Shown: piece by piece, positions 1 through 64,000 of the stretch | Position numbering within the stretch: position 1 is the stretch's first letter | How the letters are laid out: each line of letters starts with the position of its first letter | From: Minisyncoccota bacterium | GTDB taxonomy: Bacteria; Patescibacteriota; Minisyncoccia; Phycocordibacterales; XYD1-FULL-46-19 | DNA: 64,000 nt | Direction: 5' to 3' | Assembly (NCBI GenBank): GCA_041665625.1 | Contig: JBAYIK010000001.1 | Coordinates: 196,341 to 260,340, forward strand | Made by a program: the position numbers and the translations under genes | The notes under the pieces: model-generated | Databases searched by the model: none | What the model was told of the DNA's origin: nothing | The model's input: only the letters and a program-made list of their open reading frames with translations

Positions 1-349
1 TGCCTCCGTCGGTAAAGATTTTTATGGCGAAAAATTTGATTACTATCTTCGCGCCATTGTAAGTGAGTATGAGCATGTCGCTGAACTAGTTAAGAGCAAC
101 CGAGAAATTTTTGCCGAACTACACGCAACAAATGAATCTCTCTTGATGATCAAGAATGGCCTGACAATGCGCGTTTTAACAGCTCTCGCCTTTATCTTCT
201 TACCTGTTTCCTTAATTGCCTTCATCTTCAGCATGGCCGGCTCCGGCCCCGTTGTCGAATCTTATTTTGGCTGGTATGGTGTAATTGGCTTGATGGTCCT
301 GGCGGCACTAATGACCTCGGGCCTCGCCAAATACAAAAAATGGATTTAG
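1..349 (+). CDS. corA: CorA-family Mg2+/Co2+ transporter, C-terminal fragment (5' end outside window)
   Basis: The frame is open from the window edge. The C-terminus has two TM helices with '...FLPVSLIAFIFSMAG...' and a 'KYKKWI' tail, typical of a CorA C-terminus. The stop overlaps the cysS start. Confidence 0.65.
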   Translation, partial: ASVGKDFYGEKFDYYLRAIVSEYEHVAELVKSNREIFAELHATNESLLMIKNGLTMRVLTALAFIFLPVSLIAFIFSMAGSGPVVESYFGWYGVIGLMVLAALMTSGLAKYKKWI

Positions 350-1587
350 TCTTCTACAATACCCTAACTCGCGTTAAAGAAAAATTTGTCCCAGTTAGCG
401 CTGGGTCTAAAGCTGTGAATCTCTATGTTTGTGGCCCAACGGTCTATAACTATGCTCATATTGGGAACCTGCGATCATACATTTTTGCTGATCTTGTTTA
501 TCGTACGCTCCGCTTTGCCGACTACGATGTGCGCTGGGTCATGAACATTACCGATGTCGATGACAAAACAATCAAGGGAACGATTGCCAAGTATGGAGAA
601 AATGCCGGAGTCAATGAATTAAAAAAATATACTGAAGAGTATACTCAAGCTTTTCTAGCCGATCTGGACAAACTTAATGTGGAGAGAAAAAACATTAAGC
701 TTATCAATGTCACCGAGGTCATTCCCCAAATTCAGAAATTTATTATTGAGTTAATTGATAAGGGCTACGCTTATAAGGCTGACGACGGGAGCACCTACTT
801 CAGCATTGATAAGTACCAGGAAGTTTTTAATAATTATGGCGAACTCGTTGGCGAAAAATTCTTAGAGGGCAAGCAGATTGGGGCCAGAGTAAAAGTAGAC
901 GAATATGAAAAGGACAATTTGAGCGACTTCGCTCTATGGAAAGCGCGGACCCCTGAAGATGGCAACATCTACTGGGATCACGAGACCTTAGGAGAGGGTC
1001 GTCCCGGTTGGCATATTGAATGCTCGGTTATCAACAATGTCGCCTTCGGTGATAAGACCGTTGACATCCACACTGGTGGTGTTGATCTCGCCTTCCCCCA
1101 CCACACCAATGAGATGGCCCAAAGTGAGGCCCATAACGACAAACCCTTTGTGAAATATTGGCTTCATCCGGAGCATCTCCTTGTTGATAATAAAAAAATG
1201 GCCAAATCGTTAAATAATTTTTATACCCTGACCGACATCAAAGACAAACACTTTAACCCTATTAGCTACCGTTACATTCTCTTGCAGTCTAGCTATAAAC
1301 AAACCACTAACTTTACCTGGGAATCACTTGAGGCCGGAGCTCGCGGTTATGAGAATTTGAAAAGTAAAATTTCTCATCTTAAAAAACAAACAAATTTTTT
1401 CAAATTAATATTAGCTAAAATTGACGAAACTTATCTTAAAGATTTTTCAGCCAAAATTGGTGTGATGAATACCGCCGCTGGACTCGCCTCCTTGCAAGGA
1501 GTTCTCTCCGCCAAAGATCTCACCCCAGCCGAGAAACTCAAACTTATCAAAAAATTTGATGAGGTTCTAGGGTTAAGACTTGTATGA
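340..1587 (+). CDS. cysS: cysteine--tRNA ligase
   Basis: Class I HIGH motif 'YNYAHIGN', KMSKS-like 'KMAKS', and a zinc-binding Cys, over 415 aa. Confidence 0.9.
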   Translation: MDLVFYNTLTRVKEKFVPVSAGSKAVNLYVCGPTVYNYAHIGNLRSYIFADLVYRTLRFADYDVRWVMNITDVDDKTIKGTIAKYGENAGVNELKKYTEEYTQAFLADLDKLNVERKNIKLINVTEVIPQIQKFIIELIDKGYAYKADDGSTYFSIDKYQEVFNNYGELVGEKFLEGKQIGARVKVDEYEKDNLSDFALWKARTPEDGNIYWDHETLGEGRPGWHIECSVINNVAFGDKTVDIHTGGVDLAFPHHTNEMAQSEAHNDKPFVKYWLHPEHLLVDNKKMAKSLNNFYTLTDIKDKHFNPISYRYILLQSSYKQTTNFTWESLEAGARGYENLKSKISHLKKQTNFFKLILAKIDETYLKDFSAKIGVMNTAAGLASLQGVLSAKDLTPAEKLKLIKKFDEVLGLRLV

Positions 1588-1976
1588 TAAAAAATAAATC
1601 TTTAATTCTTAGCCTTATCATTATTGTCATCCTTGGGGGCCTCATCTTCTGGGGTGTTTATTCTGTTCGAAACGCCCCCCATATGGAAGTAACGGGTTTA
1701 ACAGTCAAGGCTTGCCCAAACAAAGATGACAGAGCTTGCTGGCTGCCAGAAGTTATCAATTGCAATATCGGTTCAAAAGTTGGCCCTTTTTATGCTGAAG
1801 ATAACAATAACAAGCCCGTAACTCTTTATGAAAAAATCATAGATAAAGTGACGATCCCCGATGAGAAGGGCCCGGTATGCAAAACAATCATTTACTCCAC
1901 CAGTCACAACGACTGGAAAGGTTCGTTTAATTACTACGGCCAAGACGGAGAACATCTCCCTCGGATAAGGTATTAA
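1584..1976 (+). CDS. hypothetical membrane-anchored protein
   Basis: ATGA overlap with the cysS stop. N-terminal TM helix, Cys-rich ectodomain, no recognised domain. Confidence 0.55.
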   Translation: MIKNKSLILSLIIIVILGGLIFWGVYSVRNAPHMEVTGLTVKACPNKDDRACWLPEVINCNIGSKVGPFYAEDNNNKPVTLYEKIIDKVTIPDEKGPVCKTIIYSTSHNDWKGSFNYYGQDGEHLPRIRY

Positions 1977-1980
1977 AATT

Positions 1981-2024
1981 AAAAAAACAAACCGTCTTGC
2001 GTCCCCGAAGGGTCGCAAGACGGT
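1981..2024 (-). terminator. intrinsic terminator (hairpin ACCGTCTTGCG/CGCAAGACGGT with U-run on the minus strand)
   Basis: An 11-bp GC-rich stem is followed on the minus strand by TTTGTTTTTTT, downstream of minus gene 2044..2328. Confidence 0.6.
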
Positions 2025-2043
2025 AAAACACGAGGGGGCGCAG

Positions 2044-2328
2044 TCAATCATTGACGAGGTTCCTGATGGACTCATGTCTCATCAAGCGCTTCCGAAAGAC
2101 AAGAAACGCGATGTTCCAAAGGGCCCAAGCCAAAGTAAAGGTGGAAACTGCCCCGACGACCAAAGGCAAACCAGGATGACCGGCTGTTCCAAGGAGAATG
2201 TCAAAAGTGATGACAAACCCCCCGAAGACGAAGAGATACAGAATCCCTACCGGCCAAACATTGAATGGCAGGCCTATGGCGAGGGTCAGTATCACGACCT
2301 GTTTCAAAACGGCCTTTTCGATCCTCAT
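2044..2328 (-). CDS. small hypothetical membrane protein (3 TM)
   Basis: 94 aa hydrophobic ORF. Upstream promoter TTGACA-17-TACAGT and a downstream terminator. It lies in GC-rich DNA. Confidence 0.5.
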   Translation of the reverse strand: MRIEKAVLKQVVILTLAIGLPFNVWPVGILYLFVFGGFVITFDILLGTAGHPGLPLVVGAVSTFTLAWALWNIAFLVFRKRLMRHESIRNLVND

Positions 2329-2411
2329 GTGACTCTCTCCCTATTTCTGAGCGCTTTAAGCACTTGGTTGTAAACGTGGTATCTCTTTTTACTGTACATC
2401 TTTTATCAGTA

Positions 2412-2453
2412 TTTGTCAATAATTAGAGTGGTCCAGAGCTCTTTATTGACAAA
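2412..2453. promoter_or_regulatory. divergent promoter/operator region with a perfect 11-bp inverted repeat TTTGTCAATAA..TTATTGACAAA
   Basis: Each arm contains a TTGACA -35 hexamer facing outwards. The central AGAGCTCT is itself a palindrome. The region sits between divergent genes 2044..2328(-) and 2547..4304(+). Confidence 0.5.
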
Positions 2454-2546
2454 ATGCTCAAACTATGTCAGGAATGAGGACAGAGAACTGTTCTCTACAA
2501 TTTGTGACTTAAGTTTTTTCTCGACACTTCACGGAAGGAGTGAACT

Positions 2547-4304
2547 ATGGAAACGCCACTGGAAACGATGCAGATGGACATAGGTCTTTTGTTTGTCTTC
2601 GCCGCGCTGTTCGGGCTAATCTTCAAGATAGCTCGGCAGCCCATGATCCCCGCCTTCGTCTTGGCTGGGGTTATCGCTGGTCCGCTCGGCCTCGGCTGGG
2701 TGACCAGAGTGGAGACAACCTACGACCTTTCCGAAATCGCGGTCACGATCATGCTGTTCGTGATCGGGATCGAGATGGATTTGAGCCGACTAAAGAAATT
2801 GGGGCTGGTCGCCGTTGGTGGCGGACTGCTCCAAGTCCTCATCACTGGGGTCATCGGCTTCGGTCTGGCCAAAGTCTTAGGAATGAGCTACATCGCCGGT
2901 TTCTATATAGGCGCGGCGGTATCATTCTCGTCGACAATGTTGGTCGTCAAGGTGTTGGGTGAGAAGTATGACCTGAACACCCTCTACGGGCGCATCAGTA
3001 TAGGTATCCTAGTGATGCAAGACGTGCTGGCGATCTTCGCCCTGTCAGCCCTGACCACCGCTGACAACTTCTCATTCGACGAGCTCTTGTCGCGAGGCAC
3101 TGCGGCAGCGGGGTTGATACTCCTGATCGTCTTCGTTTGTGGGCAATGGGTTTTCCCGCGCCTGTTCAAATGTGTGGCCCGGGAAAGAGAGACCCTGTTC
3201 GTTGTCGCCATGGGCCTCGTATTCGTCTGCGCATTCTATGCCACACGGACGAAGTTGACCATGGGCATTGGTTCGTTCCTCGCGGGTCTCTCAATGGCGC
3301 GCCTGGCTTATCAGCATGAGCTGATTGGCGACTTCAAGGCACTGAAGGGGTTCTTCACAGTCCTCTTCTTCGCGGCCTTGGGGTTGCAATTAGCCCCGGC
3401 GACAGAAGGAGCGTCACTCGCATCCTTTGGCCTGGTGATATACAGTCACCTGGCCCTCATCGTCCTGATGAGTGTAGTCGTGATTGTTGTAAAGCCCTTG
3501 CTCGTAATGCTGATCGTCAGTGTGTTCGGCTACGAGCGCTCGTCGGCGTTCAACACGGGTTTGGCCCTCGGCCAGTTGTCGGAGTTTAGCCTGGTGCTCG
3601 TGGCCCAGGGCATAGCCCAGAAACACCTGCCCGCAAATCTGCTACCGCCCTTCATCGTGGTGACGGTCGTATCCATGACCATCTCTTCGTACCTCCTGAA
3701 GTACAATCTGTCGCTCTACCAACGGGTGCGTTCGCACCTCCAGTGGCTCGACAAGTTGGCGTTCTGGAGACAAGCACCACCGGAGCAAGAGACTCCGATA
3801 GAGTGTGACATCATCTTGGCGGGAGTAGACCGTCTGGGCAAATCCGTGGAGCGGGCCTTGAGGGACCGAGGGGACAAGTACATGACCTTCGACCACAACC
3901 CCGATATCTATGGTGACCTGCTAAGAGACGGCGTCCCTTGTCGCTTTGGAGATGTCTGCTGCGAGGAAGTCCGCGACGGAATTGATCTGGCCAAGGTCAA
4001 AACGGTCATCTCGACCATACCAGACGTCAACGACAACGGCGTGCTGCTGAACCACCTGAGGCGGGACAATCCCGAGGCGAATTACGTCGCCATCACGTCC
4101 TCGAACCGGACGGCCCTCGGTCTCTATGAGCGGGGGGTCCACCTCGTCATAGTTACGCACATGCTGGCGGCGGCCGCTCTGGGCTGTGCTCGGGGAGCAA
4201 CTGTCCCCGATCTGAGCATTGAGATGCTCCTCAAGCCCGGCGAAGAGCTCCGGAAGAAGGGGCAGGAACACCGTCAGAGGCTCCTCGAGGAGAGCAAGAA
4301 GTAG
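2547..4304 (+). CDS. monovalent cation:proton antiporter (CPA2/Kef-type) with C-terminal RCK/TrkA-N domain
   Basis: SD GGAAGGAG lies 7 nt before the ATG. About 12 TM helices, then 'ILAGVDRLG' Rossmann-like NAD-binding (TrkA_N). Markedly GC-rich compared with its flanks. Confidence 0.8.
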   Translation: METPLETMQMDIGLLFVFAALFGLIFKIARQPMIPAFVLAGVIAGPLGLGWVTRVETTYDLSEIAVTIMLFVIGIEMDLSRLKKLGLVAVGGGLLQVLITGVIGFGLAKVLGMSYIAGFYIGAAVSFSSTMLVVKVLGEKYDLNTLYGRISIGILVMQDVLAIFALSALTTADNFSFDELLSRGTAAAGLILLIVFVCGQWVFPRLFKCVARERETLFVVAMGLVFVCAFYATRTKLTMGIGSFLAGLSMARLAYQHELIGDFKALKGFFTVLFFAALGLQLAPATEGASLASFGLVIYSHLALIVLMSVVVIVVKPLLVMLIVSVFGYERSSAFNTGLALGQLSEFSLVLVAQGIAQKHLPANLLPPFIVVTVVSMTISSYLLKYNLSLYQRVRSHLQWLDKLAFWRQAPPEQETPIECDIILAGVDRLGKSVERALRDRGDKYMTFDHNPDIYGDLLRDGVPCRFGDVCCEEVRDGIDLAKVKTVISTIPDVNDNGVLLNHLRRDNPEANYVAITSSNRTALGLYERGVHLVIVTHMLAAAALGCARGATVPDLSIEMLLKPGEELRKKGQEHRQRLLEESKK

Positions 4305-4324
4305 TCACAAAACGCGTTCGTTCG

Positions 4325-4354
4325 AAGGGGGCCCTCATCGGGGGTCCCCTTTTC
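4325..4354 (+). terminator. intrinsic terminator
   Basis: GC-rich imperfect hairpin AAGGGGGCCC..GGGGGTCCCCTT followed by TTTT, immediately after the antiporter stop. Confidence 0.55.
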
Positions 4355-4433
4355 CTATCCCTGGGTTATGCACCATTATTCCCCAGAAGACTAGTTTGCA
4401 AGACTTGGCTTTTGAATTGGTCAATGTGATAGA

Positions 4434-4443
4434 ATAGACACAT
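4434..4443 (+). promoter_or_regulatory. extended -10 promoter element TGATAGAAT upstream of the dnaB leader
   Basis: TGn plus TAGAAT. The predicted TSS, near 4450, coincides with the first arm of the leader inverted repeat. Confidence 0.4.
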
Positions 4444-4488
4444 GGCCTCCCGTTAGAAGCCGCGATAATGGGTTGGAGGCAATATTTA

Positions 4489-4569
4489 ATGAATATGAAA
4501 AAAATATTATTAGTCTCAGTAGTCGGATTAATTATGAGCAATAATGCGAAGAGCATTATCTGCTTCTAA
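4489..4569 (+). CDS. 26-codon upstream ORF (hydrophobic peptide MNMKKILLVSVVGLIMSNNAKSIICF) in the dnaB leader
   Basis: GGAGG lies 9 nt upstream of the ATG. The ORF ends 2 nt before the probable dnaB ATG. Could be a leader peptide or a tiny membrane protein. Confidence 0.35.
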   Translation: MNMKKILLVSVVGLIMSNNAKSIICF

Positions 4570-4573
4570 CGGG

Positions 4574-5950
4574 ATGGCCGTCAACAAACAACCTTTTGCC
4601 AACAAGCAACCCTTCGCCGGGACAAAATTACGAATCCCTCCCAATGATCAAGATGCTGAACAAGCGCTCTTGGGTTCTGTGATGATTAGCCCTAAGAGTT
4701 TGGGTGAGATTGCCGACTTTCTAAAACCAGAGGATTTTTATTCTATTCGTCATCACAAAATTTATAATGCTATGCTCGACTTGGCCGACGTTGGCCAACC
4801 TGTCGATATTGTCTCAGTCTCATCTAAACTTAAAGACAAAGGCCTCTTAGAGAGTGTCGGGGGTTCGAGTTATATCGCTGAGATTGCGGGCAAGGTTCCC
4901 TCTGCCGCCAACATTGGTCATTATGCCGAACTTGTTCACAAAAAATCTGCCCTACGTAGTCTCATTACTTCAGCCGATGAAATTTCTGAACTTGGCTATA
5001 AAGAAAACGAGGATGTCAGCGACGTTCTTGATCGAGCCCAGAAAATTATTTTTAATCTTGGTTCTTACGCTACTAAGAAAATCGTCAACTTGAAAGATGC
5101 CCTGGCAGAGGCCTGGGAACGCTTCGACCACCTGAGCAAAACTGAAGGCGAGATCCGAGGGGTCTCCACTGGGTTCAAAGGTCTTGATGATAAACTCGCT
5201 GGCTTACAAAAATCTGATTTAATTATTCTCGCGGCTCGCCCATCAATGGGTAAGACTTCGCTCGCCCTAGATATTGCCCGCCATGCCGCTTGTCGCAATA
5301 AAGTGCCAACGCTTATCTTTTCACTCGAAATGAGTACCCAACAACTAACTGACCGCCTGCTCTCCGCCGAGAGCTTCGTCGACTCCTGGAAATTGCGCAC
5401 TGGGGCTATCCGCGCCGATGAAGATTTTGCTCGCTTGCGTGACGCCCTAGATTCACTCGCTCAAGCCCCAATCTTTATTGACGATGAACCTTCTAATAAT
5501 ATTCTCCGCATGAAGTCTGAGGCCCGCAAACTTAAAGCCGAACATGGCTTAGGTCTTATCGTTGTCGACTACCTCCAGCTCATGGTCCCCCGCACCCAAT
5601 CAGATTCTTTAGTGCAACAAATCACCGAGGTCTCACGATCGCTAAAAGCGCTCGCCCGTGAAATTGACGTGCCAGTGCTTGCTCTCTCTCAACTAAACCG
5701 TGCCGTTGAGCAACGTGGTGGCAAGCCTCGCCTCTCCGACTTGCGTGACTCAGGCTCTATCGAACAGGATGCTGACGTAGTACTCTTCATCCATCGTGAG
5801 AAAGATGAGACCAGTAACGAGAAAAACAGCCTGGCCGAGATCATGATTGAGAAGCACCGCAACGGCCCCACTGGGAAAGTGGATCTCTACTTCGACGCCC
5901 AACGCACCAGCTTCTCCGATATTGAAAAGGGCGATTTTGGAACTTTTTAA
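4574..5950 (+). CDS. dnaB: replicative DNA helicase DnaB
   Basis: DnaB N-terminal domain 'AEQALLGSVM', Walker A 'ARPSMGKTS', RecA-like C-terminal domain. The track ORF starts at 4544, but an in-frame ATG at 4574 follows the uORF. Confidence 0.9.
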   Translation: MAVNKQPFANKQPFAGTKLRIPPNDQDAEQALLGSVMISPKSLGEIADFLKPEDFYSIRHHKIYNAMLDLADVGQPVDIVSVSSKLKDKGLLESVGGSSYIAEIAGKVPSAANIGHYAELVHKKSALRSLITSADEISELGYKENEDVSDVLDRAQKIIFNLGSYATKKIVNLKDALAEAWERFDHLSKTEGEIRGVSTGFKGLDDKLAGLQKSDLIILAARPSMGKTSLALDIARHAACRNKVPTLIFSLEMSTQQLTDRLLSAESFVDSWKLRTGAIRADEDFARLRDALDSLAQAPIFIDDEPSNNILRMKSEARKLKAEHGLGLIVVDYLQLMVPRTQSDSLVQQITEVSRSLKALAREIDVPVLALSQLNRAVEQRGGKPRLSDLRDSGSIEQDADVVLFIHREKDETSNEKNSLAEIMIEKHRNGPTGKVDLYFDAQRTSFSDIEKGDFGTF

Positions 5951-5964
5951 AATTTAAAAAATGA

Positions 5965-6045
5965 GGGTCTGCGTCTGGCTTTTTGAAAATGTCTGGCCGA
6001 AGGCGAAGCCTCAGGAGATCCGAGGACTTTTCAAAAAGCCGGAGG
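5965..6045 (+). promoter_or_regulatory. long imperfect hairpin between dnaB and recR (GGCTTTTTGAAAA ... TTTTCAAAAAGCC)
   Basis: 13-bp inverted repeat flanking about 50 nt that includes further GC pairing. Possibly an unusual terminator or processing site. Confidence 0.35.
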
Positions 6046-6073
6046 CTGGCCCGAATCATCACTTGAATTCATT

Positions 6074-6694
6074 ATGGACCCCATCAATCAATTAACCGAT
6101 TTATTTAAAAAATTTCCCGGCATTGGCCCTCGCCAAGCCCGGCGTTTTGTTTATTATCTACTATCGGCCGACCAGAATATTGTTGACCAAATGAGTGAGA
6201 AAATTAAAAATCTCAAACAATCAATTAAACAATGTTCCGAGTGCCAACGCTATTTTAGCAATAGCTATAATGCAAAAAATAGCCTATGCAAAATCTGCGC
6301 TGATGGATCACGAGACAAAGGTAGTCTCTTAATTGTCGAGAAAGATATCGACCTTGAGGCCGTTGAGCGGTCCGGCTCCTATAAAGGTTATTACTTTGTG
6401 CTCGGTGGGTCTGTCCCAATATTAGACCCCAATCCAGAAACCCACGTGCGCTTCCCTATTTTACTTTCCCTTTTAGAAAAAAAGATTAGCGAAGGTTTGA
6501 GCGAAATTATTGTCGCTCTCGCCGTCACCACCGAAGGTGAACATACCGCCCACTGGTTAGCGGCCAAACTGCATCCCTTAGCCCTCCAAGCTAAAATAAA
6601 AATTTCCTTCCCCGGCCGCGGTCTCTCCACGGGCAGCGAGTTAGAATATGCCGACTCCGAGACAATCAAAAATGCTCTAAAAAATCGGCAGTAA
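6074..6694 (+). CDS. recR: recombination protein RecR
   Basis: HhH 'FPGIGPRQARR', C4 zinc finger 'CSECQRY..CKIC', Toprim domain. Confidence 0.9.
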   Translation: MDPINQLTDLFKKFPGIGPRQARRFVYYLLSADQNIVDQMSEKIKNLKQSIKQCSECQRYFSNSYNAKNSLCKICADGSRDKGSLLIVEKDIDLEAVERSGSYKGYYFVLGGSVPILDPNPETHVRFPILLSLLEKKISEGLSEIIVALAVTTEGEHTAHWLAAKLHPLALQAKIKISFPGRGLSTGSELEYADSETIKNALKNRQ

Positions 6695-6720
6695 GATTTC
6701 TCTCACTGCCGATTTTTTAT
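6683..6720 (+). terminator. intrinsic terminator overlapping the recR stop
   Basis: AATCGGCAGT..ACTGCCGATT stem followed by TTTTTT. Confidence 0.7.
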
Positions 6721-6880
6721 TTACTTGACCTTCACCTTCTTAGGCTTCTTGGTCTCGCGTCGTTGTTTATCACTTCCTTTGGCCATATATTTTTATTTAT
6801 TAATAATAATTGAACTTTTTACAATTATATTATAACAAAGCTAGAAAATTATTTCTATTTTTTATGCACTCAAAGTCCAA

Positions 6881-7117
6881 TTAAACTTCTGCGTGATAAG
6901 AAGGTAACCAGTCCATAAGACGACGACGATGTTTGTCGATAGTCCAAGTTTTTTTATCATCAAAAAGAACAGCGTGCGTCGCTTGGAATTGCTCTAAGGC
7001 GGCCACCGTTGCTCGAGGATGGGACTCCGGGATATTCTGGTTATAATAAAGGACAAAAGCCTCTAAGGAAGTCTCAACGAAGTTCTTTTCTTGCTCTGCT
7101 TTATAGTTAAATTTCAC
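6881..7117 (-). CDS. hypothetical protein
   Basis: 78 aa ORF, no recognised motif. Confidence 0.4.
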   Translation of the reverse strand: MKFNYKAEQEKNFVETSLEAFVLYYNQNIPESHPRATVAALEQFQATHAVLFDDKKTWTIDKHRRRLMDWLPSYHAEV

Positions 7118-7163
7118 CCTTACATTATATCACAAATCTTCTTGCTTTACAATGTTTTCCCTT

Positions 7164-8018
7164 TTATCTAACGATAACAAGACTATTATCAAAACGGGCC
7201 CAATCAATCAAAAAAGAACGTCGGCTCAACTTCAAGCGACCAGCCGTAGGATCGTTGATGATTAAATAACTTGGATTATCATCATCACCCTCGTAACCAA
7301 TAATCGTTCTCACGTGCTCACCTGTCCAAGCCTTGATGGTTTTGCCTTCAAGCGTCTGCCACGGATCAAAAGTCATGTTACTCTTGGCCACACCCCAATA
7401 AATTACGGGGTGACCCGCCTTAAGTTCGCGGACAATGTCAGCATAAGTAGCACCACTCTGACCCTCACTCTCTGGCCTCCACGCTTGGGCCAAATCTCTA
7501 ATTACCGGCCAATGAACACCATAACCGGTCGTGTTTTGGGCCCCATCGATAGAGCCAACAAACTCTTTGTCTGGATCCCCCCAAATATTACCAATGCGCG
7601 GGGCTGGGTTAATAGGCATAATCTCAATAATGTCACTCTCATTAATTTTTACTCCGACACCGGCCAAAGCCATACGCAAGGCGGCAATTTCACAGGACAA
7701 ACTGTGTTGCTGATAATAGAGCGGGATAGGCAAGACAAATCGATTAACAACGGGTTCTTCAATTTTTATCTCAGGTTTAAGTTCTTTTGTCGTTGTTGAA
7801 CTAAAGGTAGAGAAACTGCCTTCATTTTTAGCTAAAACCGGTTCAGCTTTCAAAACTCGCTTAGTCTTCAGCACTGACTCATCCACCAAAGCTTCAACCC
7901 TTGTCTCTTGATTAAAATAAAGAAAACAAAAAGCCGCCGCCTCGGCGAATAAAATCAAAAAAATAATTAAGACAATTGTTTGTCTTTTCACACTATAATT
8001 ATAAAACAAAATCACCAA
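7164..8018 (-). CDS. membrane-anchored C39-like (Peptidase_C39_2) cysteine-peptidase domain protein
   Basis: N-terminal TM, then 'YYQQHSLSCEIAALRMAL' (catalytic Cys context) and a downstream His, as in YvpB/C39-like proteins. Confidence 0.6.
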   Translation of the reverse strand: MVILFYNYSVKRQTIVLIIFLILFAEAAAFCFLYFNQETRVEALVDESVLKTKRVLKAEPVLAKNEGSFSTFSSTTTKELKPEIKIEEPVVNRFVLPIPLYYQQHSLSCEIAALRMALAGVGVKINESDIIEIMPINPAPRIGNIWGDPDKEFVGSIDGAQNTTGYGVHWPVIRDLAQAWRPESEGQSGATYADIVRELKAGHPVIYWGVAKSNMTFDPWQTLEGKTIKAWTGEHVRTIIGYEGDDDNPSYLIINDPTAGRLKLSRRSFLIDWARFDNSLVIVR

Positions 8019-8149
8019 TAATAAAACGAATTACTAATAATTTTCTAAAATAATAATTACTTAAACATTGACAAAGCACTAAAAGAATGCTAATAATTAG
8101 AGCGGAAACGCTCATACCGAGCGCTGATCCTAAGTTTGAACAGAAGGAG

Positions 8150-8518
8150 ATGATAACCGTGCCTCTGCAACAGCAATTTGTCAGGGAGGCCGCCGGCCTC
8201 ACCGACGACCAGATCGGGGCGGCCAACGAGAGCCTGCCCGAGAAAGTAGACGGGGAGGTGGTCCTCGCGGTCTTGGAAGGAGACCTCAGTCGTTTCGTGG
8301 CCCTTTCCCTCCACAAGGTCAACGCCATGGAAGATTGGTCCAAAGACCCCGCGATCAAGACCCCCGCACAGAAGGTTGCCTTCCAGAGGCAGACCGAAAT
8401 CCTGGCCCGTTGGGTCTGGGACGAGGTCGAGTATGCCTTCCCGGAGACCGCCAGGAAGGAAGGGCCTTACGCCCACAGCCTACGCCGCGGTTGGAAAGTC
8501 GTCCTCCCCTCGAAGTAA
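8150..8518 (+). CDS. hypothetical protein, member 1 of a GC-rich paralog family
   Basis: SD GAAGGAGA before the ATG at 8150 (track ORF from 8087). Shares 'GEVVLAVLEG...MEDWSKDP...LARWVWDEVEYAFPE' motifs with 11188, 25994 and 27862. GC-rich. Confidence 0.6.
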   Translation: MITVPLQQQFVREAAGLTDDQIGAANESLPEKVDGEVVLAVLEGDLSRFVALSLHKVNAMEDWSKDPAIKTPAQKVAFQRQTEILARWVWDEVEYAFPETARKEGPYAHSLRRGWKVVLPSK

Positions 8519-8533
8519 ATCAGCTCCAGTCCT

Positions 8534-8567
8534 GGCCGTCCTCTCCTAGAGGGCGGCCAAACTTTTT
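8534..8567 (+). terminator. intrinsic terminator
   Basis: GGCCGTCCTCT..AGAGGGCGGCC stem with one G-U pair, then AAACTTTTTAT. Confidence 0.6.
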
Positions 8568-8574
8568 ATAAAAA

Positions 8575-8814
8575 TTATTTAATTAGCTTTAACTTCTCAG
8601 CTCGTGACAATTTCTTCATTTCTGCTTCAGCTTGCGAGGCCAGAGAACGGCCCTTAAATTTTTTGGAGTAAACCAATTTTACCGGGCGACGAGCCGCCGT
8701 ATATTTGGCCCCCAACTTGCCACCATTATGCTCCCCCACTCGCCGCTTAAGATCCGTGGTTATCCCGGTGTAGAGAGTCTTATCAGCGCATTCAAGGATA
8801 TAAAGATAATACAT
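8575..8814 (-). CDS. GIY-YIG nuclease superfamily protein
   Basis: 'YYLYILECADKTLYTGITTDLKRRVGEH' matches the GIY-YIG motif (UPF0213-like). Confidence 0.75.
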   Translation of the reverse strand: MYYLYILECADKTLYTGITTDLKRRVGEHNGGKLGAKYTAARRPVKLVYSKKFKGRSLASQAEAEMKKLSRAEKLKLIK

Positions 8815-8871
8815 CTATTAAATTTAATTATAGCATTGATTTTTAAGATATACTGTGAGAACATTATATAT

Positions 8872-9273
8872 ATGGAATCAATAGAAAGTATCCTAAACAA
8901 TGACTGGCCCGAGAAACGGGCAACAAAAAAAGAGGGGCCAAAGACCGCTTTCGAACTTCTCGCGCAAGAGTTTGATGGAGACATGGACTTAGCCGAGAGA
9001 CGTCTGTCTGATTTTAGAGATAAATCCAGAGGAGATATAAACAATATGACCCCCTCGGGCCGCAAGAGCTGTCGCCTCTATGCAATTATATTCCTAACTC
9101 TCTACCAAGGGACCAAGCAGGGTGGTAAATATTTCTACTCAGGAATCAGCGGGCAAGGAGTAACTCCCCTACTCAATTTTGCCAAAAATGTTATTGCTAA
9201 TACCCCCGAGTTAGAAGCCGAAATTCCTAGCCGCGGATTGGGAGAGCTATTAGCTGACAGAGAGGCAGCCTAA
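8872..9273 (+). CDS. hypothetical protein
   Basis: The ATG at 8872 avoids overlap with the convergent GIY-YIG gene (track ORF from 8632). Confidence 0.45.
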   Translation: MESIESILNNDWPEKRATKKEGPKTAFELLAQEFDGDMDLAERRLSDFRDKSRGDINNMTPSGRKSCRLYAIIFLTLYQGTKQGGKYFYSGISGQGVTPLLNFAKNVIANTPELEAEIPSRGLGELLADREAA

Positions 9274-9283
9274 GAAAATTAGA

Positions 9284-9682
9284 CTAGCGATTGAGATAAG
9301 TAATCGTTAGCTGTAAGACTGTGGCAAAAGAGACCCAAAGAAGATACGGGATCTGGATATAAGTAATCCAGCGAGCATAAGGGAAAATAGCGGCCATGGC
9401 CCAGATGAGGGTGACTAAGACAAGAAGTATATCCGCTGAGGCCAAAAGATTATTCTTCAGACCAAACTGGATGGGAGTAAAAGCAAAATTAAAAACAAGA
9501 TTGAGCAAGAAAGGTAGTGCAATCAAGAGGCCAATCTTCCCTTGCCAAGCCATATAAAAAACTTTGCCAAAAGAGGCTGCAATTAAACAATAGAGAAATG
9601 TCCACACTGGGCCAAAGAGCCAAGCTGGCGGTGACCAAGTGGGTCTAATAATTGTTGAGTACCAATTGTAAGAATTATTCAT
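9284..9682 (-). CDS. tspO: TspO/MBR family tryptophan-rich sensory protein
   Basis: 'RPTWSPPAWLFGPVWTFLY' signature and 5 TM helices. Confidence 0.8.
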   Translation of the reverse strand: MNNSYNWYSTIIRPTWSPPAWLFGPVWTFLYCLIAASFGKVFYMAWQGKIGLLIALPFLLNLVFNFAFTPIQFGLKNNLLASADILLVLVTLIWAMAAIFPYARWITYIQIPYLLWVSFATVLQLTITYLNR

Positions 9683-9683
9683 A

Positions 9684-10052
9684 TTATCTTATTATACTCA
9701 AAATTTTATTCAGCCACAATTGTCGTGGGAGACGACGGAGTTCTTCTCTTATTTCCAAATGATTGGGAAAAGTTTGAGCCACCAAATTCCAAAAATTTGC
9801 CGAGTGATTGAACTCTCGCAAATGGCATAGCTCATGCACAATGATGTAGTCGGCGAGGTGTTCGGGGATTAAAGCAATTTTGTAATTAAAATTTAGATTA
9901 CCACGCGTTGAGCAACTCCCCCACCGCGTCTTCTGATTCCGAATACTAATACGCCTCACCGACACTTGATATATTGGGCTAAAATGTTCAATACGCCGCT
10001 TGGCCAAGGCTCGCGCTGCTTCACGATGTTTTAGATAGTGACTTTTCCGCAT
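9684..10052 (-). CDS. YgjP-like (DUF45) metal-dependent hydrolase
   Basis: 'HELCHLREFNHSANFW' matches the HExxH-containing DUF45/WLM-like motif. Confidence 0.7.
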   Translation of the reverse strand: MRKSHYLKHREAARALAKRRIEHFSPIYQVSVRRISIRNQKTRWGSCSTRGNLNFNYKIALIPEHLADYIIVHELCHLREFNHSANFWNLVAQTFPNHLEIREELRRLPRQLWLNKILSIIR

Positions 10053-10085
10053 TTTTTATAATCTATTATAACATAGGTCACGGGC

Positions 10086-10114
10086 TTGCAATCTTTTGTA
10101 GGCTGTGTTACACT
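10086..10114 (+). promoter_or_regulatory. sigma70-like promoter TTGCAA-17-TACACT
   Basis: Near-consensus hexamers with 17-bp spacing. The TSS is predicted near 10121 and drives the C-rich transcript. Confidence 0.55.
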
Positions 10115-10120
10115 ATGAGC

Positions 10121-10356
10121 AGGTCAAAAGCCTGGTCTTTATATCACTTATACCCGGAGTCGTGCAGTTCCCCCTCTACCCCCCCTCCATACTGCGCGAC
10201 TCCGGTCTTTCCTTTCACATTTCGATCCCCCTTCGGGACCGAACAGATACCTCCCCCTCCCCTAGACGCCGGCTGGGACTCGCTACCCTCCCCCTCCTTG
10301 GTCTTAGCCGGCCACAAATCCTCCGGATGGTGCACCCTGCGCCATCCGGTTTTTCT
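10121..10356 (+). ncRNA. unclassified structured C-rich small RNA candidate, about 236 nt
   Basis: Bounded by the promoter and a strong intrinsic terminator (CCGGATGGTGC..GCGCCATCCGG plus UUUUUCUUUU). The 14-bp hairpin 10154-10207 has a 24-nt C-rich loop. A second hairpin spans GCCGGCU..AGCCGGC. A CUUCGG tetraloop and three 'CCUCCCCCUCC'-type motifs are present. The six-frame ORFs here give only proline-rich translations. Confidence 0.5.
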
Positions 10357-10380
10357 TTTGTTTAATAAGTCCTTTCTTAT

Positions 10381-10665
10381 TTATTTGGCTTCGTCGTCAG
10401 AATTTTTCAAATCAGCCATCTGGATCGGACTCTGGATCTTGGGCGGAGTCATATCAATTGTTCCGAATTGCTTTTCATAATTAGCAATTTGATCGTTCAT
10501 CCATAAAGCAATGCTCTTCATAATTTGCGGAGTCGTGGCAAAAGAATCAAGGCTATTCCCTGAAGTTAGTGCAAAAGAAAACAAGTCTTTACCAAAGGCC
10601 CCCAGGGCCCCATCACAGAATTTCTTTGGTAGTTGATTAAAGTCTACTTGTTTGGGATCAATCAT
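10381..10665 (-). CDS. hypothetical small protein (possibly DUF3467-like)
   Basis: 94 aa; weak resemblance '...IANYEKQFGTI'. Confidence 0.45.
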   Translation of the reverse strand: MIDPKQVDFNQLPKKFCDGALGAFGKDLFSFALTSGNSLDSFATTPQIMKSIALWMNDQIANYEKQFGTIDMTPPKIQSPIQMADLKNSDDEAK

Positions 10666-10694
10666 AATTTTAAATAAATTAATTAATAAAAGGA

Positions 10695-11123
10695 TTATTT
10701 AACGACACAGTCAGTGTAAGTATTTTGATCTTGCTCTGTGATAAAAGCGGTGTCTCCCTTATTCCAAAAGACAAAGCTCTCATCCGCGCTCGCATAACGA
10801 GCGCCACTCGCCGAGATAGCTTGGGACAAAGTCATCTCTCGCCCATCACTCAACTTAAGATCAACAGCCGAGACTCCCCTTTGATAATTATGGAAAGTTG
10901 CTCCAATGCTCTTATTCCCCTCACAGACAAAGGTCGCGTTAATAACTTGCCCAGTTAAACCTTCGGATTGGACAATAGAATTAACAACCTTGGGGACCCA
11001 CGACCCACGCGTAAAGATTAAGACTAACCCGATGATAATAAGGATAAGGAGAACAATTCTAACAAGTTGAATCTTCCAACCTGAACGATAACCCCTACCC
11101 CACACATTCTTCTTTAGAATCAT
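10695..11123 (-). CDS. MliC-family (membrane-bound lysozyme inhibitor of C-type lysozyme) protein
   Basis: N-terminal TM/signal peptide. 'ATFVCEGNKSIGATF...SASGARYASADESFVFWNKGDTAFI' matches the MliC fold signature. Confidence 0.65.
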   Translation of the reverse strand: MILKKNVWGRGYRSGWKIQLVRIVLLILIIIGLVLIFTRGSWVPKVVNSIVQSEGLTGQVINATFVCEGNKSIGATFHNYQRGVSAVDLKLSDGREMTLSQAISASGARYASADESFVFWNKGDTAFITEQDQNTYTDCVVK

Positions 11124-11187
11124 GCCTATATTATATCATATAAATAACGACGCCGATTCAAGAAAAAGGTGACAAGAACCCCTAAAT

Positions 11188-11652
11188 ATGGCAGTAATTG
11201 AGCTGGAGAAGTTAACCCAACGTGCCCCAACTAAAGAGGAGAACCGAATGTTCACCGACAACACCCTTGACGAGGTAGGAGAGATCAGAAAAGTCTTTCT
11301 TGCCGTTGCCGAGGAAAAACTTCCCGACAGCCCCCCAGACGGTTTTACCGTCCTGGGTAACATCGAGGACGCGAGGCTCCGAAGACTCTGGCTTCTCATG
11401 AAGTCCAAGGCCCAGCAAATGGAGAACTGGGTCAAACCCGACAGCGGGCAAAGAGGCTTCTCCGTCACGAGTGGAGAAATCTCCAAGCTCGATAAGGAGC
11501 TGGTCTTTATCCGCCAGTTGTTCTGGCTCGAGCTACAGATGCTCTTCCCGCAGCTCGACAGAATCATCCTGTGTCCATCCGCAATGATCAAAGGCTGGCA
11601 AGTCGCGATCAAATACCCCGAACGCGACCCAGTCGATGAACTGGCGACCTAA
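11188..11652 (+). CDS. hypothetical protein, member 2 of the GC-rich paralog family
   Basis: Motifs 'GFTVLGNIED...QQMENWVKPD...FIRQLFWLELQMLFPQ' parallel 8150..8518. GC-rich. Confidence 0.6.
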   Translation: MAVIELEKLTQRAPTKEENRMFTDNTLDEVGEIRKVFLAVAEEKLPDSPPDGFTVLGNIEDARLRRLWLLMKSKAQQMENWVKPDSGQRGFSVTSGEISKLDKELVFIRQLFWLELQMLFPQLDRIILCPSAMIKGWQVAIKYPERDPVDELAT

Positions 11653-11668
11653 CCCCGGCCCACTGGCC

Positions 11669-11709
11669 ATATAGCCGTTGCCCCACCCTGGGGCCACGGC
11701 TATGTTTTT
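11669..11709 (+). terminator. intrinsic terminator (first of a tandem pair)
   Basis: ATAGCCGT-TG-CCCCACCCTGGGG-CC-ACGGCTAT then GTTTTTAT. Confidence 0.65.
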
Positions 11710-11720
11710 ATAAAAGCAGA

Positions 11721-11748
11721 AAACCGCAGGCGGGGCCTGCGGTCTTTT
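11721..11748. terminator. intrinsic terminator (second of the pair, bidirectional shape)
   Basis: ACCGCAGGC-GGG-GCCTGCGGT, flanked by AAAA on one side and CTTTT on the other. Confidence 0.6.
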
Positions 11749-11990
11749 AAGACAAGCGCGGGGGGTTGAAGGACTCAACCTCGTTCATCTCAAGAGCGAG
11801 ATAGGCGAAGCGAGCCTTGAGTGCCCAGAGAGCCTCTTCAGATAAAGTCTGAGCCGGGAAAATGGAAAGAAAGTTCCGCTTCGCGATCAAACCGTTCTGC
11901 GCCCCAGTCAGACGACGACTCGTGGGGAAGATCCCCGTATCGTCATACCAGACGATCTCATGCGGTGTAGCCTGAATCGTCTGTGGTCCT
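11747..11990 (-). pseudogene. about 80-codon open frame with no canonical start, possible gene remnant
   Basis: The minus-strand frame '...TPHEIVWYDDTGIFPTSRRLTGAQNGLIAKRNFLSIFPAQTLSEEALWALKARFAYLALEMNEVESFNPPRLS*' follows an AAGGAGG SD but has no in-frame ATG/GTG/TTG (only ATT). It lies in a GC-rich segment. Confidence 0.25.
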
Positions 11991-12057
11991 CCTTCTCTTG
12001 TTTGTGAGCAAGCCTAAGTTAATTAGACTCTCTTAAATCTTGATGTCAATTATTTAT

Positions 12058-12456
12058 CTAGAAGACAATCTTGCTCGCGATAAAATAAGTTATGACGGAG
12101 ACAGAGGCAGCCAAGACCGCACCCCAGGCCAAATCAACAATTGTTACCAAGAGGGGCCAATCTTTAGTGAGCGCCAAATTAGTAAGATCATAAGTGGCAT
12201 AAGTGATAAGTCCGAAGAGTGCTCCCAAAAGTAATGCCGAGAGCCACGACCCCTTTTCCACCGCCGGGGTGATGACAAAAATAACTAAGCCAACAATGAA
12301 TAAGAGATAAAAGATAATTGCCGCCGCCCAATTGACGTTACTCTTCATTAAGAAGCCAATCTGAGCCCGATAGAAATCCTTGGCGACAAGCCCAACCCAG
12401 AGCATGTCGAGAGCAAAGAAAACTGGTAGAGCAATAGCATAAAGTTTTATAAACAT
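12058..12456 (-). CDS. DUF2177-like membrane protein
   Basis: 132 aa with 4 TM helices. Leaderless-type TATAAT lies 7 nt before the ATG. Confidence 0.55.
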   Translation of the reverse strand: MFIKLYAIALPVFFALDMLWVGLVAKDFYRAQIGFLMKSNVNWAAAIIFYLLFIVGLVIFVITPAVEKGSWLSALLLGALFGLITYATYDLTNLALTKDWPLLVTIVDLAWGAVLAASVSVITYFIASKIVF

Positions 12457-12502
12457 ATTTATATTATACTCCCCCGTTTAGCCAGCGCCAATGAGATATC
12501 AA

Positions 12503-12533
12503 CATCCCAACAAACTCCAGTTTGTAAGGGTGT
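12503..12533. repeat. copy 1 of a 34-bp conserved element (CATCCCAACAAACTCCAGTTTGTAAGGRTGT)
   Basis: Contains the inverted repeat ACAAACT-CC-AGTTTGT. It lies about 45-75 bp upstream of the -10 of gene 12058..12456. Confidence 0.7.
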
Positions 12534-12554
12534 CATATAAAAAAATAAAAAAGC

Positions 12555-12860
12555 TTAAGATAACGAGCGGAAAGTCTTTAAAAAATCAACAAAAATTTTG
12601 CCATAAGGAGAGAGCTCATGCAAAACAAATTTGCCTTGATACTTCTTGTTAACCAAGCCGGCGACATTGAGTCGTCTCGTATGCTCCCCGATCGTCTTCT
12701 CGTTGGCCTTAATCAATTCAATAATCTCCTCGAGTGTAATCCGCGGGTGGGCAGCAATAGCCAGAAGAATCTCGATGCGATAGTGATTGGCCAAACCCTT
12801 CAGATGTCGCTCCATCTGTTTGGAAGTTTTGAACTTATTCATGTCAATATTATACACCAA
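12555..12860 (-). CDS. ArsR/SmtB-family HTH transcriptional regulator
   Basis: 'HLKGLANHYRIEILLAIAAHPRITLEEI...GEHTRRLNVAGLV' is a winged-HTH ArsR signature. The track start is TTG. An ATG at 12843 lies 6 nt after a TATAAT box, giving a leaderless transcript. Confidence 0.7.
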   Translation of the reverse strand: MVYNIDMNKFKTSKQMERHLKGLANHYRIEILLAIAAHPRITLEEIIELIKANEKTIGEHTRRLNVAGLVNKKYQGKFVLHELSPYGKIFVDFLKTFRSLS

Positions 12861-12872
12861 AGCTGTTTCTTC

Positions 12873-12906
12873 TCATACCAACAAACTCCAGTTTGTAAGG
12901 ATGTTT
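12873..12906. repeat. copy 2 of the 34-bp element, overlapping the -35 region of the ArsR-like gene promoter
   Basis: TCATACCAACAAACTCCAGTTTGTAAGGATGTTT. Its position is what an autoregulatory operator would occupy. Confidence 0.7.
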
Positions 12907-12915
12907 AAAATTTGG

Positions 12916-13419
12916 TTATTTATAGATGGCGATGAGTTGGCGGAGGATGAGTGATTGAGGGGTGATCTCGTGGCCAGAGAAATCAAACCAAACTCGCAAG
13001 AAATCTTCTCGTTTAATTTTTCTTTCTCCGCCAAGCTCCGGATCTTGAAGATAGATATAATCGTCATCCAGACCCGACACCACTGAGTAATGACCGTCGG
13101 GCACCTCCGAATCATCATAATCTTGTCGCCCCCGAGTGAACCAATTCACAATGACCGGTGTCCCCTTCTCGAGCCACTCCTCAATCTCCGCAAAACTGCT
13201 CTCAGTCTTAATCTCCGCCCTGAAGCCAAGAGACTCTGCCGCCCGGACGATATCTTTGTCGCTAACGCCAAGATCAGAGACCAGACCCGTCAGCTCGGCC
13301 AATTCTTTCTCCGTCTTCTCAACTCCATAATAATCCAAGACAATCTTAAGCGAAGCCGGCCCGCACATCCCCGCATGCAAGGTTTCTTGAAAAGGTTTAA
13401 TGGCTAGATGTTTGTTCAT
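12916..13419 (-). CDS. C39-like (Peptidase_C39_2) cysteine-peptidase domain protein
   Basis: 'HAGMCGPASLKIVLDYYG' (Cys), '...DGHYSVVSGLDD' (His), 167 aa. GGGG SD supplied by the upstream repeat element. Confidence 0.6.
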   Translation of the reverse strand: MNKHLAIKPFQETLHAGMCGPASLKIVLDYYGVEKTEKELAELTGLVSDLGVSDKDIVRAAESLGFRAEIKTESSFAEIEEWLEKGTPVIVNWFTRGRQDYDDSEVPDGHYSVVSGLDDDYIYLQDPELGGERKIKREDFLRVWFDFSGHEITPQSLILRQLIAIYK

Positions 13420-13472
13420 TTTTTTCCCCGAAGTCGTATCTCGCGTAGCCAGATCCGACTTCTTAGCTTAAC
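13420..13472. repeat. short copy of the intergenic element 'CCCCGAAGTCGTA..(loop)..ATCCGACTTCTTAGCTTAA'
   Basis: 7-bp inverted repeat GAAGTCG/CGACTTC. The minus-strand orientation gives 'GGGGAAAAAAATG' providing SD and start for 12916..13419. Related copies at 15121 and 16423. Confidence 0.6.
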
Positions 13473-13864
13473 ATTTTATAATATTCGGGATAACTTTTCT
13501 TAATAAAATTCTTCCAACAAGCTGTCTCATTACCATGACCTAAATCTTTTTTCCCATAGACAAGAAGGACTCTTACAACCCCCTTGTCTTTATGAAGAGC
13601 GACAATGCACCGATTGCCAGAACCGTGTCTTGACTCTTGAGTTCCGGAAATTTTAAATTCTGTCTTACAAATAACGATATCTGCATCTTTATCTGTTATC
13701 GGCTCAGCAATACTCTTCAAAAATAGGGCGTCAATCTTCTCAAATTCCTCAGCGATAGTCCCAAGTGTAAAGTCCCAAGCTCCCTTATACTTCTTAGCAA
13801 AAGATTTTATAAAGTGCCTCTCCGCAAAAGGCTCGAAGATAACTCTATACTTAGTAAACCTCAT
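13463..13864 (-). CDS. putative toxin partner of the Panacea-domain antitoxin (small protein, unknown family)
   Basis: About 134 aa from 'MRFTKYRVIFEPF...', overlapping the 3' end of the upstream HTH-Panacea gene by about 14 nt. The track ORF runs to 13912. Confidence 0.45.
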   Translation of the reverse strand: MRFTKYRVIFEPFAERHFIKSFAKKYKGAWDFTLGTIAEEFEKIDALFLKSIAEPITDKDADIVICKTEFKISGTQESRHGSGNRCIVALHKDKGVVRVLLVYGKKDLGHGNETACWKNFIKKSYPEYYKMLS

Positions 13865-14534
13865 GAGGATCTTCCTGTGTAATAAGAGCGTAAGAGACAA
13901 TTTCTTCATCATCAGCCATTAAATATGGCAGTTGGTTATGAGTAAAATTAACAATTTCGGCTGTTTTTTTATCTTTCCACTTTCTATGAATTTCTTTCAT
14001 TAAGTTTTCTTCCTCAGGCAAAATAGATTCTAACTTTTGTTTTTTATTACTATCTGACTCACTAATTATAATCATTTCTTTGCCATCAGCGTTCTTGCGG
14101 TCAACGATTATCTTTCCTTCTTCCTCAAGCTCATCAAGGGCTCGAAAATAAGAATCTGGAACTGGCCCATATTTAATTTTACGATACTGCATACCACTCA
14201 TGCTATTCAAATGACTATAAAACCAGGCAAAATCAGAGAGATAGACAAGTTTGGCCAATTTAGTCTTTTTAACACTTTTACCCAATCGGAGAAAAGACAG
14301 GATCATCTGCTTATATTTCTCGTAATTAGGAGACTCACCCTTCTCCATCTCTTCGAAAGGTATATTTAAAATGCCTGAGAGTTTTTCAAATTCACTCATA
14401 GACAGCTCTCTCTTCCCCTGTTCAATGGCAATATAAGAAGGACGAGAAAGACCCAATTTAGAGGCTAAGTCTAATTGGGAGAGACCTTTCTTAAGTCGAG
14501 AGGCTTTAATCAGCTTCGCGTACTTAGTAATCAT
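13851..14534 (-). CDS. HTH_XRE plus Panacea (DUF4065, SocA-like) domain protein, antitoxin-like
   Basis: 'LSQLDLASKLGLSRPSYIAIEQGKR' is Cro/C1 HTH. 'KLAKLVYLSDFAWFYSHLNSMSGMQYRKIKYGPVPD' is the Panacea signature. ATG at 14534 has a TATACT box 12 nt upstream (track ORF to 14696). Confidence 0.65.
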   Translation of the reverse strand: MITKYAKLIKASRLKKGLSQLDLASKLGLSRPSYIAIEQGKRELSMSEFEKLSGILNIPFEEMEKGESPNYEKYKQMILSFLRLGKSVKKTKLAKLVYLSDFAWFYSHLNSMSGMQYRKIKYGPVPDSYFRALDELEEEGKIIVDRKNADGKEMIIISESDSNKKQKLESILPEEENLMKEIHRKWKDKKTAEIVNFTHNQLPYLMADDEEIVSYALITQEDPHEVY

Positions 14535-14781
14535 ATACCAATAAGTATACATAAACGTGTAAATAATGCAAACATAGGTGTTGATAAGTTTGACATAAAA
14601 AATAAACGGAGTAAAATTTATAGAGGAGAGAGCCTTTTTGCGGAAATCCTCTCCCCTAAAACATAAATATCTTTTTTGCCCTTTGGGGTATTTCAACTAA
14701 ACTAATAAGTAAAAACTTTAACACTTTTATTTTACCAAATTTAGATTAATTAATAAACAAGGGTAACTAACCAAACATTCA

Positions 14782-14982
14782 ATGCCTTATTACACTCGTA
14801 ATACCGGCAAATCGTGGACACCAAAAGATGTGACGCAGTTAAAACAGCTCGTTCGTCAAAATACACCAACACGAGTCGCCGGATTCAAACTTGGCAGAAC
14901 TGAAGATGCGGTCAGAGCAGAGGCCAGTAAACTCTCCCTCAGCTTAAAGCCAACAAACCAGTCGCCGCACAATAGAAAGTAG
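14782..14982 (+). CDS. small putative DNA-binding (HTH-like) protein
   Basis: 66 aa. '...WTPKDVTQLKQLVRQNTPTRVAGFKLGRTEDAVRAEASKL' resembles sigma-70 region-4/terminase-small-subunit-like HTH. Its own terminator follows. Confidence 0.45.
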   Translation: MPYYTRNTGKSWTPKDVTQLKQLVRQNTPTRVAGFKLGRTEDAVRAEASKLSLSLKPTNQSPHNRK

Positions 14983-14996
14983 ACCTTAAATTTGAA

Positions 14997-15037
14997 AAGA
15001 AAGAACGAGACCGCAACTCGTTCTTTCTATTTTTTTA
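14997..15037 (+). terminator. intrinsic terminator
   Basis: AAGAACGAG-ACCGCAA-CTCGTTCTT then TCTATTTTTTTAT. Confidence 0.7.
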
Positions 15038-15068
15038 TCTATAATTTATGAGACTAACCTCAGTCTCC

Positions 15069-15102
15069 TCATCCCAACAAACTCCAGTTTGTAAAGATGT
15101 TT
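15069..15102. repeat. copy 3 of the 34-bp element
   Basis: TCATCCCAACAAACTCCAGTTTGTAAAGATGTTT. Confidence 0.7.
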
Positions 15103-15120
15103 AGGCGTTTTTCTTTCTTC

Positions 15121-15140
15121 TCCCCTTTTCCCCGAAGTGA
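15121..15140. repeat. partial copy of the 'CCCCTTTTCCCCGAAGT' element
   Basis: Matches the 5' part of the elements at 13420 and 16423. Confidence 0.45.
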
Positions 15141-15202
15141 GTTTTAGTTGTTATGACACATTTTACCCTTGAGACGAGGCCTGACCTCGTTTCTCTAATA
15201 AA

Positions 15203-16342
15203 TTAATCTGCTATATCAATATCAGGGATATCTCCATAATACTGGAGTGCCCGAAGTATTGCCGGAAAAAGGGTGGAATCAGATACCGGATGCATGACAA
15301 AAGGAGGGAGAGCTTGCAAGTTCTGTCCAGAAGAAGCCTTCTCGTCAGCCTGGTAATGAAAAGAGAAATTAGTGAAATACAACGCATTCCAAGCAGAAGG
15401 ATTTTCTTTTGTAACATTTTTGGAATGAGAGGCATTTTTAAAGATATTTTTCACCCACGGTATCTTTTTAAAATCCCCTGATTCTTCATGTGGTACATTT
15501 ATATCAACAAAGACAAGAAAAGGCATCTTGCCACACTCTGTTTTTTTAAAGGCCTGGTTAAGGAGACGTTGGATACCTCCGCCATTAATTTTGGACCCAT
15601 TAACATCTCCTGGGGTATGAAGGATTCCAGGCCTGTGCCTACTTTTAGCTTCGACGGCGATTTCTACTCCTGACTCTTGATGTGTGGCAATAAATTCACA
15701 ATGTGGCTCTGAATGGTCTTCTTCATCTAGCCATCTTATATTAAAACCTAATCGCGCAATGATTGCAGCAATCATAATTTCGTATCTTGCCCCTTGATAT
15801 TCTAACGGCGTTTTAAGACGACCAAGAAGAAAGTCAGGTATTCTAGAAACATGTCTTAGTGTTGAAATATCAAAAGCAAGAGAAATTAAAGATTTAGTCC
15901 ACCCGTTTGGAGGAGCCTCTAATACGCCAGGGGTTTTATAATTAGGTTTAGCCAAGAGTTCTTTTTTCCATTCATCAAATTTCAAAAAACATTTCACAAT
16001 AAAATGTTGATCTTCCCACAACAGAGACTGTTGCTCATTAATCCATTCGAAACTCAAAGTATCTTTAAGAATAAATTGAATAAAATCATGAAAGGTCTCA
16101 TCAGAATTTTCGCTAAGATATACTTGATTACCAATTGCCCAGACTTTTTTCCCTTTGTGAATTACCGGGTTAACATAATTAATATAAATCCCTTTTTGCT
16201 TAAGAAGATTTTCTTTTTCTCGTATTTTTTTAAAATGTAAGAGTACTTCCATGGGAACAGGTGAGTTATCTTCATCCATATGACATTTTTTATATTTCTT
16301 ACCACTTCCACAGTGGCAAAGCTGGTTTCTTCCTAATTTCAT
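15203..16342 (-). CDS. SEC-C metal-binding motif protein with possible PD-(D/E)xK nuclease-like core
   Basis: N-terminal 'CHCGSGKKYKKCH' (SEC-C). The central 'EPHCEFIATHQESGVEIAVEAKSRH' resembles an E..ExK restriction-endonuclease-like signature. No other recognised domain. Confidence 0.55.
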   Translation of the reverse strand: MKLGRNQLCHCGSGKKYKKCHMDEDNSPVPMEVLLHFKKIREKENLLKQKGIYINYVNPVIHKGKKVWAIGNQVYLSENSDETFHDFIQFILKDTLSFEWINEQQSLLWEDQHFIVKCFLKFDEWKKELLAKPNYKTPGVLEAPPNGWTKSLISLAFDISTLRHVSRIPDFLLGRLKTPLEYQGARYEIMIAAIIARLGFNIRWLDEEDHSEPHCEFIATHQESGVEIAVEAKSRHRPGILHTPGDVNGSKINGGGIQRLLNQAFKKTECGKMPFLVFVDINVPHEESGDFKKIPWVKNIFKNASHSKNVTKENPSAWNALYFTNFSFHYQADEKASSGQNLQALPPFVMHPVSDSTLFPAILRALQYYGDIPDIDIAD

Positions 16343-16422
16343 AATAATTTATTTTTTAATCATGTCCTCACAACACACCACGTTGTTCAACAGAATTGAA
16401 TCAATGGGAACGACCCCATTAA

Positions 16423-16541
16423 TCCCCTTTTCCCCGAAGTCGTACTTCAAGCGCTTGCCCTGCGCCGTGCCGGCCATAGCTTTAGCGAAGACTAGAAGCT
16501 TCGGTGAAGTAGGGAGCTCGAAATCCGACTTCTTAGCTTAA
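16423..16541. repeat. long copy of the intergenic element (same ends as 13420..13472, with an extra internal segment of about 75 nt)
   Basis: 'CCCCTTTTCCCCGAAGTCGTA' ... 'ATCCGACTTCTTAGCTTAA'. Lies between the methyltransferase and SEC-C genes. Confidence 0.6.
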
Positions 16542-17812
16542 GAAACAAAATCCAAGAGAGACTTTCCAAGCCTCTCAATAACTCCAACGACCAGAGCATT
16601 ACCCATAATAAAGGCTCTTTTTGTGTCTGGGGTAACTTTTCCATTTAACATAAATTTTGTGTGGTCAGAAGGAAACATGTTTAACTTCTCCAACTCAAGT
16701 GGGGTAAGCCGGCGAAGCCTGCCAGATTTAGTCTTAATGACGTGTTTAAAGCGCGAGGGAGAACTTCCACCTTCCCCCGTCACAATTGTTCTGGATGGCT
16801 TATCAAGAGAATCAGGAAAAGCCATTGGGCCTTCTGAGTAATCATATTCAAACCCATCTTTTGATTTCCGCCCCTCTTTCTTTCCACCTTTTAAATATTC
16901 CCATCTTTTTTGATCAGCCTTTTTTATAAAAAATTCTTCTGGAATTTTTGCTTCGTCGTGAATAATAATATTTTTAAGTAAAATAGACTTACCATTATAA
17001 TTAGGCACAGATTTTACTGAGTAGACTTTTCTATCAATCATAACTCCGGAAACATCAAAAGGGCTTTTAGTTGGTTTATTTGAAGAAAAATTCTTAGATA
17101 TTTCCTCCAGACTTCCCTCAATTCTAAATTCGCCCAATTTACCTTCACCTTTTTTCACAGGGAAAGCTTTAGCAATTACTCCATCTTTGTAAATCCAATT
17201 TTCAAGATTTTTTTCTTTTTTAATAGCATTAAAAATCTTACTGCCTTTTTTATACCCCATAATAAAAACTCTTCTCCTTCTTTGCGGCATCCCGTAATCG
17301 GCCGCATTTACAACCCTCCATTCAACTGCATAACCAAGATAAGAAAGAGAGGTCAGCATAACAGCAAAATCTCGACCTCTCTGTCCTGAAGGGGATTTTA
17401 ATAATCTATCGACATTCTCTAACATTAAAAAGTTCGGGGAATTTTTTCCTTTTTTATTTAAGATATTATAAATAGACCACCATAAAACACCTTTCTTACC
17501 ATAGATACCCTTAGCCTGGTTCGCTGTTCTCGCAACAGAATAATCCTGACAAGGAAATCCCCCGACAAGTAAATCATGGTCAGGTATTTCTTTAAATTTA
17601 TTTTCAACGACATCTTGGATATCTTCACAAGAATGTCCCTCTTCTCCAAATATGTTTATATAAATCTGAGAAGCATGTTGTGTAGCTGCCCCTGGTTCCC
17701 ATTGGCTATTCCATACTGTCTCATATTTTAAGTCTTTTTTACTTGCAGCATCAAGGCCAAGGCGGAAGCCCCCAACACCGGCAAAAAGCTCAAGGACTCT
17801 TATTTTCTTCAT
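16538..17812 (-). CDS. DNA (cytosine-5)-methyltransferase
   Basis: Motif I 'LFAGVGGFRLGL', motif IV 'GGFPCQDYS', motif VI 'ENVDRLL'. Adjacent to a Sau3AI-like endonuclease. Confidence 0.85.
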   Translation of the reverse strand: MKKIRVLELFAGVGGFRLGLDAASKKDLKYETVWNSQWEPGAATQHASQIYINIFGEEGHSCEDIQDVVENKFKEIPDHDLLVGGFPCQDYSVARTANQAKGIYGKKGVLWWSIYNILNKKGKNSPNFLMLENVDRLLKSPSGQRGRDFAVMLTSLSYLGYAVEWRVVNAADYGMPQRRRRVFIMGYKKGSKIFNAIKKEKNLENWIYKDGVIAKAFPVKKGEGKLGEFRIEGSLEEISKNFSSNKPTKSPFDVSGVMIDRKVYSVKSVPNYNGKSILLKNIIIHDEAKIPEEFFIKKADQKRWEYLKGGKKEGRKSKDGFEYDYSEGPMAFPDSLDKPSRTIVTGEGGSSPSRFKHVIKTKSGRLRRLTPLELEKLNMFPSDHTKFMLNGKVTPDTKRAFIMGNALVVGVIERLGKSLLDFVS

Positions 17813-17843
17813 AAAGAGATTCTAACAGATAGCGTCAAAAAGA

Positions 17844-19247
17844 TCAATATTGATCTTTTTGGTTTTCTATGGCCTGCTGTATATACTTAGCATTTAACCA
17901 AAAACACCGTTTCATTTCCTGTGTTTTTTGGGGAGTTTCAATGGTATCTGTACTGTCTTTCCCGTGAGGTCGAACGTGGGCAACAGGACTTTCCTTCATT
18001 TTTGGCAAATCTTCGTACCGACCATCCTTAATACAATCAACTGTTTTTTGCCAGACCTTTTCTACCTCACCAATGTCTTTCATCGGAAAATTCCAGAAGA
18101 AGGTTTTCTTCAATATTATATTTTTACTCCTCTTTTCCTTTTGAAAAACGACAAATAAAAACTTCTTTGTCTCCAGCTGTAAATGAAACTCGGCCATAGT
18201 TTCGTCTTCTTCGTCAAACCACAAATCATTTACTAAACTTTTGTAGTCGAATGCAGGAAAAGAAATAGATTCTCTTAGTGTCCCGGTGTGTTCAAGAGTA
18301 ATGACTCTAAGTGTAATGTTGGCCTTCTCTAATTCCTCTACATTATTTGATTCAACGTCTAATATCCTGTTAACAATTAATCTTTTGTAACTCTTTGATT
18401 TTTTGCCGAGACTTGAATTTAACTTAGCTAGTATCTCCGTGTCTGTTTTGCCAATAAATTGGCTAAATTTTTCTTTAACAACATCTTCAATTGTTTCAAT
18501 TCTCCGGTGTTTCTTAAAGATTGAGTCAGTATTTGTTTTTTCTCCAAGCAGTTTAGTCTGAATAAGGTAATTGATATATTGCTGTTTAAAAGAAAAGGCT
18601 CTCGGTTTCGCAGCGATGCGCCCCATCGGCTGATCCCTAACAACTCGGCTATTAGCCGCTTTAGTGCAAGCTCCCAGATAATAAGTATCTCCCTCAGAGA
18701 GCAAGTGGGCTTCCCCTCGTTTAATCTTATTTACTATATATTCCCAGTCTTTTTTAATCTGAAAAACATCTTCGTCGGAAATATCCTCAAGGAGCTTCAG
18801 CAAATGGACAAACTTGAACTCATAATCAAGGATACTTTGACTTTCAATCCAAAGATAGAACATCAGTAGTAAAGTTTTATTCTTTTTTAGGAAAGAGCTT
18901 TGTTCCCAGGTCTCACCGACAACGGTATCATAATTAATCATTGAAAAGACGAGACGCTCCTTAGAGGAGAGCTTACCGGTGTTGTGTTTTTTTAGAGGAG
19001 TAGTCTTCAGCTCAACACTCGCAACAGTAAAATCTGGTTCACTTATATTACCTGGATTGATTTCGAAAAAATATTTTTCCATTAAATCACCCAAAAAACC
19101 TTTGCGTTTCAATCCGTACCCACCAATTTGTTCTTCAATTGCCCCGAGACTTCCAGAAGGGATGACTTGGCGCAAAGACTTTTGCAAAATAGTCTTTGCT
19201 TTCTCTAAAACCTGTTCTTTTGTGTTATATGTTTGAGACATGTTCAA
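17844..19247 (-). CDS. Sau3AI/MutH-family type II restriction endonuclease (GATC-type predicted)
   Basis: 'EPDFTVASVELKTTPLKKHNTGKLSSKERLVFSMINYD', 'EAHLLSEGDTYYLGACTKAANSRVVRDQPMGRIAAKPRAFSFK' and C-terminal 'HVRPH...FWLN' parallel the MutH/Sau3AI catalytic and duplicated domains as I recall them. Confidence 0.7.
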   Translation of the reverse strand: MNMSQTYNTKEQVLEKAKTILQKSLRQVIPSGSLGAIEEQIGGYGLKRKGFLGDLMEKYFFEINPGNISEPDFTVASVELKTTPLKKHNTGKLSSKERLVFSMINYDTVVGETWEQSSFLKKNKTLLLMFYLWIESQSILDYEFKFVHLLKLLEDISDEDVFQIKKDWEYIVNKIKRGEAHLLSEGDTYYLGACTKAANSRVVRDQPMGRIAAKPRAFSFKQQYINYLIQTKLLGEKTNTDSIFKKHRRIETIEDVVKEKFSQFIGKTDTEILAKLNSSLGKKSKSYKRLIVNRILDVESNNVEELEKANITLRVITLEHTGTLRESISFPAFDYKSLVNDLWFDEEDETMAEFHLQLETKKFLFVVFQKEKRSKNIILKKTFFWNFPMKDIGEVEKVWQKTVDCIKDGRYEDLPKMKESPVAHVRPHGKDSTDTIETPQKTQEMKRCFWLNAKYIQQAIENQKDQY

Positions 19248-19900
19248 ATATTAGAAATAAAACTTGCCGACAAAGTTTTAGAAACCACAACATGATCAAC
19301 GACTTTAATGTCTAAGATTTTCCCCGCACTGATTAGCTTCTTAGTAACCTCGATGTCATCAGCGGAGGGTTCAAGGTCGCCAGAGGGATGATTATGAGAA
19401 ATTATAATTGAAGAGGCGTTATTTTTAATGGCTCCCTCAAAGACTTCTCGAGGATGAACAAGGCTTTCATTAAGAGTGCCAATTGAAATAATATCTCTTT
19501 GTATTTCTTGGTTACGGCTATCCAGGTAAAAAACAACAAAGTGCTCCTTTTTGCTTCCCCTTATGTCCTCCATCCTCTCCCAGACATCTTTTGGGGAAAG
19601 TAATATAGAGGATTTCTTGTCTTTCAACATCCTTTTGCCAAGCTCAAAACAGGCCATAATTTCACAAGCTTTTGCCGAACCTAGGCCATGGATAGTTTTT
19701 AATTCATCAATACTTATATCAACAAATTTTTCGTTTTCAAATTTCTGTAAGATTTTTTGAGCTAGTTTTAGCACATTCAAATCTTTTGTACCAGTACGAA
19801 GCAAAATCGCCAGCAATTCGACGTCAGATAATTTGCCCGGACCATACTTTTCCATCTTCTCTCTTGGTCTATCAACACGGGGTAAATCCTTAATTTTCAT
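19244..19900 (-). CDS. radC: RadC-like JAB/MPN domain protein
   Basis: 'HNHPSGDLEPSADDIEVTKKL' is the JAMM motif. HhH-like N-terminus. Confidence 0.8.
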   Translation of the reverse strand: MKIKDLPRVDRPREKMEKYGPGKLSDVELLAILLRTGTKDLNVLKLAQKILQKFENEKFVDISIDELKTIHGLGSAKACEIMACFELGKRMLKDKKSSILLSPKDVWERMEDIRGSKKEHFVVFYLDSRNQEIQRDIISIGTLNESLVHPREVFEGAIKNNASSIIISHNHPSGDLEPSADDIEVTKKLISAGKILDIKVVDHVVVSKTLSASFISNI

Positions 19901-19996
19901 AATTTATTTTCCTATTCTACCACATTTCTCGCCTTTTTACGATAAACCAAAACACCCCCGAAGGGAAGGGTGTTTTGAGTAAGTACCTAGAATTAT

Positions 19997-20293
19997 CTAG
20001 ATTACCTTCCAGAGAAATTTACGATAAGCGGGAGAGAGGTCCGCCCAAGATTTAAAGGCTTTATATTGAGCAATGGATTGTTGAGAATTTTTTGAATCAA
20101 TCGTCTCAATCTCAATAACGACTTCAGCATTCCCATTCCGTACGTAAACATCAGGAATATAGCCATTAATAACTGGCGGTTTATTGTTTCCGGGCAAATC
20201 CGAATAAACAACAGGCCAACCAGCACGAACATATTGAGAAGCAATATTTGCCACTTCAGTATCGTGGATAACTTGATTTTCTTTTGGTCTCAT
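19997..20293 (-). CDS. hypothetical small protein (weak PD-(D/E)xK-like 'IPDVYV...EVVIEIE')
   Basis: 98 aa with a flanking hairpin terminator at 19945-19975. Function unknown. Confidence 0.4.
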   Translation of the reverse strand: MRPKENQVIHDTEVANIASQYVRAGWPVVYSDLPGNNKPPVINGYIPDVYVRNGNAEVVIEIETIDSKNSQQSIAQYKAFKSWADLSPAYRKFLWKVI

Positions 20294-20334
20294 TAGGTTT
20301 ATAATTAGTTTGTTATTTAGGTTCTTCCGACCTT

Positions 20335-20380
20335 TAATAAAAACAGCGAGACCGAAGGGGCTCGCTGTTTTTATTTTATT
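20335..20380. terminator. bidirectional-shaped intrinsic terminator
   Basis: ACAGCGAG-ACCGAAGGGG-CTCGCTGT flanked by an A-run and TTTTTATTTT. Confidence 0.6.
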
Positions 20381-20581
20381 AAAATTTAGTTTTTGAACTT
20401 ATAGCGTGATCGAAAGCAATAGGGTGGGCTTTTTACGTAAAAAATAACGCTTAGAGTCACCTTCGATAATTCTTTGATAAATTGTAGAAGAACTTATGGA
20501 TCCATTATAAAAACAACGATAAATAGCCCCTTTTGGGGACAAAATGTTCATAAAAAGGGACTATCCCAACAAATATTGAAT

Positions 20582-21427
20582 CTAAACCGGGCAGGTATTC
20601 TTACCCAACGCCGTATACAGGCCACACCAACTGAAAATCGCTTCGAAGAGGCAGAAGCCGGAGAAGAAGAGGATTAGCGGATTCCAAGTGGTGAGGATGG
20701 CGAAGAAGAAGAGGGCGACCGCTAGGGCCAAACGAATTAGCCGATCTCTCTTGCCAATATTTTGGGAGCGACCTCGGACCGAGCGCTCGGCAAAGAATTT
20801 GGCCAAGGAGCGATAAGCGAAGCCGACAATGAAGGCGAGGGCAAACATTAACAAGATTAAGCCCCAACCGAAGGGTGAATAGATAAAATTGGCCGGTGAC
20901 TTACCAAAAAAGTCTCGCTTGAGTTGTGGCAAAACTTTATAAACATTCACCGTCTCAGCAAAAGAGAAACTCTCAATCTCGCCAACCGCCAAAGCATACT
21001 TACCTTTGTTCAGAGGACTAGTAACGATAACTTCATAATCCCCCGCCAGAGCTTGGGACTTATACTCTGGGCCGCGCCAATAATCATCATAGCCAAACTC
21101 TTCATGATACTTCTCCCAATTAGAATCTTGTCCGCCCAAGACGGCCAATTGTTCCCCAGCGCGGGAAACAGTCGCTGAGATATCTCGCGGAGGAAGCGCC
21201 CCTGTGCCCGTCTCTTGATATGGCAACAAAATATTAACATAGAGGGCAAAAGCTTTGTCTGAATGAATTTTATAAATCACCGGCTCCCCCGCCAGTTGCC
21301 CATAATAGGCCTTGGAGATCTCTGGTTCCGTCACGATAATTGGATTGCTGGTGGCGAGGCGGGGTTGATGAGCGAGGGCGAGGGTGGGTGTGAGGAGAAG
21401 AAGGAAGAGGAGGAGATATTTTTTCAT
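20582..21427 (-). CDS. hypothetical secreted/membrane protein
   Basis: Signal peptide 'MKKYLLLFLLLLTPTLALA' (start at 21427, track to 21460). C-terminal TM helices. Confidence 0.55.
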   Translation of the reverse strand: MKKYLLLFLLLLTPTLALAHQPRLATSNPIIVTEPEISKAYYGQLAGEPVIYKIHSDKAFALYVNILLPYQETGTGALPPRDISATVSRAGEQLAVLGGQDSNWEKYHEEFGYDDYWRGPEYKSQALAGDYEVIVTSPLNKGKYALAVGEIESFSFAETVNVYKVLPQLKRDFFGKSPANFIYSPFGWGLILLMFALAFIVGFAYRSLAKFFAERSVRGRSQNIGKRDRLIRLALAVALFFFAILTTWNPLILFFSGFCLFEAIFSWCGLYTALGKNTCPV

Positions 21428-21429
21428 GT

Positions 21430-21753
21430 TTATTCCACTTCTACCGCCGTCCCATAACAAAGCACCTCAGTGACGCCTTGGAGGAGTTCGGTGGTGTCGT
21501 AACGCACGCCAATAATGGCGTTGGCGCCTTGGGCTTCGGCATGCTTGATCATAAGTTCGAAGGCCTCTTCGCGAGTAGTCTCACAGAGGGAGGTGAAGAG
21601 GGAGATATTGCCACCGAAGATGGTTTGGAGTCCCCCGCCGATAGTGCCGACAATGGAGCGAGAGCGAACAATTATCCCTTTCACAATGCCTAAGTTCTTA
21701 ACAATTTTCTTGCCTGGTAATTCGAATGCGGTCGTAGTGTTTGTGTGATTCAT
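21430..21753 (-). CDS. YbjQ/UPF0145 family protein
   Basis: '[29 protein letters not shown]...[13 protein letters not shown]' is the DUF74 signature. Confidence 0.8.
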
Positions 21754-21770
21754 ATTATTTATATTAATTA

Positions 21771-22436
21771 TTAATAACTATTTTCTTCATCTTCTTCTCG
21801 ATTACGAAAGAAACGCTTTACCTCGGCCTCATAATCTTCTTTAAGCAACGGCAACAAACCCTTAACCTCGGGATGGCTATTATAAACTATTTGTTTGTTT
21901 TGAATTTGCCCACGGAAGAGAGTTGGGAAACTAAGACCGGTCTTACGCCAGACGGGCATCTTAGATAAAGTCTCAGCCAAGTCATCGGGGATAGCTAAAA
22001 CAGCGGGAATGGTCTCGCTCTCACCCAAACCCTTCATCAAGGCCACCCCGCCACGCAATGACCTTGGAGCAAAATGAGACGGAATAAAGACGCCATGACG
22101 AACAGGACCCAAGAGATAACCATCGCGGTTATTACCAAACATGAAGTTCCTCTCAGTCGAGCCTTCAGTAAAAAAGTGATAGAAAAAACTGCTTGAACCA
22201 AGAGCCTCGCGACCACGGCGAGTAATGGCCTTCTCATACCAGCCAAAAATCTCGTCGGCCTTCTCTTCGCCATAATGATAAAAGAATTCGGCTGTGTCGA
22301 TTAGGCCCAGTGGAATTTTCTCGTCTTCTTGAACAGAAAGAGGAACATCGAGGGCTTCTTCAACACCTTGATCAACTTCGTCTCGAAGTTCTTTATCATT
22401 CTTATCCTTATGCCAAAAGTTTTCTAAGGGTGACAT
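21771..22436 (-). CDS. hypothetical protein
   Basis: 221 aa, no recognised motif. Confidence 0.5.
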
Positions 22437-22467
22437 TATCGATATCGTAACATTTTATTAATTTTAT

Positions 22468-22500
22468 TAAAACAACATGCCGCCGGCGGGAGAACCCCGT
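22468..22500 (-). terminator. GC-rich hairpin terminator
   Basis: GCCGCCGGCGGG..CCCGTCGGCGGC followed on the minus strand by a T-rich tract. Downstream of the basic-protein gene. Confidence 0.5.
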
Positions 22501-22531
22501 CGGCGGCTAGAAAAAACTCGAACACTATCCC

Positions 22532-22840
22532 CTACTTGTCGGTGCGGTGATAGTCCCGGCCCTCGCGCAAGGCCTTCTTGCGGAGTTGAGCGTTCCGAAC
22601 GCCGGCTGTGGTCTTGCCGACCAGCCCGAAGGCATCGGCCTGAAGCCCGGCCTCGCGGACATGAAAGGGTGTCTTACCAGCAACAAGCGTCGCCTTGCTC
22701 CGTTCGCCGACGTCGTCGCCATGAGAGACCTTGCTCCCCGTGTAGGCGACTTTGGCCTTCTTCGCCTTGGCCTTCTTGCTGGTCGTACGGGAAAGTCTGG
22801 TCCCTTTTTTCTTTTTCTCCTTGCTCTTCTTTTTCGGCAA
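22532..22840 (-). CDS. lysine-rich basic hypothetical protein (GC-rich insert)
   Basis: AAGGAGG SD 5 nt before an in-frame TTG at 22840 (track ATG at 22906). 'PKKKSKEKKKKG...KKAKAKKAK' tail. Opposite-strand ORFs overlap it. Strand chosen on the SD. Confidence 0.45.
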   Translation of the reverse strand: MPKKKSKEKKKKGTRLSRTTSKKAKAKKAKVAYTGSKVSHGDDVGERSKATLVAGKTPFHVREAGLQADAFGLVGKTTAGVRNAQLRKKALREGRDYHRTDK

Positions 22841-22943
22841 AATGACCTCCTTCTCGCTATGACGCCATGAGCAATTCATGTGCGTCGGTTTGTTATTGTC
22901 CAACAAGAATCTACCACAAAACCAGCGGGCCTGGCAAGATTAC

Positions 22944-23459
22944 TTAGACCCCCCTAGTGACATCCACTAACCCGCCAGCATACTCAGCATCATAAATTTC
23001 TTTGCCATCAACCTTAATATATTCATGGCCAGAAAAGCGACCAAGGTCGCCAGTATAAATATTGTCGTAGGTCCACTCCTTACCATCGATGACCTCGCTC
23101 ATATGCACCGGACCACGCACAGGCAAGTCTTCGGGGGCATTCATCAGAGCCTTACGTAAGAAAGCATAAGCCGCGCTCTTTTCAATTTCCTTATCACTCA
23201 CTTCGCCATAATAAATCATCATCCATTCAGAGTGACCATCTTTAAAGATTATCTCACGGCCACCATAAGGTTCACCGCCGAAGAAATTATCGTGGAAACG
23301 CCAAGCCTTGTCAGCACTCTCATAAGAAATAGTGGTTGACCCATCGGCCTCCTTGGTCCAGACCTGTTCTTCGCCACTACCATAACCAGCCCTATTAGCC
23401 TCAACTAAAAATTTTTTAATATTCGCGAGTTGTTCTAAACTCTGTGGTGTTTCTTCCAT
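22944..23459 (-). CDS. hypothetical protein
   Basis: 171 aa, acidic, no recognised motif. Confidence 0.5.
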   Translation of the reverse strand: MEETPQSLEQLANIKKFLVEANRAGYGSGEEQVWTKEADGSTTISYESADKAWRFHDNFFGGEPYGGREIIFKDGHSEWMMIYYGEVSDKEIEKSAAYAFLRKALMNAPEDLPVRGPVHMSEVIDGKEWTYDNIYTGDLGRFSGHEYIKVDGKEIYDAEYAGGLVDVTRGV

Positions 23460-23668
23460 AATTTTTTATTTTTTACTCAGTGATGGATCAAATTCGGGGG
23501 TGGGATATTCTGGCCATAATGGCGGATATTCAGGCGGGGCAGAACTCGGACCTTCTGGCTCAGACTCAGTCTCGGGGGCAGTTTCTAAAGGTCTTGGGTT
23601 TGTTGGATCTTCAAACATATTTTTTGTTTGTCTCGAGCAAAGTCGAGAAATAAAATTAAACTAATAAA

Positions 23669-24937
23669 TTAACTAAAAATATTCTTCAAGGCACCGCCGA
23701 CAAAGGTCCAGCCATAATCCCGCCCCTTAATGAGTAAGGCCTTAAGCTTGGGCCAGCGGTTGACGCGATAAAGACTCTGGAAAGGACTCATTAATCCTAC
23801 CTTATTCGTGATTAATTCGCCAAGGAGCGAAGCGGCAATGGCTGAGTAAGTGAGACCATTGCCCGAGAAGGCAAAGGCATAGTAGAGGCCAGACTTCTGG
23901 TCTTGGCCAATATAAGGGAGTCCGTCGATTGACTCCAAGAGTTGCCCAGACCAACGACGAACAACCTTAAGTTCGGGGGTGGAGAAAAATTTCTCAGCAT
24001 GATTAAGAAGAGCGTGATAATTCTTGGCACGACCAAGCTTAAGATCCTCGCGATGATCCTCACCGCCAAAAATAATCTGGCATTTACCATCGCGATTAAC
24101 CACCCGACTATAGTGGTAAGGGCGAGAGAGATCCTCGTAGAGACCGTCGGCTAACACTTCGCCCGGTGCCTCTAATTCTAAGACATAAGAACGGTAAAGC
24201 GCTTTCTTGAAATAGAGATGCCAAGGCTCTTGCCACGGGCTATAAGTAGTAATAACAACATTCTTGGCAATAATTTGTTTATCCCCCACCTTGATAATCC
24301 AGCGATCACCTTTTTTTTCTAAGGCCAGGGCCTCAGTCTCTTCATAAATCTTGGCACCATGGCGGGTCGCAATCTCGGCCAAGGCGGTGAGAAATTTCAG
24401 CGGGTGATAGGTGGCTTGATCGGCTAACTCTAAATAGCCACGGGCAAAAGAATTGCAGAGAGATACCGGTTGATAATCAGCGTTAATTCCTACACTTCTC
24501 ATGGCAACCAATTCCCTCTCTAGATGCTCCGTTTCCTTCTTGGTCTTGGCGAGAATCTTCGTAGATAGAGATTTAAAATCACAAGCAATATTCTCCTTCG
24601 TGATAATCTGCGAAATGTACTCAATCGCCAAGCGATGAGACTGAGCGACTTGGCGTGCACCATCTTCGCCAAAAGCAAATTTGAGATCTTGGTAACTGGT
24701 ATCGATAGATTGGGTTAAGAAGCCCGTTGTGCAGTCAGTCGTCCACTCACCCAAGCGTCCTTTCTCAACAAGAGCAACCGAGGCACCAGCCTTGGCCAAT
24801 TCGTAAGCCGAGAAGACGCCGGTAATACCACCACCGACAATTAAAGTATCAATTTCTAAATCTTCAGTTAACTTGGGGTAACTTGGGCGTGTCACGCCCT
24901 CAAGCCAGATTTCATAATCTTCCCCTTTTTGTCCCAT
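23669..24937 (-). CDS. FAD-dependent oxidoreductase (DAO family)
   Basis: 'LIVGGGITGVFSAYELAKAGASVALVEKG' dinucleotide-binding motif, 422 aa. Confidence 0.8.
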   Translation of the reverse strand: MGQKGEDYEIWLEGVTRPSYPKLTEDLEIDTLIVGGGITGVFSAYELAKAGASVALVEKGRLGEWTTDCTTGFLTQSIDTSYQDLKFAFGEDGARQVAQSHRLAIEYISQIITKENIACDFKSLSTKILAKTKKETEHLERELVAMRSVGINADYQPVSLCNSFARGYLELADQATYHPLKFLTALAEIATRHGAKIYEETEALALEKKGDRWIIKVGDKQIIAKNVVITTYSPWQEPWHLYFKKALYRSYVLELEAPGEVLADGLYEDLSRPYHYSRVVNRDGKCQIIFGGEDHREDLKLGRAKNYHALLNHAEKFFSTPELKVVRRWSGQLLESIDGLPYIGQDQKSGLYYAFAFSGNGLTYSAIAASLLGELITNKVGLMSPFQSLYRVNRWPKLKALLIKGRDYGWTFVGGALKNIFS

Positions 24938-24971
24938 CTTAGAATTATAACAAAAAGAAGATCACTTGGCG

Positions 24972-25460
24972 CTAGCCCAATTTTTCTTTTAATTCTAAGG
25001 CTCTCTCGATAATCCTATCCCCAATCTCGCCCCAGTCGAAGTATTGTTTATAGTCAGCGGGATCAATGAGTTTGATCTCCTTAATACTCCCAGCAGGATC
25101 TTCGACAAAGTCACCTAAGGGGCGGGCCAGACAAGCGGCCCGCAATTGATACTTAATTACCCCGTCCTTATCTGTTATTTTTTGATAACCAAGCGGTAGC
25201 CACTTAGTAACCTCCATGTTACTTTCCTCAATAATCTCGCGCTTCAAAGTCTCTTCGAAACTCTCGCCCAGCTCGATCGTGCCACCAATCAGGCCCCAAG
25301 CATTTTTCTTACCACCAAAGCCAATAACTAATTTATTATCACAAAAGCAGACCCCGTAGACCTGAGTACAAAGTTCCCGAGGCAAAGTATTGAAATCGTC
25401 AATATCGTCATACTCAAGATCGAAATCCTGACCCCAAAGATGCAACTTGGTTTTTATCAT
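24972..25460 (-). CDS. NUDIX hydrolase
   Basis: Nudix box 'GGTIELGESFEETLKREIIEESNME'. Confidence 0.8.
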   Translation of the reverse strand: MIKTKLHLWGQDFDLEYDDIDDFNTLPRELCTQVYGVCFCDNKLVIGFGGKKNAWGLIGGTIELGESFEETLKREIIEESNMEVTKWLPLGYQKITDKDGVIKYQLRAACLARPLGDFVEDPAGSIKEIKLIDPADYKQYFDWGEIGDRIIERALELKEKLG

Positions 25461-25526
25461 ATTTATTATTTTAACTTAATAATTATTAATAATGAAACTA
25501 AAAAATCCCGCGGTCTGCGGGATTTT

Positions 25527-25841
25527 CTACTTGCCGATTTTGGCAATGGAGACTTTAGTAAAGGGTTGTCGGTGCCCAGCCTTCTTGTGATGACGGACCT
25601 TGGCTTTATACTTAACAACGACGATCTTCTTGTTGCGGCCATCAGCCTCGAACTTGGCGGTAACTGTCGCCCCATCTAAGTAAGGGGTACCAAGCTGAAC
25701 TTTGTCACCATCAACAATGAGAAGCACTTTATCAAAAACAACCTCACCTTTGGCCTTAGCCTCGGCTAGTTTCTCGACTTGCAAAAGGTCGCCCTCGGCG
25801 ACTTTATACTGTTTTCCACCTGTTTCGATAATTGCGAACAT
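25527..25841 (-). CDS. rplU: 50S ribosomal protein L21
   Basis: '[18 protein letters not shown]...[16 protein letters not shown]'. Start at the internal Met (track to 25859). Confidence 0.9.
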
Positions 25842-25993
25842 AACCCTAGTATTATACACATGGGGCGGGAAAAATCAAGAGTTTGCCCCCTTAGGCCTTT
25901 GGGGATATAGTAAAAGAGGAATTGCAAATATAGTGATGTTCGCCGCAAATTGAAAAAAGGTCAAGAGGAGCCAAAACCAGAAGGAGAATACCC

Positions 25994-26662
25994 GTGGCAG
26001 ACCCCAAACAGAAAGAGAAAACCCCAAGGAGGCAGCTAAGTCCCGACTGTCGGGCAAAGGTCTCCAAAGCCTGGGCCCAATGCCTCGCCGACCCCGAAAC
26101 CCCAACCCCCTTTGCCCAAGGGACCCACGCTGTCTACAACGGGAGCACAATCCCCAACCTCATCATTGAGGGAATCAGGGGCCAGATGGAAGATGAGGGA
26201 AAGTTCTTCAAGCCCGAGGACGAGGTCAGCATTTTCTTCGAGATCAGCGGGGTAGTTCTTCCCCGACACCTGACAGTGACCGGAGGACTAGAGAGCTTCC
26301 TCATGGAGATCGAAGACCAGTTCTTGAACGGCTGGCCCTTCCAAGGTGAGAAGCCTGGTGCGAAGAGAACGCTCAGCGATATCGTTCGACTAAGGGTCAA
26401 GACCGCGATCAAGGAATCGGTGAGCAACGCCAACGTCGCGAGAGAAGACGTCGCGGGGATCTTGGCAACCGAGATCATGAGCAAGTACTACCTCGAAACC
26501 GAGGAGACCTCGGCTGAGCTCTTCGCCGTCTTCGACACGGTGATGGACAGTCTGGGTCAGAGAGGCCTCGAAGAATTCTTTGACAGCTTCGAATCCGAAG
26601 TCCTCAACCACCCCCTGCTGAAAGATGCTCCGCCCGAGCAACAGGAGATCCCCGAGACTTGA
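25994..26662 (+). CDS. hypothetical protein, member 3 of the GC-rich paralog family
   Basis: 'GVVLPRHLTVTGGLESFLMEIEDQFLNGWPFQGEKPG' parallels 'G.VVL...L...ME.W.KP' of the other members. GC-rich. Confidence 0.55.
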   Translation: MADPKQKEKTPRRQLSPDCRAKVSKAWAQCLADPETPTPFAQGTHAVYNGSTIPNLIIEGIRGQMEDEGKFFKPEDEVSIFFEISGVVLPRHLTVTGGLESFLMEIEDQFLNGWPFQGEKPGAKRTLSDIVRLRVKTAIKESVSNANVAREDVAGILATEIMSKYYLETEETSAELFAVFDTVMDSLGQRGLEEFFDSFESEVLNHPLLKDAPPEQQEIPET

Positions 26663-26678
26663 TCTCCCTCAATTTGCA

Positions 26679-26715
26679 AACGCCGCGGCTAACCCCCGCG
26701 GCGATTGTGTTTTAT
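26679..26715 (+). terminator. intrinsic terminator
   Basis: CGCCGCGG-CTAACCC-CCGCGGCG then ATTGTGTTTTAT. Confidence 0.65.
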
Positions 26716-26734
26716 ATAAAATACGAACAAAAAA

Positions 26735-27796
26735 TTAATCGTCTAAGCTTGGCTTTTCTATCAACTCCGGTTCAAAACCGGCCGAGGCACCCGTGACCCG
26801 CATTACGTCCTTGTCCACTTTCTTAAGCTCCTTATAGGCCAAATTATAGTGATTTACCGAGGTTCCCAGAGCATTCCCCAGCTTGGCCATATAGCCCTCA
26901 TAAGCCCCTATATGCTTGCCTAGCTCCTCGACCCTCTTACGTATCTCCTTGGCCGATTCTTCGATCTGGAGGGCTTTTAGGCCCTGTAGGACGGTCTGTA
27001 GATAGGCCAGGAAGCTCGTCGGGGAGACGATAATAACGTGATATTTAGAGGCGGCCCGCTGGATGAGATTCTCAGTATTCTCGTCCTGGAGGGCCCCAAT
27101 TTTGTTAATTAGAAGGTCATAATAAATGGCCTCGTGGGGGATGAACATGAAGGCAAACTCCATAGTCCCCTGGTCGGGCTGAACATATTTGGCCGTCTCG
27201 GTAATACGATTCTTGAGGTCATTCACAAAGACTTTCTCATACTTCTCTTTCTCAGTCTCATTCCTCTCCCCCACTATGCGATTATAATTTTCTAGAGAAA
27301 ACTTAGAGTCGATCGGGATTATTTTATCTTTGACAAAAACCACAGCATCAACAATGGTGCCATCAGAAAAAGGATATTGCATCTGATAAGAGCCCGGGGG
27401 CATAATATTCTTGAGCAAGGTCTCGAGATAATACTCCCCCACTATCCCGCGCTGTTTAGGATTTTTTAAAATATCTTGAAGTGATTGAAGTTGATCGGTG
27501 AAGTTAACAACTTGTTTATTGGTCTCTTCTAGCCTGACAAGTTTTTCTGTCACCTCTCGAGACAATCTAGAAAATTCATTAAACTGCGAGCGCACGTTCT
27601 CAGCGGACATTTTGTTAGTCTCGAGCAAACGACTGTCGATAGTTTTGGTAAGATTCTCAATCTGATTCTGCAAGAGCATCATCGCACTATTATCTTGAGG
27701 CTTAATTGTCTCCTTCTGTCCCAATAAACGCAAAGCAATAAAAGCCAGACTGAAGCCCGCGACGAGAGCAATAATGACAAAGATTATGGTGTTCAT
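26735..27796 (-). CDS. rmuC: DNA recombination protein RmuC
   Basis: N-terminal TM, long coiled coil, RmuC C-terminal domain. Confidence 0.8.
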   Translation of the reverse strand: MNTIIFVIIALVAGFSLAFIALRLLGQKETIKPQDNSAMMLLQNQIENLTKTIDSRLLETNKMSAENVRSQFNEFSRLSREVTEKLVRLEETNKQVVNFTDQLQSLQDILKNPKQRGIVGEYYLETLLKNIMPPGSYQMQYPFSDGTIVDAVVFVKDKIIPIDSKFSLENYNRIVGERNETEKEKYEKVFVNDLKNRITETAKYVQPDQGTMEFAFMFIPHEAIYYDLLINKIGALQDENTENLIQRAASKYHVIIVSPTSFLAYLQTVLQGLKALQIEESAKEIRKRVEELGKHIGAYEGYMAKLGNALGTSVNHYNLAYKELKKVDKDVMRVTGASAGFEPELIEKPSLDD

Positions 27797-27861
27797 AATT
27801 TACATTGTAACAAAAATCTAATATAACTAAAGAGGATATAGACATCCAGAAAGGAGTAAGT

Positions 27862-28194
27862 ATGGCTGAAGATATCTGGGAATTCGACGCACCAAAGAAC
27901 CCCTTCAGGCCAGAAGTGGTCCTTGAGGTCTGCACTTGCGGTAAGTGTGGCAAATCTGGTGTCCCTGTTGGGAGGCTCATTGGGGATCCCGAGTCTCCAC
28001 CACTAGAAGTAAGCTTCTCAAGGCCAAGTGCCCGAGTAATGGCTAAGGGGCTCTGGGAAGCGGGAATGATCAACAAGCCCAACTACCTCTTCTTGCTTAG
28101 ACAGATTTCTCGGTCGGAGATGGCAGACAGACTCCTCGAGAGAGATGAAAAAAAGAGAGAGGAAAATCTCTCCGACTTCTGCGAGAAGGGTTAA
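27862..28194 (+). CDS. hypothetical protein, member 4 of the GC-rich paralog family
   Basis: SD AAAGGAG. 'PEVVLEVCTCG...MAKGLWEAGM' parallels 'GEVVLAVLEG...LARWVWDEV' of 8150..8518. Confidence 0.55.
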   Translation: MAEDIWEFDAPKNPFRPEVVLEVCTCGKCGKSGVPVGRLIGDPESPPLEVSFSRPSARVMAKGLWEAGMINKPNYLFLLRQISRSEMADRLLERDEKKREENLSDFCEKG

Positions 28195-28234
28195 CCGGTC
28201 GCACCCACAAAGGGTGCGACCGGATTATTTTTTA
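28194..28234 (+). terminator. intrinsic terminator
   Basis: CCGGTCGCACCC-ACAAA-GGGTGCGACCGG then ATTATTTTTT. Confidence 0.75.
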
Positions 28235-28981
28235 CTGACGAAGATCTTTATTAACCTTAGTATAGGGTCGGCCAAAAATAATTGGCCAGAGATAATTAAT
28301 ACCATAACGCAAAGCAATGCGAATTGTTCCTTCAGTTTTAAGACGACGACCAGAGGTCTCCATCGGGAGACTAAAAGTCCATTTTACTTTACCAACTTTC
28401 TCAATCCTCATCGCGACATCAGTCTCCTCACCATAGAAATCAAATAAATCGACACGGTAGCCACCAATGGCTTCGAGAGCCGTCCGACGAAGAATAAAAT
28501 TCCCGCCTTGTAGCATCGCCCCTTTTTTAAAAAATAATTGATCAAACCAAACGACGGCTAAACCGATAGCGTAAAAAAACTTGGAGAGAAAATTAACCGC
28601 TGGAGATAAGTCATAATAAATATAGGGGCCAGAGAGAGCGACTAGTTTAGAATCATTCTCAAACTCCATTAAGACTTTAGCGACCCAGCCCACTGGCAAC
28701 TGACTGTCAGCATCGATGTTGCCAATGAGTTCTCCGGTCGAATTAACAAAACCGGCCTGACGGGCTCGCACCAAACCTTTTCTTTCCTCGTCAACAACAT
28801 TAACAAAAGGAAAACCTAGGGCAATTTCTTTGGTTCTATCCGTACTCGCATTATTAACAACAACAACTTCAACGACATCCTCATAACCCTTAATTCCCTG
28901 CTCAACGTACCCAAGGCAGTGAGCGAGCCCGGCCTCTTCGTTATAAGCCGGAATAACAATACTTAATTTTTTATTGGCCAT
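28232..28981 (-). CDS. family 2 glycosyltransferase
   Basis: 'LSIVIPAYNEEAGL', 'DADSQ'. Confidence 0.8.
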   Translation of the reverse strand: MANKKLSIVIPAYNEEAGLAHCLGYVEQGIKGYEDVVEVVVVNNASTDRTKEIALGFPFVNVVDEERKGLVRARQAGFVNSTGELIGNIDADSQLPVGWVAKVLMEFENDSKLVALSGPYIYYDLSPAVNFLSKFFYAIGLAVVWFDQLFFKKGAMLQGGNFILRRTALEAIGGYRVDLFDFYGEETDVAMRIEKVGKVKWTFSLPMETSGRRLKTEGTIRIALRYGINYLWPIIFGRPYTKVNKDLRQ

Positions 28982-30134
28982 GATATTTATTAATAACTTC
29001 TTGATATATCTCTTCCCATTGTTCACAAATGGCTTGAGGAGAATAACGAAGGGCCACGAGTCGTCCGGCCAAACCTAATTGTAGACCAAGTTCAGGATTC
29101 TTCAATAAGTTTTTAATTCGCTCGGCCATTAGTTCATAATCATCAACAGGCACTAAGTAGCCCGTCTCCCCTTCGCTGACATATTCAGGCAAAGCTCGAG
29201 CGTTAACCCCAACAACCGGTATACCACAAGCCATCGCCTGAAGAGCCACCATGCTCTGAGTCTCCGCAGGGCTAGCAATCGCAAAAACATCGGAGGACTG
29301 AAAAAGTTTAGCTAATTCTGGTTTACTCAAAGTTCCGACAAACACCACATTGTCCTCTAGCCCTAACTCCGAGATTAATTTCCGCCACTTAGACTCCTCA
29401 GCACCATGACCGGCTAGCGCCAGAGCGACATTAGGAATTTCCTCTTTGACCAGAGCAATCGCCCGTAAAATAATCTCAACCCTTTTCTCTAAGGCAAAGC
29501 GGCCAGCAAAAGAAACAACCGGGCGACCAGCCAAGCCAAAAAATTCTTTTAATTTTTCTTTAGCCTCGAAGTTCGGCTTGAAGGTCTCTGTATCAATCGG
29601 ATTAGAAATTGGATGAGAAGATTTACCAAAACCATGTTTGGTCATCTCAGTCAGGACTGTTTGGGATGGAGCGGTAAGATGCTCCCCGCGGTTATAAAAC
29701 CAAGCATCGTAACGTGAACCAATACTTCCTAAGAGTTTAGGGGCAAAGGGGCTATAACAAGTGAACTCTGAGACGATACTATGATTAGTTCCAATCATTG
29801 GAAGCTTAAGTAAACGCGCCGCGAGAAGAGATTCGAGCCCCATACTCGCGATGGTGTGAGTATGGATAATATCTGGTCGATTCTCACGAAGAAGTCTCCA
29901 ACCTTTGCCTGTCGGATAAGCCAGTCGCGCCGGAATAGAAATTGGTAAACGTAAAGAAGGGAAACGATGAATAAAAACATTCTCACCCAAATCAATTTCT
30001 TCGGTTGGGATATGGGGAACATAAATATCAACCCGATGTCCACGCGCGCCAAGTGACGAAGCCATCAAAGCAATCGAATCTTCAACTCCGCCCAAGTGAG
30101 GATAGAAAGTATCAGCAAAGATGGCAATTTTCAT
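28971..30134 (-). CDS. family 4 (GT-B) glycosyltransferase
   Basis: 'MKIAIFADTFYPHLGGVE' start. C-terminal 'E..G.......E' donor-binding region. Confidence 0.8.
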   Translation of the reverse strand: MKIAIFADTFYPHLGGVEDSIALMASSLGARGHRVDIYVPHIPTEEIDLGENVFIHRFPSLRLPISIPARLAYPTGKGWRLLRENRPDIIHTHTIASMGLESLLAARLLKLPMIGTNHSIVSEFTCYSPFAPKLLGSIGSRYDAWFYNRGEHLTAPSQTVLTEMTKHGFGKSSHPISNPIDTETFKPNFEAKEKLKEFFGLAGRPVVSFAGRFALEKRVEIILRAIALVKEEIPNVALALAGHGAEESKWRKLISELGLEDNVVFVGTLSKPELAKLFQSSDVFAIASPAETQSMVALQAMACGIPVVGVNARALPEYVSEGETGYLVPVDDYELMAERIKNLLKNPELGLQLGLAGRLVALRYSPQAICEQWEEIYQEVINKYHGQ

Positions 30135-30141
30135 ATAAAAA

Positions 30142-30732
30142 TTATTTCTCTTCAATCTTACGACTTTTGCGCCAATAGTAGAAAGAGACAGCCGCCAAAA
30201 TCGCCAAGGCGACAGACATAAGCGCTCCAGCGTAATCAAGATAAACAACGAACTTCTGGTAAGCATCCCCGATGAAGTAGCCAATGGTCATGAGAACCGC
30301 CGTCTTAATAACTTCAATAGTGATGCCATAACGTAAGAATTTATAAAAACTATATTTGGCGAGCCCCGCCCCGGTCAATACTGCCGCCGCGGCAATGTGA
30401 GGAGTAATCTTAGCAGTCAACAAAATCTTGCCACCGTGATTATCGAAATGATTTTTTAATTTTATTGTCTGTTCGAGATCAAGCCTCAGCCAATGGCCCC
30501 ATTTCTTGATCAAAGGGGGTCCACCCCAATAGCCAACAGCGTAATAGATAGCGTCGCCCAAAATATTGGCAAAGATTAAAATAAAATAGGCAACAAAAAA
30601 ATTGAAGATACCTAAAGCCGAGAACCAGCCACAAATCACCGCAATAACAGGTCCTTCAACAAAAGCGATAGGAAAAACCAATAAATAACCGTAAGTCTTA
30701 AGGAGAACAATGGCTTGGGCAATGGTGAACAT
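30142..30732 (-). CDS. DedA-family membrane protein
   Basis: 'VFPIAFVEGPVIAVICGWF' DedA signature. Confidence 0.75.
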   Translation of the reverse strand: MFTIAQAIVLLKTYGYLLVFPIAFVEGPVIAVICGWFSALGIFNFFVAYFILIFANILGDAIYYAVGYWGGPPLIKKWGHWLRLDLEQTIKLKNHFDNHGGKILLTAKITPHIAAAAVLTGAGLAKYSFYKFLRYGITIEVIKTAVLMTIGYFIGDAYQKFVVYLDYAGALMSVALAILAAVSFYYWRKSRKIEEK

Positions 30733-30773
30733 TCTAAAATGATAGCACGAATCGAGATCCTTAAAAATATACC

Positions 30774-31748
30774 TTATATATTAGAAGGTGAAAATACCGC
30801 ATACAAGAAAGGATAGCTGTCGGTATTTATCGAATCTATCGTCGATATTTCGGTTAGCACTTTGCATTCATCAATATCTACTACAACCATTTTGCCGGCT
30901 TCTTCTTCAAGTTTAGATGTCGCTTTTTTTACTATCAAGATTGAGGGAAGATTGATAGGCCACAACGTATCGTTTGGCTCGACGGGATTACCAATAATTA
31001 GATTCGGGCATACCAATGTTTGGTTATCTGTCCTATAAAATTTGGTCCTTCCAAACATATAACTTTGGTTATAATTAGCAATATATTTTCCATCGGGTGA
31101 GACACTAAAACTTTTACCATTATCGATTGGAATGTCGTATGAGCTAATCTTGAAGTCTGGAAGATTGACTGATTTTAGGGATTTATTTGTATCATACTTT
31201 GTATATGCATTTTCTGTATAAAAGTATTTATTGTCCCTTGTCCAACCTATTTTGGATACATTGAGACTATCACCAAATTCCTCGAATGCTTCATTTTTTA
31301 TCATCTTACCAACTTCGATCTTTTTTTGACTTAAGCTATCTCTAATAACAAGGCTGTTACTATTTTTATATACAACATATCTATGATCAAATGACCAACT
31401 TGGAGGATCCACAGAAACAGGGCCTTCAAATCTAAAAACTTCATTTTTAACATCTGAAGCTATTAATTTTGATTGAGGATTAGAAAAATTGCCAATATAC
31501 AATTTCCCATCAAGTATATAACTAAATTCATTGTTATTAATCCATACTAATGGACTTGCTCCTCTTTTGTATGAAGTTCCTGATGAAGTAATGGTTACTG
31601 TGACCTTATTTGTTTCAACATCCCTTATCTCAACCATCTCTCCACCGTTTACCAAATATGATATATATTTACTATCAGGAGACCAATTTATATCCGTATA
31701 TGCTTTGTCCCCAGGCATAATTAAGTCTCTTTTTTCGGAAGAATTCAC
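30774..31748 (-). CDS. WD40-like/TolB-like beta-propeller repeat protein (N-terminus probably missing)
   Basis: Repeated 'SPDGKYI' blades. Start codon is GTG. The frame stays open upstream to 31943, where DNA composition switches to GC-rich. No signal peptide. Confidence 0.6.
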   Translation of the reverse strand: MNSSEKRDLIMPGDKAYTDINWSPDSKYISYLVNGGEMVEIRDVETNKVTVTITSSGTSYKRGASPLVWINNNEFSYILDGKLYIGNFSNPQSKLIASDVKNEVFRFEGPVSVDPPSWSFDHRYVVYKNSNSLVIRDSLSQKKIEVGKMIKNEAFEEFGDSLNVSKIGWTRDNKYFYTENAYTKYDTNKSLKSVNLPDFKISSYDIPIDNGKSFSVSPDGKYIANYNQSYMFGRTKFYRTDNQTLVCPNLIIGNPVEPNDTLWPINLPSILIVKKATSKLEEEAGKMVVVDIDECKVLTEISTIDSINTDSYPFLYAVFSPSNI

Positions 31749-31902
31749 AACAACAAGGGATACTCCCGTTTTACCATAATCAAATTTCCCAATAGTTCCA
31801 TCACGGTCAAAGTTTAATCGCGAGTAAATAATATATTTACCATTAGGAGACCACCTCGGGCTTAAAATACTTTCATTGTCGGCCTCTACTAATTTCTTAG
31901 TG

Positions 31903-32526
31903 CTACCCTCTTTGTCGACGATGGAAGTAGTACTCGGGGTTAATCACACGCGGGACTGCGTCGGCCAGGCAGGTCGCTCCCCAGACCACGCAGATGAAAC
32001 CCACAACATAAGGGATGAATACGGCGGTAAAGCCTCTCCACCCACTCTCCGAGAAAAGGTTCTGGCTGTCGAAGATTGACTCTCCCTTTTCGCATTTCCA
32101 CTTTCTCCTGACGACCGACGAGAAGACGACCGCCACAAGGAACAGAGTCCATGGCACGATCAACTCGCTGATCGCCGCCGCGTATTGCTGCTTGACGAAG
32201 ATCTTCCAAATCTGCGGCGACACCTTCTCGAGTGTCACAGAGATGGAGCTCACCAACTGGGTGACCATGTCGAGCGCCCGATCGGCGACTCTGGACATGT
32301 CCACGCTTGGCTTTTCGAGGCTGTTTGGATCCGTCTTGGCCGGCGCGGCCTTTGGCGTCTCCACCCCGAACAATCCGACCAGAGACTGAAGCTGGGCCTG
32401 AGCCGTCGCCTTCTCAGCCGGTGTGAACACCTTCTGCGAGGTATCGATGGGGGCCTCTTGCGCCATCGAAACGACGGGGACGCAGAGGAACGACAGGACG
32501 ACTGCCAACAAAACGAGCTTATGCAT
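31903..32526 (-). CDS. hypothetical secreted protein (GC-rich insert)
   Basis: SD GGAAGAAGGAAAC then ATG. Signal peptide 'MHKLVLLAVVLSFLCVPVVSMA', C-terminal TM. The last 14 codons read through into AT-rich flank DNA. Confidence 0.55.
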   Translation of the reverse strand: MHKLVLLAVVLSFLCVPVVSMAQEAPIDTSQKVFTPAEKATAQAQLQSLVGLFGVETPKAAPAKTDPNSLEKPSVDMSRVADRALDMVTQLVSSISVTLEKVSPQIWKIFVKQQYAAAISELIVPWTLFLVAVVFSSVVRRKWKCEKGESIFDSQNLFSESGWRGFTAVFIPYVVGFICVVWGATCLADAVPRVINPEYYFHRRQRG

Positions 32527-32619
32527 TGAACGGTTTCCTTCTTCCGATTGTAAGACCGACACCATGTCGGTCATCATTTCTGGTTCATACTATATAGATT
32601 AATATTGATTCTGTCAAGA

Positions 32620-32634
32620 CTGTGACCTCACGGG
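32620..32634. repeat. 15-bp direct repeat of the tRNA 3' end (CTGTGACCTCACGGG)
   Basis: Identical to 32722-32736, which covers the last 12 nt of the tRNA plus 3 nt beyond. Confidence 0.6.
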
Positions 32635-32684
32635 ATCTCCCTCGACTAAAACAAAGCAGTTTGCTCTCTTGAGGCCACAAATAA

Positions 32685-32716
32685 AAATGGCCCGCTAAAG
32701 AAAGCGGGCTCATTTT
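32685..32716 (-). terminator. hairpin plus T-run downstream of the tRNA
   Basis: AGCCCGCT..AGCGGGCC then ATTTTTATTT on the minus strand. Confidence 0.5.
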
Positions 32717-32724
32717 TATATCTG

Positions 32725-32796
32725 TGACCTCACGGGGAATCGAACCCCGATTACCGCCTTGAGAAGGCGATGTCCTAACCGTTAGACGATGAGGCC
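32725..32796 (-). tRNA. tRNA-Glu (anticodon CUC)
   Basis: Manual cloverleaf: acceptor GGCCTCA/TGAGGTC, D-stem GTCT/GGAC, anticodon stem-loop with loop TTCTCAA (U33, anticodon CTC, A37), T-arm CGGGG-TTCGATT-CCCCG, discriminator A, CCA not encoded. Confidence 0.75.
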
Positions 32797-32959
32797 AAAT
32801 TTTTACCCTAAAATCATAACATCTAAGGCCCTTTTGGGCAATATTTTGGCAGAGTTTTTATAAGGATATTTACTTGACATTATGTCAAGCCTATGCTATA
32901 CTCTAGAAAGGTAGAGGGACGTGGGCGATTTTGCCCAATCCCAACAAGGAGAAACCAAG

Positions 32960-33069
32960 ATGATGACCACATTGCTCTTTCTGTGCTGGACCCTGATCAT
33001 GTCGCTGGTCGTTTACGTCAGCATCAAGGGGCCCGAGAAGCTCGCCATCCACATCATCGGCGAGTACTA
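32960..33069 (+). CDS. 36-aa small hydrophobic protein (MMTTLLFLCWTLIMSLVVYVSIKGPEKLAIHIIGEY)
   Basis: SD CAAGGAGA 7 nt upstream. Followed by a GC-rich terminator. Not in the ORF track (under 60 aa). Confidence 0.4.
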
Positions 33070-33084
33070 ACCCGGGGGCAATAG

Positions 33085-33125
33085 CCCTAAAACCCCTCCC
33101 CTCGGCTTCGGCTGGCGGGAGGGCT
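33085..33125 (+). terminator. intrinsic terminator
   Basis: CCCTCCCCTCGGC..GCTGGCGGGAGGG then CTTCTTATTTT. Confidence 0.55.
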
Positions 33126-33140
33126 TCTTATTTTAGAAAA

Positions 33141-34445
33141 TTATCTTTTCTTCCACTCAGCATCCTGACGGACCAAAAGTTTTTCTTTAAGTTCAGGGTG
33201 GAACATTATCTCTTCAACCACCTTCTCCATCCTCACCGATTGCGAACCTTTAACAAAGATGACGTCCCCCGCTTTTATCTTGCTCTGCAAGAATTGACCA
33301 GCTTCGACAGAATCATCAAAATGCTTTATTTTTTTCTCAGAGAATTTTTTCTCGAGCATCGCTTCATCAATAAATTTAGACCGCAAGCCAACCGTGATCG
33401 CCAAGTCACAAATCTCCGCCGCTTGATAACCTATTTTTTTATGTGCCTCGACGGTCATCCCACCGAGCTGCATCATGTCACCCATCACAGCAATTTTACG
33501 GCCTTCATTTTTAAAACTTTCTAGAGCGGTGAGCCCTGCCGACATCGCCGCTGGCGAGGCATTGTAGGTATCATCCAAAATTACCGTTCCCTTAATCCCT
33601 TCAATAAGACGCAAGCGTCCAGGAGGGGGCAGATAACTAGCCAGAGAATCCACCATCTCAACCATATTAAGGCCAAGCTTATCCCCTACTGAGAGAGCGG
33701 CAAGAACGGGATAAATTTGATGGGAACCAATGACCCCGGGAATTTTTACTTCTAGTTCTTTCCCATTATGATAAAGTTTGAAAGAGAGGCCCGCTGGTAA
33801 TTCTTGACCATTTTTTATTTCATAAAAAGTCTCACCCAAACTCGAACGATAATCAGCTGAATCATTCTGACCATAAGTAAAGATCTCAGCTTTGATATCT
33901 AAGACAAATTTGAGAGCGTTCCCGTCATCGGCATTCAAGAGAACGAAGCCATCAAGAGGAACCGACTTCGGTAAAAGCATTTTCTCGTTGATGACCTCAT
34001 CCTTAGACTTAAAGAATTCCATATGCACCGGCACCTCGGGCAAGAGAGTAGTCACCGCTACATCGAACTTAACCCATTTCAATATATCTTTAATCTCGCC
34101 GGGATACTCTAACCCCACCTCTAGCACGAGCCATTTGGGATAAGCTCGAGTCCCAAACAATTGACGCAGACCATAAATCATAATCTCCAACCAGCCAAAA
34201 GGATCATTCCAAGCAGACTGGCAGCCAAGGATAGTAAGAGGGATACCAATATCACCGTTATAACTTTTCTCACTCTTACGGACAGAAAAACCGCCAGCGG
34301 AGAGGACACGGTAAATGGCATCCTTAGTTGAAGTCTTCCCGACACTACCGGTCACTCCAATAATTTTGGGGTGATATTTGTTAAGAAGCATCTTCGCTTC
34401 CCACTGAAGAATCTTAGCAATTGTGGTTTTTAGGACTTTTTTCAT
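33141..34445 (-). CDS. murF: UDP-N-acetylmuramoyl-tripeptide--D-alanyl-D-alanine ligase
   Basis: 'IGVTGSVGKTSTKD' P-loop, Mur ligase domains. Confidence 0.85.
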   Translation of the reverse strand: MKKVLKTTIAKILQWEAKMLLNKYHPKIIGVTGSVGKTSTKDAIYRVLSAGGFSVRKSEKSYNGDIGIPLTILGCQSAWNDPFGWLEIMIYGLRQLFGTRAYPKWLVLEVGLEYPGEIKDILKWVKFDVAVTTLLPEVPVHMEFFKSKDEVINEKMLLPKSVPLDGFVLLNADDGNALKFVLDIKAEIFTYGQNDSADYRSSLGETFYEIKNGQELPAGLSFKLYHNGKELEVKIPGVIGSHQIYPVLAALSVGDKLGLNMVEMVDSLASYLPPPGRLRLIEGIKGTVILDDTYNASPAAMSAGLTALESFKNEGRKIAVMGDMMQLGGMTVEAHKKIGYQAAEICDLAITVGLRSKFIDEAMLEKKFSEKKIKHFDDSVEAGQFLQSKIKAGDVIFVKGSQSVRMEKVVEEIMFHPELKEKLLVRQDAEWKKR

Positions 34446-34447
34446 AA

Positions 34448-36151
34448 TTAACGGTCGGGGGCTACTTGATAATAGTTTAGCAGAAAACGGGAGGTGTTAA
34501 CAAATGGGGTTGTTAAAGTCTCAGAGGAAAACTGAGCCCCTTTAGGATTAACAATAAAAATAAAAACGAGGAAGCGTGGATTATAAGCCGGGAAATAACC
34601 AAAGAAAGAATGGAGGAAGCGATCCTCAAAGTACTTACCATTAGCCGGATTAGCAATTTGAGCGGTCCCCGTCTTCGCCGCAATGCTATAACGCTCCATC
34701 TTAACCTTCGGCATCTTCTCATCAACAACAACCGACAGCATTCGACTAATTTCTTCGCTCGTCTCCTTCTTAATTACCTGGCGAACAATCTTTGACTCGA
34801 ATTTCTGAGTTATCTTATTTTGATAATCGATTTCCTTAACCACATGGGGGGTCACTAGATAACCGCCATTACCAAGAACCGAGAGGGCCCGGACCAAACT
34901 GAGAGGTGTCACGGCAATGCCCTGGCCAAAAGAGGCCGTCGCATAATCAACCAAACGCGGACTCTTAAGATTCTTCATCAAATTTGTGGCTTCTCCCGGC
35001 AAATCAACTCCGGTTGGTTCATTAAAACCATAAGCGTTAAAATATTGACGGAAACGGTCTTGACCTAATTGTTGGGTAACAAAAGATGCTCCACAATTAA
35101 GCGATTGATTGAGAACTTCTTGCATCGGGATAACTCCGCGGGCCTTATCATCATAATTACAAATTTTCTTTTTGTTTAGAGTAATACAGCCCTTATCATT
35201 ATAAGTGGTCTTGGCCGTAACAACCCCAGTATCAAGACCGGCGGCCATGGTCAGCGGTTTAAAGATTGAACCAAGTTCATAAACCCCTTCAACTAGCGGG
35301 TTGGTTAAGACTCCGAGATCGGTAACCTTACCCCCCGGGTCAAAATTAGGCCAAGCGGCCATCGCGATGATCTCCCCCGTTTTAGGGTCGATAATAATAC
35401 CGCCAATTTTGTCACCCTGCCATTCTTCTTCGGCCTTCATTAATTCGCCTTCAAAGAACTTCTGAGCTACGGGCTCTAGTGTTGTAACAATATTCCCTTC
35501 CGCCGAAGCGGCCTTCCCTGACAGGGAGCTCCCGATACCAGAGAATATCTCGACAAAGAAATTGGCAAAGGACATCTCCGACTGACGCGACAGAACTTTT
35601 TCATATTGCCGTTCCAAACCATAACGACCAACGAGATCGTCCCCTTTATACCCAACCAAGCCTACAACTTGCGAGGCCGAATTACCAAAAGGATAGGACC
35701 GAAGTTTTTGTTTATAAATAGTAACACCCTTAATACCTAGCGCCTTAATCGCCTCGGCTTTACCTGGCTCAACCTTGGTGGCAATCTCCTTATAACTACT
35801 AGATGAATTCACCGTCCACTTAGACCAGTCGCCTGGATCAAGAGGAATAATTGAATTTAACTTGAGATAGGTGCTTGAAGCTTGGCTAGCCAGTAAACGA
35901 GGATTAATTGTAACAAGATAAGCAGTCTTCATCCCCGCCAGAGCGAAGAGTGAGCCATCCTTCTTTTGAGCCAATATGCTTCCCCGATTACCCAAGTCAG
36001 TACTCGGTCTAAGGTACTGCCGATCACCTTTGTCACGATAGTACTCAGATTTCACTACTTGAATAAAGAAAAGACGAACCAAACACAAAGCCGCCATCAA
36101 GAGAAAGATGACAACCAAGAAACTTATTCGCCCCCGAGGATTAGATTTCAT
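34448..36151 (-). CDS. ftsI: peptidoglycan D,D-transpeptidase (PBP, FtsI-like)
   Basis: PBP dimerisation domain. 'GSIFKP' SxxK, SxN and KTG motifs. Lies in the dcw context. Confidence 0.85.
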   Translation of the reverse strand: MKSNPRGRISFLVVIFLLMAALCLVRLFFIQVVKSEYYRDKGDRQYLRPSTDLGNRGSILAQKKDGSLFALAGMKTAYLVTINPRLLASQASSTYLKLNSIIPLDPGDWSKWTVNSSSSYKEIATKVEPGKAEAIKALGIKGVTIYKQKLRSYPFGNSASQVVGLVGYKGDDLVGRYGLERQYEKVLSRQSEMSFANFFVEIFSGIGSSLSGKAASAEGNIVTTLEPVAQKFFEGELMKAEEEWQGDKIGGIIIDPKTGEIIAMAAWPNFDPGGKVTDLGVLTNPLVEGVYELGSIFKPLTMAAGLDTGVVTAKTTYNDKGCITLNKKKICNYDDKARGVIPMQEVLNQSLNCGASFVTQQLGQDRFRQYFNAYGFNEPTGVDLPGEATNLMKNLKSPRLVDYATASFGQGIAVTPLSLVRALSVLGNGGYLVTPHVVKEIDYQNKITQKFESKIVRQVIKKETSEEISRMLSVVVDEKMPKVKMERYSIAAKTGTAQIANPANGKYFEDRFLHSFFGYFPAYNPRFLVFIFIVNPKGAQFSSETLTTPFVNTSRFLLNYYQVAPDR

Positions 36152-36464
36152 TATTAGAAGCTAATAGGCCAAGAGGTTCGTTACGGGTGGCAAAACTCGC
36201 GCTATTGGCGGCATCAACATAACCCAACTTCTTAACCAGCTCCAAATTAACAACGCTCATCTGGCCAAGATAATTGGCTTCAAGGGCTGAGACCTCGGCA
36301 TCGAGCTGAACAATTTTTTCTTCACTATCCCGACGAGCCGCGACTGAGGAAACAGAACTACTGAGAAAATAAAGATAAGTGCCCACCATAAAAACCAGGC
36401 CAACAATAATTATCCATTTAGTTTTATTTTCCCAATTTTTCATTTTATTTACAAATTTTTTCAA
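36141..36464 (-). CDS. ftsL: cell division protein FtsL-like
   Basis: Small bitopic protein with coiled coil, between rsmH and ftsI. Confidence 0.6.
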   Translation of the reverse strand: MKKFVNKMKNWENKTKWIIIVGLVFMVGTYLYFLSSSVSSVAARRDSEEKIVQLDAEVSALEANYLGQMSVVNLELVKKLGYVDAANSASFATRNEPLGLLASNNEI

Positions 36465-37341
36465 TTACTCGCAATTGAGCGCTCCGGGACCGAGGATTAG
36501 CGACCTCCTCTTCTCTCTCTGGGGTGATGGCTTTCTTATTAACTAAACGACCCTCACCACTTACGACCTTATCTTTAAAAAAATTCTTAACAGTCCTGGC
36601 CTCAAGGCTGTGGAAGGAAATGGCAGCAACCCTCCCACCACAGCCTGTTTTAATCCAGGCGCCGGCGAGCCCCTCTTTAAGGGCACCGATCTCATCATTA
36701 ACAGTAATTCTTAAGGCTTGAAAAGTTTTGGTGGCAAAATGGGTCTTACCATGGAGGCGATTACTTGGCATCGCACTCTTGATAATTTCCACTAAGTCAA
36801 AAGTGGTTTGAATTTCTCGCTTCTTTCTGGCCTCCACTATCGCTTTAGCGATACGACGAGACAATCTCTCTTCGCCGTAACCATAGATAATATCAGCGAG
36901 ACTTTCCTCGGCCCAAGTATTAACTATTTCTTTGGCCGTGAGAGTCTCCTCAGTAATCTCGGTTGCGAGAGTCATCAGGAGCGGCTCATCTTTTTGGAAG
37001 GTGAAGCCCCGACCCGATGAATCGAAGTGCTCAGAATTTAGACCAAGATCAAACAAGACGGCATCTACTTCAGTTATATCCTTCTCCGTTAAGGCCAAGG
37101 CGATATGCCGGAAATTGATGTTTATAAAAATGCTTTGGCAAGGTACACTCTTTAGATTCTCTTTAGCCTTAGCGAGCAAGCTCGCGTCAGCGTCAAGACC
37201 AATCAAGAGGCCCTTCTTACCCAAAAGCTTAGCCATTTCCTTCGCATGTCCACCGAGGCCCAAAGTTGCATCCACAACTTTGTCACCAGCTTTAATCTTC
37301 AGTAGCTCAATTGTCGATTGTAAAAGAACTGGTACGTGCAT
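36445..37341 (-). CDS. rsmH: 16S rRNA (cytosine1402-N4)-methyltransferase RsmH
   Basis: 'HVPVLL...DATLGLGGH' MraW signature. Confidence 0.9.
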   Translation of the reverse strand: MHVPVLLQSTIELLKIKAGDKVVDATLGLGGHAKEMAKLLGKKGLLIGLDADASLLAKAKENLKSVPCQSIFININFRHIALALTEKDITEVDAVLFDLGLNSEHFDSSGRGFTFQKDEPLLMTLATEITEETLTAKEIVNTWAEESLADIIYGYGEERLSRRIAKAIVEARKKREIQTTFDLVEIIKSAMPSNRLHGKTHFATKTFQALRITVNDEIGALKEGLAGAWIKTGCGGRVAAISFHSLEARTVKNFFKDKVVSGEGRLVNKKAITPEREEEVANPRSRSAQLRVIEKICK

Positions 37342-37342
37342 A

Positions 37343-37801
37343 CTAAAACATTCCTACTTCACTGAGACGCTCGGCCAGCACGTCGGCCTGCTTCTCGACC
37401 TTGTCGATATTTTCCTTCCATTTACGGTCATCCCAAATTTCTATTCTCTCAGACAAACCCACAACCACCACCCGGCTCTTGAGGTCGGCAAAATCTTTGA
37501 GATGATCAGGAATAAGAACTCGCCCCATGGCATCAATCTCTACCTCGAAGGCGCTGCCTAAAATAAAACGGGAAAAAGAACGAGCCGCACTCTGAGTCAT
37601 AGGGAGTTTATCAATCTCGCCACTGACCTTCTTCCAACCTTCGAGAGTATAGGCAAAGAGACAAGAGTCGAGACCTTTAGTAATTACCATTTTCTTACCA
37701 ATTTCTTTACGGAAAGAGGCGGGCATTGAAATGCGCTTCTTATCATCTATGGTATGTCTAAATTCCCCGATTAACATCCTTCCCATTCTATCCCACTTCA
37801 T
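37343..37801 (-). CDS. mraZ: transcriptional regulator MraZ
   Basis: Duplicated 'DxxxR' MraZ domains: 'DDKKRISMP', 'DAMGRVLIP'. Confidence 0.85.
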   Translation of the reverse strand: MKWDRMGRMLIGEFRHTIDDKKRISMPASFRKEIGKKMVITKGLDSCLFAYTLEGWKKVSGEIDKLPMTQSAARSFSRFILGSAFEVEIDAMGRVLIPDHLKDFADLKSRVVVVGLSERIEIWDDRKWKENIDKVEKQADVLAERLSEVGMF

Positions 37802-37896
37802 GCCACTTCACAACAACCCTCCCCCACCTAAAACTGTGGATAACATAAAAAACCAAGCAACGCTTGGTTTTTTATGTTAATTTTTCTCTTTATTTA

Positions 37897-38961
37897 CTAT
37901 TTTAATACAGTCCAGAGATTTGGGTCGCTCTCGCCATCAACTTTAAACAAAGCAACGCCTTTAAGGCCAAGGTTCTTCGCCAATTTAACTTTAGTGGCAA
38001 TCGCCACACTATCAGATAAAACGGCGTAGCGGTTCTGCCCTTCTTTAGTATAAGCAAAAGCTAATTCACCAGCGCTATTGCGGACTGGAGTTGAGTTGGT
38101 ACTTTGAGCTAGCTCCATAAAAGTTTTATAAGACAAGGCACTTAATTTCTTATAGTCATAGAAAGTTCCCTTATCAATCACCTGATAAGCGTAGCCATAA
38201 TTAGCCACACTCAAAACAATTTTATTGTAAGAAATTTGCTGATGAGCATAGGCGACAACTTTCTTTACAAAGCTAATATCCGCTACTGGGGTATAAAGGC
38301 CAGCCGATTTATTGCGTCGATTCAAAATAATATCAGCGGTCATTTGGTCGTAAGCCATCAAACGGACTTCATCACAATAAGTATTGATCATCTTATAATC
38401 ATTGGCATACTCAATCTCCTCAGGAATATTCAAAAAGCGTGAGGAAGGTGGAAGACGGGGTTCAACAGTACAAACCAAGACCTTCTTGTTCTTGTGTAAT
38501 TGAGTCGAGAGATCTTTCAAAAATAAGCCGAAGGTTTTGAAGACAGCGGTAGTCTTCCCTTCATAATCAATATCAATACCGGCATAATTTTTGGTATTAA
38601 CGATATCAACAATTTGTTTGATATGAGCATCACGATTTTTCTTCGTCGCCATAGTCTTCTGAATAGCTTGACCATCATTCCACATAATTGTTGGAATAAT
38701 TTTTACTTTCTTGGCCCGAGCCGAAGACAATAGGGAAACCCAAGGTTCTTGCGACACCTTCATGGGATCCCAAATTACCCCGTTGGCTTTAACTTCGTAG
38801 GAAAAGGGGCTAATTGAGGCTAGCTGGTTCAAATGGGCAGTCGTCTCAGCCGAGGCCGCCGTCTTCTTCCAATATGGGACCCAAGCCGAAAATTCCAAGG
38901 CTTTGGCCTGGGATATGACCGGCAACGACAAAATAAGCAATAAAAATAAGACCTTTTTCAT
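37897..38961 (-). CDS. secreted glycoside hydrolase family 18 (chitinase-like) protein
   Basis: Signal peptide. 'YAGIDIDYEG' is the GH18 catalytic DxxDxDxE-type motif. Confidence 0.7.
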   Translation of the reverse strand: MKKVLFLLLILSLPVISQAKALEFSAWVPYWKKTAASAETTAHLNQLASISPFSYEVKANGVIWDPMKVSQEPWVSLLSSARAKKVKIIPTIMWNDGQAIQKTMATKKNRDAHIKQIVDIVNTKNYAGIDIDYEGKTTAVFKTFGLFLKDLSTQLHKNKKVLVCTVEPRLPPSSRFLNIPEEIEYANDYKMINTYCDEVRLMAYDQMTADIILNRRNKSAGLYTPVADISFVKKVVAYAHQQISYNKIVLSVANYGYAYQVIDKGTFYDYKKLSALSYKTFMELAQSTNSTPVRNSAGELAFAYTKEGQNRYAVLSDSVAIATKVKLAKNLGLKGVALFKVDGESDPNLWTVLK

Positions 38962-38997
38962 AAGCCTTTGTATTATGGCACAAAATACAGAATTCTC

Positions 38998-39813
38998 CTA
39001 AGCAAGTTCTACTCTTAATTCAGCTCCAGCCTCATCGCCAACTAATTTTAAATCATGAATATAGTCTAGGGCTCTTCTTCTAAGGACAGGGTCTTTTTCT
39101 CTTTCTCCTACTAAATCTCTACCTATATTAATTTCTTTACCCTTATAAGTTCTTCTTTTCCTAGTTGGTTTTACATAATAAAATTGTCTACCCTCTTTTT
39201 CTTCGTCACGCTCTTGTTCAGAATTAAACTTTTTATCATTATCATAAAATAAATAAGAATAACCTCCCCAATCATTTATATAAAAGCCTGAAGTTTTTGG
39301 CTGGCCAGCATCATTCCAAATATTCTGATAGCCACGCATTCTAAAAATATCCACTATTTCATCGAGTTGGCCACAACACCCCATCTCAGATAAAAGGACT
39401 CCATCTTTTACATTATTAATAGCTTTTTCACAACCCCTATTTGTTTCGTCATAAATCAATATTTTTTCGTTTTTGTTGATACCCCTTTTTTCTTCATAAT
39501 CTTTATAGATCTTATTATTGTCGCAAAAATAGCCCCTATTTCCTCTATCCATGGCAAATCTGAAGAAATTTGGCGCTTTTTCATTTGGGTAAGCTTGGCG
39601 CCAAGTATTTCTTAATAACCAACCAAAAGGAACGGCGCTTGTTTCTGTCAAAAAAATATGATCTGGTGCAATTTCGTCGTGCCAAGTTTTTACTCTCTCT
39701 TTAGCCCACTCTCGATAACGGACAACGTCTTCGGGTGTCATCACGCGATAATGTTTCTCTCCACCTTCTTGATTTGCTTTATTTCCTAATTGGAAAAAAT
39801 CTTCTTGGCTCAT
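38998..39813 (-). CDS. hypothetical protein
   Basis: 271 aa, no recognised motif. Confidence 0.5.
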   Translation of the reverse strand: MSQEDFFQLGNKANQEGGEKHYRVMTPEDVVRYREWAKERVKTWHDEIAPDHIFLTETSAVPFGWLLRNTWRQAYPNEKAPNFFRFAMDRGNRGYFCDNNKIYKDYEEKRGINKNEKILIYDETNRGCEKAINNVKDGVLLSEMGCCGQLDEIVDIFRMRGYQNIWNDAGQPKTSGFYINDWGGYSYLFYDNDKKFNSEQERDEEKEGRQFYYVKPTRKRRTYKGKEINIGRDLVGEREKDPVLRRRALDYIHDLKLVGDEAGAELRVELA

Positions 39814-39817
39814 ATTT

Positions 39818-40162
39818 TCAACTATTATTTAGCTCTTTTAATAGCTCCTCATAAAAAACAAACAAAGAATTTTCACCCTCAAAATCAAGTTTGGGGGACG
39901 ACTTATAATCGGTCCCTCCAGATACTTCGATGTGGAAAGCTAGATATTTACTACGATCTTCATAGGTAGCAAAAATTTTTTCTCTTTGCTTATCAATTTT
40001 TTGCCAAAAATAATCCTGCTTCTCTTGATCTTCAATATCAAAAATTTTAGCTAATACAGTGTTCCTAAGGTCATTGAACTTTTTAAAAAAATCATGCCAT
40101 TTTTTTTCTTCCAACAAAATTCCTTCATTATCAGAATTTATTTTAGGAGAATCTTCAGACAT
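39818..40162 (-). CDS. hypothetical protein
   Basis: 114 aa. Confidence 0.45.
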   Translation of the reverse strand: MSEDSPKINSDNEGILLEEKKWHDFFKKFNDLRNTVLAKIFDIEDQEKQDYFWQKIDKQREKIFATYEDRSKYLAFHIEVSGGTDYKSSPKLDFEGENSLFVFYEELLKELNNS

Positions 40163-40196
40163 ATCGGGTTCTAAATTTCAACAAAAAGAAACAAGA

Positions 40197-41660
40197 TTAT
40201 TTATCCTTTGGTCTCATTAGAGGGAAAATCTGAGCTTCGCGGGTGGAGCGGTTGGAGAGGAAGGCAAAAACACGTTCGCTCATACCAAAACCACAAGTTG
40301 GTGGCATGCCATACTCAAGAGCTTCAACAAATTCTTCATCTTTCATCTGAGCTTCTTCATCCCCCGCTTCCCGTAACTTAGCTTGTTCATCAAAGCGCTC
40401 CATCTGGTCAATTGGGTCATTAAGTTCGCTGTAACCATTACCTAACTCTGAACCAGCAATAATCGGTTGGAAGCGCTGGGTTCGACGATGATCAATCTCA
40501 TCTCTCTTGGCTAATGGTGAAATCTCAATCGGCACGCCAACTAAGAAACCAGGACCAGCAATTTGCTTGCGACAATACTTCCACAGATTGTCCATCGCTC
40601 GCGTAATATTAAAACCCTTTTTGTCATAAGTAATACCGAGTTCCTTCAACTTCGCCTCAATCTCTTCAATCTTCGCTTCGAAGACATCAACGCCGGTCAT
40701 TTCTTTGACCACTTCACGGAAGTCGTAGCGCTCCCATTTCTTACCTAAATCGATATCAAACTCCCCAATTTTGAATTCCAAGGTGCCAAAAGTTTCTTCA
40801 GCGACATATTTATAAAGTTCTTCGACAAGTTGCATCCCCTTCTCATAATCAGCGTAGGCCAAATAGAATTCCATTTGGGTATAATCCTGAAGATGCTCAG
40901 CATCCATCCCCTCATTGCGAAACTGGCGACCAATCTCAAAAGTTCGAGGAAAACCAGCCACCATTAATTTCTTCTGCCATAATTCACCCGTGGAGATACG
41001 GAGATAAACATCAAGGTCAAGAGCGTTGTGATGGGTCACAAAGGGTCGGGCATCAGCCCCCCCAGCCGTGTTTTCTAAAACCGGGGTTTCTACTTCGAGA
41101 AAATTTTTGCTCAAGAGAAAGTTGCGAACAGATTGCCAGAACTTACCACGCTTCACCACCATCTCCCGAACATCCTCATTAAGAAGAATATCGAGATAAC
41201 GCTTACGTAGGCGTTCTTCCACATCTTGGAAACCAGACCACTGGTCAGGTAAAGGGCGAAGGCTCTTAGCCAGAATCTTCCAACCCTCAGCTTCAATCGT
41301 TTTTTCTCCTCGTTTAGTGACAATCAATTTGCCAGTGGCTTGAATAAAATCACCAATATCAATAGTATCAGCCAGAAGTTCGAAGGTTCGGCCCAAGGTA
41401 TCTTCCTTCAACAAAACTTGGATCTTGGCTCCGTTATCAAATAGGTCAACAAAAATTAACCCGCCCTGACGACGCAAAGCCATAATTCTTCCGCCAGTCG
41501 TAATGTCTCTCCCCTTCTCAACAAAATGATCAAAATTAGAAACAGCTTCTTCAATCGAAGTATTTATTTCTGTCTGAGCCGGGTAAGGATTATAACCGCC
41601 ATCTCGAAGAACCTTAAGTTTCTTTAAACGTTCACTGCGTAATTCTTCAAGTGAAGCCAT
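40197..41660 (-). CDS. lysS: lysine--tRNA ligase (class II)
   Basis: OB anticodon-binding domain. Class II motifs 1-3: 'FRNEG', 'GGSEL..G', 'GFGMSER'. Confidence 0.9.
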   Translation of the reverse strand: MASLEELRSERLKKLKVLRDGGYNPYPAQTEINTSIEEAVSNFDHFVEKGRDITTGGRIMALRRQGGLIFVDLFDNGAKIQVLLKEDTLGRTFELLADTIDIGDFIQATGKLIVTKRGEKTIEAEGWKILAKSLRPLPDQWSGFQDVEERLRKRYLDILLNEDVREMVVKRGKFWQSVRNFLLSKNFLEVETPVLENTAGGADARPFVTHHNALDLDVYLRISTGELWQKKLMVAGFPRTFEIGRQFRNEGMDAEHLQDYTQMEFYLAYADYEKGMQLVEELYKYVAEETFGTLEFKIGEFDIDLGKKWERYDFREVVKEMTGVDVFEAKIEEIEAKLKELGITYDKKGFNITRAMDNLWKYCRKQIAGPGFLVGVPIEISPLAKRDEIDHRRTQRFQPIIAGSELGNGYSELNDPIDQMERFDEQAKLREAGDEEAQMKDEEFVEALEYGMPPTCGFGMSERVFAFLSNRSTREAQIFPLMRPKDK

Positions 41661-41774
41661 CCCGTTAGAAATTTATTATTATTAAAATATCTCCAGACCT
41701 TTTATCTACCTTATCTATTATATTTATCATACCATTACTTTAATTTTAAATTTCTAACGGGACCATCTGTCTTT

Positions 41775-42236
41775 TTACTGAATATCAATAATCTTATATT
41801 TATTTTCGCCTTTTGGTGTCGAAACAGAAATAATATCCCCTTTTTTGTGGCCAAGGAGCGCCGCTCCCAAAGGTGACTCATGAGAAATTTTACCAACGGA
41901 CATGTCTGCTTCTTCGGCGCCAACGATAACAAATTTTTCTTCATTACCATTATCACGCTTAGTGACAACGGTGGCCCCTACTTCGGCCTTGTCTCCTTTA
42001 TGCGAAGTAATAATTTGGCCGTATTTGATGATTTCTTCTAGCTCACTAATGCGATCTTCGACATCAGCCTGTTTATCACGAGCTTCGTGATATTCGGCAT
42101 TCTCAGAGAGATCTCCAAGGGACTTGGCATATTCTAAATTCTCAGCAATTTTCTTACGTTCAACAGTCTTTAACTGTTTTAGTTCTTCTTTGAGAGCATC
42201 GTATTTCTCCTGACTTAAGTAATGTGGGTTATTCGA
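41775..42236 (-). CDS. greA: transcription elongation factor GreA
   Basis: 'LKEELKQLK...AKSLGDLSENAEYHEARDKQ'. Start at the internal Met (track to 42344). Confidence 0.85.
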   Translation of the reverse strand, partial: SNNPHYLSQEKYDALKEELKQLKTVERKKIAENLEYAKSLGDLSENAEYHEARDKQADVEDRISELEEIIKYGQIITSHKGDKAEVGATVVTKRDNGNEEKFVIVGAEEADMSVGKISHESPLGAALLGHKKGDIISVSTPKGENKYKIIDIQ

Positions 42237-42292
42237 CATATCGGAGAGTATTATAGCAGATTCAAAAAAAACCCGCCAGACCTTGGGCTCCC

Positions 42293-44035
42293 TTAAGGTC
42301 TGGCGGGAACGGAGAGGTACTCTGGCGCGTAGATAGTCATCCATTCTAGCAATTGCTGGATAACCGTAACGCTCCCGACGGTATTAGTCCTTTCCCCTTT
42401 TTCCATCACAACGGCAAAGGCATAACGCGGATTCTCGTAGGGCCAATAGCCGGCAATCCAAGAGTTAACTGTCATCTTAGTAACACCAATTTCCGCACTT
42501 CCTGTTTTGGCCGCCACCGTAACACTGGGGAGGTTGAGAGACTTCGCCGTCCCCTCAGTTACAGTTTGGCGCATCCCTTCGTGAACAGTCGTCCAAACAT
42601 TTGGATCAAGGGAAATTTTAGTACTCGTAATAAGCTGGCCGGGTTTAATTTTTACCACCGTTGGTTTGAGCAACTTACCATTATTAGCAATAGCGGCATA
42701 AGCCCGAGCCATCTGAATAGGAGTGACCTGGGTCCCATATTGACCAATAGAAGTATGGTAAGTATTACCCAAAGTCCAAGCTTCACCTTTAAAGTTCTTG
42801 GCTTTCCACTCTGGGCTAGGAATAACCCCCTCTTCCTCTCCGGGCAAATCAATCCCCGTCTTTTCCTTCAAACCAAAAAGTTCTGCGTATTTCTCAATTT
42901 TTAGAATACCCAAACCCGACTGAGAACCAAAGCCCCCGCCGATGATATAAAAATAGACATCGCAAGAGACCGCAATCGCTCGACGCATATCGACAGTGCC
43001 ATTGTTTTGCCAATCTTTAAAAACCGTTTCCTTAGTTTTATCATAAGGATTAGGAACAATTAATTTTCCATTCGTTATAAAATTTTTAAGGGGGTTCACG
43101 GTCTTCTCAGCCAAAGCTCCAATTGCGACAAATAATTTAAAAGTTGAACCAGGCGCATAGAGACCACCAATCGAGCGATCAAGCATAAAATTATTATTGC
43201 TCGTAAGATATTTGCTGATTGTTTTCTTGTCTTGGCCAGCCGCTAAAATATTCGGGTTATAATCAGGATAACTGGCCAAGGCCAAAATTTCTCCAGTCTG
43301 GACGTCCATGATAACAGCCCCACCACCAGCAAAACCGCGATCAATGGCGAGTTGATTCATAAACTCATAAAGCTTCGCCTGAACTTTGTGATCTACAGAA
43401 AGCTTGAGTTCTTGGCCCGGTATCGGTTTCTCAACGACATGATCAGAGACCTGCTTCCCATCAGCGCCAACTTCAACAATTCTTACACCCCTTTCACCCA
43501 AGAGATACTCATTGTATGTTCGTTCAACTCCATCGCGACCCAAGAACTCCTGCGGGTGGAAGCGCCCAGTGGCAAATTCGGTGGCATTAGGAAAACTAAC
43601 ATAGCCAAGCAAGTGACCAAGGCCAGGCGTATCAAGATAAACACGTTTGGGTCCAATTCTATCATCTGTCGAGGTGGCATTGTCTGTCCAAACAAGGACC
43701 TTCCCCTTCCGATCATAAATATTCCCTCGCTCAGCAAAAATTGGAGTAAAATTCAAACTATTATTTTTGCCTCGTTCGGCATAATATTCCCCTTTCATCA
43801 CCGTCAACCAAAAAGTTCTTCCAATAAAAACTGTGAAGATAAAGAAACAAAAAATTGCTACACCATAAAAAGCTCTTCGGCTGATCGCCCTTTCTAGACG
43901 ACCTTCAAATTGCTGTTCATCATAGGCTGGCAAATTACTGGCATCAACAAAAATCTCGTCCGGAGATAAATCAAAATTACGAGTCGATCTTTTGCGGTTA
44001 GTGAAAAACATAAAGACGAGTCTTAAGCCATTCAA
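42293..44035 (-). CDS. mrdA: peptidoglycan D,D-transpeptidase MrdA (PBP2)
   Basis: PBP dimerisation plus transpeptidase ('STFK', 'KTG'), downstream of mreBCD. Confidence 0.85.
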   Translation of the reverse strand: MNGLRLVFMFFTNRKRSTRNFDLSPDEIFVDASNLPAYDEQQFEGRLERAISRRAFYGVAIFCFFIFTVFIGRTFWLTVMKGEYYAERGKNNSLNFTPIFAERGNIYDRKGKVLVWTDNATSTDDRIGPKRVYLDTPGLGHLLGYVSFPNATEFATGRFHPQEFLGRDGVERTYNEYLLGERGVRIVEVGADGKQVSDHVVEKPIPGQELKLSVDHKVQAKLYEFMNQLAIDRGFAGGGAVIMDVQTGEILALASYPDYNPNILAAGQDKKTISKYLTSNNNFMLDRSIGGLYAPGSTFKLFVAIGALAEKTVNPLKNFITNGKLIVPNPYDKTKETVFKDWQNNGTVDMRRAIAVSCDVYFYIIGGGFGSQSGLGILKIEKYAELFGLKEKTGIDLPGEEEGVIPSPEWKAKNFKGEAWTLGNTYHTSIGQYGTQVTPIQMARAYAAIANNGKLLKPTVVKIKPGQLITSTKISLDPNVWTTVHEGMRQTVTEGTAKSLNLPSVTVAAKTGSAEIGVTKMTVNSWIAGYWPYENPRYAFAVVMEKGERTNTVGSVTVIQQLLEWMTIYAPEYLSVPARP

Positions 44036-44243
44036 TAATAGGAACTAAAAGCAAAGCGCTAATTGTTAGCCAAGGGCTAGAACCAGAAAGGCTATAGAGT
44101 AGTTCATAAAGCAAAACGGCAACAACCCCCTCATAATACCAAGGGAAATAACAAATGAGAGTTAGCAGAAAAAGAAAACTTATCCACCAAGGTAAGGTAA
44201 AAACTGAAACAAAAAGAAGTATAGAGAAACTAAGTCTTGGCAT
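43998..44243 (-). CDS. mreD: rod shape-determining protein MreD
   Basis: Small polytopic membrane protein between mreC and mrdA. Confidence 0.6.
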   Translation of the reverse strand: MPRLSFSILLFVSVFTLPWWISFLFLLTLICYFPWYYEGVVAVLLYELLYSLSGSSPWLTISALLLVPIIEWLKTRLYVFH

Positions 44244-45039
44244 TATAAATTTCTAACCATTTAAGCTGCCATAGGTTAACGGGGGTCTTAATTAGAATTG
44301 TCTGATTCGGCTGGCTAGGGTTCTTACTTATCGCCCGGACTGTCCCTACAAGCAAATTATTAAAAAGTGGTGCCGCGACTCGGTCACCAATAGAAATGAT
44401 AGTATCTTTAGGCAAAGACACGGCAAAATTCCCTGCCCCAGCCCCAGAGGCCGTGGCGGGAACATTCTTTGGCCCAATGACAACAGAAATATTACTTTCA
44501 GCGGAAAGCAAGCTTACCTTAGAATACCAAGAGCCAACTTCAGCAACGCGACCAATAAGGACCGTTCTGTCTGTCACCGCTAAATCACCAACCTTAAGTC
44601 TCTTAGTTAAATTATCTTTCCCCACATCAATGAGAAGGGTTTGGTAGGGAACAAAGTTAGGTAAGAAAATTACTTCTCCCACGACAGGGAAACTTTTATC
44701 TTTAGCTTTACCAAACAGAGCTCTTAAGTAATCATTATTGCTCTCAACCTGGGCTTTAGCCAAAAGAGTAATTTTTAGCTTGTCATTCTCCGCCCGGAGA
44801 CGACGATTTTCAATCGCTAAACTATTTTTATTACGAAAAAAATCAAAAACAGTTTGACCAGCAGCAAACAAACCTTCATTCCCCCACCATAAAGGGCGGA
44901 AGACAACACTTAGGGGCCCAGCAAAGGGGCGAAGCAAAACTCCAGCTAAAAAATAAATTGCCAAAAGGACAAAAAAGAAGCTGGCAATCTTCTGAATTAA
45001 TTTTTTATGATTTTGTTGATAGTAATTTCGTTTAGCCAT
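44230..45039 (-). CDS. mreC: rod shape-determining protein MreC
   Basis: N-terminal TM, coiled coil, beta-rich C-terminal domain. Confidence 0.8.
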   Translation of the reverse strand: MAKRNYYQQNHKKLIQKIASFFFVLLAIYFLAGVLLRPFAGPLSVVFRPLWWGNEGLFAAGQTVFDFFRNKNSLAIENRRLRAENDKLKITLLAKAQVESNNDYLRALFGKAKDKSFPVVGEVIFLPNFVPYQTLLIDVGKDNLTKRLKVGDLAVTDRTVLIGRVAEVGSWYSKVSLLSAESNISVVIGPKNVPATASGAGAGNFAVSLPKDTIISIGDRVAAPLFNNLLVGTVRAISKNPSQPNQTILIKTPVNLWQLKWLEIYNAKT

Positions 45040-46092
45040 TTAGCGCGGAGTTAGTTCTTCCTCATTATCGATTAATATGTCACGATAGGCCTCAAAATCA
45101 TCAAGGATAACCCCAGTCCCTCGGACAACAGCCGTCAGGGGGTCATCAGCCAAGTGAACAGGGATTTCCAATTCTTTACTCAAGAGCTCACCTAGACCAC
45201 GAATAAGAGCTCCTCCTCCAGTAAGGACTAAACCTCGGCGCATAATATCAGAGACCACTTCTGGTGGAGTTGCCTCTAAAACTTCCTTCACGGCGTCAAC
45301 AAAAATATTAAGAGAGGTAAAAATAGCTTCACGCACATCAGAATCAGTAATAGCCACTTCACGAGGAAGACCTGTCACAAGATCGCGGCCACGAACCAGA
45401 GTTTCATTATTATCCTTCTGTTTCAAAACGGCTCCAATATTTATTTTAACTTCTTCGGCCGTTCGTTCTCCTAAGAGAATTTTAAATTCATCGCGGACAT
45501 AATTAATAATATCTTGATTGAAGCGTTCACCGGCGACCAAAAGATTCTTAACCTTAACCAAGCCGCCAAGCGAAATAACCGCTATATCTGTTGTCCCGCC
45601 ACCAATGTCGACAATCATATTACCGACTGGATCAAAGATGGGCATATTAATACCAATAGCGGCGGCCACCGGTTGCTCAACAATATGAACAGCGCGGGCG
45701 CCCGCAGCCGTCGCGGCATCACGAACAGCACGTCTCTCAACATTGGTAATCCCCGAAGGAACAGCAATCACAACACGAGGACGGAACAAATTACTACCCA
45801 CCAAGGTCGCCGTCTTTTTCAAAAAATAAGCGAGCATTTCTTCGGCCACCTCATAATTAGAAATAACTCCTCCAACCAGAGGTTTTATCGCTTGGATATG
45901 GGCTGGGGTACGACCAATCATCTGGCTCGCATCGTTACCAACAGCCACGACCCGCCCCGTCTTTTGGTTTAAAGAAACAATAGATGGCTCAGAGATAATA
46001 ATGCCATGACCCTTAACATAGACTAAGGTATTAGAGGTCCCCAGGTCGATACCGACATCATTAGAAAACATTTTCGAAAATTGCCAAAACAT
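45040..46092 (-). CDS. mreB: rod shape-determining protein MreB
   Basis: Actin-fold motifs 'DLGTSNT', 'DIGGGTTD'. Confidence 0.9.
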   Translation of the reverse strand: MFWQFSKMFSNDVGIDLGTSNTLVYVKGHGIIISEPSIVSLNQKTGRVVAVGNDASQMIGRTPAHIQAIKPLVGGVISNYEVAEEMLAYFLKKTATLVGSNLFRPRVVIAVPSGITNVERRAVRDAATAAGARAVHIVEQPVAAAIGINMPIFDPVGNMIVDIGGGTTDIAVISLGGLVKVKNLLVAGERFNQDIINYVRDEFKILLGERTAEEVKINIGAVLKQKDNNETLVRGRDLVTGLPREVAITDSDVREAIFTSLNIFVDAVKEVLEATPPEVVSDIMRRGLVLTGGGALIRGLGELLSKELEIPVHLADDPLTAVVRGTGVILDDFEAYRDILIDNEEELTPR

Positions 46093-46113
46093 ATCATTCT
46101 TTCGCTCGGTTAA

Positions 46114-47364
46114 TTATTTTACGATCTCTATTAATTCCTCCAGGCTGACCATACGAACTTCACCACTCACTCGCTCTTTTAATTCAAATTGACCGCTCGC
46201 TAAAGTCTTATCTGAGACAATCACTCTATAGGGAATACCAAGCAAATCGGCATCGGCAAATTTTTCACCAGCGCTAGCTACTCTATCATCATAAAAAACC
46301 TCGACACCCTCATCATTTAGACTAGCATAAAGTTTCTCCGCTAATTCCGCCGAATTGTTTCCTTCACCAGGAATCCAAACAAGATGAACGGTAAAGGGCG
46401 CAATACTTCGAGGCCAAACAAGACCCCGGTCATCAGCAAAAGTTTCCACGACGGTCCCCATTAATCGGCCTAACCCGATACCATAGCAGCCCATGACCAC
46501 AGATCGATTTTCGCCGTTCTCGTCAGTAAAAGTAAGGCCGAGTGACTTAGAAAACTTGGTTCCTAACTTAAAGATATTGCCAACTTCAATTGCTCTCTTC
46601 TCCACCAGGTCATCCATCCCAATCCCCATCTCTGCTAAAGTCTCCTCATCAAGAACCTCTTTGTTGATTGCAAATTTTTTCTCCTCACAGACATAAATGG
46701 TATCCTCCCCCGCCTCTGATAAGGTTTGATACTCGTGACTATATTTACTAAAAGTTCCGCCTGAAGCAAAAGTTATATAAGTAATATCCCCCAAACCAAC
46801 CCGTTCAAAAATTCTTTCGTAAGCGCCCTTGGCTTTATCATAAAAATCATCTAGTTCCTCTTCGCTTTTAGAAAAAGAATAAAGATCTTTCATTAAAAAT
46901 TCACGGCCCCGCATAATCCCGCTCTTCGCTCGAAGTTCATTACGGAACTTAGTCTGGAATTGATAAGCATAGACCGGCAAATCTTTATACGAACTAATAT
47001 GATCACGCATCAAGTTGGTAATCATCTCCTCATGAGTTGTCCCAAGTCCAATCTCACCACCTGACTTTAATTCTGTTTTGAACCAATTATCAACAGCTTC
47101 ATCATCCCAACGTCCAGTCTTCTTCCATAATTCAGGATTTTGGAAAGCAGTAAGAGATAATTCATTTCCCCCAAGTTCATTCATTTCTTCACGGATAATA
47201 TTCTCAATCTTGTTTAGAACACGCAAACCAAGGGGAAGATAAGAATAGACCCCAGCTAATTCCTTATTAATAAAACCAGCACGAATCAAGAGCTTGGCGT
47301 TCTCGGCCACCTCTTCTTTCGGCGCTTCACGCCGAGTTTTAGTGAACAATTGAGATTGTCGCAT
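46114..47364 (-). CDS. proS: proline--tRNA ligase (short form without INS editing domain)
   Basis: 'MRQSQLFTKT', class II motifs, 416 aa. Confidence 0.85.
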   Translation of the reverse strand: MRQSQLFTKTRREAPKEEVAENAKLLIRAGFINKELAGVYSYLPLGLRVLNKIENIIREEMNELGGNELSLTAFQNPELWKKTGRWDDEAVDNWFKTELKSGGEIGLGTTHEEMITNLMRDHISSYKDLPVYAYQFQTKFRNELRAKSGIMRGREFLMKDLYSFSKSEEELDDFYDKAKGAYERIFERVGLGDITYITFASGGTFSKYSHEYQTLSEAGEDTIYVCEEKKFAINKEVLDEETLAEMGIGMDDLVEKRAIEVGNIFKLGTKFSKSLGLTFTDENGENRSVVMGCYGIGLGRLMGTVVETFADDRGLVWPRSIAPFTVHLVWIPGEGNNSAELAEKLYASLNDEGVEVFYDDRVASAGEKFADADLLGIPYRVIVSDKTLASGQFELKERVSGEVRMVSLEELIEIVK

Positions 47365-47397
47365 ATGCCCCCATCTTAACCCAAAAGCCTAAGTGGG

Positions 47398-48507
47398 TCA
47401 AAGAAGCTTGAAAATGTCACTAATAGCAATAACCGCCATCAGGAGGAGGAGGAGACCAAAGCCAATCATGTTGAGAGTATTGGCAATAACTGGCTTAATA
47501 GGGCGACGAATTACCGCTTCGATAGCAACAAAGAGGAGGCGTCCGCCGTCTAAGGCCGGGAAGGGTAAAAGGTTAATGATTGCTAAGTTAACCGAGATAA
47601 TGACCATAAAATTAAGGATATAGACCAAGCCCATCTTGGTGGCATCATTCATTAGGCCATAGATACCGATTGGCCCAGAAACAGCGGCCAAGGCTCCTTG
47701 CCCCTCCGTCGCAATCATTGAGAAGAAATCTCCGAAAGATAGAAAAGTGTTAACAATAAGATGATATGAAAAATAAAGTCCATAACAAGGCGCCTTCCAC
47801 CAAGCCGCCGAGACCAAACCAATTTTCTGCATAGCGATACCGATCATGGCATCGCTACTAGAACTATTCGTTTTAGGAATAACCGTCAGCACCGAACTCG
47901 TAGCCAAAAGGCCCTTGCGTGAATATTCTACTTTTACTTCTTGATTTGGAAACTTCTTCACAAAAGTGCGGACGGAGTCGGCCGACAAATTCACCACCTT
48001 TTCTTGGCCTGACGAAAGTGAAATTAATTGATCACCAGCCTTGATACCACCCAAGGCCGCCGGCGAGTCTTTAAGGACATTAACCACGGCCAACATCTCA
48101 CGATGAACGGTCATCCCAGCCGGGACTCCCCCGTCCGTCGCCACGGGCATTCCAATCATTAAATTTATAGAGATAAGAATCCAAGCAAAAATTAAATTAA
48201 AAGTAACACCGGCAGCGAGGACCAGAGCTTGGATCCACTTGGGTTTATGGACAAAAGAGCGAGCACTATCAGGGCCACTGGTATTTTCTTCATTAGGATC
48301 TTCACCAAAAATTTTAACAAAACCACCAAAGGGCAAGGCGTTGATCGAATAGGTGGTCTCCCCTTTTTTCACCCCAAAAACTTTTGGTGGCAGCCCTAGA
48401 CCAAATTCGTCCACCCGAATTCCAGAGAGTTTGGCAACAATAAAATGCCCCAACTCGTGAGTTAAGATAAGTAACGCGAGGACAAGGATAAAAAGTACGA
48501 TTGTCAT
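47398..48507 (-). CDS. rseP: RIP metalloprotease RseP (site-2 protease)
   Basis: 'HELGHF' plus PDZ plus 'LDGG'. Confidence 0.85.
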   Translation of the reverse strand: MTIVLFILVLALLILTHELGHFIVAKLSGIRVDEFGLGLPPKVFGVKKGETTYSINALPFGGFVKIFGEDPNEENTSGPDSARSFVHKPKWIQALVLAAGVTFNLIFAWILISINLMIGMPVATDGGVPAGMTVHREMLAVVNVLKDSPAALGGIKAGDQLISLSSGQEKVVNLSADSVRTFVKKFPNQEVKVEYSRKGLLATSSVLTVIPKTNSSSSDAMIGIAMQKIGLVSAAWWKAPCYGLYFSYHLIVNTFLSFGDFFSMIATEGQGALAAVSGPIGIYGLMNDATKMGLVYILNFMVIISVNLAIINLLPFPALDGGRLLFVAIEAVIRRPIKPVIANTLNMIGFGLLLLLMAVIAISDIFKLL

Positions 48508-48508
48508 G

Positions 48509-49057
48509 CTAGCTCATTATTTCGGTTTCCTTTCTTTTAGATAGGGCTTCGAGTTTAGCATTCGCCTCGTCAATCATTTTCTGCAAATCATCCTTAGCCT
48601 TATACTTGTCGTCTTCGCTCATTTCACCGGCTTTCTCCTGTTCTTGAATTTCCTCCCAAACTTTTTCTCGTTCCTTGCGCACCGAAATACGAGCATCTTC
48701 TAACTTATCACCTGTAAGCTTAATTAACATTTTGCGGCGCTCTTCAGTGAGCATGGGGAAGATGGCGCGCAGACCACTTGAATCCGGCGAGACAGAGAGG
48801 CCAATATTAGCGGCTTCGATGGCTGTCTGGATAGCGCCGAGCTGACTCTTGTCCCACGGGGTAATACGCACAGTTCGAGCATCTTCAATCCCAATGGCGG
48901 CCACATGTTTAAGAGGAGTTCGCGCACCATAAGATTCTACCATCACGCTGTCTAAAACAGCGGGGGTGGCCTTTCCCGTTCTAATGCTCAAATACTCACG
49001 TCCGAGCCAATCCTCAACCTCGGTTAATTTTGTTTTAAATGATAAAAAGTTATACAT
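48509..49057 (-). CDS. frr: ribosome recycling factor
   Basis: RRF fold, 182 aa. Confidence 0.9.
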   Translation of the reverse strand: MYNFLSFKTKLTEVEDWLGREYLSIRTGKATPAVLDSVMVESYGARTPLKHVAAIGIEDARTVRITPWDKSQLGAIQTAIEAANIGLSVSPDSSGLRAIFPMLTEERRKMLIKLTGDKLEDARISVRKEREKVWEEIQEQEKAGEMSEDDKYKAKDDLQKMIDEANAKLEALSKRKETEIMS

Positions 49058-49079
49058 GGATATATTATATAGGAAGTTG

Positions 49080-49787
49080 CTAATTTGGTAAAATCAAAGC
49101 TAAGTGTTCTAAAATGAGGCGATTGGACGAACGAGGGTTCTCTAAATAGCGACGAGATTTTTCTAATTCATAGAGAATGAGCTCTTCGTCTTTAGTAATT
49201 TTCCTCATCTCTATCCCCGCTCGGAGAGTTTTCTCTAGTTCTATCACAAAATCGATTATCTCACTTTTAGATTTGTCTTTCGATTTAAGAAATTCTTTTT
49301 GTAAAAATTCAAGGCGGTCGGGAAGGTCGAGTTTAAGGAATTTGCCCACCCCCAAGGACTCTCCTTGAGCGGCCCCCAAAGGAGAGTCCTTGGGGGTACC
49401 CAGGACCATCATTCGCGAGCAGACCGTCGGAAGAAAAATCTCCGCTGAACGAGCAATGATGAAAAAATGAGTATCAGGGATAGATTCTTCAAAAGTCTTA
49501 ATCAAAGCATTTTGCGCTTCAGACGTAGCCGAATTTATTTCTAAGACAAAGAAGCGACCCGTACCCGAAAAAGATTTGCGCGATTCTTTCTCAATTAAAG
49601 TGTGACTGTCTTTAACTCCAAAGGAATCATAAGCTTGCCAGAAAAGATCAGGGTAAGCAGACAAATTCTCTATCTTTAAATTCCCTTTTAATTCTTGAGC
49701 GAGAATTCCTTGCCAATATTTCCTATCCCCAACCAATAAATAGGCGTGATACAATTTTTTAAAATCAAAAATTTCTTTATTTCCCAT
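49080..49787 (-). CDS. holB: DNA polymerase III delta' subunit-like (HolB)
   Basis: 'QNALIKTFEE', 'FFIIA', 'PTVCSRM'. P-loop degenerate, as expected for delta'. Confidence 0.7.
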   Translation of the reverse strand: MGNKEIFDFKKLYHAYLLVGDRKYWQGILAQELKGNLKIENLSAYPDLFWQAYDSFGVKDSHTLIEKESRKSFSGTGRFFVLEINSATSEAQNALIKTFEESIPDTHFFIIARSAEIFLPTVCSRMMVLGTPKDSPLGAAQGESLGVGKFLKLDLPDRLEFLQKEFLKSKDKSKSEIIDFVIELEKTLRAGIEMRKITKDEELILYELEKSRRYLENPRSSNRLILEHLALILPN

Positions 49788-49796
49788 TACTTGTTA

Positions 49797-50810
49797 CTAT
49801 CTCTTGGAAATAATACTTCTTTTATAGACATCAATATGATCAAGGGCGATGCCAGTCCCCTTCGCCACACAATAAAGAGCATCTTCGGCCACATAAGCTT
49901 TAACCCCCGTCTTACGGAAAATGAGTTCAGATAAATTACGCAATTGTGACGATCCGCCGGTCAAAGTAATCCCCTGGTCAATGACATCAGCTGAAAGTTC
50001 AGGCGGAGTATCTTGAAAAACAATTTTAATAGCGCGGATAATTTCCTTAAGTTCATTGTCGATAGCCCGCACAATCTCATTAGTTCGTACCTCCGCCGAA
50101 CGAGGAAGCCCGGTCATAAAGTCTCGCCCCTTAATAGTATAAGAAACCTCATCCTCGATCGGAACTGCTGAACCAACCGAAATTTTTACTTCCTCAGCCG
50201 TCTTATCGCCAATAGCTAAATTGAAAGTTTTTTTAATATAATCGGCAATCGCTTGGTCAATCTTATTGCCGGCATGCTTAACCGACGTCGAAGAGACAAT
50301 ACCTCCAAGAGAAATCACCGCCACGTCAGTTGTTCCCCCTCCGATATCAACAACCATGTGACCACAGGCCTCATAAATTGGAATTCCCGCACCGATAGCG
50401 GCCAAGATTGGCTCCTTCACGACATAAGCATTCTTGGCTCCGGCCCGTACTGTAGCTTCAATTACCGCTCGGCGTTCAGTTGAAGTGACACCGGCTGGGA
50501 CAGAGACCATGACGTCAGGCTTAAACAAGTTAAAACGCCCGATCGCTTTATTAATATAGTAACGCAACATCGCCTCAGTAATGCGGTAGTCAGCAATTAC
50601 ACCATCTTTCATCGGCTTATAGACCATAATGGTGTCGGGGGCCTTACCAACCATATCTTTAGCTTCTCCCCCCACCGCCACAACCCGGTTATCCATCAAG
50701 TTAACAGCCACAACCGAGGGCTCATTCAAGACTATCCCCTGGCCCGGCACATAAACCAAAGTATTGGCCGTCCCTAAGTCTATTCCTAGTTTTGTGGTAA
50801 ACACTGACAT
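49797..50810 (-). CDS. MreB/Mbl-like actin homolog (second paralog)
   Basis: 'LGIDLGTANT', 'DIGGGTTD'. Confidence 0.85.
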   Translation of the reverse strand: MSVFTTKLGIDLGTANTLVYVPGQGIVLNEPSVVAVNLMDNRVVAVGGEAKDMVGKAPDTIMVYKPMKDGVIADYRITEAMLRYYINKAIGRFNLFKPDVMVSVPAGVTSTERRAVIEATVRAGAKNAYVVKEPILAAIGAGIPIYEACGHMVVDIGGGTTDVAVISLGGIVSSTSVKHAGNKIDQAIADYIKKTFNLAIGDKTAEEVKISVGSAVPIEDEVSYTIKGRDFMTGLPRSAEVRTNEIVRAIDNELKEIIRAIKIVFQDTPPELSADVIDQGITLTGGSSQLRNLSELIFRKTGVKAYVAEDALYCVAKGTGIALDHIDVYKRSIISKR

Positions 50811-52120
50811 AATTCGTTTTTATCATCGCCGGAGACTCTTTTGACCTCTAGACCTAGGCTAACTAGGCGCTTTTCGATCTCCTCGTAACCCCGGTCGATA
50901 TATTCGACATTATGTACTACCGATTGCCCAGATGCAATAATAGCCGCTAAAACATAAGCTAAGCCCGCTCGCAGGTCTGGACTCTCAATCTCTCGGCCTG
51001 ATAGGGGTGTTGGCCCATCAATAATCGCACGGTGGGAATCAAGAACCTTCACTTTAGCCCCCATCCGATTTAGGGCATCAAAATAATTTAAGCGACCCTC
51101 AAAAATTGTTTCGAAGATATAACTCTGACCTTCAGCTTGCGTTAAAAAAATAGAAAAGGGTGCTTGCAGATCGGTGGGGAAACCAGGATACTCGTGAGTC
51201 TTCACATCAAGCGCCGTAAATTTCTCGTCACCACTATTTGTAACTTTAACCCAATCAGGACCTGTTTCGATATTAACTCCGGCCTCAGATAAATAAGCAG
51301 TGAGGGCGTCAAGATGGTCGGGGTGACAATTTTTAACAGTCAATTCCGAGGCAGCGAGAGCCCCAAGAATAATAAAACTCCCCGCCTCAATGCGGTCGGG
51401 TAAAGTGTGGTGGGTTTTCCCTTCACCAATTAGTAAATCCCCACCTTCAATTTTAATCGTCGAAGTTCCAAGACCAGTAATTTTGGCTCCACATTCATTT
51501 AGCCATTCACCCAATGAGACAATCTCTGGCTCAACGGGGCAATTCTTAAGAACCGTCACGCCACGAGCTAAAACCCCCGCCATCATAAAGGTCTCAGTAC
51601 TCGTCACTGACTGTTGCTTGAAAAAGATCTCGGCTCCAACTAATTTCCCGTCAGCCGCCTCAACCGTAAAGGTCTCTCCGTCCTCAGTAATGTTTGCTCC
51701 CATCTTGCGGAAACCTGACAGAAACATATCTATCGGCCGTTTACCAATAACACAACCACCAGGGTAAGGGAAAATTACTTTACCAAAGCGAGCCAAAAGC
51801 GGCCCAGTAATAACAATCGAAGCTCGCAGTTTCTTAGAAATATCAGCTGGCAAGCTAAACTCTTTGAGCTCTGTTGTATCTAAAGAATAAAAATTCTTTC
51901 CTGAATGTTCAACCTTAACGCCTAATCGTTCCAAGAGTTCAATAATCTTTCGAACATCTTCAATCTCCGGGATGTTTTCAACAGAAAAACCGTCTTTGAA
52001 CAAAACGCTACCGGCCAAAACCTTAAGGGCCTCGTTTTTGGCACCACCAATAGCAATTTCACCTTTCAGAGTTTTGGCACCACCTAAACCGGCGATAATG
52101 AATCTATCGTCTTTAATCAT
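50786..52120 (-). CDS. murA: UDP-N-acetylglucosamine 1-carboxyvinyltransferase
   Basis: EPT fold with catalytic Cys in 'PGGCVIG'. Confidence 0.9.
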   Translation of the reverse strand: MIKDDRFIIAGLGGAKTLKGEIAIGGAKNEALKVLAGSVLFKDGFSVENIPEIEDVRKIIELLERLGVKVEHSGKNFYSLDTTELKEFSLPADISKKLRASIVITGPLLARFGKVIFPYPGGCVIGKRPIDMFLSGFRKMGANITEDGETFTVEAADGKLVGAEIFFKQQSVTSTETFMMAGVLARGVTVLKNCPVEPEIVSLGEWLNECGAKITGLGTSTIKIEGGDLLIGEGKTHHTLPDRIEAGSFIILGALAASELTVKNCHPDHLDALTAYLSEAGVNIETGPDWVKVTNSGDEKFTALDVKTHEYPGFPTDLQAPFSIFLTQAEGQSYIFETIFEGRLNYFDALNRMGAKVKVLDSHRAIIDGPTPLSGREIESPDLRAGLAYVLAAIIASGQSVVHNVEYIDRGYEEIEKRLVSLGLEVKRVSGDDKNELCQCLPQN

Positions 52121-52131
52121 GATTAAGCCTA

Positions 52132-54231
52132 TTATTTCACAGAAACGTCTCTTGTCAAAATTCCGTCTTTAAAGTTAATAGGCTCAGATTGGTAAACTTT
52201 AATGTAGGATCCGTCAGGAAGTTTCTCTTCGACCGTATAATAGTAGACACCAGGTCGGACTAAGAGGTAAAAACGTCCAAACTTATCGGCCACCACCTGT
52301 TTAATTTGTTGATTAAGATTAGGAATAAAGACCCGCAAAATAGCAAAAGATAGAGGTTCACCAGTACTTTCCCTAAACACTCTCAGTGGTTTATATTTAT
52401 CTCGCCAGAAAATATTGTAGATAATAATTCCAACATAGAGAAGAGTAATGATAATATTTGGAAGTGAGAAATCAAAGACAATAGCATAAATAGAAAGGAT
52501 GAAACCAAAACCAAAGAATAATTTATACAAACGATTCAACCAGAGCTTGCGTCGGTCGTAGAAACGGAAGAAATTAGTCTTTGTCTTCGCAAATTCATTC
52601 CAGTCGAAGTCAACTGAGTCCATCGGAATATTAAGATTGACAACGTTGTTACTAGTAACAACAATCGGGGAGCCAAAATATAAATTACGATAAAGCTCAT
52701 CCCACTCTCGTCCTTCTAATTTAGAGGAAGGGAATTTATAGTGAGTCTTATTCGCCTTAAAATAATAAGTACCATCTGGCAGGAAGAAACTATAGCGCCC
52801 ATCAATATCAGTAATGGCGCTAGCCATCTCTTTCATTTTACCATCAGGGCCCGTCACTTCAGCCGTAACATAAACCGGATCGAGAGGTTGTTTTGTCTCA
52901 GAGTCATAAACTGTTCCCCAGGGTTTGTCGTGACGGCGACGACCAAGGAAATAACTAAAGACACGGATCAGAAGATTCCAGAGATCAATTAACAAAGGAA
53001 GGAAGCCAATAAATAGCCCGGCAGTTGTTAGCCAAGGAAAAGCCGTGTTAGGTATCACCAAGCGACCCTTGATATGCTGCATCGTCTGATTCTCGTAATT
53101 GATGATATAAATATCAATCGGATACAAACCCCTCTTGAGTAAAGGACTAAGCATCGCCTCATAAGTTATCCCATCAGCAGAGCGATGCATCAAAAAAGAA
53201 TAACTTTTATTTTTATCATAAGGATCTGTCAGTGTTACCCCAATGGTCTTAAGGGAAGAGACAATTGAACTAAATTTTAATCGAACAGTTACAGGTTTGG
53301 CCCCTGCCAAGCGAACAATCCCCCTCCAGTCAAAAGTTTTTACACTTTCTGCTGGTTGAATAAAGGATAATTCCCATTTTACGTTTAAAGACGAGGCGGC
53401 AGGAGGAAGAAAAGAAAAAGGACCACCATCCTCACCATAGCGGCAGCTGTCGTCATTAAGTTCTGCTCGTGGATTATAGTTTAAAGCAGCCGGGTCAGTA
53501 CAACCAGAAATTTTCCCCGGTGGCCAAGGAACGACCTCATCAGCAAGACGCCCGTCAGAAAAAGAATTATCATTATTAAGAACGAAAGCCGTATAATAAT
53601 AATGTTGCCCCTCTTGGACATTGGAATCAAGAGTTCTCTCCCCTTTTCCTTCATAAATCTTTACTAAGCCAACTGGTGAATTAACCCAGCCACGGACAAT
53701 GACAATTGACTGGAATTTTGTTAGGGGAGGATTCTCCCAGGTAAGGAGTATGGCCTTCTGGACTTCATCATATTTTGCTTTAAAGTTGTTAAGTTGATAG
53801 TGACAAGTCCCATTATCAGCCGTTGCTATCGGATTATAATTAATAGCGACCTTGTCAGTACATCCAATTGGTTGAGGTGGATGACAATTATAAGTACAAG
53901 AGTGATCGTCTTGGGTTGCCAGTGGATTATAGTTACAAGCTCGGGGGTCAATACAGCCAGGAACAGGAGGAACAACCGCCGCTGGATCAATCTCCATATA
54001 ACGATAACCAGTACTAGCATTATTAAGTCCACCAAAACCCAAGCCCGAAGCAAGTTCTCCTAAGGTGTCACTAAGACCATAATTCCCCGAAGTCGAAAAG
54101 TCTGTCCCCCCAACATTCAAACTATCTTTTTCTAACCGATAATTGGGGCTAGCTGCAACATAGGCAGAAGCCGAGCTAACAAAACCAAAAAATAAGATGG
54201 AGAAAAAAAAGATAAAAAAAAATTTTTTCAT
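52132..54231 (-). CDS. large secreted hypothetical protein with three tandem Cys-pair repeats
   Basis: Signal peptide. Three repeats of the form 'GC[IT]D..A.NYNP.A...D.SC.Y'. C-terminal TM helices. Confidence 0.6.
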   Translation of the reverse strand: MKKFFFIFFFSILFFGFVSSASAYVAASPNYRLEKDSLNVGGTDFSTSGNYGLSDTLGELASGLGFGGLNNASTGYRYMEIDPAAVVPPVPGCIDPRACNYNPLATQDDHSCTYNCHPPQPIGCTDKVAINYNPIATADNGTCHYQLNNFKAKYDEVQKAILLTWENPPLTKFQSIVIVRGWVNSPVGLVKIYEGKGERTLDSNVQEGQHYYYTAFVLNNDNSFSDGRLADEVVPWPPGKISGCTDPAALNYNPRAELNDDSCRYGEDGGPFSFLPPAASSLNVKWELSFIQPAESVKTFDWRGIVRLAGAKPVTVRLKFSSIVSSLKTIGVTLTDPYDKNKSYSFLMHRSADGITYEAMLSPLLKRGLYPIDIYIINYENQTMQHIKGRLVIPNTAFPWLTTAGLFIGFLPLLIDLWNLLIRVFSYFLGRRRHDKPWGTVYDSETKQPLDPVYVTAEVTGPDGKMKEMASAITDIDGRYSFFLPDGTYYFKANKTHYKFPSSKLEGREWDELYRNLYFGSPIVVTSNNVVNLNIPMDSVDFDWNEFAKTKTNFFRFYDRRKLWLNRLYKLFFGFGFILSIYAIVFDFSLPNIIITLLYVGIIIYNIFWRDKYKPLRVFRESTGEPLSFAILRVFIPNLNQQIKQVVADKFGRFYLLVRPGVYYYTVEEKLPDGSYIKVYQSEPINFKDGILTRDVSVK

Positions 54232-54240
54232 AAATTGAAT

Positions 54241-54909
54241 TTAACGGGCAGGAGTCAAAACAAAGACATAACTACTTCCTCTTTGACCAGATGGGAAAAT
54301 GGGGGTGACTGTACCCGACCGACCGGTCGCGTCAAACTTGATATCAACAGGGTCAGCGAAGACCTGCTGTAAATCTTTTTTAAGATTCTCATCAATTTCT
54401 AATGCCCCATTGGAGGGAAGAGCCATCACGGCATAAACTTTTTTATCAGAACTAACACTCCCCCCAAAAAGAGAAACGGGACTACTACCCCCTTGGAGAG
54501 TCTTCGTAATAACTAATGAAGATGGTTCTTCTTGACCCCAAATCCCCCGCCACGTAATGACTAAATAATTCCAAAAATTCTCCAACCAAGAAACGACGGT
54601 TTTAAATAAATTAGAAACTGATTCGTAAACCGAGGCCATAAAAAGGACATTATCGGGCAAATCAATCTTAGCCACAGAGGCATAGCGTTCCTCTGGTAAA
54701 TCATAATTAGCCAGCTTCACCCCAACTTGCAAACTACCGACAAGCATCAACGCCAAAACAAAGCCCGTAAGAGGCAAGGTAATTAATTTCCATTTATTGA
54801 GAGGGCGAGTCGCCAACTTCCTATCAGGGGGAAGAGAAAGGTCCCGGTCGCCAGGCGATACAATAACAGGAGCAGATGATTCAACTTTAAAATAACCGAC
54901 TTTCATCAC
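54241..54909 (-). CDS. hypothetical membrane-anchored protein
   Basis: 222 aa with one TM. Confidence 0.5.
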   Translation of the reverse strand: MMKVGYFKVESSAPVIVSPGDRDLSLPPDRKLATRPLNKWKLITLPLTGFVLALMLVGSLQVGVKLANYDLPEERYASVAKIDLPDNVLFMASVYESVSNLFKTVVSWLENFWNYLVITWRGIWGQEEPSSLVITKTLQGGSSPVSLFGGSVSSDKKVYAVMALPSNGALEIDENLKKDLQQVFADPVDIKFDATGRSGTVTPIFPSGQRGSSYVFVLTPAR

Positions 54910-55001
54910 CCTTATAATACAACAATCAGCCTCATTTGAGAAGAAAAATTATGGTTGTGGATAAATAAGAAAATCGCTATACTCTGACTAACTAAACTCT
55001 T

Positions 55002-56891
55002 ATGAAAATAGTCACTGTTATCCCCCTAAAAAAAAATGTTTGGCGAGACAATTTGTCTTATTTTACGGCCCAAGATGCGCCTCTCGGTTCCCTAGCCACG
55101 GTGCCGGTGAGAGGACAACAGGTTTTAGCCCTAATTATCGACAGCCGTGAGGCAAGCGACCTAAAAAGCGAGCTCAAGAATGTCGACTGGCAACTCCGCA
55201 AAGTGACAAAGATAAGAAAAATAAACTACTTTGACGCCCAGTTTATGATGGCCGCCAACATCACCGCTGATTATTTTGCTACATCCACTGGCCCCGTTAT
55301 TAAAGCCACCATTCCTCAAGCCATTCTCGATGAGCTCCCTGAGGTCAAAGCAATAAAGGCCACCCCAACCGAAAAAATATTACCAGAAATCAACGCTGTC
55401 CAGGAACCAGAAGAGGAGCGACTCGCCCGTTACAAAAGTTTGATTCGCGAAGCTTTCGCCAAAAAACAATCAGTATACCTCTGTCTACCGACCAGCGCCG
55501 ACATCAATCGAATTATTGAACCGCTCAAAAAAGGAATTGAAAACTATGTCCTCGTCGGACACGGCACGCTCTCAAAAAAAGAACAAATTGATTTTTGGAA
55601 AAAAGCTCTTAGCACTGAGCACCCAATACTCGTTGTCGGCACTCCACTCTTCCTCTCTTTACCACGCGAAGACATAAGTACCATAATTATTGAGCACGAA
55701 AATTCTCCGGCCTACAAAATGATGGTTCGTCCCTTTATTGACTGGCGTTTCTTTATTGAAGAGCTTGTTAAACAAAAAGAAATAAGATTAATCTTAGGCG
55801 ACAGCGCTCTCCGTAGCGAAACAATATATCGTTTAGGGAAAAGTGAAGTAACAGCCCTCGGTTCGATCAAATATCGCTTTACCTCTAATGCCACCAACCA
55901 AATTATCCCCTTAACAAATGACAAGGATAAGACCAGTATCCTTGAAGCCACCAATGAGAGACTCAGAGAAAGAATTGAAAATGCTCTGGACAGTAACGAG
56001 AAAGTTTTTATTTATTCAGGGAGGAGAGGCCTTGCTCCCCTCACTATCTGTCGCGATTGTGGGACAGTAATGGCTTGCGATGTCTGTCACTTACCCCTGA
56101 CTATTCACCAGAACCCACGGCTCAAAGAAAGGGTCTTTATCTGTCACAAATGTGGTCAGGTCGTGGAGATTGAAGATGAGTGTAAAAACTGTAAAGGCCA
56201 ACGTCTCGCGATTATCGGCTTCGGTGTCGAAAAGATAGCGGAGGAACTGGCCACAAATTTCCCCAAAGCAACAATCTTTCGTCTTGATAGTGACAATGCC
56301 AAGACCAGTAAAAAAGCCGAAGAGATTATTCGTCAATTTAATAAGACACCTAATAGTATTTTGATCGGAACCGAAATGGCCCTTCACTATATAGACGGCC
56401 CAATAGATAACGTCTTCGCCGTAGGGCTTGATGCCTTCCTTGCTATGCCCGACTGGCGCGCTAGTGAAAAATTATTTTCCACTCTCATTAAGCTCAAACA
56501 ACTAACACGCAAACATTTTATTATCCAAACAAGACAGCCGGAAGAAAAAGTTTTTACTTATGTCACAGGAGGTAATCTTATCGACTTCTATCGTGACGAA
56601 ATTGCTGACCGTCAGGAGATGGGTTACCCACCCTTCAAAGTGCTTATTAAAATATCTTTGGCTGGGAGTTTGCCTGAAATTAGAAAGGAGATGTCCCGTT
56701 TAGAAAAAATGGTCGAAAAATGGCAGCCTCTTGGTTACCCCGATATCTCAAAAAACACCAAGGGTCTCCCGGTTTTAAATATCTTACTTCGTCTCCCCGC
56801 AAGCAATTGGCCCGATCCCGAATTATCAAAAATTCTCAAATCTCTCCCCCCCTCTTTCATCATTAACGTCGATCCCGAATCTGTGTTATAA
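55002..56891 (+). CDS. priA: primosomal protein N' (PriA)-like with degenerate helicase motifs
   Basis: N-terminal 3'-DNA-binding-like domain. Cys-rich Zn region 'CRDCG..CDVCH...CHKCG..CKNCKG'. Helicase C-terminus. No GxGKT Walker A. 'IIEHEN' replaces DEEHD. Confidence 0.75.
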   Translation: MKIVTVIPLKKNVWRDNLSYFTAQDAPLGSLATVPVRGQQVLALIIDSREASDLKSELKNVDWQLRKVTKIRKINYFDAQFMMAANITADYFATSTGPVIKATIPQAILDELPEVKAIKATPTEKILPEINAVQEPEEERLARYKSLIREAFAKKQSVYLCLPTSADINRIIEPLKKGIENYVLVGHGTLSKKEQIDFWKKALSTEHPILVVGTPLFLSLPREDISTIIIEHENSPAYKMMVRPFIDWRFFIEELVKQKEIRLILGDSALRSETIYRLGKSEVTALGSIKYRFTSNATNQIIPLTNDKDKTSILEATNERLRERIENALDSNEKVFIYSGRRGLAPLTICRDCGTVMACDVCHLPLTIHQNPRLKERVFICHKCGQVVEIEDECKNCKGQRLAIIGFGVEKIAEELATNFPKATIFRLDSDNAKTSKKAEEIIRQFNKTPNSILIGTEMALHYIDGPIDNVFAVGLDAFLAMPDWRASEKLFSTLIKLKQLTRKHFIIQTRQPEEKVFTYVTGGNLIDFYRDEIADRQEMGYPPFKVLIKISLAGSLPEIRKEMSRLEKMVEKWQPLGYPDISKNTKGLPVLNILLRLPASNWPDPELSKILKSLPPSFIINVDPESVL

Positions 56892-56898
56892 TAGGCCG

Positions 56899-57420
56899 AT
56901 GGTAAAAATTGTAACCAAAGACCATAAAGGGCTACATGAAAGGGCAAAGACAGTCCCGAAGGAACTTTTTGGTACCCCTGAACTTAAGAAAATTATTGCC
57001 GATATGAGTCTCGCTCTCTCTAAAGAGGATGACGGGGTGGCCCTAGCCGCGCCTCAGATTGCCGTGCCTCTTAGAATTTTTATCGTCGCCGGTAAGATTC
57101 TAACACCAGAAGATGAGGAGAAAATTTACCCAGACTTAGTCTTTATTAATCCGATTATAACCAAGCTATCTAGAACAAAAGAAGAGATGGATGAGGGCTG
57201 TCTCTCGGTGCGTTGGTACTTCGGTCAAGTGAAGCGCTCAAGCAAGGCAACGGTTGAAGCTTATGATATTAATGGTAAAAAATTCTCTCGTTCAGGCTCT
57301 GGCGTCATTGCCCAAATCTTCCAACACGAGACCGATCACTTAGACGGAGTGCTCTTTATTGAAAAAGCCAAGAACCTAAGGGAATATACCCCGGAAGGAA
57401 AACAAAAAGAAAAAGCCTAG
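56899..57420 (+). CDS. def: peptide deformylase
   Basis: 'GVALAAPQI', 'EGCLS', 'HETDHL'. Confidence 0.9.
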   Translation: MVKIVTKDHKGLHERAKTVPKELFGTPELKKIIADMSLALSKEDDGVALAAPQIAVPLRIFIVAGKILTPEDEEKIYPDLVFINPIITKLSRTKEEMDEGCLSVRWYFGQVKRSSKATVEAYDINGKKFSRSGSGVIAQIFQHETDHLDGVLFIEKAKNLREYTPEGKQKEKA

Positions 57421-57863
57421 GCTCGAGAAATTAATTGATCACCTTCGTCCCACCAACGACCAAAACCGGTCGAAGGGTTTTTATCAAGAGATAACCTCCA
57501 GCCCATCCCGCCCCACCATAGACGAACAACGCAACCAGCGACCATAAAGAAGTTGGGTTCAGTAGTCAGGAGAAAACCTTCTTCTCCGTTCGGTTGTTGC
57601 TCCAGTAAAAACTTGATGTCAGCCAAGCTCGAGTCTCCTTCTCCATCAAGAAAAAAAGTCTCTTTCTGCCCTAAGGCTCGTGCGCCTAGGCGACGAGGGC
57701 CTTCGACCCCAACCGTCCCCCACATCTTTTTTAAATCAGAGTCAACGGAGCTAAAACGAATATCGTTAGAATTAACATTAAAAAAATCTGACACCTCGAA
57801 GGCTTCTGTTACTGGTAAATCGATTTGCTTGCCAGGGGAACTTTCTTTAGTTGGATCTTCCAT
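57417..57863 (-). CDS. hypothetical protein
   Basis: 148 aa, Trp/Gly-rich C-terminus. Confidence 0.45.
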   Translation of the reverse strand: MEDPTKESSPGKQIDLPVTEAFEVSDFFNVNSNDIRFSSVDSDLKKMWGTVGVEGPRRLGARALGQKETFFLDGEGDSSLADIKFLLEQQPNGEEGFLLTTEPNFFMVAGCVVRLWWGGMGWRLSLDKNPSTGFGRWWDEGDQLISRA

Positions 57864-57924
57864 TGACTTAATAATATTACAGGCGTATTTACTTGTCTAG
57901 CCGTTTCTTGCTAAACTTCTTAAT

Positions 57925-58767
57925 ATGAAATTTGCTTTCTTTGGAACAGACGAGTTCAGTGTTAGGGCTTTAGATAATCTTAAAAAAGAGGGGCTTTTAG
58001 CTTCCCTCATTGTTACCGTGCCCGATCAACCGAAGGGGAGAAAAAGGGTGATGACTTCCCCATTGGCCAAGACCTGGGCAGAAGAAAATGACATCCCCTT
58101 TATTCAGCCGGCGAGCTTGAAGGGACTAAATTTTCCTGAAGAAAAATTTGATTTCTTTTTAGTCGCGTCTTATGGCAAGATAATCCCACAAGAAATTTTA
58201 AATATTCCAACTCATGGCACTCTTAATATCCATCCGTCACTTCTTCCTAAATATCGTGGGCCTTCACCCCTAGAAACTGCCATTCTAAATGGTGATGAAG
58301 AAACAGGCGTCGCCATTATGTTAGTTGACGCTCTCATGGACCACGGGCCAATTATTGCCATGGAAAAAATTGAATTAGCTGATAAATATAATTTTGAACA
58401 ACTAAGAGACAAATTATCTGATGTCGGAACAGAGTTATTAATTAAGATTTTGCCAGATTATTTAGCTGGCAAAATTAGTCCTGAGCCCCAAGATCACGAG
58501 CAAGCAACCGTCACAAAAAAATTTACCAAGGAAGATGGTTTCTTAGACCAGCAAGCTCCGGCTCTTTCCCGCTTCCGTCAAATTCTCGCTTTTAATCCTT
58601 GGCCCGGCACTTATTTTGATTACCCCGGGCCGGCCGGTAAAATTCGTCTTATAGTAAAACAAGCTCACCTCGAGGAGGATAAGCTTGTCTACGATCGTGT
58701 TGTCCCAGAAGGGCGCAAAGAGATGGATTGGAAATCTTTCCTAAACGGACTACACGCGGCGGAATAG
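57925..58767 (+). CDS. fmt: methionyl-tRNA formyltransferase
   Basis: 'NIHPSLLPKYRG' formyltransferase motif. Confidence 0.85.
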   Translation: MKFAFFGTDEFSVRALDNLKKEGLLASLIVTVPDQPKGRKRVMTSPLAKTWAEENDIPFIQPASLKGLNFPEEKFDFFLVASYGKIIPQEILNIPTHGTLNIHPSLLPKYRGPSPLETAILNGDEETGVAIMLVDALMDHGPIIAMEKIELADKYNFEQLRDKLSDVGTELLIKILPDYLAGKISPEPQDHEQATVTKKFTKEDGFLDQQAPALSRFRQILAFNPWPGTYFDYPGPAGKIRLIVKQAHLEEDKLVYDRVVPEGRKEMDWKSFLNGLHAAE

Positions 58768-59106
58768 ATTCTTGATAGCGCGAGAACCACGCTTGAACAA
58801 AGTATTTTTCTTTTTTTCTGAAGTACTAATATCCTCAGCCAGGCCATCTTTGACCTTATCAATAGCAGCATAGAGATCATCTTTTTCTTCAACGTGACGA
58901 ATAATCTTACCCGCCGTGTGAAGATTAATCTCACCAAAGAACCATTCACCAGTCTTGTGATGATTGGTTCTCTTTCCAATTTCTACATCAGCATAAGCCG
59001 CCGGGTCATTGATTAGTAATTTGTCGAGCATGGCCACCTTATCATTAACATAGGAGCTGAGCGCCGGAGTAAGTTCTATCCCAGAAGCTTTTATATTGAT
59101 TCTCAT
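58750..59106 (-). CDS. hpf: ribosome hibernation promoting factor (RaiA/HPF short form)
   Basis: 'MRINIKASGIELTPAL..YV'. Confidence 0.8.
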   Translation of the reverse strand: MRINIKASGIELTPALSSYVNDKVAMLDKLLINDPAAYADVEIGKRTNHHKTGEWFFGEINLHTAGKIIRHVEEKDDLYAAIDKVKDGLAEDISTSEKKKNTLFKRGSRAIKNLFRRV

Positions 59107-59192
59107 ATTAATTTATTGTTAATAATTAATAATGGGGGCCTTTTATACCCCCATTATATCATACAATTAGAAGTGGCAAATATAATAAGTCT

Positions 59193-60626
59193 CTAGATGG
59201 TTTCAGCAAGAATGGTATTGGTTGTGCCACCAGTGCCCAACGGTAAGCCAGCCACAATAATAACCTTATCCCCTTTTTTAACCAGTTTTTTGCCTAAGAG
59301 CATACCCTTAGACTCTTCGACCACCTGAGAAAGTGAAACAAAATTTTTATCGAGTAGCGGGTAACAACCAAAAGACAAGGCCATTTGATTATAAGTTTTC
59401 TCGTTCGGAGTGAAAATGACCAGGGGTTTCTTAGGCTTAAGGCGTGAGATCATTCGAGCGGTATAACCCGAAGCTGATAAGACAACGATGGCACTAGCCT
59501 CAATATTGCGACCGACATTTATCGCCGCCTGAGAGATAGCATCCGTAACACTACTCTTAAGGCAAACATTACTTGAGCAGACATTAGCCAGATAAACATC
59601 ATGGTCAAGATGTTTCTCAGTCTGGATTGCCACACGAGACATCACATCAACAGCTTCTACGGGGTGTTTGCCAAGAGTGGTCTCTTCAGAAAGCATCACC
59701 GCGTCAGTACCATCAAAAATAGCATTGGCCACATCATTAACCTCCGCCCGAGTCGGAGTTGCGGAACTAATCATTGATTCCAACATTTGCGTTGCAGTAA
59801 TAACAGGCAAGCCCAAACGGTTACATTTCTTAATAATCGTCTTCTGTGCAAAAGGTACTTGCTCCGCGGGAATCTCAATGGCTAGGTCACCGCGGGCGAC
59901 CATAACACCATCCGAAACAGCAAGAATGGCGTCTAAGTTATCAATGGCTTCTTCGGTTTCTATTTTGGAAATAATTTTGATATCTTCGGCCCCCTTCTGT
60001 TTAAGAATTTCTCGCAATTCGATAACATCTTCAGGACGACGGACAAAAGAAAGAGCCATAAAATCTACTTTTTTCTCGATACCAAATTCTAGATCTTTCT
60101 TATCTTTATCAGTTAGAGACGAAAGGGAAAGGTAGGCACCAGGGACATTAACTCCTCGACGACCCTTAGTCTCACCACCAATAATAATCTGACAATAGAT
60201 ATCATTACCAAGAACCTTCTTCACTTCAAGTTTCTTCTTACCATCGTCAAGAAAAATAATATTGCCCGCTTTAACTTCTTTAGGCAAATTAGCATAAGAG
60301 ACCCAAGCCTTGTGTTCATCTCCAACAACAGCTTCAGTGGTGGTTAAAACAAATTCCTCACCCGGGACCAAGGTCACTCGCTCTTGGTAAAAATCACCAA
60401 TACGAATTTTGGGGCCACAGAGATCTTGCAAAATGGCCACGGGGGTATCTAGTCGAGCCGAGATAGACCTAGCCCGCGTCACCCGGACGCCGTGCTCGGC
60501 AAAATCTCCATGAGAAAAATTAAGACGAATGACATTAACCCCGTGTTTAATTAAACGCTCAAGGGTTTTCTCATCTTCAGAGACCGGCCCAATCGTCGCG
60601 ACTATTTTAGTTTTCTTTGTATACAT
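59193..60626 (-). CDS. pyk: pyruvate kinase
   Basis: 'KIVATIGP', 'MVARGDLAIE'. Confidence 0.9.
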   Translation of the reverse strand: MYTKKTKIVATIGPVSEDEKTLERLIKHGVNVIRLNFSHGDFAEHGVRVTRARSISARLDTPVAILQDLCGPKIRIGDFYQERVTLVPGEEFVLTTTEAVVGDEHKAWVSYANLPKEVKAGNIIFLDDGKKKLEVKKVLGNDIYCQIIIGGETKGRRGVNVPGAYLSLSSLTDKDKKDLEFGIEKKVDFMALSFVRRPEDVIELREILKQKGAEDIKIISKIETEEAIDNLDAILAVSDGVMVARGDLAIEIPAEQVPFAQKTIIKKCNRLGLPVITATQMLESMISSATPTRAEVNDVANAIFDGTDAVMLSEETTLGKHPVEAVDVMSRVAIQTEKHLDHDVYLANVCSSNVCLKSSVTDAISQAAINVGRNIEASAIVVLSASGYTARMISRLKPKKPLVIFTPNEKTYNQMALSFGCYPLLDKNFVSLSQVVEESKGMLLGKKLVKKGDKVIIVAGLPLGTGGTTNTILAETI

Positions 60627-60693
60627 ATTTTTTAAATTATAAGAGGTGAAGCTCCCCTTTTGAGAAGCCCCACCTCTTAGACTATTTGATTAC

Positions 60694-61464
60694 TTACTTA
60701 ATACCGTAACGTAAAACGACTGAGGCTGTCAAATCTTGAGACCCGGGCTCTATGGCCGGGGCTGGAGCTGAGACACTCTTCATCATGGCAATATCCGCAC
60801 CGCCACCAATACCATAAGGCATAGGCTGATAAGAATTACCGTTATCCTCGATCGAGAGTAATTCCCCTAAACGGAAACCAGCAGTCGAAGCCAGAGCCTT
60901 AGCCTTAAGCTGAGCCTTCTTAACGGCTTCGCCCTTCACTTGACCCAAGAGACTATCCATATCGTCGAAGGTAAAACTTAATTGAGAGACAGTATTGGCT
61001 CCAGCCGCCACCACTCCCTGTAGAACTTTACCAATAACCTTAAAATCACGGATCTTAACTGTCGCGTTCTGTCTGACAGTATAGCCAACTATCGCTGGTG
61101 GTGGGCAGACCATATTCCCAGTGCAAGAAGAATATTGATAACGTGGCTCTAAGCTATAACCGGTAGTCTTAATATCTTTGGCCTCAATTTTTTGGCCTTT
61201 TAGATAATCAATAATTTTATTCATCTTGGTCGTATTCTGTTCTTGTAGTTTGGCAACGTCAGTCCCCCCTTCGGTGACAACACCAAGATCAACAGTGGCA
61301 ATATCAGGAACGGCATTAACTTTAGCCTCACCGGTAACACTAAAACTTCGGAGCATCATTGAGTCAGCATAAGTTTGTGAATAAGAATAAGCTGAGTAAG
61401 ACAAAATTAGCACCGCGACAATCAACACCCCATAAAACACATTCTTTGTTTTTATATTATCCAT
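60694..61464 (-). CDS. SIMPL-domain (DUF541) periplasmic protein
   Basis: N-terminal TM plus SIMPL fold signature. Confidence 0.65.
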   Translation of the reverse strand: MDNIKTKNVFYGVLIVAVLILSYSAYSYSQTYADSMMLRSFSVTGEAKVNAVPDIATVDLGVVTEGGTDVAKLQEQNTTKMNKIIDYLKGQKIEAKDIKTTGYSLEPRYQYSSCTGNMVCPPPAIVGYTVRQNATVKIRDFKVIGKVLQGVVAAGANTVSQLSFTFDDMDSLLGQVKGEAVKKAQLKAKALASTAGFRLGELLSIEDNGNSYQPMPYGIGGGADIAMMKSVSAPAPAIEPGSQDLTASVVLRYGIK

Positions 61465-61512
61465 ATTTTTTTATTTTTAAGAATAAATATTAATTAATAA
61501 TTGACTTTATTA

Positions 61513-62373
61513 TTATAGGACAATTCGGAGGACGAGGGCAAGAAACAAAGCCAGAACCTTCAACCACCAATTCCGAGCCAAAAAGACGCGCCAAAAATGA
61601 GAAAATTCTGGTTCTTGAGCTACACTGATAAATTTACTAATCTGCTCTTCTAGTAAATGGATATTATCAATTTTTTTTAATTCACCACGACTAGCGACAG
61701 AAATTTCGCCACGCTCTTCGGAAACAACAATGACAAGAGCGTCCGTCCTTTGCGTAATTCCCACAGCCGCACGATGTCTTGTCCCAGTTTTTTCGAAACC
61801 AGAAAAATTATCGGCCAGAGGCAAATGAACGCCAAACTTCTTCACTCGATTATTATCGATAATCATGGCTCCATCATGCCCCGGACTAGTTGGATCAAAA
61901 ATTGAAAGAATGAGAGGTAAAGAAACCCGTCCCTCAAGAACGAAACCTCCCTCAACAATACCCTCTAGTGGTAATTCTCCAGGCAAGACAATCAATGCCC
62001 CGATTTTCTTAGCCGCCATTTCTTGGGCCGCTTTAATAATAGAGAAAGAGACATCATTTGAAATTGTTCTTTGCCGACGGTGAGTCAAGCGACGAGTGGA
62101 AATAAAAATCCAGTCAAAGAAGCGCCGAAGTTCTCGTTGGAATATGACGACAAAGACAAGAAGGAAAACTGTTGATAGGATTTGGAATATCTCTCGGGTT
62201 AAAGTTAAGGATAATGTTCGCGCAAAATAAATAATTAAGAGATAAATCGCTGCCCCATAAGCCACAACAAAAGACTTAGACTGCTTAATGAAGACCAGAA
62301 TGAAATAAATCAGCAAGGCAACAAGCAAAACATCAATAATATCTTTAGATTGGAAAAGTGTTAAATATGACAT
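61513..62373 (-). CDS. cdaA: diadenylate cyclase CdaA
   Basis: 3 TM plus DAC domain: 'DGAMII', 'TGTRHRAAVGIT', 'VVSEERGEISV'. Confidence 0.85.
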   Translation of the reverse strand: MSYLTLFQSKDIIDVLLVALLIYFILVFIKQSKSFVVAYGAAIYLLIIYFARTLSLTLTREIFQILSTVFLLVFVVIFQRELRRFFDWIFISTRRLTHRRQRTISNDVSFSIIKAAQEMAAKKIGALIVLPGELPLEGIVEGGFVLEGRVSLPLILSIFDPTSPGHDGAMIIDNNRVKKFGVHLPLADNFSGFEKTGTRHRAAVGITQRTDALVIVVSEERGEISVASRGELKKIDNIHLLEEQISKFISVAQEPEFSHFWRVFLARNWWLKVLALFLALVLRIVL

Positions 62374-62476
62374 AATGAAGACAAATAAGACCTAAGGGCT
62401 CTTGCCCTTAGCATCAATTTAGATGTGTAATACTGGTAATTATAGCAAATTTGTCTCCTTGGGGCAAATCAGTTAA

Positions 62477-63781
<1,305 letters not shown>

Positions 63782-63803
63782 GCTTAATCAAATTCAAAAA
63801 CTC

Positions 63804-63852
63804 AAAAGCCCTTATCTTGCGAAGTCCAACTTCGATAAATAAGGGCTTTTGG
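63804..63852. terminator. bidirectional-shaped intrinsic terminator
   Basis: AAAAGCCCTTAT..ATAAGGGCTTTT with an inner GCGAAGT/ACTTCG helix, between convergent genes. Confidence 0.6.
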
Positions 63853-63878
63853 GTTACTTTATCAACAATTTTACAGGC

Positions 63879-64000
63879 TTAAGCTTTTTTGCCTTGATTG
63901 GCGACTTTGTCGAGGGCCGCTTGGAGAGCAGCGGGGTCGGCGAGGAAGTAGCGATTGATTGGTTTGAGATTATCGTCTAATTCGTAGACCATTGGGATGC
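63879..64000 (-). CDS. 3' end of an unidentified gene (5' part outside window)
   Basis: Open frame '...MVYELDDNLKPINRYFLADPAALQAALDKVANQGKKA*' reaching the window edge. Confidence 0.3.
   Translation of the reverse strand, partial: IPMVYELDDNLKPINRYFLADPAALQAALDKVANQGKKA

Follow-up and report, generated by a model that had tools for sequence, protein, structure and literature searches.

Four small GC-rich genes, here called A to D, lie scattered over positions 8150-28234 of the 64,000-nucleotide stretch of DNA analysed (the window), which by MAG identity and gene calls belongs to the chromosome of a Candidatus Paceibacterota (CPR) MAG. Bacteria of the CPR live as episymbionts and are uncultivated; a large share of their genes has no assigned function. 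The original prediction took the four genes for one paralogous family of foreign inserts, which raises the questions of whether they are related and where they come from. All four ORFs (8150..8518, 11188..11652, 25994..26662 and 27862..28194) are present on the plus strand, and both the NCBI and the JGI gene calls include them. The genes and their signals, with the starts of A and B as revised below, were compared with a sister genome whose backbone shares 80-88% nucleotide identity with the window:

8068..8097, plus strand: promoter-like site of A, TTGACA-18-AATAAT, from a consensus scan; its -35 box and all sequence upstream are kept in the sister genome
8150..8518, plus strand: gene A, 122 aa, member of the new family; SD AAGGAG at 8144-8149, GTG 8159 as alternative start
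8533..8559, plus strand: intrinsic terminator of A, -23.2 kcal/mol, 88% identity with the sister genome
11169..11198, plus strand: promoter-like site of B, GTGACA-18-AGTAAT, found by eye, laid out as at A
11248..11652, plus strand: gene B, 134 aa, paralogue of A; SD GAGGAG at 11236-11241
11669..11705, plus strand: intrinsic terminator of B, -33.3 kcal/mol for the folded stretch
25994..26662, plus strand: gene C, 222 aa, acidic (pI 4.7), GTG start; SD AAGGAG at 25981-25986
26681..26703, plus strand: intrinsic terminator of C, from a hairpin fold
27862..28194, plus strand: gene D, 110 aa, likely ORFan; SD AAGGAG at 27851-27856
28195..28223, plus strand: intrinsic terminator of D, -27.2 kcal/mol, z -8.3

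In 4/4 genes an SD and a well-spaced start codon are followed by a same-strand terminator. Two GGAGG-type SDs had been claimed; an SD site can be read in the sequence at every gene. The GC-stem terminators predicted after each gene are confirmed: their hairpins fold at -18 to -33 kcal/mol, with z from -3.2 to -8.3. Genes on the opposite strand flank each of the four, and each ends in its own terminator. The promoter-like sites, sought at A and B, and the terminators are assignments at consensus level only.

The claim of four paralogues does not survive BLASTP, HMM and profile-profile tests, in which only A and B are homologous. The two proteins align over their full length at 24% identity (BLASTP E 1e-4), and every BLASTP pair with C or D gave E>1. 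An HMM of the A/B family gave zero matches to C and D even at E<=10, and the hhalign probabilities against the family were 0.25% for C and 0.11% for D. When A, B and P0022, the sister-slot protein described below, were left out of the HMM, it still recovered B at 57.5 bits and A at 49.1 bits, with no other match in the window; this result is partly circular in that the distant relatives had been picked with the A+B profile. The collinear motifs reported for all four genes hold for A and B, where three motif pairs fall in aligned columns of the true alignment, and not for C and D. Common GC-richness and short look-alike motifs do not by themselves indicate paralogy.

The ~120-aa domain that A and B define has no annotation and carries the motifs G[ED]xV[IL]G, FWxxVxxxFP and RxGWxVV, in which W90 and W115, in the FW and GW motifs, are invariant. 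The full family HMM scores A at 5e-30 and B at 2e-33, and P0022 is also a member. The A+B profile returned self-matches only from a word-indexed protein search of 5.8e9 clusters; an exhaustive search of 1.84e9 representatives yielded 15 distant metagenomic relatives (E 1.8e-5 to 8.4e-4), several of which carry two tandem domains. None of A-D matched Pfam, NCBIfam, PHROGs, PADLOC or PDB sequences, and the best PDB profile match, Borrelia P35 (E 0.019), covers the N-terminal helices only and was judged spurious. The AF2 model (pLDDT 90, pTM 0.82) predicts two short helices, strand 1, a long helical hairpin, and strands 2 and 3. Foldseek searches of PDB and BFVD with this model found nothing below E 0.39; the fold of this unannotated small-protein family, though confidently predicted, has no match in these two databases. 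In A and B we probably see the same small cytoplasmic protein domain, not described before, in two copies that have diverged. Hydrophobic or structural residues occupy its conserved positions, with nothing that looks like a catalytic constellation, which suggests a non-enzymatic binding protein. The family alignment contains no conserved stretch of 7-10 columns, and the family has no conserved neighbour, partner gene or known domain. From sequence features we would guess, with low confidence, that the protein is non-enzymatic and evolves fast, with a role in binding or one like that of immunity proteins.

The annotated versions of A and B begin further upstream, A as 143 aa from 8087 and B as 154 aa from 11188. 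Position 8150 (or GTG 8159) is the better start of A, because 8087 lies inside the promoter-like site and is not kept in the sister genome, where ATG TTC TAG stands at the annotated start. The same reasoning makes 11248 the probable start of B, in place of 11188. We also considered that A and B might have a translated N-terminal extension and rejected this, as the similarity over residues 1-21 reflects common promoter elements. Each A/B copy is predicted to be a self-contained monocistronic unit consisting of a sigma-70-like promoter, a ~50-nt leader, SD, ORF and intrinsic terminator. The expectation that homologues occur elsewhere as isolated, terminator-ended genes holds for the A/B relatives examined, which occur singly in four other contigs, each followed by a terminator of its own, and have a GC content 0-10 points above that of their locus.

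Genes A, B and D lie exactly within replacement or indel islets relative to the sister genome. The islet at 8076-8530, unalignable with the sister genome, contains A; that at 10971-11716 contains B, where the sister has metK; and that at 27797-28223 contains D, where the sister has an unrelated 119-aa ORF. At the A slot the promoter and terminator are conserved and the transcribed part is exchanged for another member of the family, P0022, with 26% protein identity, as against 82-99% for the proteins of neighbouring genes. We read this as a cassette replaced by recombination across conserved flanks and not as divergence in place, a choice between replacement and extreme in-place divergence judged on one comparison (two lineages) and on the scrambled leader. 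Such recombination would exchange the whole transcribed segment, leader included, and the slot offers a clean example of conserved regulatory flanks around a swapped transcribed cassette. Two lineages were compared throughout: among the RecR-cluster contigs, L011 and L012 come from one population with L002, and L008 belongs to that of the window, so that these three supply no further alleles. A C39 peptidase scan of genome contigs found one distant locus only and no further syntenic genome, and an exact 24-mer from the conserved region upstream of A had no match in metagenome contigs, the sister contig evidently lying outside that collection. No integrase, transposase or repeat boundaries were found at the junctions examined.

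Gene C behaves differently. The sister genome has it at the same position, between L21 and RmuC, as an orthologue of 84% identity with a dN/dS of 0.15; this 84%-identical orthologue was also its one relative in the word-indexed search of 5.8e9 clusters. The AF2 model of C, built from a two-sequence alignment, has a pLDDT of 48 and is uninformative. Judged by these comparisons, C is a backbone gene under purifying selection, unrelated to A/B and not an insert. For D, the search of 5.8e9 clusters returned D itself as the sole match, and its codon-position GC (0.55/0.42/0.57) shows weak contrast; D is most likely an unrelated lineage-specific ORFan. It is quite improbable that some of the ORFs, D above all, are noncoding, being ncRNAs or spurious ORFs of GC-rich DNA. 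Such a reading could draw on the lack of homologues and weak codon-position contrast of D, on the overlapping long ORFs on both strands of the window's GC-rich blocks, and on the GC-rich block at 10070..10369, best read as structured RNA (see below). Against it stand the protein-level conservation of A/B in distant relatives together with their confident fold, the dN/dS of C, the SD, start codon and same-strand terminator of all four genes, and the agreement of the NCBI and JGI calls.

A-D have housekeeping-type neighbours, namely RecR, C39 peptidase, TspO, YgjP, MliC, L21, RmuC and GT2/glycosyltransferases. The interval from B to C also holds a defence island (Dcm and a MutH-like nuclease, HTH-SocA, RadC), and beyond D a GC-rich islet gene at 31903..32577 on the minus strand, adjoining a tRNA gene, matches a PHROG 'moron' membrane-protein family. 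The region 8150-28234 is in all likelihood ordinary chromosome, a conserved backbone broken by small strain-variable islets, without a four-member family.

The four genes are indeed richer in GC (A 61.5% over 8150..8518, B 54.3% from 11248 or 53.5% from 11188, C 56.8%, D 51.4%) than the window at 43.5%, and their GC3 values are 0.79, 0.70, 0.73 and 0.57 for A, B, C and D, respectively. Measured against 200-nt windows (mean 0.435, sd 0.065), the offset is ~+2.8 sd for A, +2.0 for C, +1.7 for B and only +1.2 for D, and other segments, such as the CPA2 antiporter gene and the C-rich sRNA-like insert, are GC-rich too; the trait is not peculiar to these four genes. High GC is not tied to the islets, because the CPA2 antiporter and C, both backbone genes, are also GC-rich; islets without GC-richness also exist (8836..9273, DUF2177). 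Nor is it a property of the A/B family, because the GC content of members in other contigs is raised only a little. The GC-richness common to the four genes very probably does not stem from common ancestry. The high-GC genes encode GARP-rich, FYMINK-poor proteins, and this usage together with the shared GC-richness might go back to a gene pool of higher GC content from which the genes came, or to GC-biased gene conversion at often-recombined loci, an idea taken from Lassalle et al. 2015 (PMC4450053).

Recent horizontal acquisition from a GC-rich donor, e.g. the episymbiont's host, with the likeness of A and B due to a common donor, is an unlikely though not far-fetched alternative. High GC3 (0.70-0.79) and GARP-rich, FYMINK-poor proteins are expected after long residence in a GC-richer genome, and A, B and D are located in islets. 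However, no close homologue was found among 5.8e9 clusters, and the distant A/B relatives reside in contigs of 40-47% GC. The high-GC state is old and stable rather than recent, because GC3 has stayed high in both sister lineages for C and for the CPA2 antiporter, with dS ~0.6 or more for C.

The original prediction likened the genes to phage morons or to a dispersed selfish or defence-related cargo, inserted singly. Part of that description stands, as they are self-terminated units of atypical composition and A, B and D occupy variable segments; C, in the backbone, does not fit. Like phage morons, they are autonomous single genes with their own SD and terminator (A and B also with a promoter-like site), odd composition and presence/absence polymorphism, and the defence island between B and C and the PHROG moron match at 31903..32577 also point in this direction. 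Morons, however, sit in prophages, whereas these genes have housekeeping flanks, no integrase, transposase or repeats at the junctions examined, and one member that is conserved backbone. Beyond A and B there is no homology among the four. None of A-D has a PHROG match, a PADLOC model match (PADLOC-DB v2, E<=0.01) or an IMG/VR relative, the last by a method that detects close relatives only; tblastn against INPHARED phages was empty for B and C, the two tested, and megablast of the region against phages and plasmids was also empty. These searches thus gave no phage, plasmid or defence-system signal for A-D, and a moron or cargo origin is very doubtful: the dispersed selfish or defence gene family that a first reading would suggest is not present here.

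Integron cassettes are likewise strain-variable single-ORF units with a hairpin element after each; there the hairpins are attC sites, whereas A-D are followed by T-tailed terminators, are dispersed over 20 kb rather than arrayed, and have their own SDs and, for A and B, promoter-like sites. No integrase was found among the Pfam matches of the annotated neighbours. A further comparison is with hypervariable immunity or allelic-replacement loci, of which the orphan immunity genes of polymorphic toxin systems are an example: these, too, comprise small non-enzymatic cytoplasmic proteins with paralogues and tandem-domain versions, and highly divergent alleles in a fixed chromosomal slot between conserved flanks. 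The likeness is one of evolutionary behaviour alone, since A/B lack a toxin gene, a known Imm/SUKH domain and a conserved partner. No co-oriented operon partner that would suggest a type II toxin-antitoxin or immunity pair was found beside A, B, C or D. An A/B protein of the immunity, inhibitor or host-interaction type might have a binding partner that changes quickly. It is conceivable, but rather unlikely, that the family represents a new Patescibacteria-restricted fold in 'expression slots' of fixed promoter and terminator, where lineages would exchange complete cassettes by recombination, encoding a fast-evolving, population-specific binding or immunity-type protein and carrying its GC content as a footprint of frequent gene conversion. 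If so, the slot protein would serve in conflicts of the episymbiont with hosts, phages or competitors. More generally, self-contained small genes of fast turnover are plausible candidates for host- or phage-interaction factors.

Two further elements lie near A and B, the first of them upstream of B:

10070..10369, plus strand: C-rich insert of ~300 bp, absent from the sister genome, no gene called

It consists, in order, of a promoter-like TTGCAA-17-TACACT, a ~240-nt structured RNA candidate with CCCCCUCC motifs in hairpin loops, and its own terminator (10323..10349); a structured RNA is the best reading of this block, rather than a gene. Against Rfam RF02344 (ar14) it scores 25.5 bits (E 0.0058) over the full model length, short of the gathering threshold of 58.8 bits. 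Like the alphaproteobacterial ar14/'cuckoo' (CcsR-type) sRNAs, it has stacked hairpins with CCUCC-rich anti-SD-like loops followed by a terminator, and it is an isolated insert. Because the score is below threshold, the host phylum differs and no relatives were found, it is probably an analogue of ar14 and not a homologue. A three-motif metagenome scan for the C-rich RNA gave more than 120 unspecific matches, none related by nhmmer or blastn.

The second element lies directly downstream of B, where a frame without a start codon (11747..11990) and tandem terminators had been described:

11720..11977, minus strand: conserved small gene, ~76 aa, with a 77-aa orthologue in the sister genome
11720..11746, minus strand: hairpin terminator of this convergent gene

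The plus strand is not open there, and the conserved minus-strand gene takes the place of the startless frame. Both terminators exist, one belonging to B and the other to the convergent gene. The ATG of the sister orthologue reads ACG in the window, and the next codon, ATT, lies 9 nt after GGAGGA.

The four small GC-rich genes (A–D) originally predicted to form a paralogous set correspond, by exact look-up, to locus tags WCV68_01065, _01095, _01195 and _01205 on a 293-kb contig of a Candidatus Paceibacterota MAG, all annotated as hypothetical proteins.

8150..8518, + strand, gene A
11248..11652, + strand, gene B
25994..26662, + strand, gene C
27862..28194, + strand, gene D

All four are real ORFs and GC-rich as proposed, at 61.5% (A), 54% (B), 56.8% (C) and 51.4% (D) against 43.5% for the window, although D lies only ~1.2 sd over the mean of 200-nt windows. 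The GC1/GC2/GC3 values (0.66/0.40/0.79 in A) agree with coding sequence on the + strand. Each gene has a well-spaced SD sequence, and the terminators were likewise confirmed, as a strong T-tailed hairpin directly follows the stop codon in all four cases (−18 to −33 kcal/mol, z down to −8.3). It is well supported that A–D would act as autonomous monocistronic units, promoters and transcript ends being consensus predictions. The annotated ATG of A at 8087 is located within the spacer of a promoter-like TTGACA-18-AATAAT element, and in the sister genome a stop comes after the corresponding position, which makes the proposed start at 8150 (or GTG 8159) appear likelier. The same architecture at B suggests a start at 11248. 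Transcription is predicted to begin at about 8104 for A and about 11205 for B.

The proposed paralogy holds for A and B, which can be aligned from end to end at 24-27% identity and whose three proposed motif pairs occupy truly aligned columns, but not for C and D. C and D gave only E>1 in BLASTP against A/B and against each other, no match to the family HMM at E<=10, and hhalign probabilities of 0.25% and 0.11%, respectively. When 23 orphan proteins of the window and of the sister genome were all compared with one another, only A, B, P0022 (the sister protein at the position of A) and a half-length copy from the sister grouped together. The well-supported arrangement is thus a family of two, A and B, with C and D as unrelated orphans.

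A word-indexed protein search found nothing beyond A and B themselves. HMMER, run exhaustively over 1.84 billion representatives in a single search with a profile of two sequences (A+B), detected 15 further relatives at E 1.8e-5 to 8.4e-4; an additional match, to a 2708-aa repeat protein, was judged spurious. The relatives are all metagenomic singleton clusters of 122-330 aa, five with two tandem domains, and the family match starts past the second Met in both A and B. With A, B and the sister protein left out of the HMM, B still reached 57.5 bits and A 49.1 bits; the test has some circularity, as the A+B profile had served to choose the relatives. Four contigs each carry the member as a single gene with its own terminator amid unrelated housekeeping genes (flanked by SecA/ABC exporter, FtsX/ABC ATPase, hypothetical/M14 peptidases and hypothetical/ICMT), with a GC content 0-10 points over its own locus. 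PriA-Def-Fmt synteny is common to the window and one member contig.

The family has no sequence match in Pfam, NCBIfam or PDB. Its motifs are G[ED]xV[IL]G...RxL[YFW]xL, [LI]FWxxVxxxFP and [IL]RxGWxVV, and the conserved positions comprise two Trp, hydrophobic sites and a few Arg/Gly. Since these include no catalytic-looking set, we infer that the A/B domain is a binding module. That A and B are fast-evolving, non-enzymatic binding or immunity-like proteins is the best guess but a rather doubtful one, drawn solely from how they evolve, from the occurrence of paralogues and tandem-domain forms, and from the missing catalytic residues.

The sister contig, JGI Ga0373117_0325751 (loci L001 and L002), provides a comparison of two lineages, with 80-88% nucleotide identity outside discrete islets. 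Gene A occupies islet 8076-8530, in which leader and CDS are both unalignable with the sister; the region upstream through the −35 box is kept, as is the terminator (8531-8579, 88% identity), and the adjoining genes share 85-94% protein identity. P0022, encoded at this slot in the sister, is a 122-aa member of the A/B family (GC3 0.76, 26% identity), and a second, half-length member lies tail-to-tail with it. Because the untranslated leader is scrambled too, this one comparison leads us to prefer an exchange of the entire transcribed cassette over divergence in place. A stand-alone GIY-YIG nuclease-domain protein of ~80 aa lies beside the slot in both genomes.

8575..8814, − strand (L002 13573..13821, −), GIY-YIG protein gene adjoining the hypervariable A slot

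Three of the four proposed inserts, A, B and D, do sit in flexible islets on the CPR chromosome. For B (islet 10971-11716), the corresponding stretch of the sister, L002 15217..16938, encodes metK, the S-adenosylmethionine synthetase gene, along with an MliC-domain protein of greater length; tblastn found no metK within the 64-kb window. For D, islet 27797-28223 is occupied in the sister by an unrelated 119-aa ORF. Gene C is backbone instead, inside an unbroken L21-to-RmuC block 85.8% identical to the sister; its 84% identical orthologue, with dN/dS 0.15, shows C to be real, constrained and no insert.

The frame without a start codon described after B (11747..11990) proved to be misread, as the + strand carries a stop and the gene lies on the other strand.

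11747..11977, − strand, small conserved gene whose sister orthologue (L002 16969..17202, −) is 77 aa long

The orthologue sequence starts 'TPHEIVWYDDTGIFPTSRRLTGAQNGLIAKRNF...'. The gene is convergent with B, has its own terminator (11720..11746) and is without a Pfam or NCBIfam match. Its ATG reads ACG in the window, which explains why it was left uncalled; an ATT comes next, 9 nt after the SD GGAGGA, suggesting either a non-canonical start or a pseudogene of recent origin.

GC-richness is not peculiar to A–D. It extends to the small minus-strand gene that converges on B, an ORF at 22532..22906 (−), the gene at 31903..32577 (−) and a C-rich insert that is non-coding, and the GC-rich genes encode GARP-rich, FYMINK-poor proteins. 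A CPA2/Kef-type cation:proton antiporter with TrkA_N (2547..4304, +; 57% GC, GC3 0.74) is backbone and conserved in the sister, yet matches the orphans in GC-richness; it was either imported long ago or is subject to the GC-raising process that acts on them. Some islets are of average GC, with the defence island low at 37%, and the GC3 of C has stayed high in both lineages. Together with the GC-rich antiporter, these observations make GC-richness look like a long-standing trait of certain genes, and it is not, on this sequence evidence, a mark of common descent. Its source could be a GC-richer gene pool or GC-biased gene conversion at often-recombined loci (Lassalle et al. 2015, PMC4450053).

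As judged from its sequence, the chromosome around A–D is an ordinary CPR one, with Pfam neighbours that include RecR, two C39-like peptidases, TspO, YgjP, MliC and DUF2177, as well as ribosomal protein L21, RmuC, glycosyltransferases and Mur ligase. When 7000-29500 was compared by megablast with phage and plasmid collections, no match emerged. Phage-moron, defence, TA and integron readings were considered, and each misses at least one defining feature tested.

An AT-rich (~37% GC) defence or mobilome island at 13420..20582 encodes an HTH-SocA/Panacea antitoxin-like protein, a SEC-C-motif protein, a Dcm methylase with a MutH/Sau3AI-like nuclease, RadC and an AHJR-like protein; its sister counterpart is a different set (an 860-aa SMC_N/AAA_21 protein, GmrSD and an EcoRI-type methylase). 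The 31903..32577 (−) gene encodes a 224-aa membrane protein (57% GC, GC3 0.75) in an islet differing from the sister, adjoining tRNA-Glu(CTC) at 32724..32796 (−). Its PHROG match is phrog_1486 ('moron, auxiliary metabolic gene and host takeover; membrane protein'; E 1.4e-10), and no other gene of the region has a phage-type relative.

Between 6000 and 33000, backbone genes are almost all on the − strand; the + strand carries A, B, C, D, a 145-aa islet ORF (8836..9273), a 66-aa ORF (14782..14982) and a C-rich RNA. Of the eight orphans compared in L001/L002, seven are also + strand genes in the aligned loci, six of them GC-rich. The + strand orphans could represent insertions between operons, insulated and oriented head-on.

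10070..10369, + strand, C-rich RNA candidate (promoter-like TTGCAA-17-TACACT, ~240-nt RNA, strong terminator)

This ~300-bp insert, not present in the sister genome, has no gene calls. The very C-rich ~240-nt RNA has a predicted fold of −89.9 kcal/mol (z −8.4) made up of stacked hairpins, with anti-SD-like CCCCCUCC motifs in large loops. A metagenome motif scan returned no relatives; in Rfam, full-length but sub-threshold matches were found to ar14 (RF02344; 25.5 bits, E 0.006) and Atu_C10 (RF02497). Within the CPR, the element may be an analogue of cuckoo/CcsR-like sRNAs.

Follow-up and report, generated by a model that had tools for sequence, protein, structure and literature searches.

A segment of about 236 nt in a Candidatus Paceibacterota (Patescibacteria/CPR) MAG is probably a real, recently acquired small RNA (sRNA) gene that would be transcribed as a discrete RNA. 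It is located in the 64,000-nt stretch of DNA that was analysed as a whole (hereafter, the window), and, as had been proposed, it lies on the plus strand between two minus-strand genes, which flank the interval 10053-10380 on both sides (Table 1). The analysis shows directly the anatomy of the segment, its fold stability, its strand asymmetry, its status as an insertion and the lack of Shine-Dalgarno (SD) usage around it, whereas transcription, RNA ends, base-pairing mode and targets are what we infer. The strong strand-biased structure, the dedicated terminator and the repeated single-stranded motifs together favour a real sRNA gene, and such a combination of structure, terminator and exposed repeats would be hard to obtain by chance or through DNA decay. 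The element is plausibly a lineage-specific sRNA that resembles the C-rich-loop regulators (cuckoo/ar14, 6C and RsaE) and is a member of none of them. The full statement, a lineage-specific sRNA gene of ~236 nt that pairs C-rich seeds with G-rich RNA, is put forward more tentatively.

Table 1. Coordinates of the C-rich element, its predicted parts and the flanking genes in the window
Feature	Position	Strand	Details
YgjP-like metallopeptidase-domain gene	9684-10052	minus	Pfam PF01863, E = 1.5e-36
Exact TGTTATAAT promoter motif	10065-10073	minus	12 nt upstream of the YgjP-like ATG (10052)
Insertion relative to related Paceibacterota genomes, ~301 nt	10068-10368		holds the RNA candidate and its parts; from alignment with L006 and L013
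Candidate -35 hexamer TTGCAA	10086-10091	plus	4/6 consensus; palindromic
Candidate extended -10 TGTTACACT	10106-10114	plus	one mismatch from the genome's TGTTAYAAT motif
Predicted transcript, ~236-239 nt	10121-10359	plus	5′ end putative
Small 5′ hairpin	10121-10133	plus	4-5 bp; predicted fold
Hairpin 1	10154-10205	plus	15 bp (one G·U), 22-nt C-rich loop; predicted fold
C-rich motif 1 CCCCCUCUACCCCCCCUCC	10170-10188	plus	hairpin 1 loop; unpaired probability 1.00
Hairpin 2	10221-10243	plus	4+4 bp, A·C internal mismatch, contains CUUCGG; predicted fold
Linker between hairpins 2 and 3		plus	24 nt; predicted fold
C-rich motif 2 CCUCCCCCUCCCC	10250-10262	plus	single-stranded linker; exact 11-mer; unpaired probability 0.92
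Hairpin 3	10268-10312	plus	13 bp (three G·U), 19-nt C-rich loop, GCCGGCU.../...AGCCGGC; predicted fold
C-rich motif 3 CCCUCCCCCUCCUU	10286-10299	plus	hairpin 3 loop; exact 11-mer; unpaired probability 0.98
Intrinsic terminator	10323-10359 (hairpin 10323-10349)	plus	12-bp stem (one G·U), 3-nt CCC loop, then UUUUUCUUUU
94-aa gene	10381-10665	minus	sub-threshold match to Pfam DUF3467

The plus strand of the segment folds at a predicted -93.2 kcal/mol, compared with a mean of -58.7 kcal/mol for 200 dinucleotide shuffles, none of which was as stable (0/200; z = -7.95), while the minus strand yielded z = -3.16. The minimum-energy structure is identical to the centroid structure and consists of five hairpins, the last of which is the terminator. 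Altogether the helices comprise 52 bp (46 Watson-Crick and 6 G·U), with no mismatch within any helix. All six G·U pairs turn into A·C mismatches on the minus strand, and a single A·C mismatch, that in hairpin 2, favours the minus strand; the strand-biased G·U pairs and the direction of the U-tract thus point to the plus strand as the one that folds. Each hairpin described in the original prediction was recovered in this fold, although the first of them, given there as 14 bp with a 24-nt C-rich loop, retains its C-rich loop but measures 15 bp and 22 nt; the CUUCGG sequence does sit in a small hairpin, and the GCCGGCU/AGCCGGC hairpin extends to 13 bp with a C-rich loop of 19 nt.

Each of the C-rich tracts is built around CCCCCUCC. 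The claim of three single-stranded copies of one motif holds as regards exposure, with predicted unpaired probabilities of 0.92-1.00, but the exact 11-mer CCUCCCCCUCC is found only twice (at 10250 and 10287, 37 nt apart), and the loop of hairpin 1 carries the variant CCCCCUCUACCCCCCCUCC. Every 11-mer is made up of two CCUCC cores, and CCUCC occurs six times within 236 nt. When the window was scanned for CCUCCCCCUCC with one mismatch allowed, five matches were obtained against 1.13 expected, a number reached by none of the shuffles (0/100). The third motif ends, as had been noticed, in CCUCCUU (10293-10299).

At the 3′ end, the terminator is indeed strong: its 12-bp stem with one G·U pair, followed by UUUUUCUUUU, has a predicted energy of -21.5 kcal/mol, and just one other terminator-like hairpin on the plus strand of the window is more stable. 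It is oriented to end transcription on the plus strand, on which no gene lies ahead of it, and terminator-like hairpins are found at real gene ends in this genome; read on the minus strand, the hairpin has nothing but AGGAUUUGUGG after it. The promoter had been described as near-consensus. Its TTGCAA, 17-nt spacer and TACACT (10109-10114, 4/6 in comparison with TATAAT) are all present, but together the two hexamers match the consensus at 8 of 12 positions, with a TGn extension in addition, and a consensus scan left the promoter unlisted. The best feature of this candidate promoter is the extended -10 element TGTTACACT, one of 38 one-mismatch TGTTAYAAT-like sites in the window, just five of which precede genes; since such copies are so common, the promoter, plausible and of weak to moderate quality as judged from its sequence, lends no strong support, and the position of the 5′ end is one that we infer. 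A start at about 10069, from TTTTATAAT (10054-10062), is a possible alternative, and the palindromic TTGCAA could serve a divergent minus-strand promoter as well. Set beside intrinsically terminated sRNAs in general, the element thus displays a strong terminator, a strong fold, a moderate promoter and no ORF.

With respect to coding potential, three ORFs (86, 121 and 63 aa) run across the segment, all of them rich in Pro, Gly and Ser; the 86-aa and 121-aa ORFs begin upstream of the predicted transcription start, and the latter also crosses the terminator. Their concatenated translations had no relatives among 5.8 billion proteins, in agreement with the earlier view that no plausible ORF is present. 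The base composition of the 236-nt segment is C 95, G 44, U 60 and A 37 (40% C and 19% G on the plus strand), and its local GC content of 0.55-0.58 exceeds the 0.43 of the window. The compositional anomaly that had been pointed out is therefore real but not unique, as further high-GC islands are found elsewhere in the window, and it is the strong skew of C over G that distinguishes the segment. One of the GC-rich islands, at 22461-22850, was considered as a second structured RNA and rejected (z = -2.2, with a plausible minus-strand ORF for a basic protein there). Orphan ORFs that are atypical in their high GC3 also occur in the surrounding region, on the strand of the element.

It is the flanking proteins that identify the contig as one of Candidatus Paceibacterota. 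Among JGI, ENA and Logan assemblies, the locus is carried by five contigs, and the intergenic sequences retrieved are identical over the stretch that each one covers. Close homologs of the 94-aa protein are called DUF3467 domain-containing protein in some sources, and they served to reach the corresponding loci in related genomes, where homologs of the element were not found by synteny, the relatives being devoid of it. In the closest available relative (L006-L008, DUF3467 protein 95% identical), the DUF3467 and YgjP-like genes are spaced by 26 nt, and in L013 (DUF3467 protein 79% identical) by 4 nt. In the alignment, L006 and L013 both lack columns 10068-10368, and the insertion is accordingly assigned to the lineage of the window. 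The junctions, inspected by eye, displayed neither terminal inverted repeats nor target-site duplications, so that an origin from a transposon or MITE is not supported. Its absence from the closest relative indicates that the element is evolutionarily young or horizontally acquired, and possibly not integrated into regulation. Comparison with L006 also reveals that the left edge of the insertion converts an ancestral GATAAT into an exact TGTTATAAT, a TGTTAYAAT-type motif of which four of the six copies in the window are located 6-12 nt before ORF starts; as this edge completes the motif before the YgjP ATG, the insertion has also rewired an operon.

We then looked for relatives of the RNA itself. 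Rfam 15 covariance models, applied to the whole window at gathering thresholds, gave no family match to the element, the only match at this level in the window being a tRNA-Glu (32725-32796). The expectation that the RNA belongs to no standard family was thereby borne out: at the same thresholds there was no match to tmRNA, tRNA, RNase P, SRP or 6S RNA within it, nor to RsaE/RoxS or RNAIII. The only sub-threshold matches were to ar14 and Atu_C10, both of them alphaproteobacterial C-rich-loop sRNAs, which makes the analogy to sRNAs of this kind, drawn at the outset, an apt one. Membership in either family was rejected, as the scores fall below the gathering threshold: ar14 (RF02344), the best of these matches, reached 25.5 bits against a threshold of 58.8, with E = 0.0074 on a 451-nt query, and E = 1 in the whole-window scan, level with a spurious mir-186 match. 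The ar14 match is a resemblance of architecture and composition, and no evidence for homology.

Genome contigs were scanned with the motif pair, and metagenome contigs with the motif pair plus a T-run. Among the matches listed were Pro/Gly-rich coding DNA, CT low-complexity DNA, palindromic CCTCCCCCTCC/GGAGGGGGAGG repeats in Saccharibacteria-like (CPR) contigs, and a few loci of Alphaproteobacteria in which two hairpins display the identical 11-mer in their loops (L018, L034 and L119). In blastn searches the element had no similarity to the listed genome and metagenome motif matches and no match in phage and plasmid collections, and five pattern scans of viral contigs revealed no homolog. A covariance model was built from hairpins 1-3 and searched over all 281 fetched loci, where the only strong matches were to the element itself; weak ones (E ~1e-4 to 1e-2), in Saccharibacteria and metagenome loci, were discarded as badly aligned C/G-rich palindromes. 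A second copy was found neither in the window nor in the 10 kb next to it upstream (L280). Within the reach of these searches the element is an orphan, with the absence of homologs weakly established, as the motif scans speak for the matches listed.

Comparison with known C-rich-loop RNAs places the element near several groups and inside none. The cuckoo/ar14 family (RF02344; NfeR1, CcsR/RSs0680) is defined by repeated loop motifs resembling the anti-SD, with an identical CCUCCUCCC in every hairpin loop, and seed pairing with G-rich RNA has been proposed for it (PMC4615179, PMC10746234). The element shares with it a modular succession of hairpins whose stems vary, an intrinsic terminator at the end and a C-rich, anti-SD-like motif repeated in unpaired regions; its loops of 22 and 19 nt are inside the cuckoo/ar14 range of 9-27 nt, and of its hairpins, number 3 (45 nt) fits the pattern of 2-4 adjacent hairpins of 24-50 nt, number 1 measuring 52 nt. 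Unlike cuckoo/ar14, it carries CCUCCCCCUCC (twice) and CCCCCUCUACCCCCCCUCC, with CCUCCUCCC absent from 10051-10380; the second of its three motifs sits in a linker and not in a hairpin loop; it is single-copy in the 74 kb examined, whereas cuckoo/ar14 usually has several copies per genome; and its host is a Patescibacterium and not an alphaproteobacterium. The 6C sRNA of Actinobacteria (RF01066), to which there was no Rfam match at E <= 10, likewise has C-runs in hairpin loops, and these pair as seeds with G-rich single-stranded mRNA without Hfq or ProQ (PMC6486639); by analogy, such chaperone-free pairing would suit a small CPR genome. In contrast to 6C, with its two loops of at least six C each, the element has a 7-C run in loop 1 and 5-C runs in motifs 2 and 3, is much longer (~236 nt), has three motifs, and its host is not a high-GC Gram-positive. 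The unpaired C-rich motifs (UCCC/CCCC) are also reminiscent of RsaE/RoxS and RNAIII of Firmicutes, in which they act as seeds, but those sRNAs act largely on SD regions, while genes in the window have no SD enrichment. Finally, the Brevundimonas/alphaproteobacterial loci mentioned above (L034, L119 and L018), which have no Rfam annotation at gathering thresholds, carry CCUCCCCCUCC in two hairpin loops followed by a terminator; beyond the motif they have no similarity to the element (blastn; covariance model <=18 bits), and the resemblance is therefore convergent, or limited to the motif.

SD use was assessed at 67 long ORFs in the window, with the start assigned naively as the first ATG, and at 1679 control ATGs. 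SD-like tetramers precede 8 of the 67 (12%), compared with 10.8% of the controls, while a -10-like hexamer ending 4-11 nt before the ATG was found in 19 (28%), compared with 5%; with starts taken as naive first ATGs, this suggests that the genes in the window are mostly leaderless or SD-independent. Inspection by eye brought out two clear SDs, each in front of a GC-richer gene on the plus strand (2547 and 27862). The suggestion that the RNA targets SD regions is not upheld by these counts, since without SD enrichment in the window C-rich sRNAs lose the class of targets on which they normally act, and a general anti-SD role becomes unlikely. An RNAduplex scan of the 64-kb window yielded no convincing target. 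The best complementary sense-strand site, GGUGGGGGAGGGU at 37811-37830 on the minus strand, is upstream of mraZ and gives -30 kcal/mol with loop 3. The MraZ frame most likely starts with MLIGEF, directly downstream of TTGTGA-17-TAGAAT, which puts the G-rich site outside the mraZ transcript; being upstream of a probable leaderless promoter and hence probably not transcribed, it was rejected as a target. This site is more reminiscent of one stretch of a GTGG(G) repeat series, of the sort that MraZ binds in other bacteria.

If the element is an sRNA gene, its action may be envisaged as follows. A non-coding RNA gene of ~236 nt, acquired as a module, would have a weak promoter of its own, of the sigma-70 type, that drives plus-strand transcription up to the strong intrinsic terminator, and the row of hairpins would hold the three C-rich tracts single-stranded. 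By analogy with 6C, RsaE/RoxS and cuckoo/ar14, these seeds would most probably pair antisense, independently of chaperones, with G-rich stretches of other RNAs. Because most genes in the window appear to be devoid of an SD, the targets would be limited to a few G-rich sites and would not extend to ribosome-binding sites at large.

The composition of the motifs invites other interpretations of what the RNA does. With two CCUCC cores in each 11-mer, CCUCCUU at the end of motif 3, and precedents in cuckoo/ar14, RNAIII and RsaE, it might block the ribosome-binding sites of many mRNAs, either as a general anti-SD regulator or by mimicking the 3′ end of the 16S rRNA; the start-context counts speak against this, with SD-like motifs at control level, -10 boxes just before more than a quarter of the ATGs and only two clear SDs, and the idea of a 16S mimic relies on a 7-nt match within a C/U-rich motif, in a window with no 16S gene, so that we regard it as distinctly improbable. 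The same lack of SD enrichment, together with the lack of good RNA targets in the window, would suit a decoy, in which the C-rich tracts sequester a protein, such as Rho, a cold-shock protein or a KhpA/KhpB-type KH-domain protein, in the manner of CsrB with CsrA. Three to five exposed repeats of one short motif, with six CCUCC in 236 nt, are in line with such a role, but protein binding and RNA pairing are not separated by sequence, and a decoy seems improbable to us. More speculative still, and very improbable in our estimation, is a role in which the exposed anti-SD-like CCUCC(C)CCUCC tracts of an abundant RNA would selectively silence, or soak up, SD-dependent mRNAs of foreign origin (phage or horizontally acquired genes) in a host whose own genes are largely leaderless and SD-independent. 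The absence of SD enrichment, the SDs at the GC-richer genes at 2547 and 27862 and the recent acquisition of the RNA gene are hints consistent with it, and, if true, it would constitute RNA-based discrimination of self and non-self at translation initiation.

Other explanations dispense with a trans-acting RNA altogether. The insertion may act in cis, splitting an ancestral DUF3467-YgjP-TspO operon by means of the hairpin terminator and by giving the YgjP-like gene an exact TGTTATAAT promoter that is new to it, with the plus-strand RNA as a by-product, or as an antisense partner that triggers processing of minus-strand read-through. The spacing of 26 or 4 nt between the two genes in the relatives agrees with this, as does the motif completed by the left edge 12 nt before the YgjP ATG, of a kind that mostly stands 6-12 nt before ORF starts, and any plus-strand transcript would be perfectly complementary to minus-strand read-through. 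An insulator, however, needs neither 52 bp of plus-strand-biased helices nor three repeated exposed C-rich motifs, and the U-tract of the terminator faces the plus strand, the hairpin having only AGGAUUUGUGG after it on the minus strand; a cis role is therefore unlikely, though it is one that we take seriously. If the minus strand were the functional one, its product would be a G-rich RNA, either a leader or intergenic, in which several GGAGGGGGAGG tracts could form G-quadruplexes or act as standby sites that control the YgjP-like gene. Both neighbours are indeed encoded on that strand, which has G5-G7 runs and turns the A·C mismatch of hairpin 2 into a G·U pair; yet the six A·C mismatches created elsewhere, the weaker z-score and the location of the exact YgjP promoter, 12 nt before the ATG and downstream of the G-rich tracts, leave this with hardly any credibility. 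Finally, the segment could be a leftover, without function, of DNA that was acquired horizontally or rearranged, in which the hairpins and terminator were kept by chance. None of the searches produced a homolog of this orphan (for the motif scans, among the matches listed), it is absent from a relative with a 95%-identical DUF3467 protein, its promoter is weak, and other atypical high-GC3 orphan ORFs are found nearby on the same strand. Against such a history stand the extreme fold stability, the strand bias of the G·U pairs, the duplication of an exact 11-mer that is held unpaired in both copies and the intact terminator, and the absence of homologs, established for the matches listed, is itself a weak argument; such a remnant is thus an unlikely reading of the segment, albeit one with some claim to attention.

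As a single-lineage orphan, the element is a candidate, and is to be regarded neither as a discovery nor as a surprise. Patescibacteria/CPR bacteria have tiny genomes and few conventional regulators, and no described regulatory RNA was found in the literature on them. The presence of anti-SD-like seeds amid apparently SD-free genes constitutes a small paradox, the answer to which would show what role C-rich seeds can play when ribosome-binding sites are not their targets, and a verified sRNA would offer a first foothold for the study of post-transcriptional regulation in Patescibacteria/CPR.

Within the window, the C-rich loop of the RNA's third hairpin (loop 3) has its best complement at mraZ, where a series of G-rich GTGG(G) repeats can pair with it at 13 of 14 positions. 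The series overlaps the probable leaderless promoter of this gene (TTGTGA-17-TAGAAT) and extends just upstream of it, and it looks like an operator for MraZ.

Searches for relatives of the element also retrieved AT-rich contigs with clustered palindromic hairpin repeats, the units of which combine the C-rich 11-mer of the element with its complement in the pattern CCTCCCCCTCC-nnn(n)-GGAGGGGGAGG; ATTAAGGAGGGGGAGG and a T-run often come next. These hairpins appear to constitute a repeat family, and are no homologs of the element. In alphaproteobacterial loci, some of them from Brevundimonas, a terminator follows a pair of hairpins whose loops both contain CCCCUCCCCCUCC. Three such loci (L034, L119 and L018) are predicted cuckoo-like sRNAs with the C-for-U variant of the cuckoo motif, and none was recognized by Rfam at gathering thresholds.

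The neighbouring gene codes for a 94-aa DUF3467-like protein with about 75-85% identity across 641 matches in Paceibacterota, a degree of conservation that is unusual for a protein of unknown function. Four orphan ORFs without Pfam matches have a GC3 of 0.68-0.75, far above the 43% GC of the genome, and three of them are plus-strand ORFs in a setting where most genes are on the minus strand. Two, of 143 and 154 aa, found on either side of the element's neighbourhood, are distant paralogs (24% identity, E = 3e-5), and the strongest plus-strand terminator of the window (~11665-11704) is located 3′ of the latter. A GC-rich island (22461-22906; GC 0.65) was considered as a structured RNA and rejected: its fold z-score is only -2.2, and it is therefore probably coding. 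Its longest plus-strand ORF is Arg-rich nonsense, and its minus strand encodes a lysine-rich basic protein of 124 aa (22532-22906).

Features in the window and in retrieved loci (L-numbers)
Feature	Position	Strand	Remark
TGTTAYAAT/TATAAT box	24952, 27812, 10073	-	
TGTTAYAAT/TATAAT box	56884	+	
DUF3467-like gene	10381-10665	-	homologs P0001-P0120
Orphan ORF	8087-8518	+	high GC3
Orphan ORF	11188-11652	+	high GC3
Orphan ORF	26186-26662	+	high GC3
Orphan ORF	31903-32577	-	high GC3
GTGG(G) series	37780-37835	-	GGTGGGGGAGGG, GAAGTGGC, GAAGTGGGA, GAATGGGA
11-mer palindromic repeats	L047 6600-6900		Saccharibacteria MAG contig
11-mer palindromic repeats	L049 1376-1570, 5634-5834, 7229-7412		Saccharibacteria MAG contig
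11-mer palindromic repeats	L101, L211, L236, L248, L249		unclassified MAG or metagenome contigs
Two-hairpin locus	L034 ~1037-1136	-	
Two-hairpin locus	L119 ~3560-3660	+	
Two-hairpin locus	L018 54-101	-	

Most window genes lack Shine-Dalgarno motifs: such sequences precede 12% of the 67 genes and 11% of control ATGs. A -10-like box, on the other hand, was found at 19 of the 67, as compared with 5% of control ATGs. Many genes of this Paceibacterota window carry a TGTTAYAAT/TATAAT box 6-12 nt 5′ of the ATG, of which the table gives examples, and this suggests that leaderless mRNAs are widespread among them.

Follow-up and report, generated by a model that had tools for sequence, protein, structure and literature searches.

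A probable composite cluster of defence and addiction genes at a variable chromosomal hotspot in a Paceibacteria-type bacterium, with an apparently undescribed palindromic element

The window studied here is a 64,000-nt stretch of a 293-kb contig from an ultra-small bacterium of the Paceibacteria type (CPR). Its GC profile delimits a compositionally foreign block of about 7 kb, from ~13.46 to 20.4/20.58 kb (Table 1). Genes of the block have a GC content of 0.356–0.391 versus 0.435 for the window, with the exception of a 66-aa ORF (0.47); the C39 and YgaP genes beside it are at 0.49–0.50. The block lies between the conserved YbjQ and YgaP genes on one side and the ArsR, DUF2177 and TspO genes on the other. 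Leaderless-type TATAAT/TAGAAT boxes, reported in the first-pass annotation, do end 6–7 nt before the ATG of five genes (DUF2177, ArsR, MliC, TspO and the methyltransferase). The same annotation described one accessory island with defence and addiction functions occupying 9 kb (11.15–20.4 kb). The genes listed there are real (Sau3AI-family, Dcm, RadC, AHJR-like, SEC-C/PD-(D/E)xK, Panacea, C39, ArsR-like and DUF2177), and both functions are represented, by an RM module and a PanA–toxin pair. The foreign composition is confined to the shorter interval, and the supposed GC-rich paralog at 11188–11652 has a weak match to the ORF at 8072–8515 (24% identity, E 0.007 in the window ORF set).

Table 1. 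Features of the block and its borders, with positions in the window
Feature	Position	Strand	Remarks
DUF2177 protein	12058–12456	−	157 bits
Motif A1, operator-like palindrome	12503–12533	.	core ACAAAC-TCCA-GTTTGT; 47–77 nt upstream of DUF2177 ATG
ArsR/MarR-like winged-helix regulator	12555–12842	−	start inferred from orthologue N-termini; longest ORF to 12860
Motif A2	12874–12904	.	directly upstream of ArsR promoter; TATAAT ends 6 nt before ATG
C39-like cysteine peptidase	12916–13419	−	GC 0.49; between A2 and R1
R1, canonical R copy	13420–13471	−	core 13430–13462 = GAAGTCGGATCTGGCTACGCGAGATACGACTTC; z −4.8
Putative toxin, RelE/ParE-superfamily fold	13463–13864	−	start is a Met conserved in homologues; source annotation starts 13909
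HTH_3 + Panacea (SocA_Panacea, PanA-type) antitoxin	13851–14552	−	PF13274 45.4 bits vs cut-off 25.7
66-aa ORF	14782–14982	+	weak PHROG regulator match; GC 0.47
Perfect-stem hairpin, likely bidirectional terminator	14995–15031	.	between convergent gene ends
Motif A3, third palindrome copy	15070–15100	.	within low-GC block; 94% over 36 nt to A2
R2, partial/degenerate R copy	15115–15202	−	right arm + flank ACTTCGGGGAAAAGGGGA alone kept; abuts SEC-C stop codon
SEC-C zinc motif + C-terminal PD-(D/E)xK-like nuclease domain	15203–16342	−	
R3, diverged R copy	16420–16541	−	arms 16436–16447 and 16521–16532
C5 cytosine DNA methyltransferase (MTase)	16538–17812	−	partner of REase; PF00145 full-length 208.7 bits; PADLOC MTase_II 535 bits
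Sau3AI-family type II restriction endonuclease (REase)	17844–19241	−	NF040973 434.6 bits vs cut-off 300
RadC, full-length	19244–19900	−	HhH-type N-terminal domain + JAB; NCBIfam equivalog
AHJR-like small PD-(D/E)xK ORF	19997–20293	−	weak relative upstream of RadC in L074
Hairpin, 18-nt arms, likely terminator	20336–20375	.	AT-rich right border, GC 0.32
YgaP-like gene	20582–21427		low-GC block stops before it

RadC is the first gene of a three-gene module. The REase ATG follows the RadC stop codon at a distance of 2 nt, and 31 nt separate the REase from the MTase downstream. The REase aligns to Sau3AI (4pxg, E 4e-58), scores above the family cut-off and retains the MutH-type catalytic motif D-x6-E-x-K (PDFTVASVELK); its cognate methyltransferase is adjacent. 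The predicted roles are protection of GATC by the methylase and cleavage of unmodified GATC by the endonuclease; RadC probably takes part in nucleic-acid processing. The block holds fewer GATC sites than expected (8 vs 18.6), and the observed-to-expected ratio across the window is 0.78. RadC–REase–MTase recurs in three other genomes, L072, L074 and L075 (78–85%, 81–83% and 70–82% aa identity), where nucleotide homology is restricted to the RadC-to-MTase coding span and the flanks are unrelated. In every genome examined that carries the module, its GC content is 4–10 points under that of the flanks. RadC precedes the REase in 4/4 CPR genomes examined, with an OLD-family ATPase/TOPRIM gene between them in two. 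REase relatives occur in >100 CPR clusters at 71–85% identity, while the best YgaP match reaches just 56%. The high conservation of the module could partly reflect strong selection and not transfer.

The antitoxin and toxin ORFs overlap by 14 nt, as the first-pass annotation noticed, and the small candidate has a RelE/ParE fold. A Panacea (DUF4065/SocA) antitoxin and its partner gene thus form one operon. Earlier work describes PanA antitoxins that carry an HTH domain at the N-terminus, and partner toxins of MqsR and ParE type (PMC8832971). We infer a type II TA pair that would serve addiction or abortive infection: PanA would bind and neutralise the putative toxin, and its HTH domain would act as repressor of the operon. 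It is found with the identical 14-nt overlap beside type I RM, GmrSD and Fic genes in L045, and also in L072 beside RadC–OLD–Sau3AI–Dcm genes. The toxin family (~132 aa) has 65–77% identity across >800 clusters, of which the named ones are CPR.

The SEC-C/PD-(D/E)xK nuclease-like gene would represent a third module, of a type that occurs at the edges of prophages. Residues E216, E231 and K233 are invariant. One homologue (61%) borders a prophage-like region that contains serine recombinase, terminase and ImmA/HTH genes, and a distant relative is present on an IMG/VR contig. For the C39 gene, none of the relatives examined has a homologue at its locus. Given the weak PHROG regulator match, the reading of the 66-aa ORF as an HTH protein is tentative.

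The ArsR-like regulator scores just under the Pfam cut-offs and has orthologues with 68–74% aa identity in L011 and L058. Together with DUF2177 it belongs to a conserved YgaP/TspO/DUF2177/ArsR neighbourhood in Patescibacteria (L004, L007, L011, L013 and L015). Two short-repeat families had been reported in the region, and both are present above shuffle expectation. Family A gave 0 matches in shuffles. Its palindromes flank the ArsR orthologue as a pair in L011, where no island is present; relatives retain the motif, and duplicate copies of it stand at insertion junctions. Motif A is a putative operator, a palindromic site of the ArsR locus belonging to host regulation and not to the cargo. The copy A3 is followed by a degenerate −10 box and a terminator on the minus strand, and hence looks like a duplication or insertion relic. 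Motif A would be duplicated upon insertion of DNA beside the ArsR locus.

The second family (repeats B and C, whose observed counts were never reached in shuffles) constitutes a palindromic element, here called R. The left flank of R1 gives the toxin stop codon, and the right one, GGGGAAAAAA, lies ahead of the C39 ATG; similarly, the left flank of R3, which has a GC-rich centre of 73 nt, gives the MTase stop codon. The core of R is a 33-nt hairpin, identical in 20-odd metagenome loci with diverged flanks. In total, 26 distinct copies were found. About two thirds of R copies lie in-frame within housekeeping genes in either orientation, including those for PolA, UvrB, GatB, DHODH, TsaD, enolase, Dus, Fmt, HolB, an Xer-like protein and others. 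R thus occupies many unrelated genes as well as intergenic sites, in both orientations and with the frame kept. The inserts use three reading frames, and one variant removes the sole stop codon. Insert-free orthologues exist: enolase, Fmt and HolB of the window are without the 14–30-aa inserts seen in L068, L070 and L059. The hairpin ends carry no GTAG/CGTC tag, CTAC being present in the loop only. R is a palindromic element residing in-frame within housekeeping genes of related genomes, and is apparently undescribed. It may be a short selfish element lodging after gene ends, and may also supply short homology for cassette shuffling. We know of no mobilising enzyme for R, nor for Rickettsia palindromic elements (RPE) or Coxiella MITEs. 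The island itself is ordinary, and R is its interesting by-product.

Other genomes, mostly Patescibacteria, provided 34 loci with the YgaP-like gene, which there adjoins TspO, DUF2177, ArsR or YgjP. Within 10 kb, none of these loci carries a REase, MTase, SEC-C, PanA, toxin, C39 or AHJR gene. DUF2177 and ArsR, which the first-pass annotation placed in the accessory island, belong to the conserved neighbourhood. In the comparison with relatives, proposed for defining the insertion boundaries, the block is missing from every equivalent neighbourhood examined; the informative relatives are distant (YgaP 47–56% aa) or represented by short contigs. No strain-level empty site was found, all assemblies with the identical C39 protein sharing the same neighbours. 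Recent gain is therefore judged from composition and distant synteny. In the close relative L058 (YbjQ 92% aa), YbjQ–ArsR–MliC has as neighbours a fragment of an AlwI REase, AIPR and NYN genes, and a copy of R. On either side of NYN stands a duplicated segment comprising 102 nt of YbjQ at 95% and a 29-nt A-like site at 100%. The locus is a variable defence hotspot, with different cargo in relatives at the same YbjQ/ArsR junction.

No integrase, transposase or recombinase domains were found in the window genes looked up or scanned (called genes with precomputed Pfam hits and ten further ORFs), and the tRNA search of the window gave no tRNA within 12 kb of the region, the sole one being tRNA-Glu at 32724. 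Both negative observations of the first-pass annotation are thus confirmed within this scope, 64 kb of the 293-kb contig. An integrative genomic island would have a recombinase inside or at its edge, and tRNA/tmRNA insertion or att repeats at both outer ends; of its hallmarks, the block displays atypical composition and absence from relatives. Flanking direct repeats had been suggested as a further check. The repeats A2/A3 and R1/R3 are internal and do not mark the two outer ends of the block; as candidate island ends they were rejected, family A being a host operator-like palindrome and R a dispersed palindromic element. The mobilisation of the island had been considered a puzzle. We see no paradox here, since a defence hotspot with differing cargo does not require a recombinase of its own.

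We consider it likely that the region 13.46–20.4 kb is a composite defence and addiction cluster in a variable hotspot, assembled from three independently acquired modules. By sequence comparison, the block is a mosaic of at least three modules and no single mobile unit, given that RadC–REase–MTase, PanA–toxin and SEC-C recur separately, with unrelated flanks, in other CPR genomes. Against this reading, the direct repeats A2/A3 (31 nt, 94%) and R1/R3 (19 nt and 17 nt exact) bracket sub-segments of the region, as site-specific insertion in trans could produce. The modules probably arrived via DNA uptake and recombination among Patescibacteria, and not by an island-encoded recombinase; the repeats A and R would be by-products of this insertion history. 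For Patescibacteria, RM-bearing genomic islands and competence genes are already on record, as is an excess of defence functions in the transferred gene set (PMC12455944).

Several other explanations were weighed. One or two tandem integrative islands could have been inserted site-specifically at motif A by a tyrosine or serine recombinase encoded elsewhere or since lost, the A copies being attL/attR remnants. Indeed, the direct 31–36-nt repeats A2/A3, 94% identical, bracket C39–R1–toxin–PanA–66-aa ORF, and A is palindromic, as are recombinase core sites. However, the A pair flanks the ArsR orthologue in the island-free L011, A lies at promoter distance from ArsR and DUF2177 as an operator would, and the modules recur elsewhere without A. 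An A-like site is duplicated around the NYN gene of L058 too, but this duplication includes 102 nt of YbjQ coding sequence, which resembles a long target duplication and not an att core. The 11-nt piece of A at the right edge (20563) is at chance level and has a twin at 7555. Overall, we regard such insertion as unlikely. It is still less probable that the genes are ancestral residents of atypical composition, nuclease and methylase genes often being AT-rich. In favour of this, the RadC belongs to the full-length "housekeeping" type (NCBIfam equivalog), CPR genomes very commonly carry well-conserved forms of the RM trio and of the toxin family, and the arrangement is the same in all assemblies of the organism. 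Against this, the flanks of the trio differ in 4/4 genomes examined, its GC content is below that of the flanks in every host, its protein identity of ~80% is far above the ~50–60% of neighbouring core genes, and the L058 junction has other cargo.

A degraded prophage or conjugative-element remnant is very improbable. PHROG matches exist for the MTase and the 66-aa ORF as well as for the HTH domain of PanA and the JAB domain of RadC, and a SEC-C homologue stands at a prophage edge; yet structural, replication, terminase and transfer genes are absent from the block, and searches of IMG/VR returned neither close relatives of the REase or toxin nor the R pattern. An integron-like cassette array that lost its integrase (CALIN), with R acting as attC at cassette 3' ends, is largely refuted and retains the least credence. 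The toxin, SEC-C and MTase genes do each have an R copy after the stop codon, the arms of R are conserved while the centre varies in length (9, 16 and 73 nt), and in the L045 defence island R copies separate single-gene cassettes. Nevertheless, the R ends carry no R''/R' boxes (RYYYAAC/GTTRRRY) that would mark attC after each cassette, no IntI-like gene was found among the window genes looked up or scanned, and the prevalence of R within housekeeping ORFs in either orientation is unlike attC.

Mobile RM units inserting with long target duplication are found in Helicobacter and other genomes. As in those, duplicated host segments (A3 vs A2 in the window; YbjQ and A in L058) bracket transposase-free defence genes, whereas in the window the duplication is a short one that the C39 gene interrupts, and the mechanism here is conjectural. 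The composite cluster also resembles defence islands and hotspots without their own recombinase in having different cargo at one junction in relatives, and, like the RM islands of Patescibacteria (PMC12455944), it combines RM, TA and nuclease genes of atypical GC with no integrase or tRNA. Unlike such islands, it is small (~7 kb), and its junctions carry an operator-like palindrome and a dispersed palindromic element. The RM module shares with the Sau3AI system (R.Sau3AI, PDB 4PXG; MutH-related) the equivalog match, the two-domain architecture (465 aa), the D-x6-E-x-K motif and the adjacent C5-MTase, and differs from it in the RadC gene preceding the CPR REase, in some genomes with the intervening OLD gene; the GATC specificity is here a prediction. 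As in PanAT systems (PMC8832971), an HTH–Panacea antitoxin lies upstream of and overlaps a small putative toxin of the RelE/ParE/MqsR structural superfamily, to which some reported PanA partners belong, but no Pfam, NCBIfam, PADLOC or PHROG model covers the toxin family here. R is similar to the REP/REPIN sequences mobilised by RAYT transposases (PMC3733652), being a short GC-rich imperfect palindrome often located just past gene ends, and is distinguished from them by the untagged hairpin ends and by many intragenic copies within ORFs. Insertion in-frame into genes is a property of RPE and Coxiella MITEs (PMC10969869; PMC5896051). The conserved core of R is shorter than RPE (33 nt vs ~100–150 nt) and identical across copies with diverged flanks, and its host group is Patescibacteria. 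Like RPE, R is short and palindromic, occurs both in intergenic regions and in-frame in housekeeping genes in either orientation, and adds short hydrophilic peptide inserts, seen in predicted ORFs, whose presence differs between orthologues.

The window lies in a 293-kb metagenome contig (ENA ERZ27249449, k141_595606; window position equals contig position minus 196400), and its proteins are attributed in NCBI to a Candidatus Paceibacterota MAG. The first-pass annotation had described positions 11150–20400 as an accessory defence and addiction island of about 9 kb lacking an integrase or transposase. Every gene named there is present, and the coordinates are listed in the table. Two families of short repeats, both local within the 64 kb, are genuine, and TATAAT or TAGAAT boxes end 6–7 nt ahead of the ATG of the DUF2177, ArsR, MliC, TspO and C5-methyltransferase (MTase) genes. 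No recombinase was seen among the genes examined in the 64-kb window. The reading of 11188–11652 as a GC-rich paralog is weakly supported by 24% identity (E 0.007) to ORF 8072–8515 in a comparison with the window's own ORFs. The observation was largely right, and the part that had to be revised is the notion of a 9-kb island with a missing recombinase: the block spans 7 kb and is a mosaic in which three recurrent CPR defence/addiction modules are combined at a variable hotspot.

Features of the block, its surroundings and the corresponding positions in loci fetched from other genomes and metagenomes (L-numbers)
Feature	Window position	Position in other loci	Remark
g10381	10381–10665
DUF2177	12058–12456
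ArsR/MarR-like winged-helix regulator	12555–12842/12860
C39-like peptidase	12916–13419
Repeat R, copy R1	13430–13462		33 nt
Toxin	13463–13864		RelE/ParE-like fold
HTH_3+Panacea antitoxin (PanA)	13851–14552		overlaps small downstream ORF
66-aa ORF	14782–14982		plus strand
SEC-C protein	15203–16342
Repeat R, copy R3	16436–16532		arms diverged, centre 73 nt
C5-MTase	16538–17812
Sau3AI-family endonuclease (REase)	17844–19241		NCBIfam equivalog, 434 bits vs cut-off 300
RadC	19244–19900		full-length
AHJR-like ORF	19997–20293
RadC-REase-MTase module	16538–19900	L072 5708–10836; L074 5608–10698; L075 7349–10701	aa identity 78–85%, 81–83% and 70–82%, respectively
30-nt palindrome CATACCnACAAAC-N4-GTTTGTnGGTATG	12503–12533, 12874–12904	L011 11650–11680, 11990–12020
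L21/RmuC	25530–27796
HolB	49080–49787	L059 50–574	empty site vs R-containing insert
Fmt	57925–58767	L070 4669–5664	empty site vs R-containing insert
Enolase	62486–63781	L068 2078–3400	empty site vs R-containing insert

The GC content is 0.36–0.39 over approximately 13.46–20.4 kb and 0.32 in the spacer extending to 20.58 kb, given the window average of 0.435; the flanking genes, encoding the C39-like peptidase and a YgaP-like protein, have 0.49 and 0.50, respectively. The remaining window is ordinary core chromosome (CysRS, DnaB, RecR, the dcw/mur cluster, MreB, tRNA synthetases, enolase). Its single tRNA is tRNA-Glu at 32724, and an Rfam scan of the entire window at gathering thresholds detected nothing else. 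Further compositional outliers are located at 2500–4500 (GC 0.55–0.57, over the Na+/H+ exchanger/TrkA_N gene) and near 26 kb (25500–27000, GC about 0.54). An open frame of about 77 codons with GC 0.52 lies on the minus strand at approximately 11770–12000, after a GGAGGA motif; it lacks an ATG, GTG or TTG start, may use ATT, and is outside both the ORF list and the source annotation. A 31-nt stretch at 11825–11855 is 74% identical to 21948–21978, within the gene 21771–22436.

For comparison, 34 loci encoding the right-flank YgaP-like protein (full-length matches, 42–56% amino acid identity) were taken from GTDB genomes, the majority of them Patescibacteria. The ygaP gene adjoins genes for TspO, DUF2177, ArsR, YgjP or MliC in L004, L005, L007, L009, L011, L013, L015, L023 and L026. 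Since these neighborhoods are shared by relatives, DUF2177 and ArsR are conserved neighbors rather than cargo, and this part of the proposed island does not hold. The REase, MTase, SEC-C, PanA, toxin, C39 and AHJR genes are absent within 10 kb of ygaP in all 34 loci. Judging by composition and synteny, the block needing explanation is about 7 kb long, the membership of C39 being uncertain. A strain-level empty site was not found: exact-protein look-ups of C39, YbjQ and DUF2177 returned the same arrangement or short contigs, with the neighbors unchanged in all assemblies containing the identical C39 protein, and the look-up of YgaP yielded no match. The other island spacers and the center of R3 have no similarity to any fetched locus.

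One part of the block is the RadC-REase-MTase module. The REase aligns to Sau3AI (PDB ID 4pxg, E 4e-58), retaining the D-x6-E-x-K motif, and has more than 100 CPR protein clusters at 71–85% identity; the block contains fewer GATC sites than expected (8 vs 18.6). The same gene order occurs in all three other genomes whose context was read, an OLD-family ATPase/TOPRIM gene separating RadC from the REase in two of them. The flanks of the module are unrelated in all four CPR genomes, nucleotide homology in the window is limited to 19912–16546, which approximately matches the span between the start of RadC and the stop of the MTase gene, and in each genome the GC content of the module is 4–10 points under that of its flanks. 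A second, lesser reading is that RadC may function as the third component of a Sau3AI-type restriction-modification (RM) module present throughout CPR. The RadC-Sau3AI-Dcm trio is found in different CPR classes with about 80% identity, and this recurrence offers a context in which the role of RadC, long obscure, could be tested.

The toxin partnered with PanA has a RelE/ParE-like fold and belongs to a family of more than 800 clusters at 65–77% identity, the named members of which are Patescibacteria. No model of this family is present in Pfam, NCBIfam, PADLOC or PHROGs, and so abundant a family of putative RelE-fold, PanA-partnered toxins is a lead in its own right. The SEC-C/PD-(D/E)xK protein has a 61% identical homolog at the edge of a prophage-like region (L078, 1–8161) with a serine recombinase, a terminase and ImmA/HTH. 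Phage carriage was considered and rejected, as no match to the REase, the toxin family or the pattern of the repeat R was obtained in IMG/VR, the sole match being a SEC-C relative with 28% identity (L079, 6001–7014).

Variability of the hotspot is illustrated by L058, a relative with a 92% identical YbjQ protein. Its cargo includes an AlwI-type REase fragment, an AIPR protein, a copy of R and an NYN-domain gene, adjoins YbjQ-ArsR-NTase-MliC, and contains no cargo gene of the window. The NYN gene is bracketed by a duplication of host DNA (2630–2773 vs 3750–4119), the duplicated piece comprising 102 nt from the 5'-part of YbjQ (95%) and a 29-nt site resembling repeat A (100%); this has the appearance of an insertion event that duplicated a long target. 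In L055 (1–1978; RmuC 92% identical in amino acids) only a copy of R separates the orthologs of g10381 and ribosomal protein L21, whereas in the window g10381 and L21/RmuC are 15 kb apart. Rearrangement breakpoints may be marked by R. Patescibacteria have been described as having genomic islands that contain RM systems, defence genes enriched among those transferred, and genes for competence (PMC12455944); therefore a dedicated recombinase is unnecessary for the block. The island is one more example of a known picture, where ultra-small CPR bacteria depend on RM and toxin-antitoxin modules, trade them with one another and park them in hotspots.

Repeat A, CATCCCAACAAACTCCAGTTTGTAAGGGTGT, is present at 12503 (A1), 12874 (A2) and 15070 (A3). 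A1 and A2 precede DUF2177 and ArsR, respectively, at the distance of a promoter. The gene of the ArsR ortholog in L011 (68% amino acid identity) has a perfect 30-nt palindrome with this sequence on either side, a TATAAT box and then ATG coming after each, and in L058 an A-like site (4091–4119) is upstream of ArsR. Thus A is a putative operator of the ArsR-like regulator, probably controlling ArsR itself and the neighboring DUF2177/TspO-type genes. A3, located within the low-GC block, looks like a relic, given the degenerate −10 box and the terminator that come after it. The arrangement of A3 and R2 mirrors that of A2 and R1, which suggests that part of the block may have entered with a duplication of host sequence adjacent to ArsR. 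The right border has an 11-nt match to A, which was considered as an att remnant but is at the chance level.

Repeat R, the second of the two families, follows the stop codons of the toxin (R1), SEC-C (R2) and MTase (R3) genes, and all three copies in the 64 kb are inside the island, which fits either import with foreign DNA or preference for such DNA. R1 is the 33-nt hairpin GAAGTCGGATCTGGCTACGCGAGATACGACTTC (fold z about −4.8), and R2 retains the right arm alone. The stop codons of the toxin and MTase genes fall in the conserved left flank of R, TTAAGCTAA. An independent assembly of the same organism (L044, Logan SRR18595301, corresponding to 11594–13443) stops inside the R1 core at 13443; possible causes are the repeat itself, low coverage, or a hairpin variant within the population.

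R also occurs in other genomes. Scanning of JGI metagenomes for both arms of R produced 22 loci. Together with the window and L045 they yield 26 distinct copies, most with an identical core; over 20 loci, originating from several metagenomes, share the same 33 nt (L050–L071, L045 and the window). L045 contains three copies between defence-island cassettes, one of them 61 nt past the toxin gene; at that copy, 40 nt of core and flank match at 100%, compared to 75% identity for the adjoining genes. About two thirds of the copies are inside long ORFs, keeping the reading frame. These ORFs encode PolA, UvrB, GatB, dihydroorotate dehydrogenase (DHODH), TsaD, enolase, Dus, Fmt, HolB, 2-hydroxyacid dehydrogenase and Xer-like recombinases. 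Three reading frames of the core are used (KSDLATRDTTS, EVVSRVARSDF and RSRISRSQIRL), and it occurs in both orientations. The window enolase, Fmt and HolB genes represent empty sites relative to L068, L070 and L059, where the R-containing inserts are 14–30 aa long. In closely related DHODH genes (L052 4238–4270 vs L053 4773–4805), R with its flanks is at the same site in opposite orientations, the ORFs remaining open; this could be due to a flip of the hairpin or to independent insertions. Pairing of the hairpin continues into the variable flanks for 5 bp or more in 9 of 26 copies, compared to 10% in mismatched control pairs.

Several other explanations of R were weighed against these data. 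A terminator was rejected: the hairpin is stable (z about −4 to −5), but the sequence after it is G-rich, not T-rich. A sequencing adapter or assembly artefact was rejected as well, since R is seen in the ENA, JGI and Logan assemblies, the ORFs stay open, both orientations occur, and in one variant, GGCTGCGCG, the sole stop codon of the used frame is removed. R has neither integron attC boxes nor a terminal GTAG or CGTC tag. A permissive Rfam scan of 13300–16650 gave chance-level matches alone, none of them on R or A. No description of an R-like element in Patescibacteria was found in full-text literature searches. We consider the chances about even that R (GAAGTCGGATCTGGCTACGCGAGATACGACTTC) is an undescribed mobile palindromic element of Paceibacteria-type CPR, which enters gene ends and, in frame, essential genes, in the manner of the Rickettsia palindromic elements, marks the seams of horizontally acquired cassettes in R-poor genomes such as the present one, and could provide short homology for exchange. 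By this mechanism, R at the seams could allow defence cassettes to be swapped without an island-encoded recombinase.

The island as a whole is another instance of a well-known kind, its value being in the RadC trio, the toxin family and R, and the nature of R is a more unusual result than the island. If mobile, R would add to Rickettsia a second, independent example of "selfish DNA in protein-coding genes", this time in genomes that are otherwise strongly streamlined. Among known elements, R is closest to the Rickettsia palindromic elements and to Coxiella MITEs (PMC10969869, PMC5896051); R resembles the former in having in-frame copies within housekeeping genes in both orientations.
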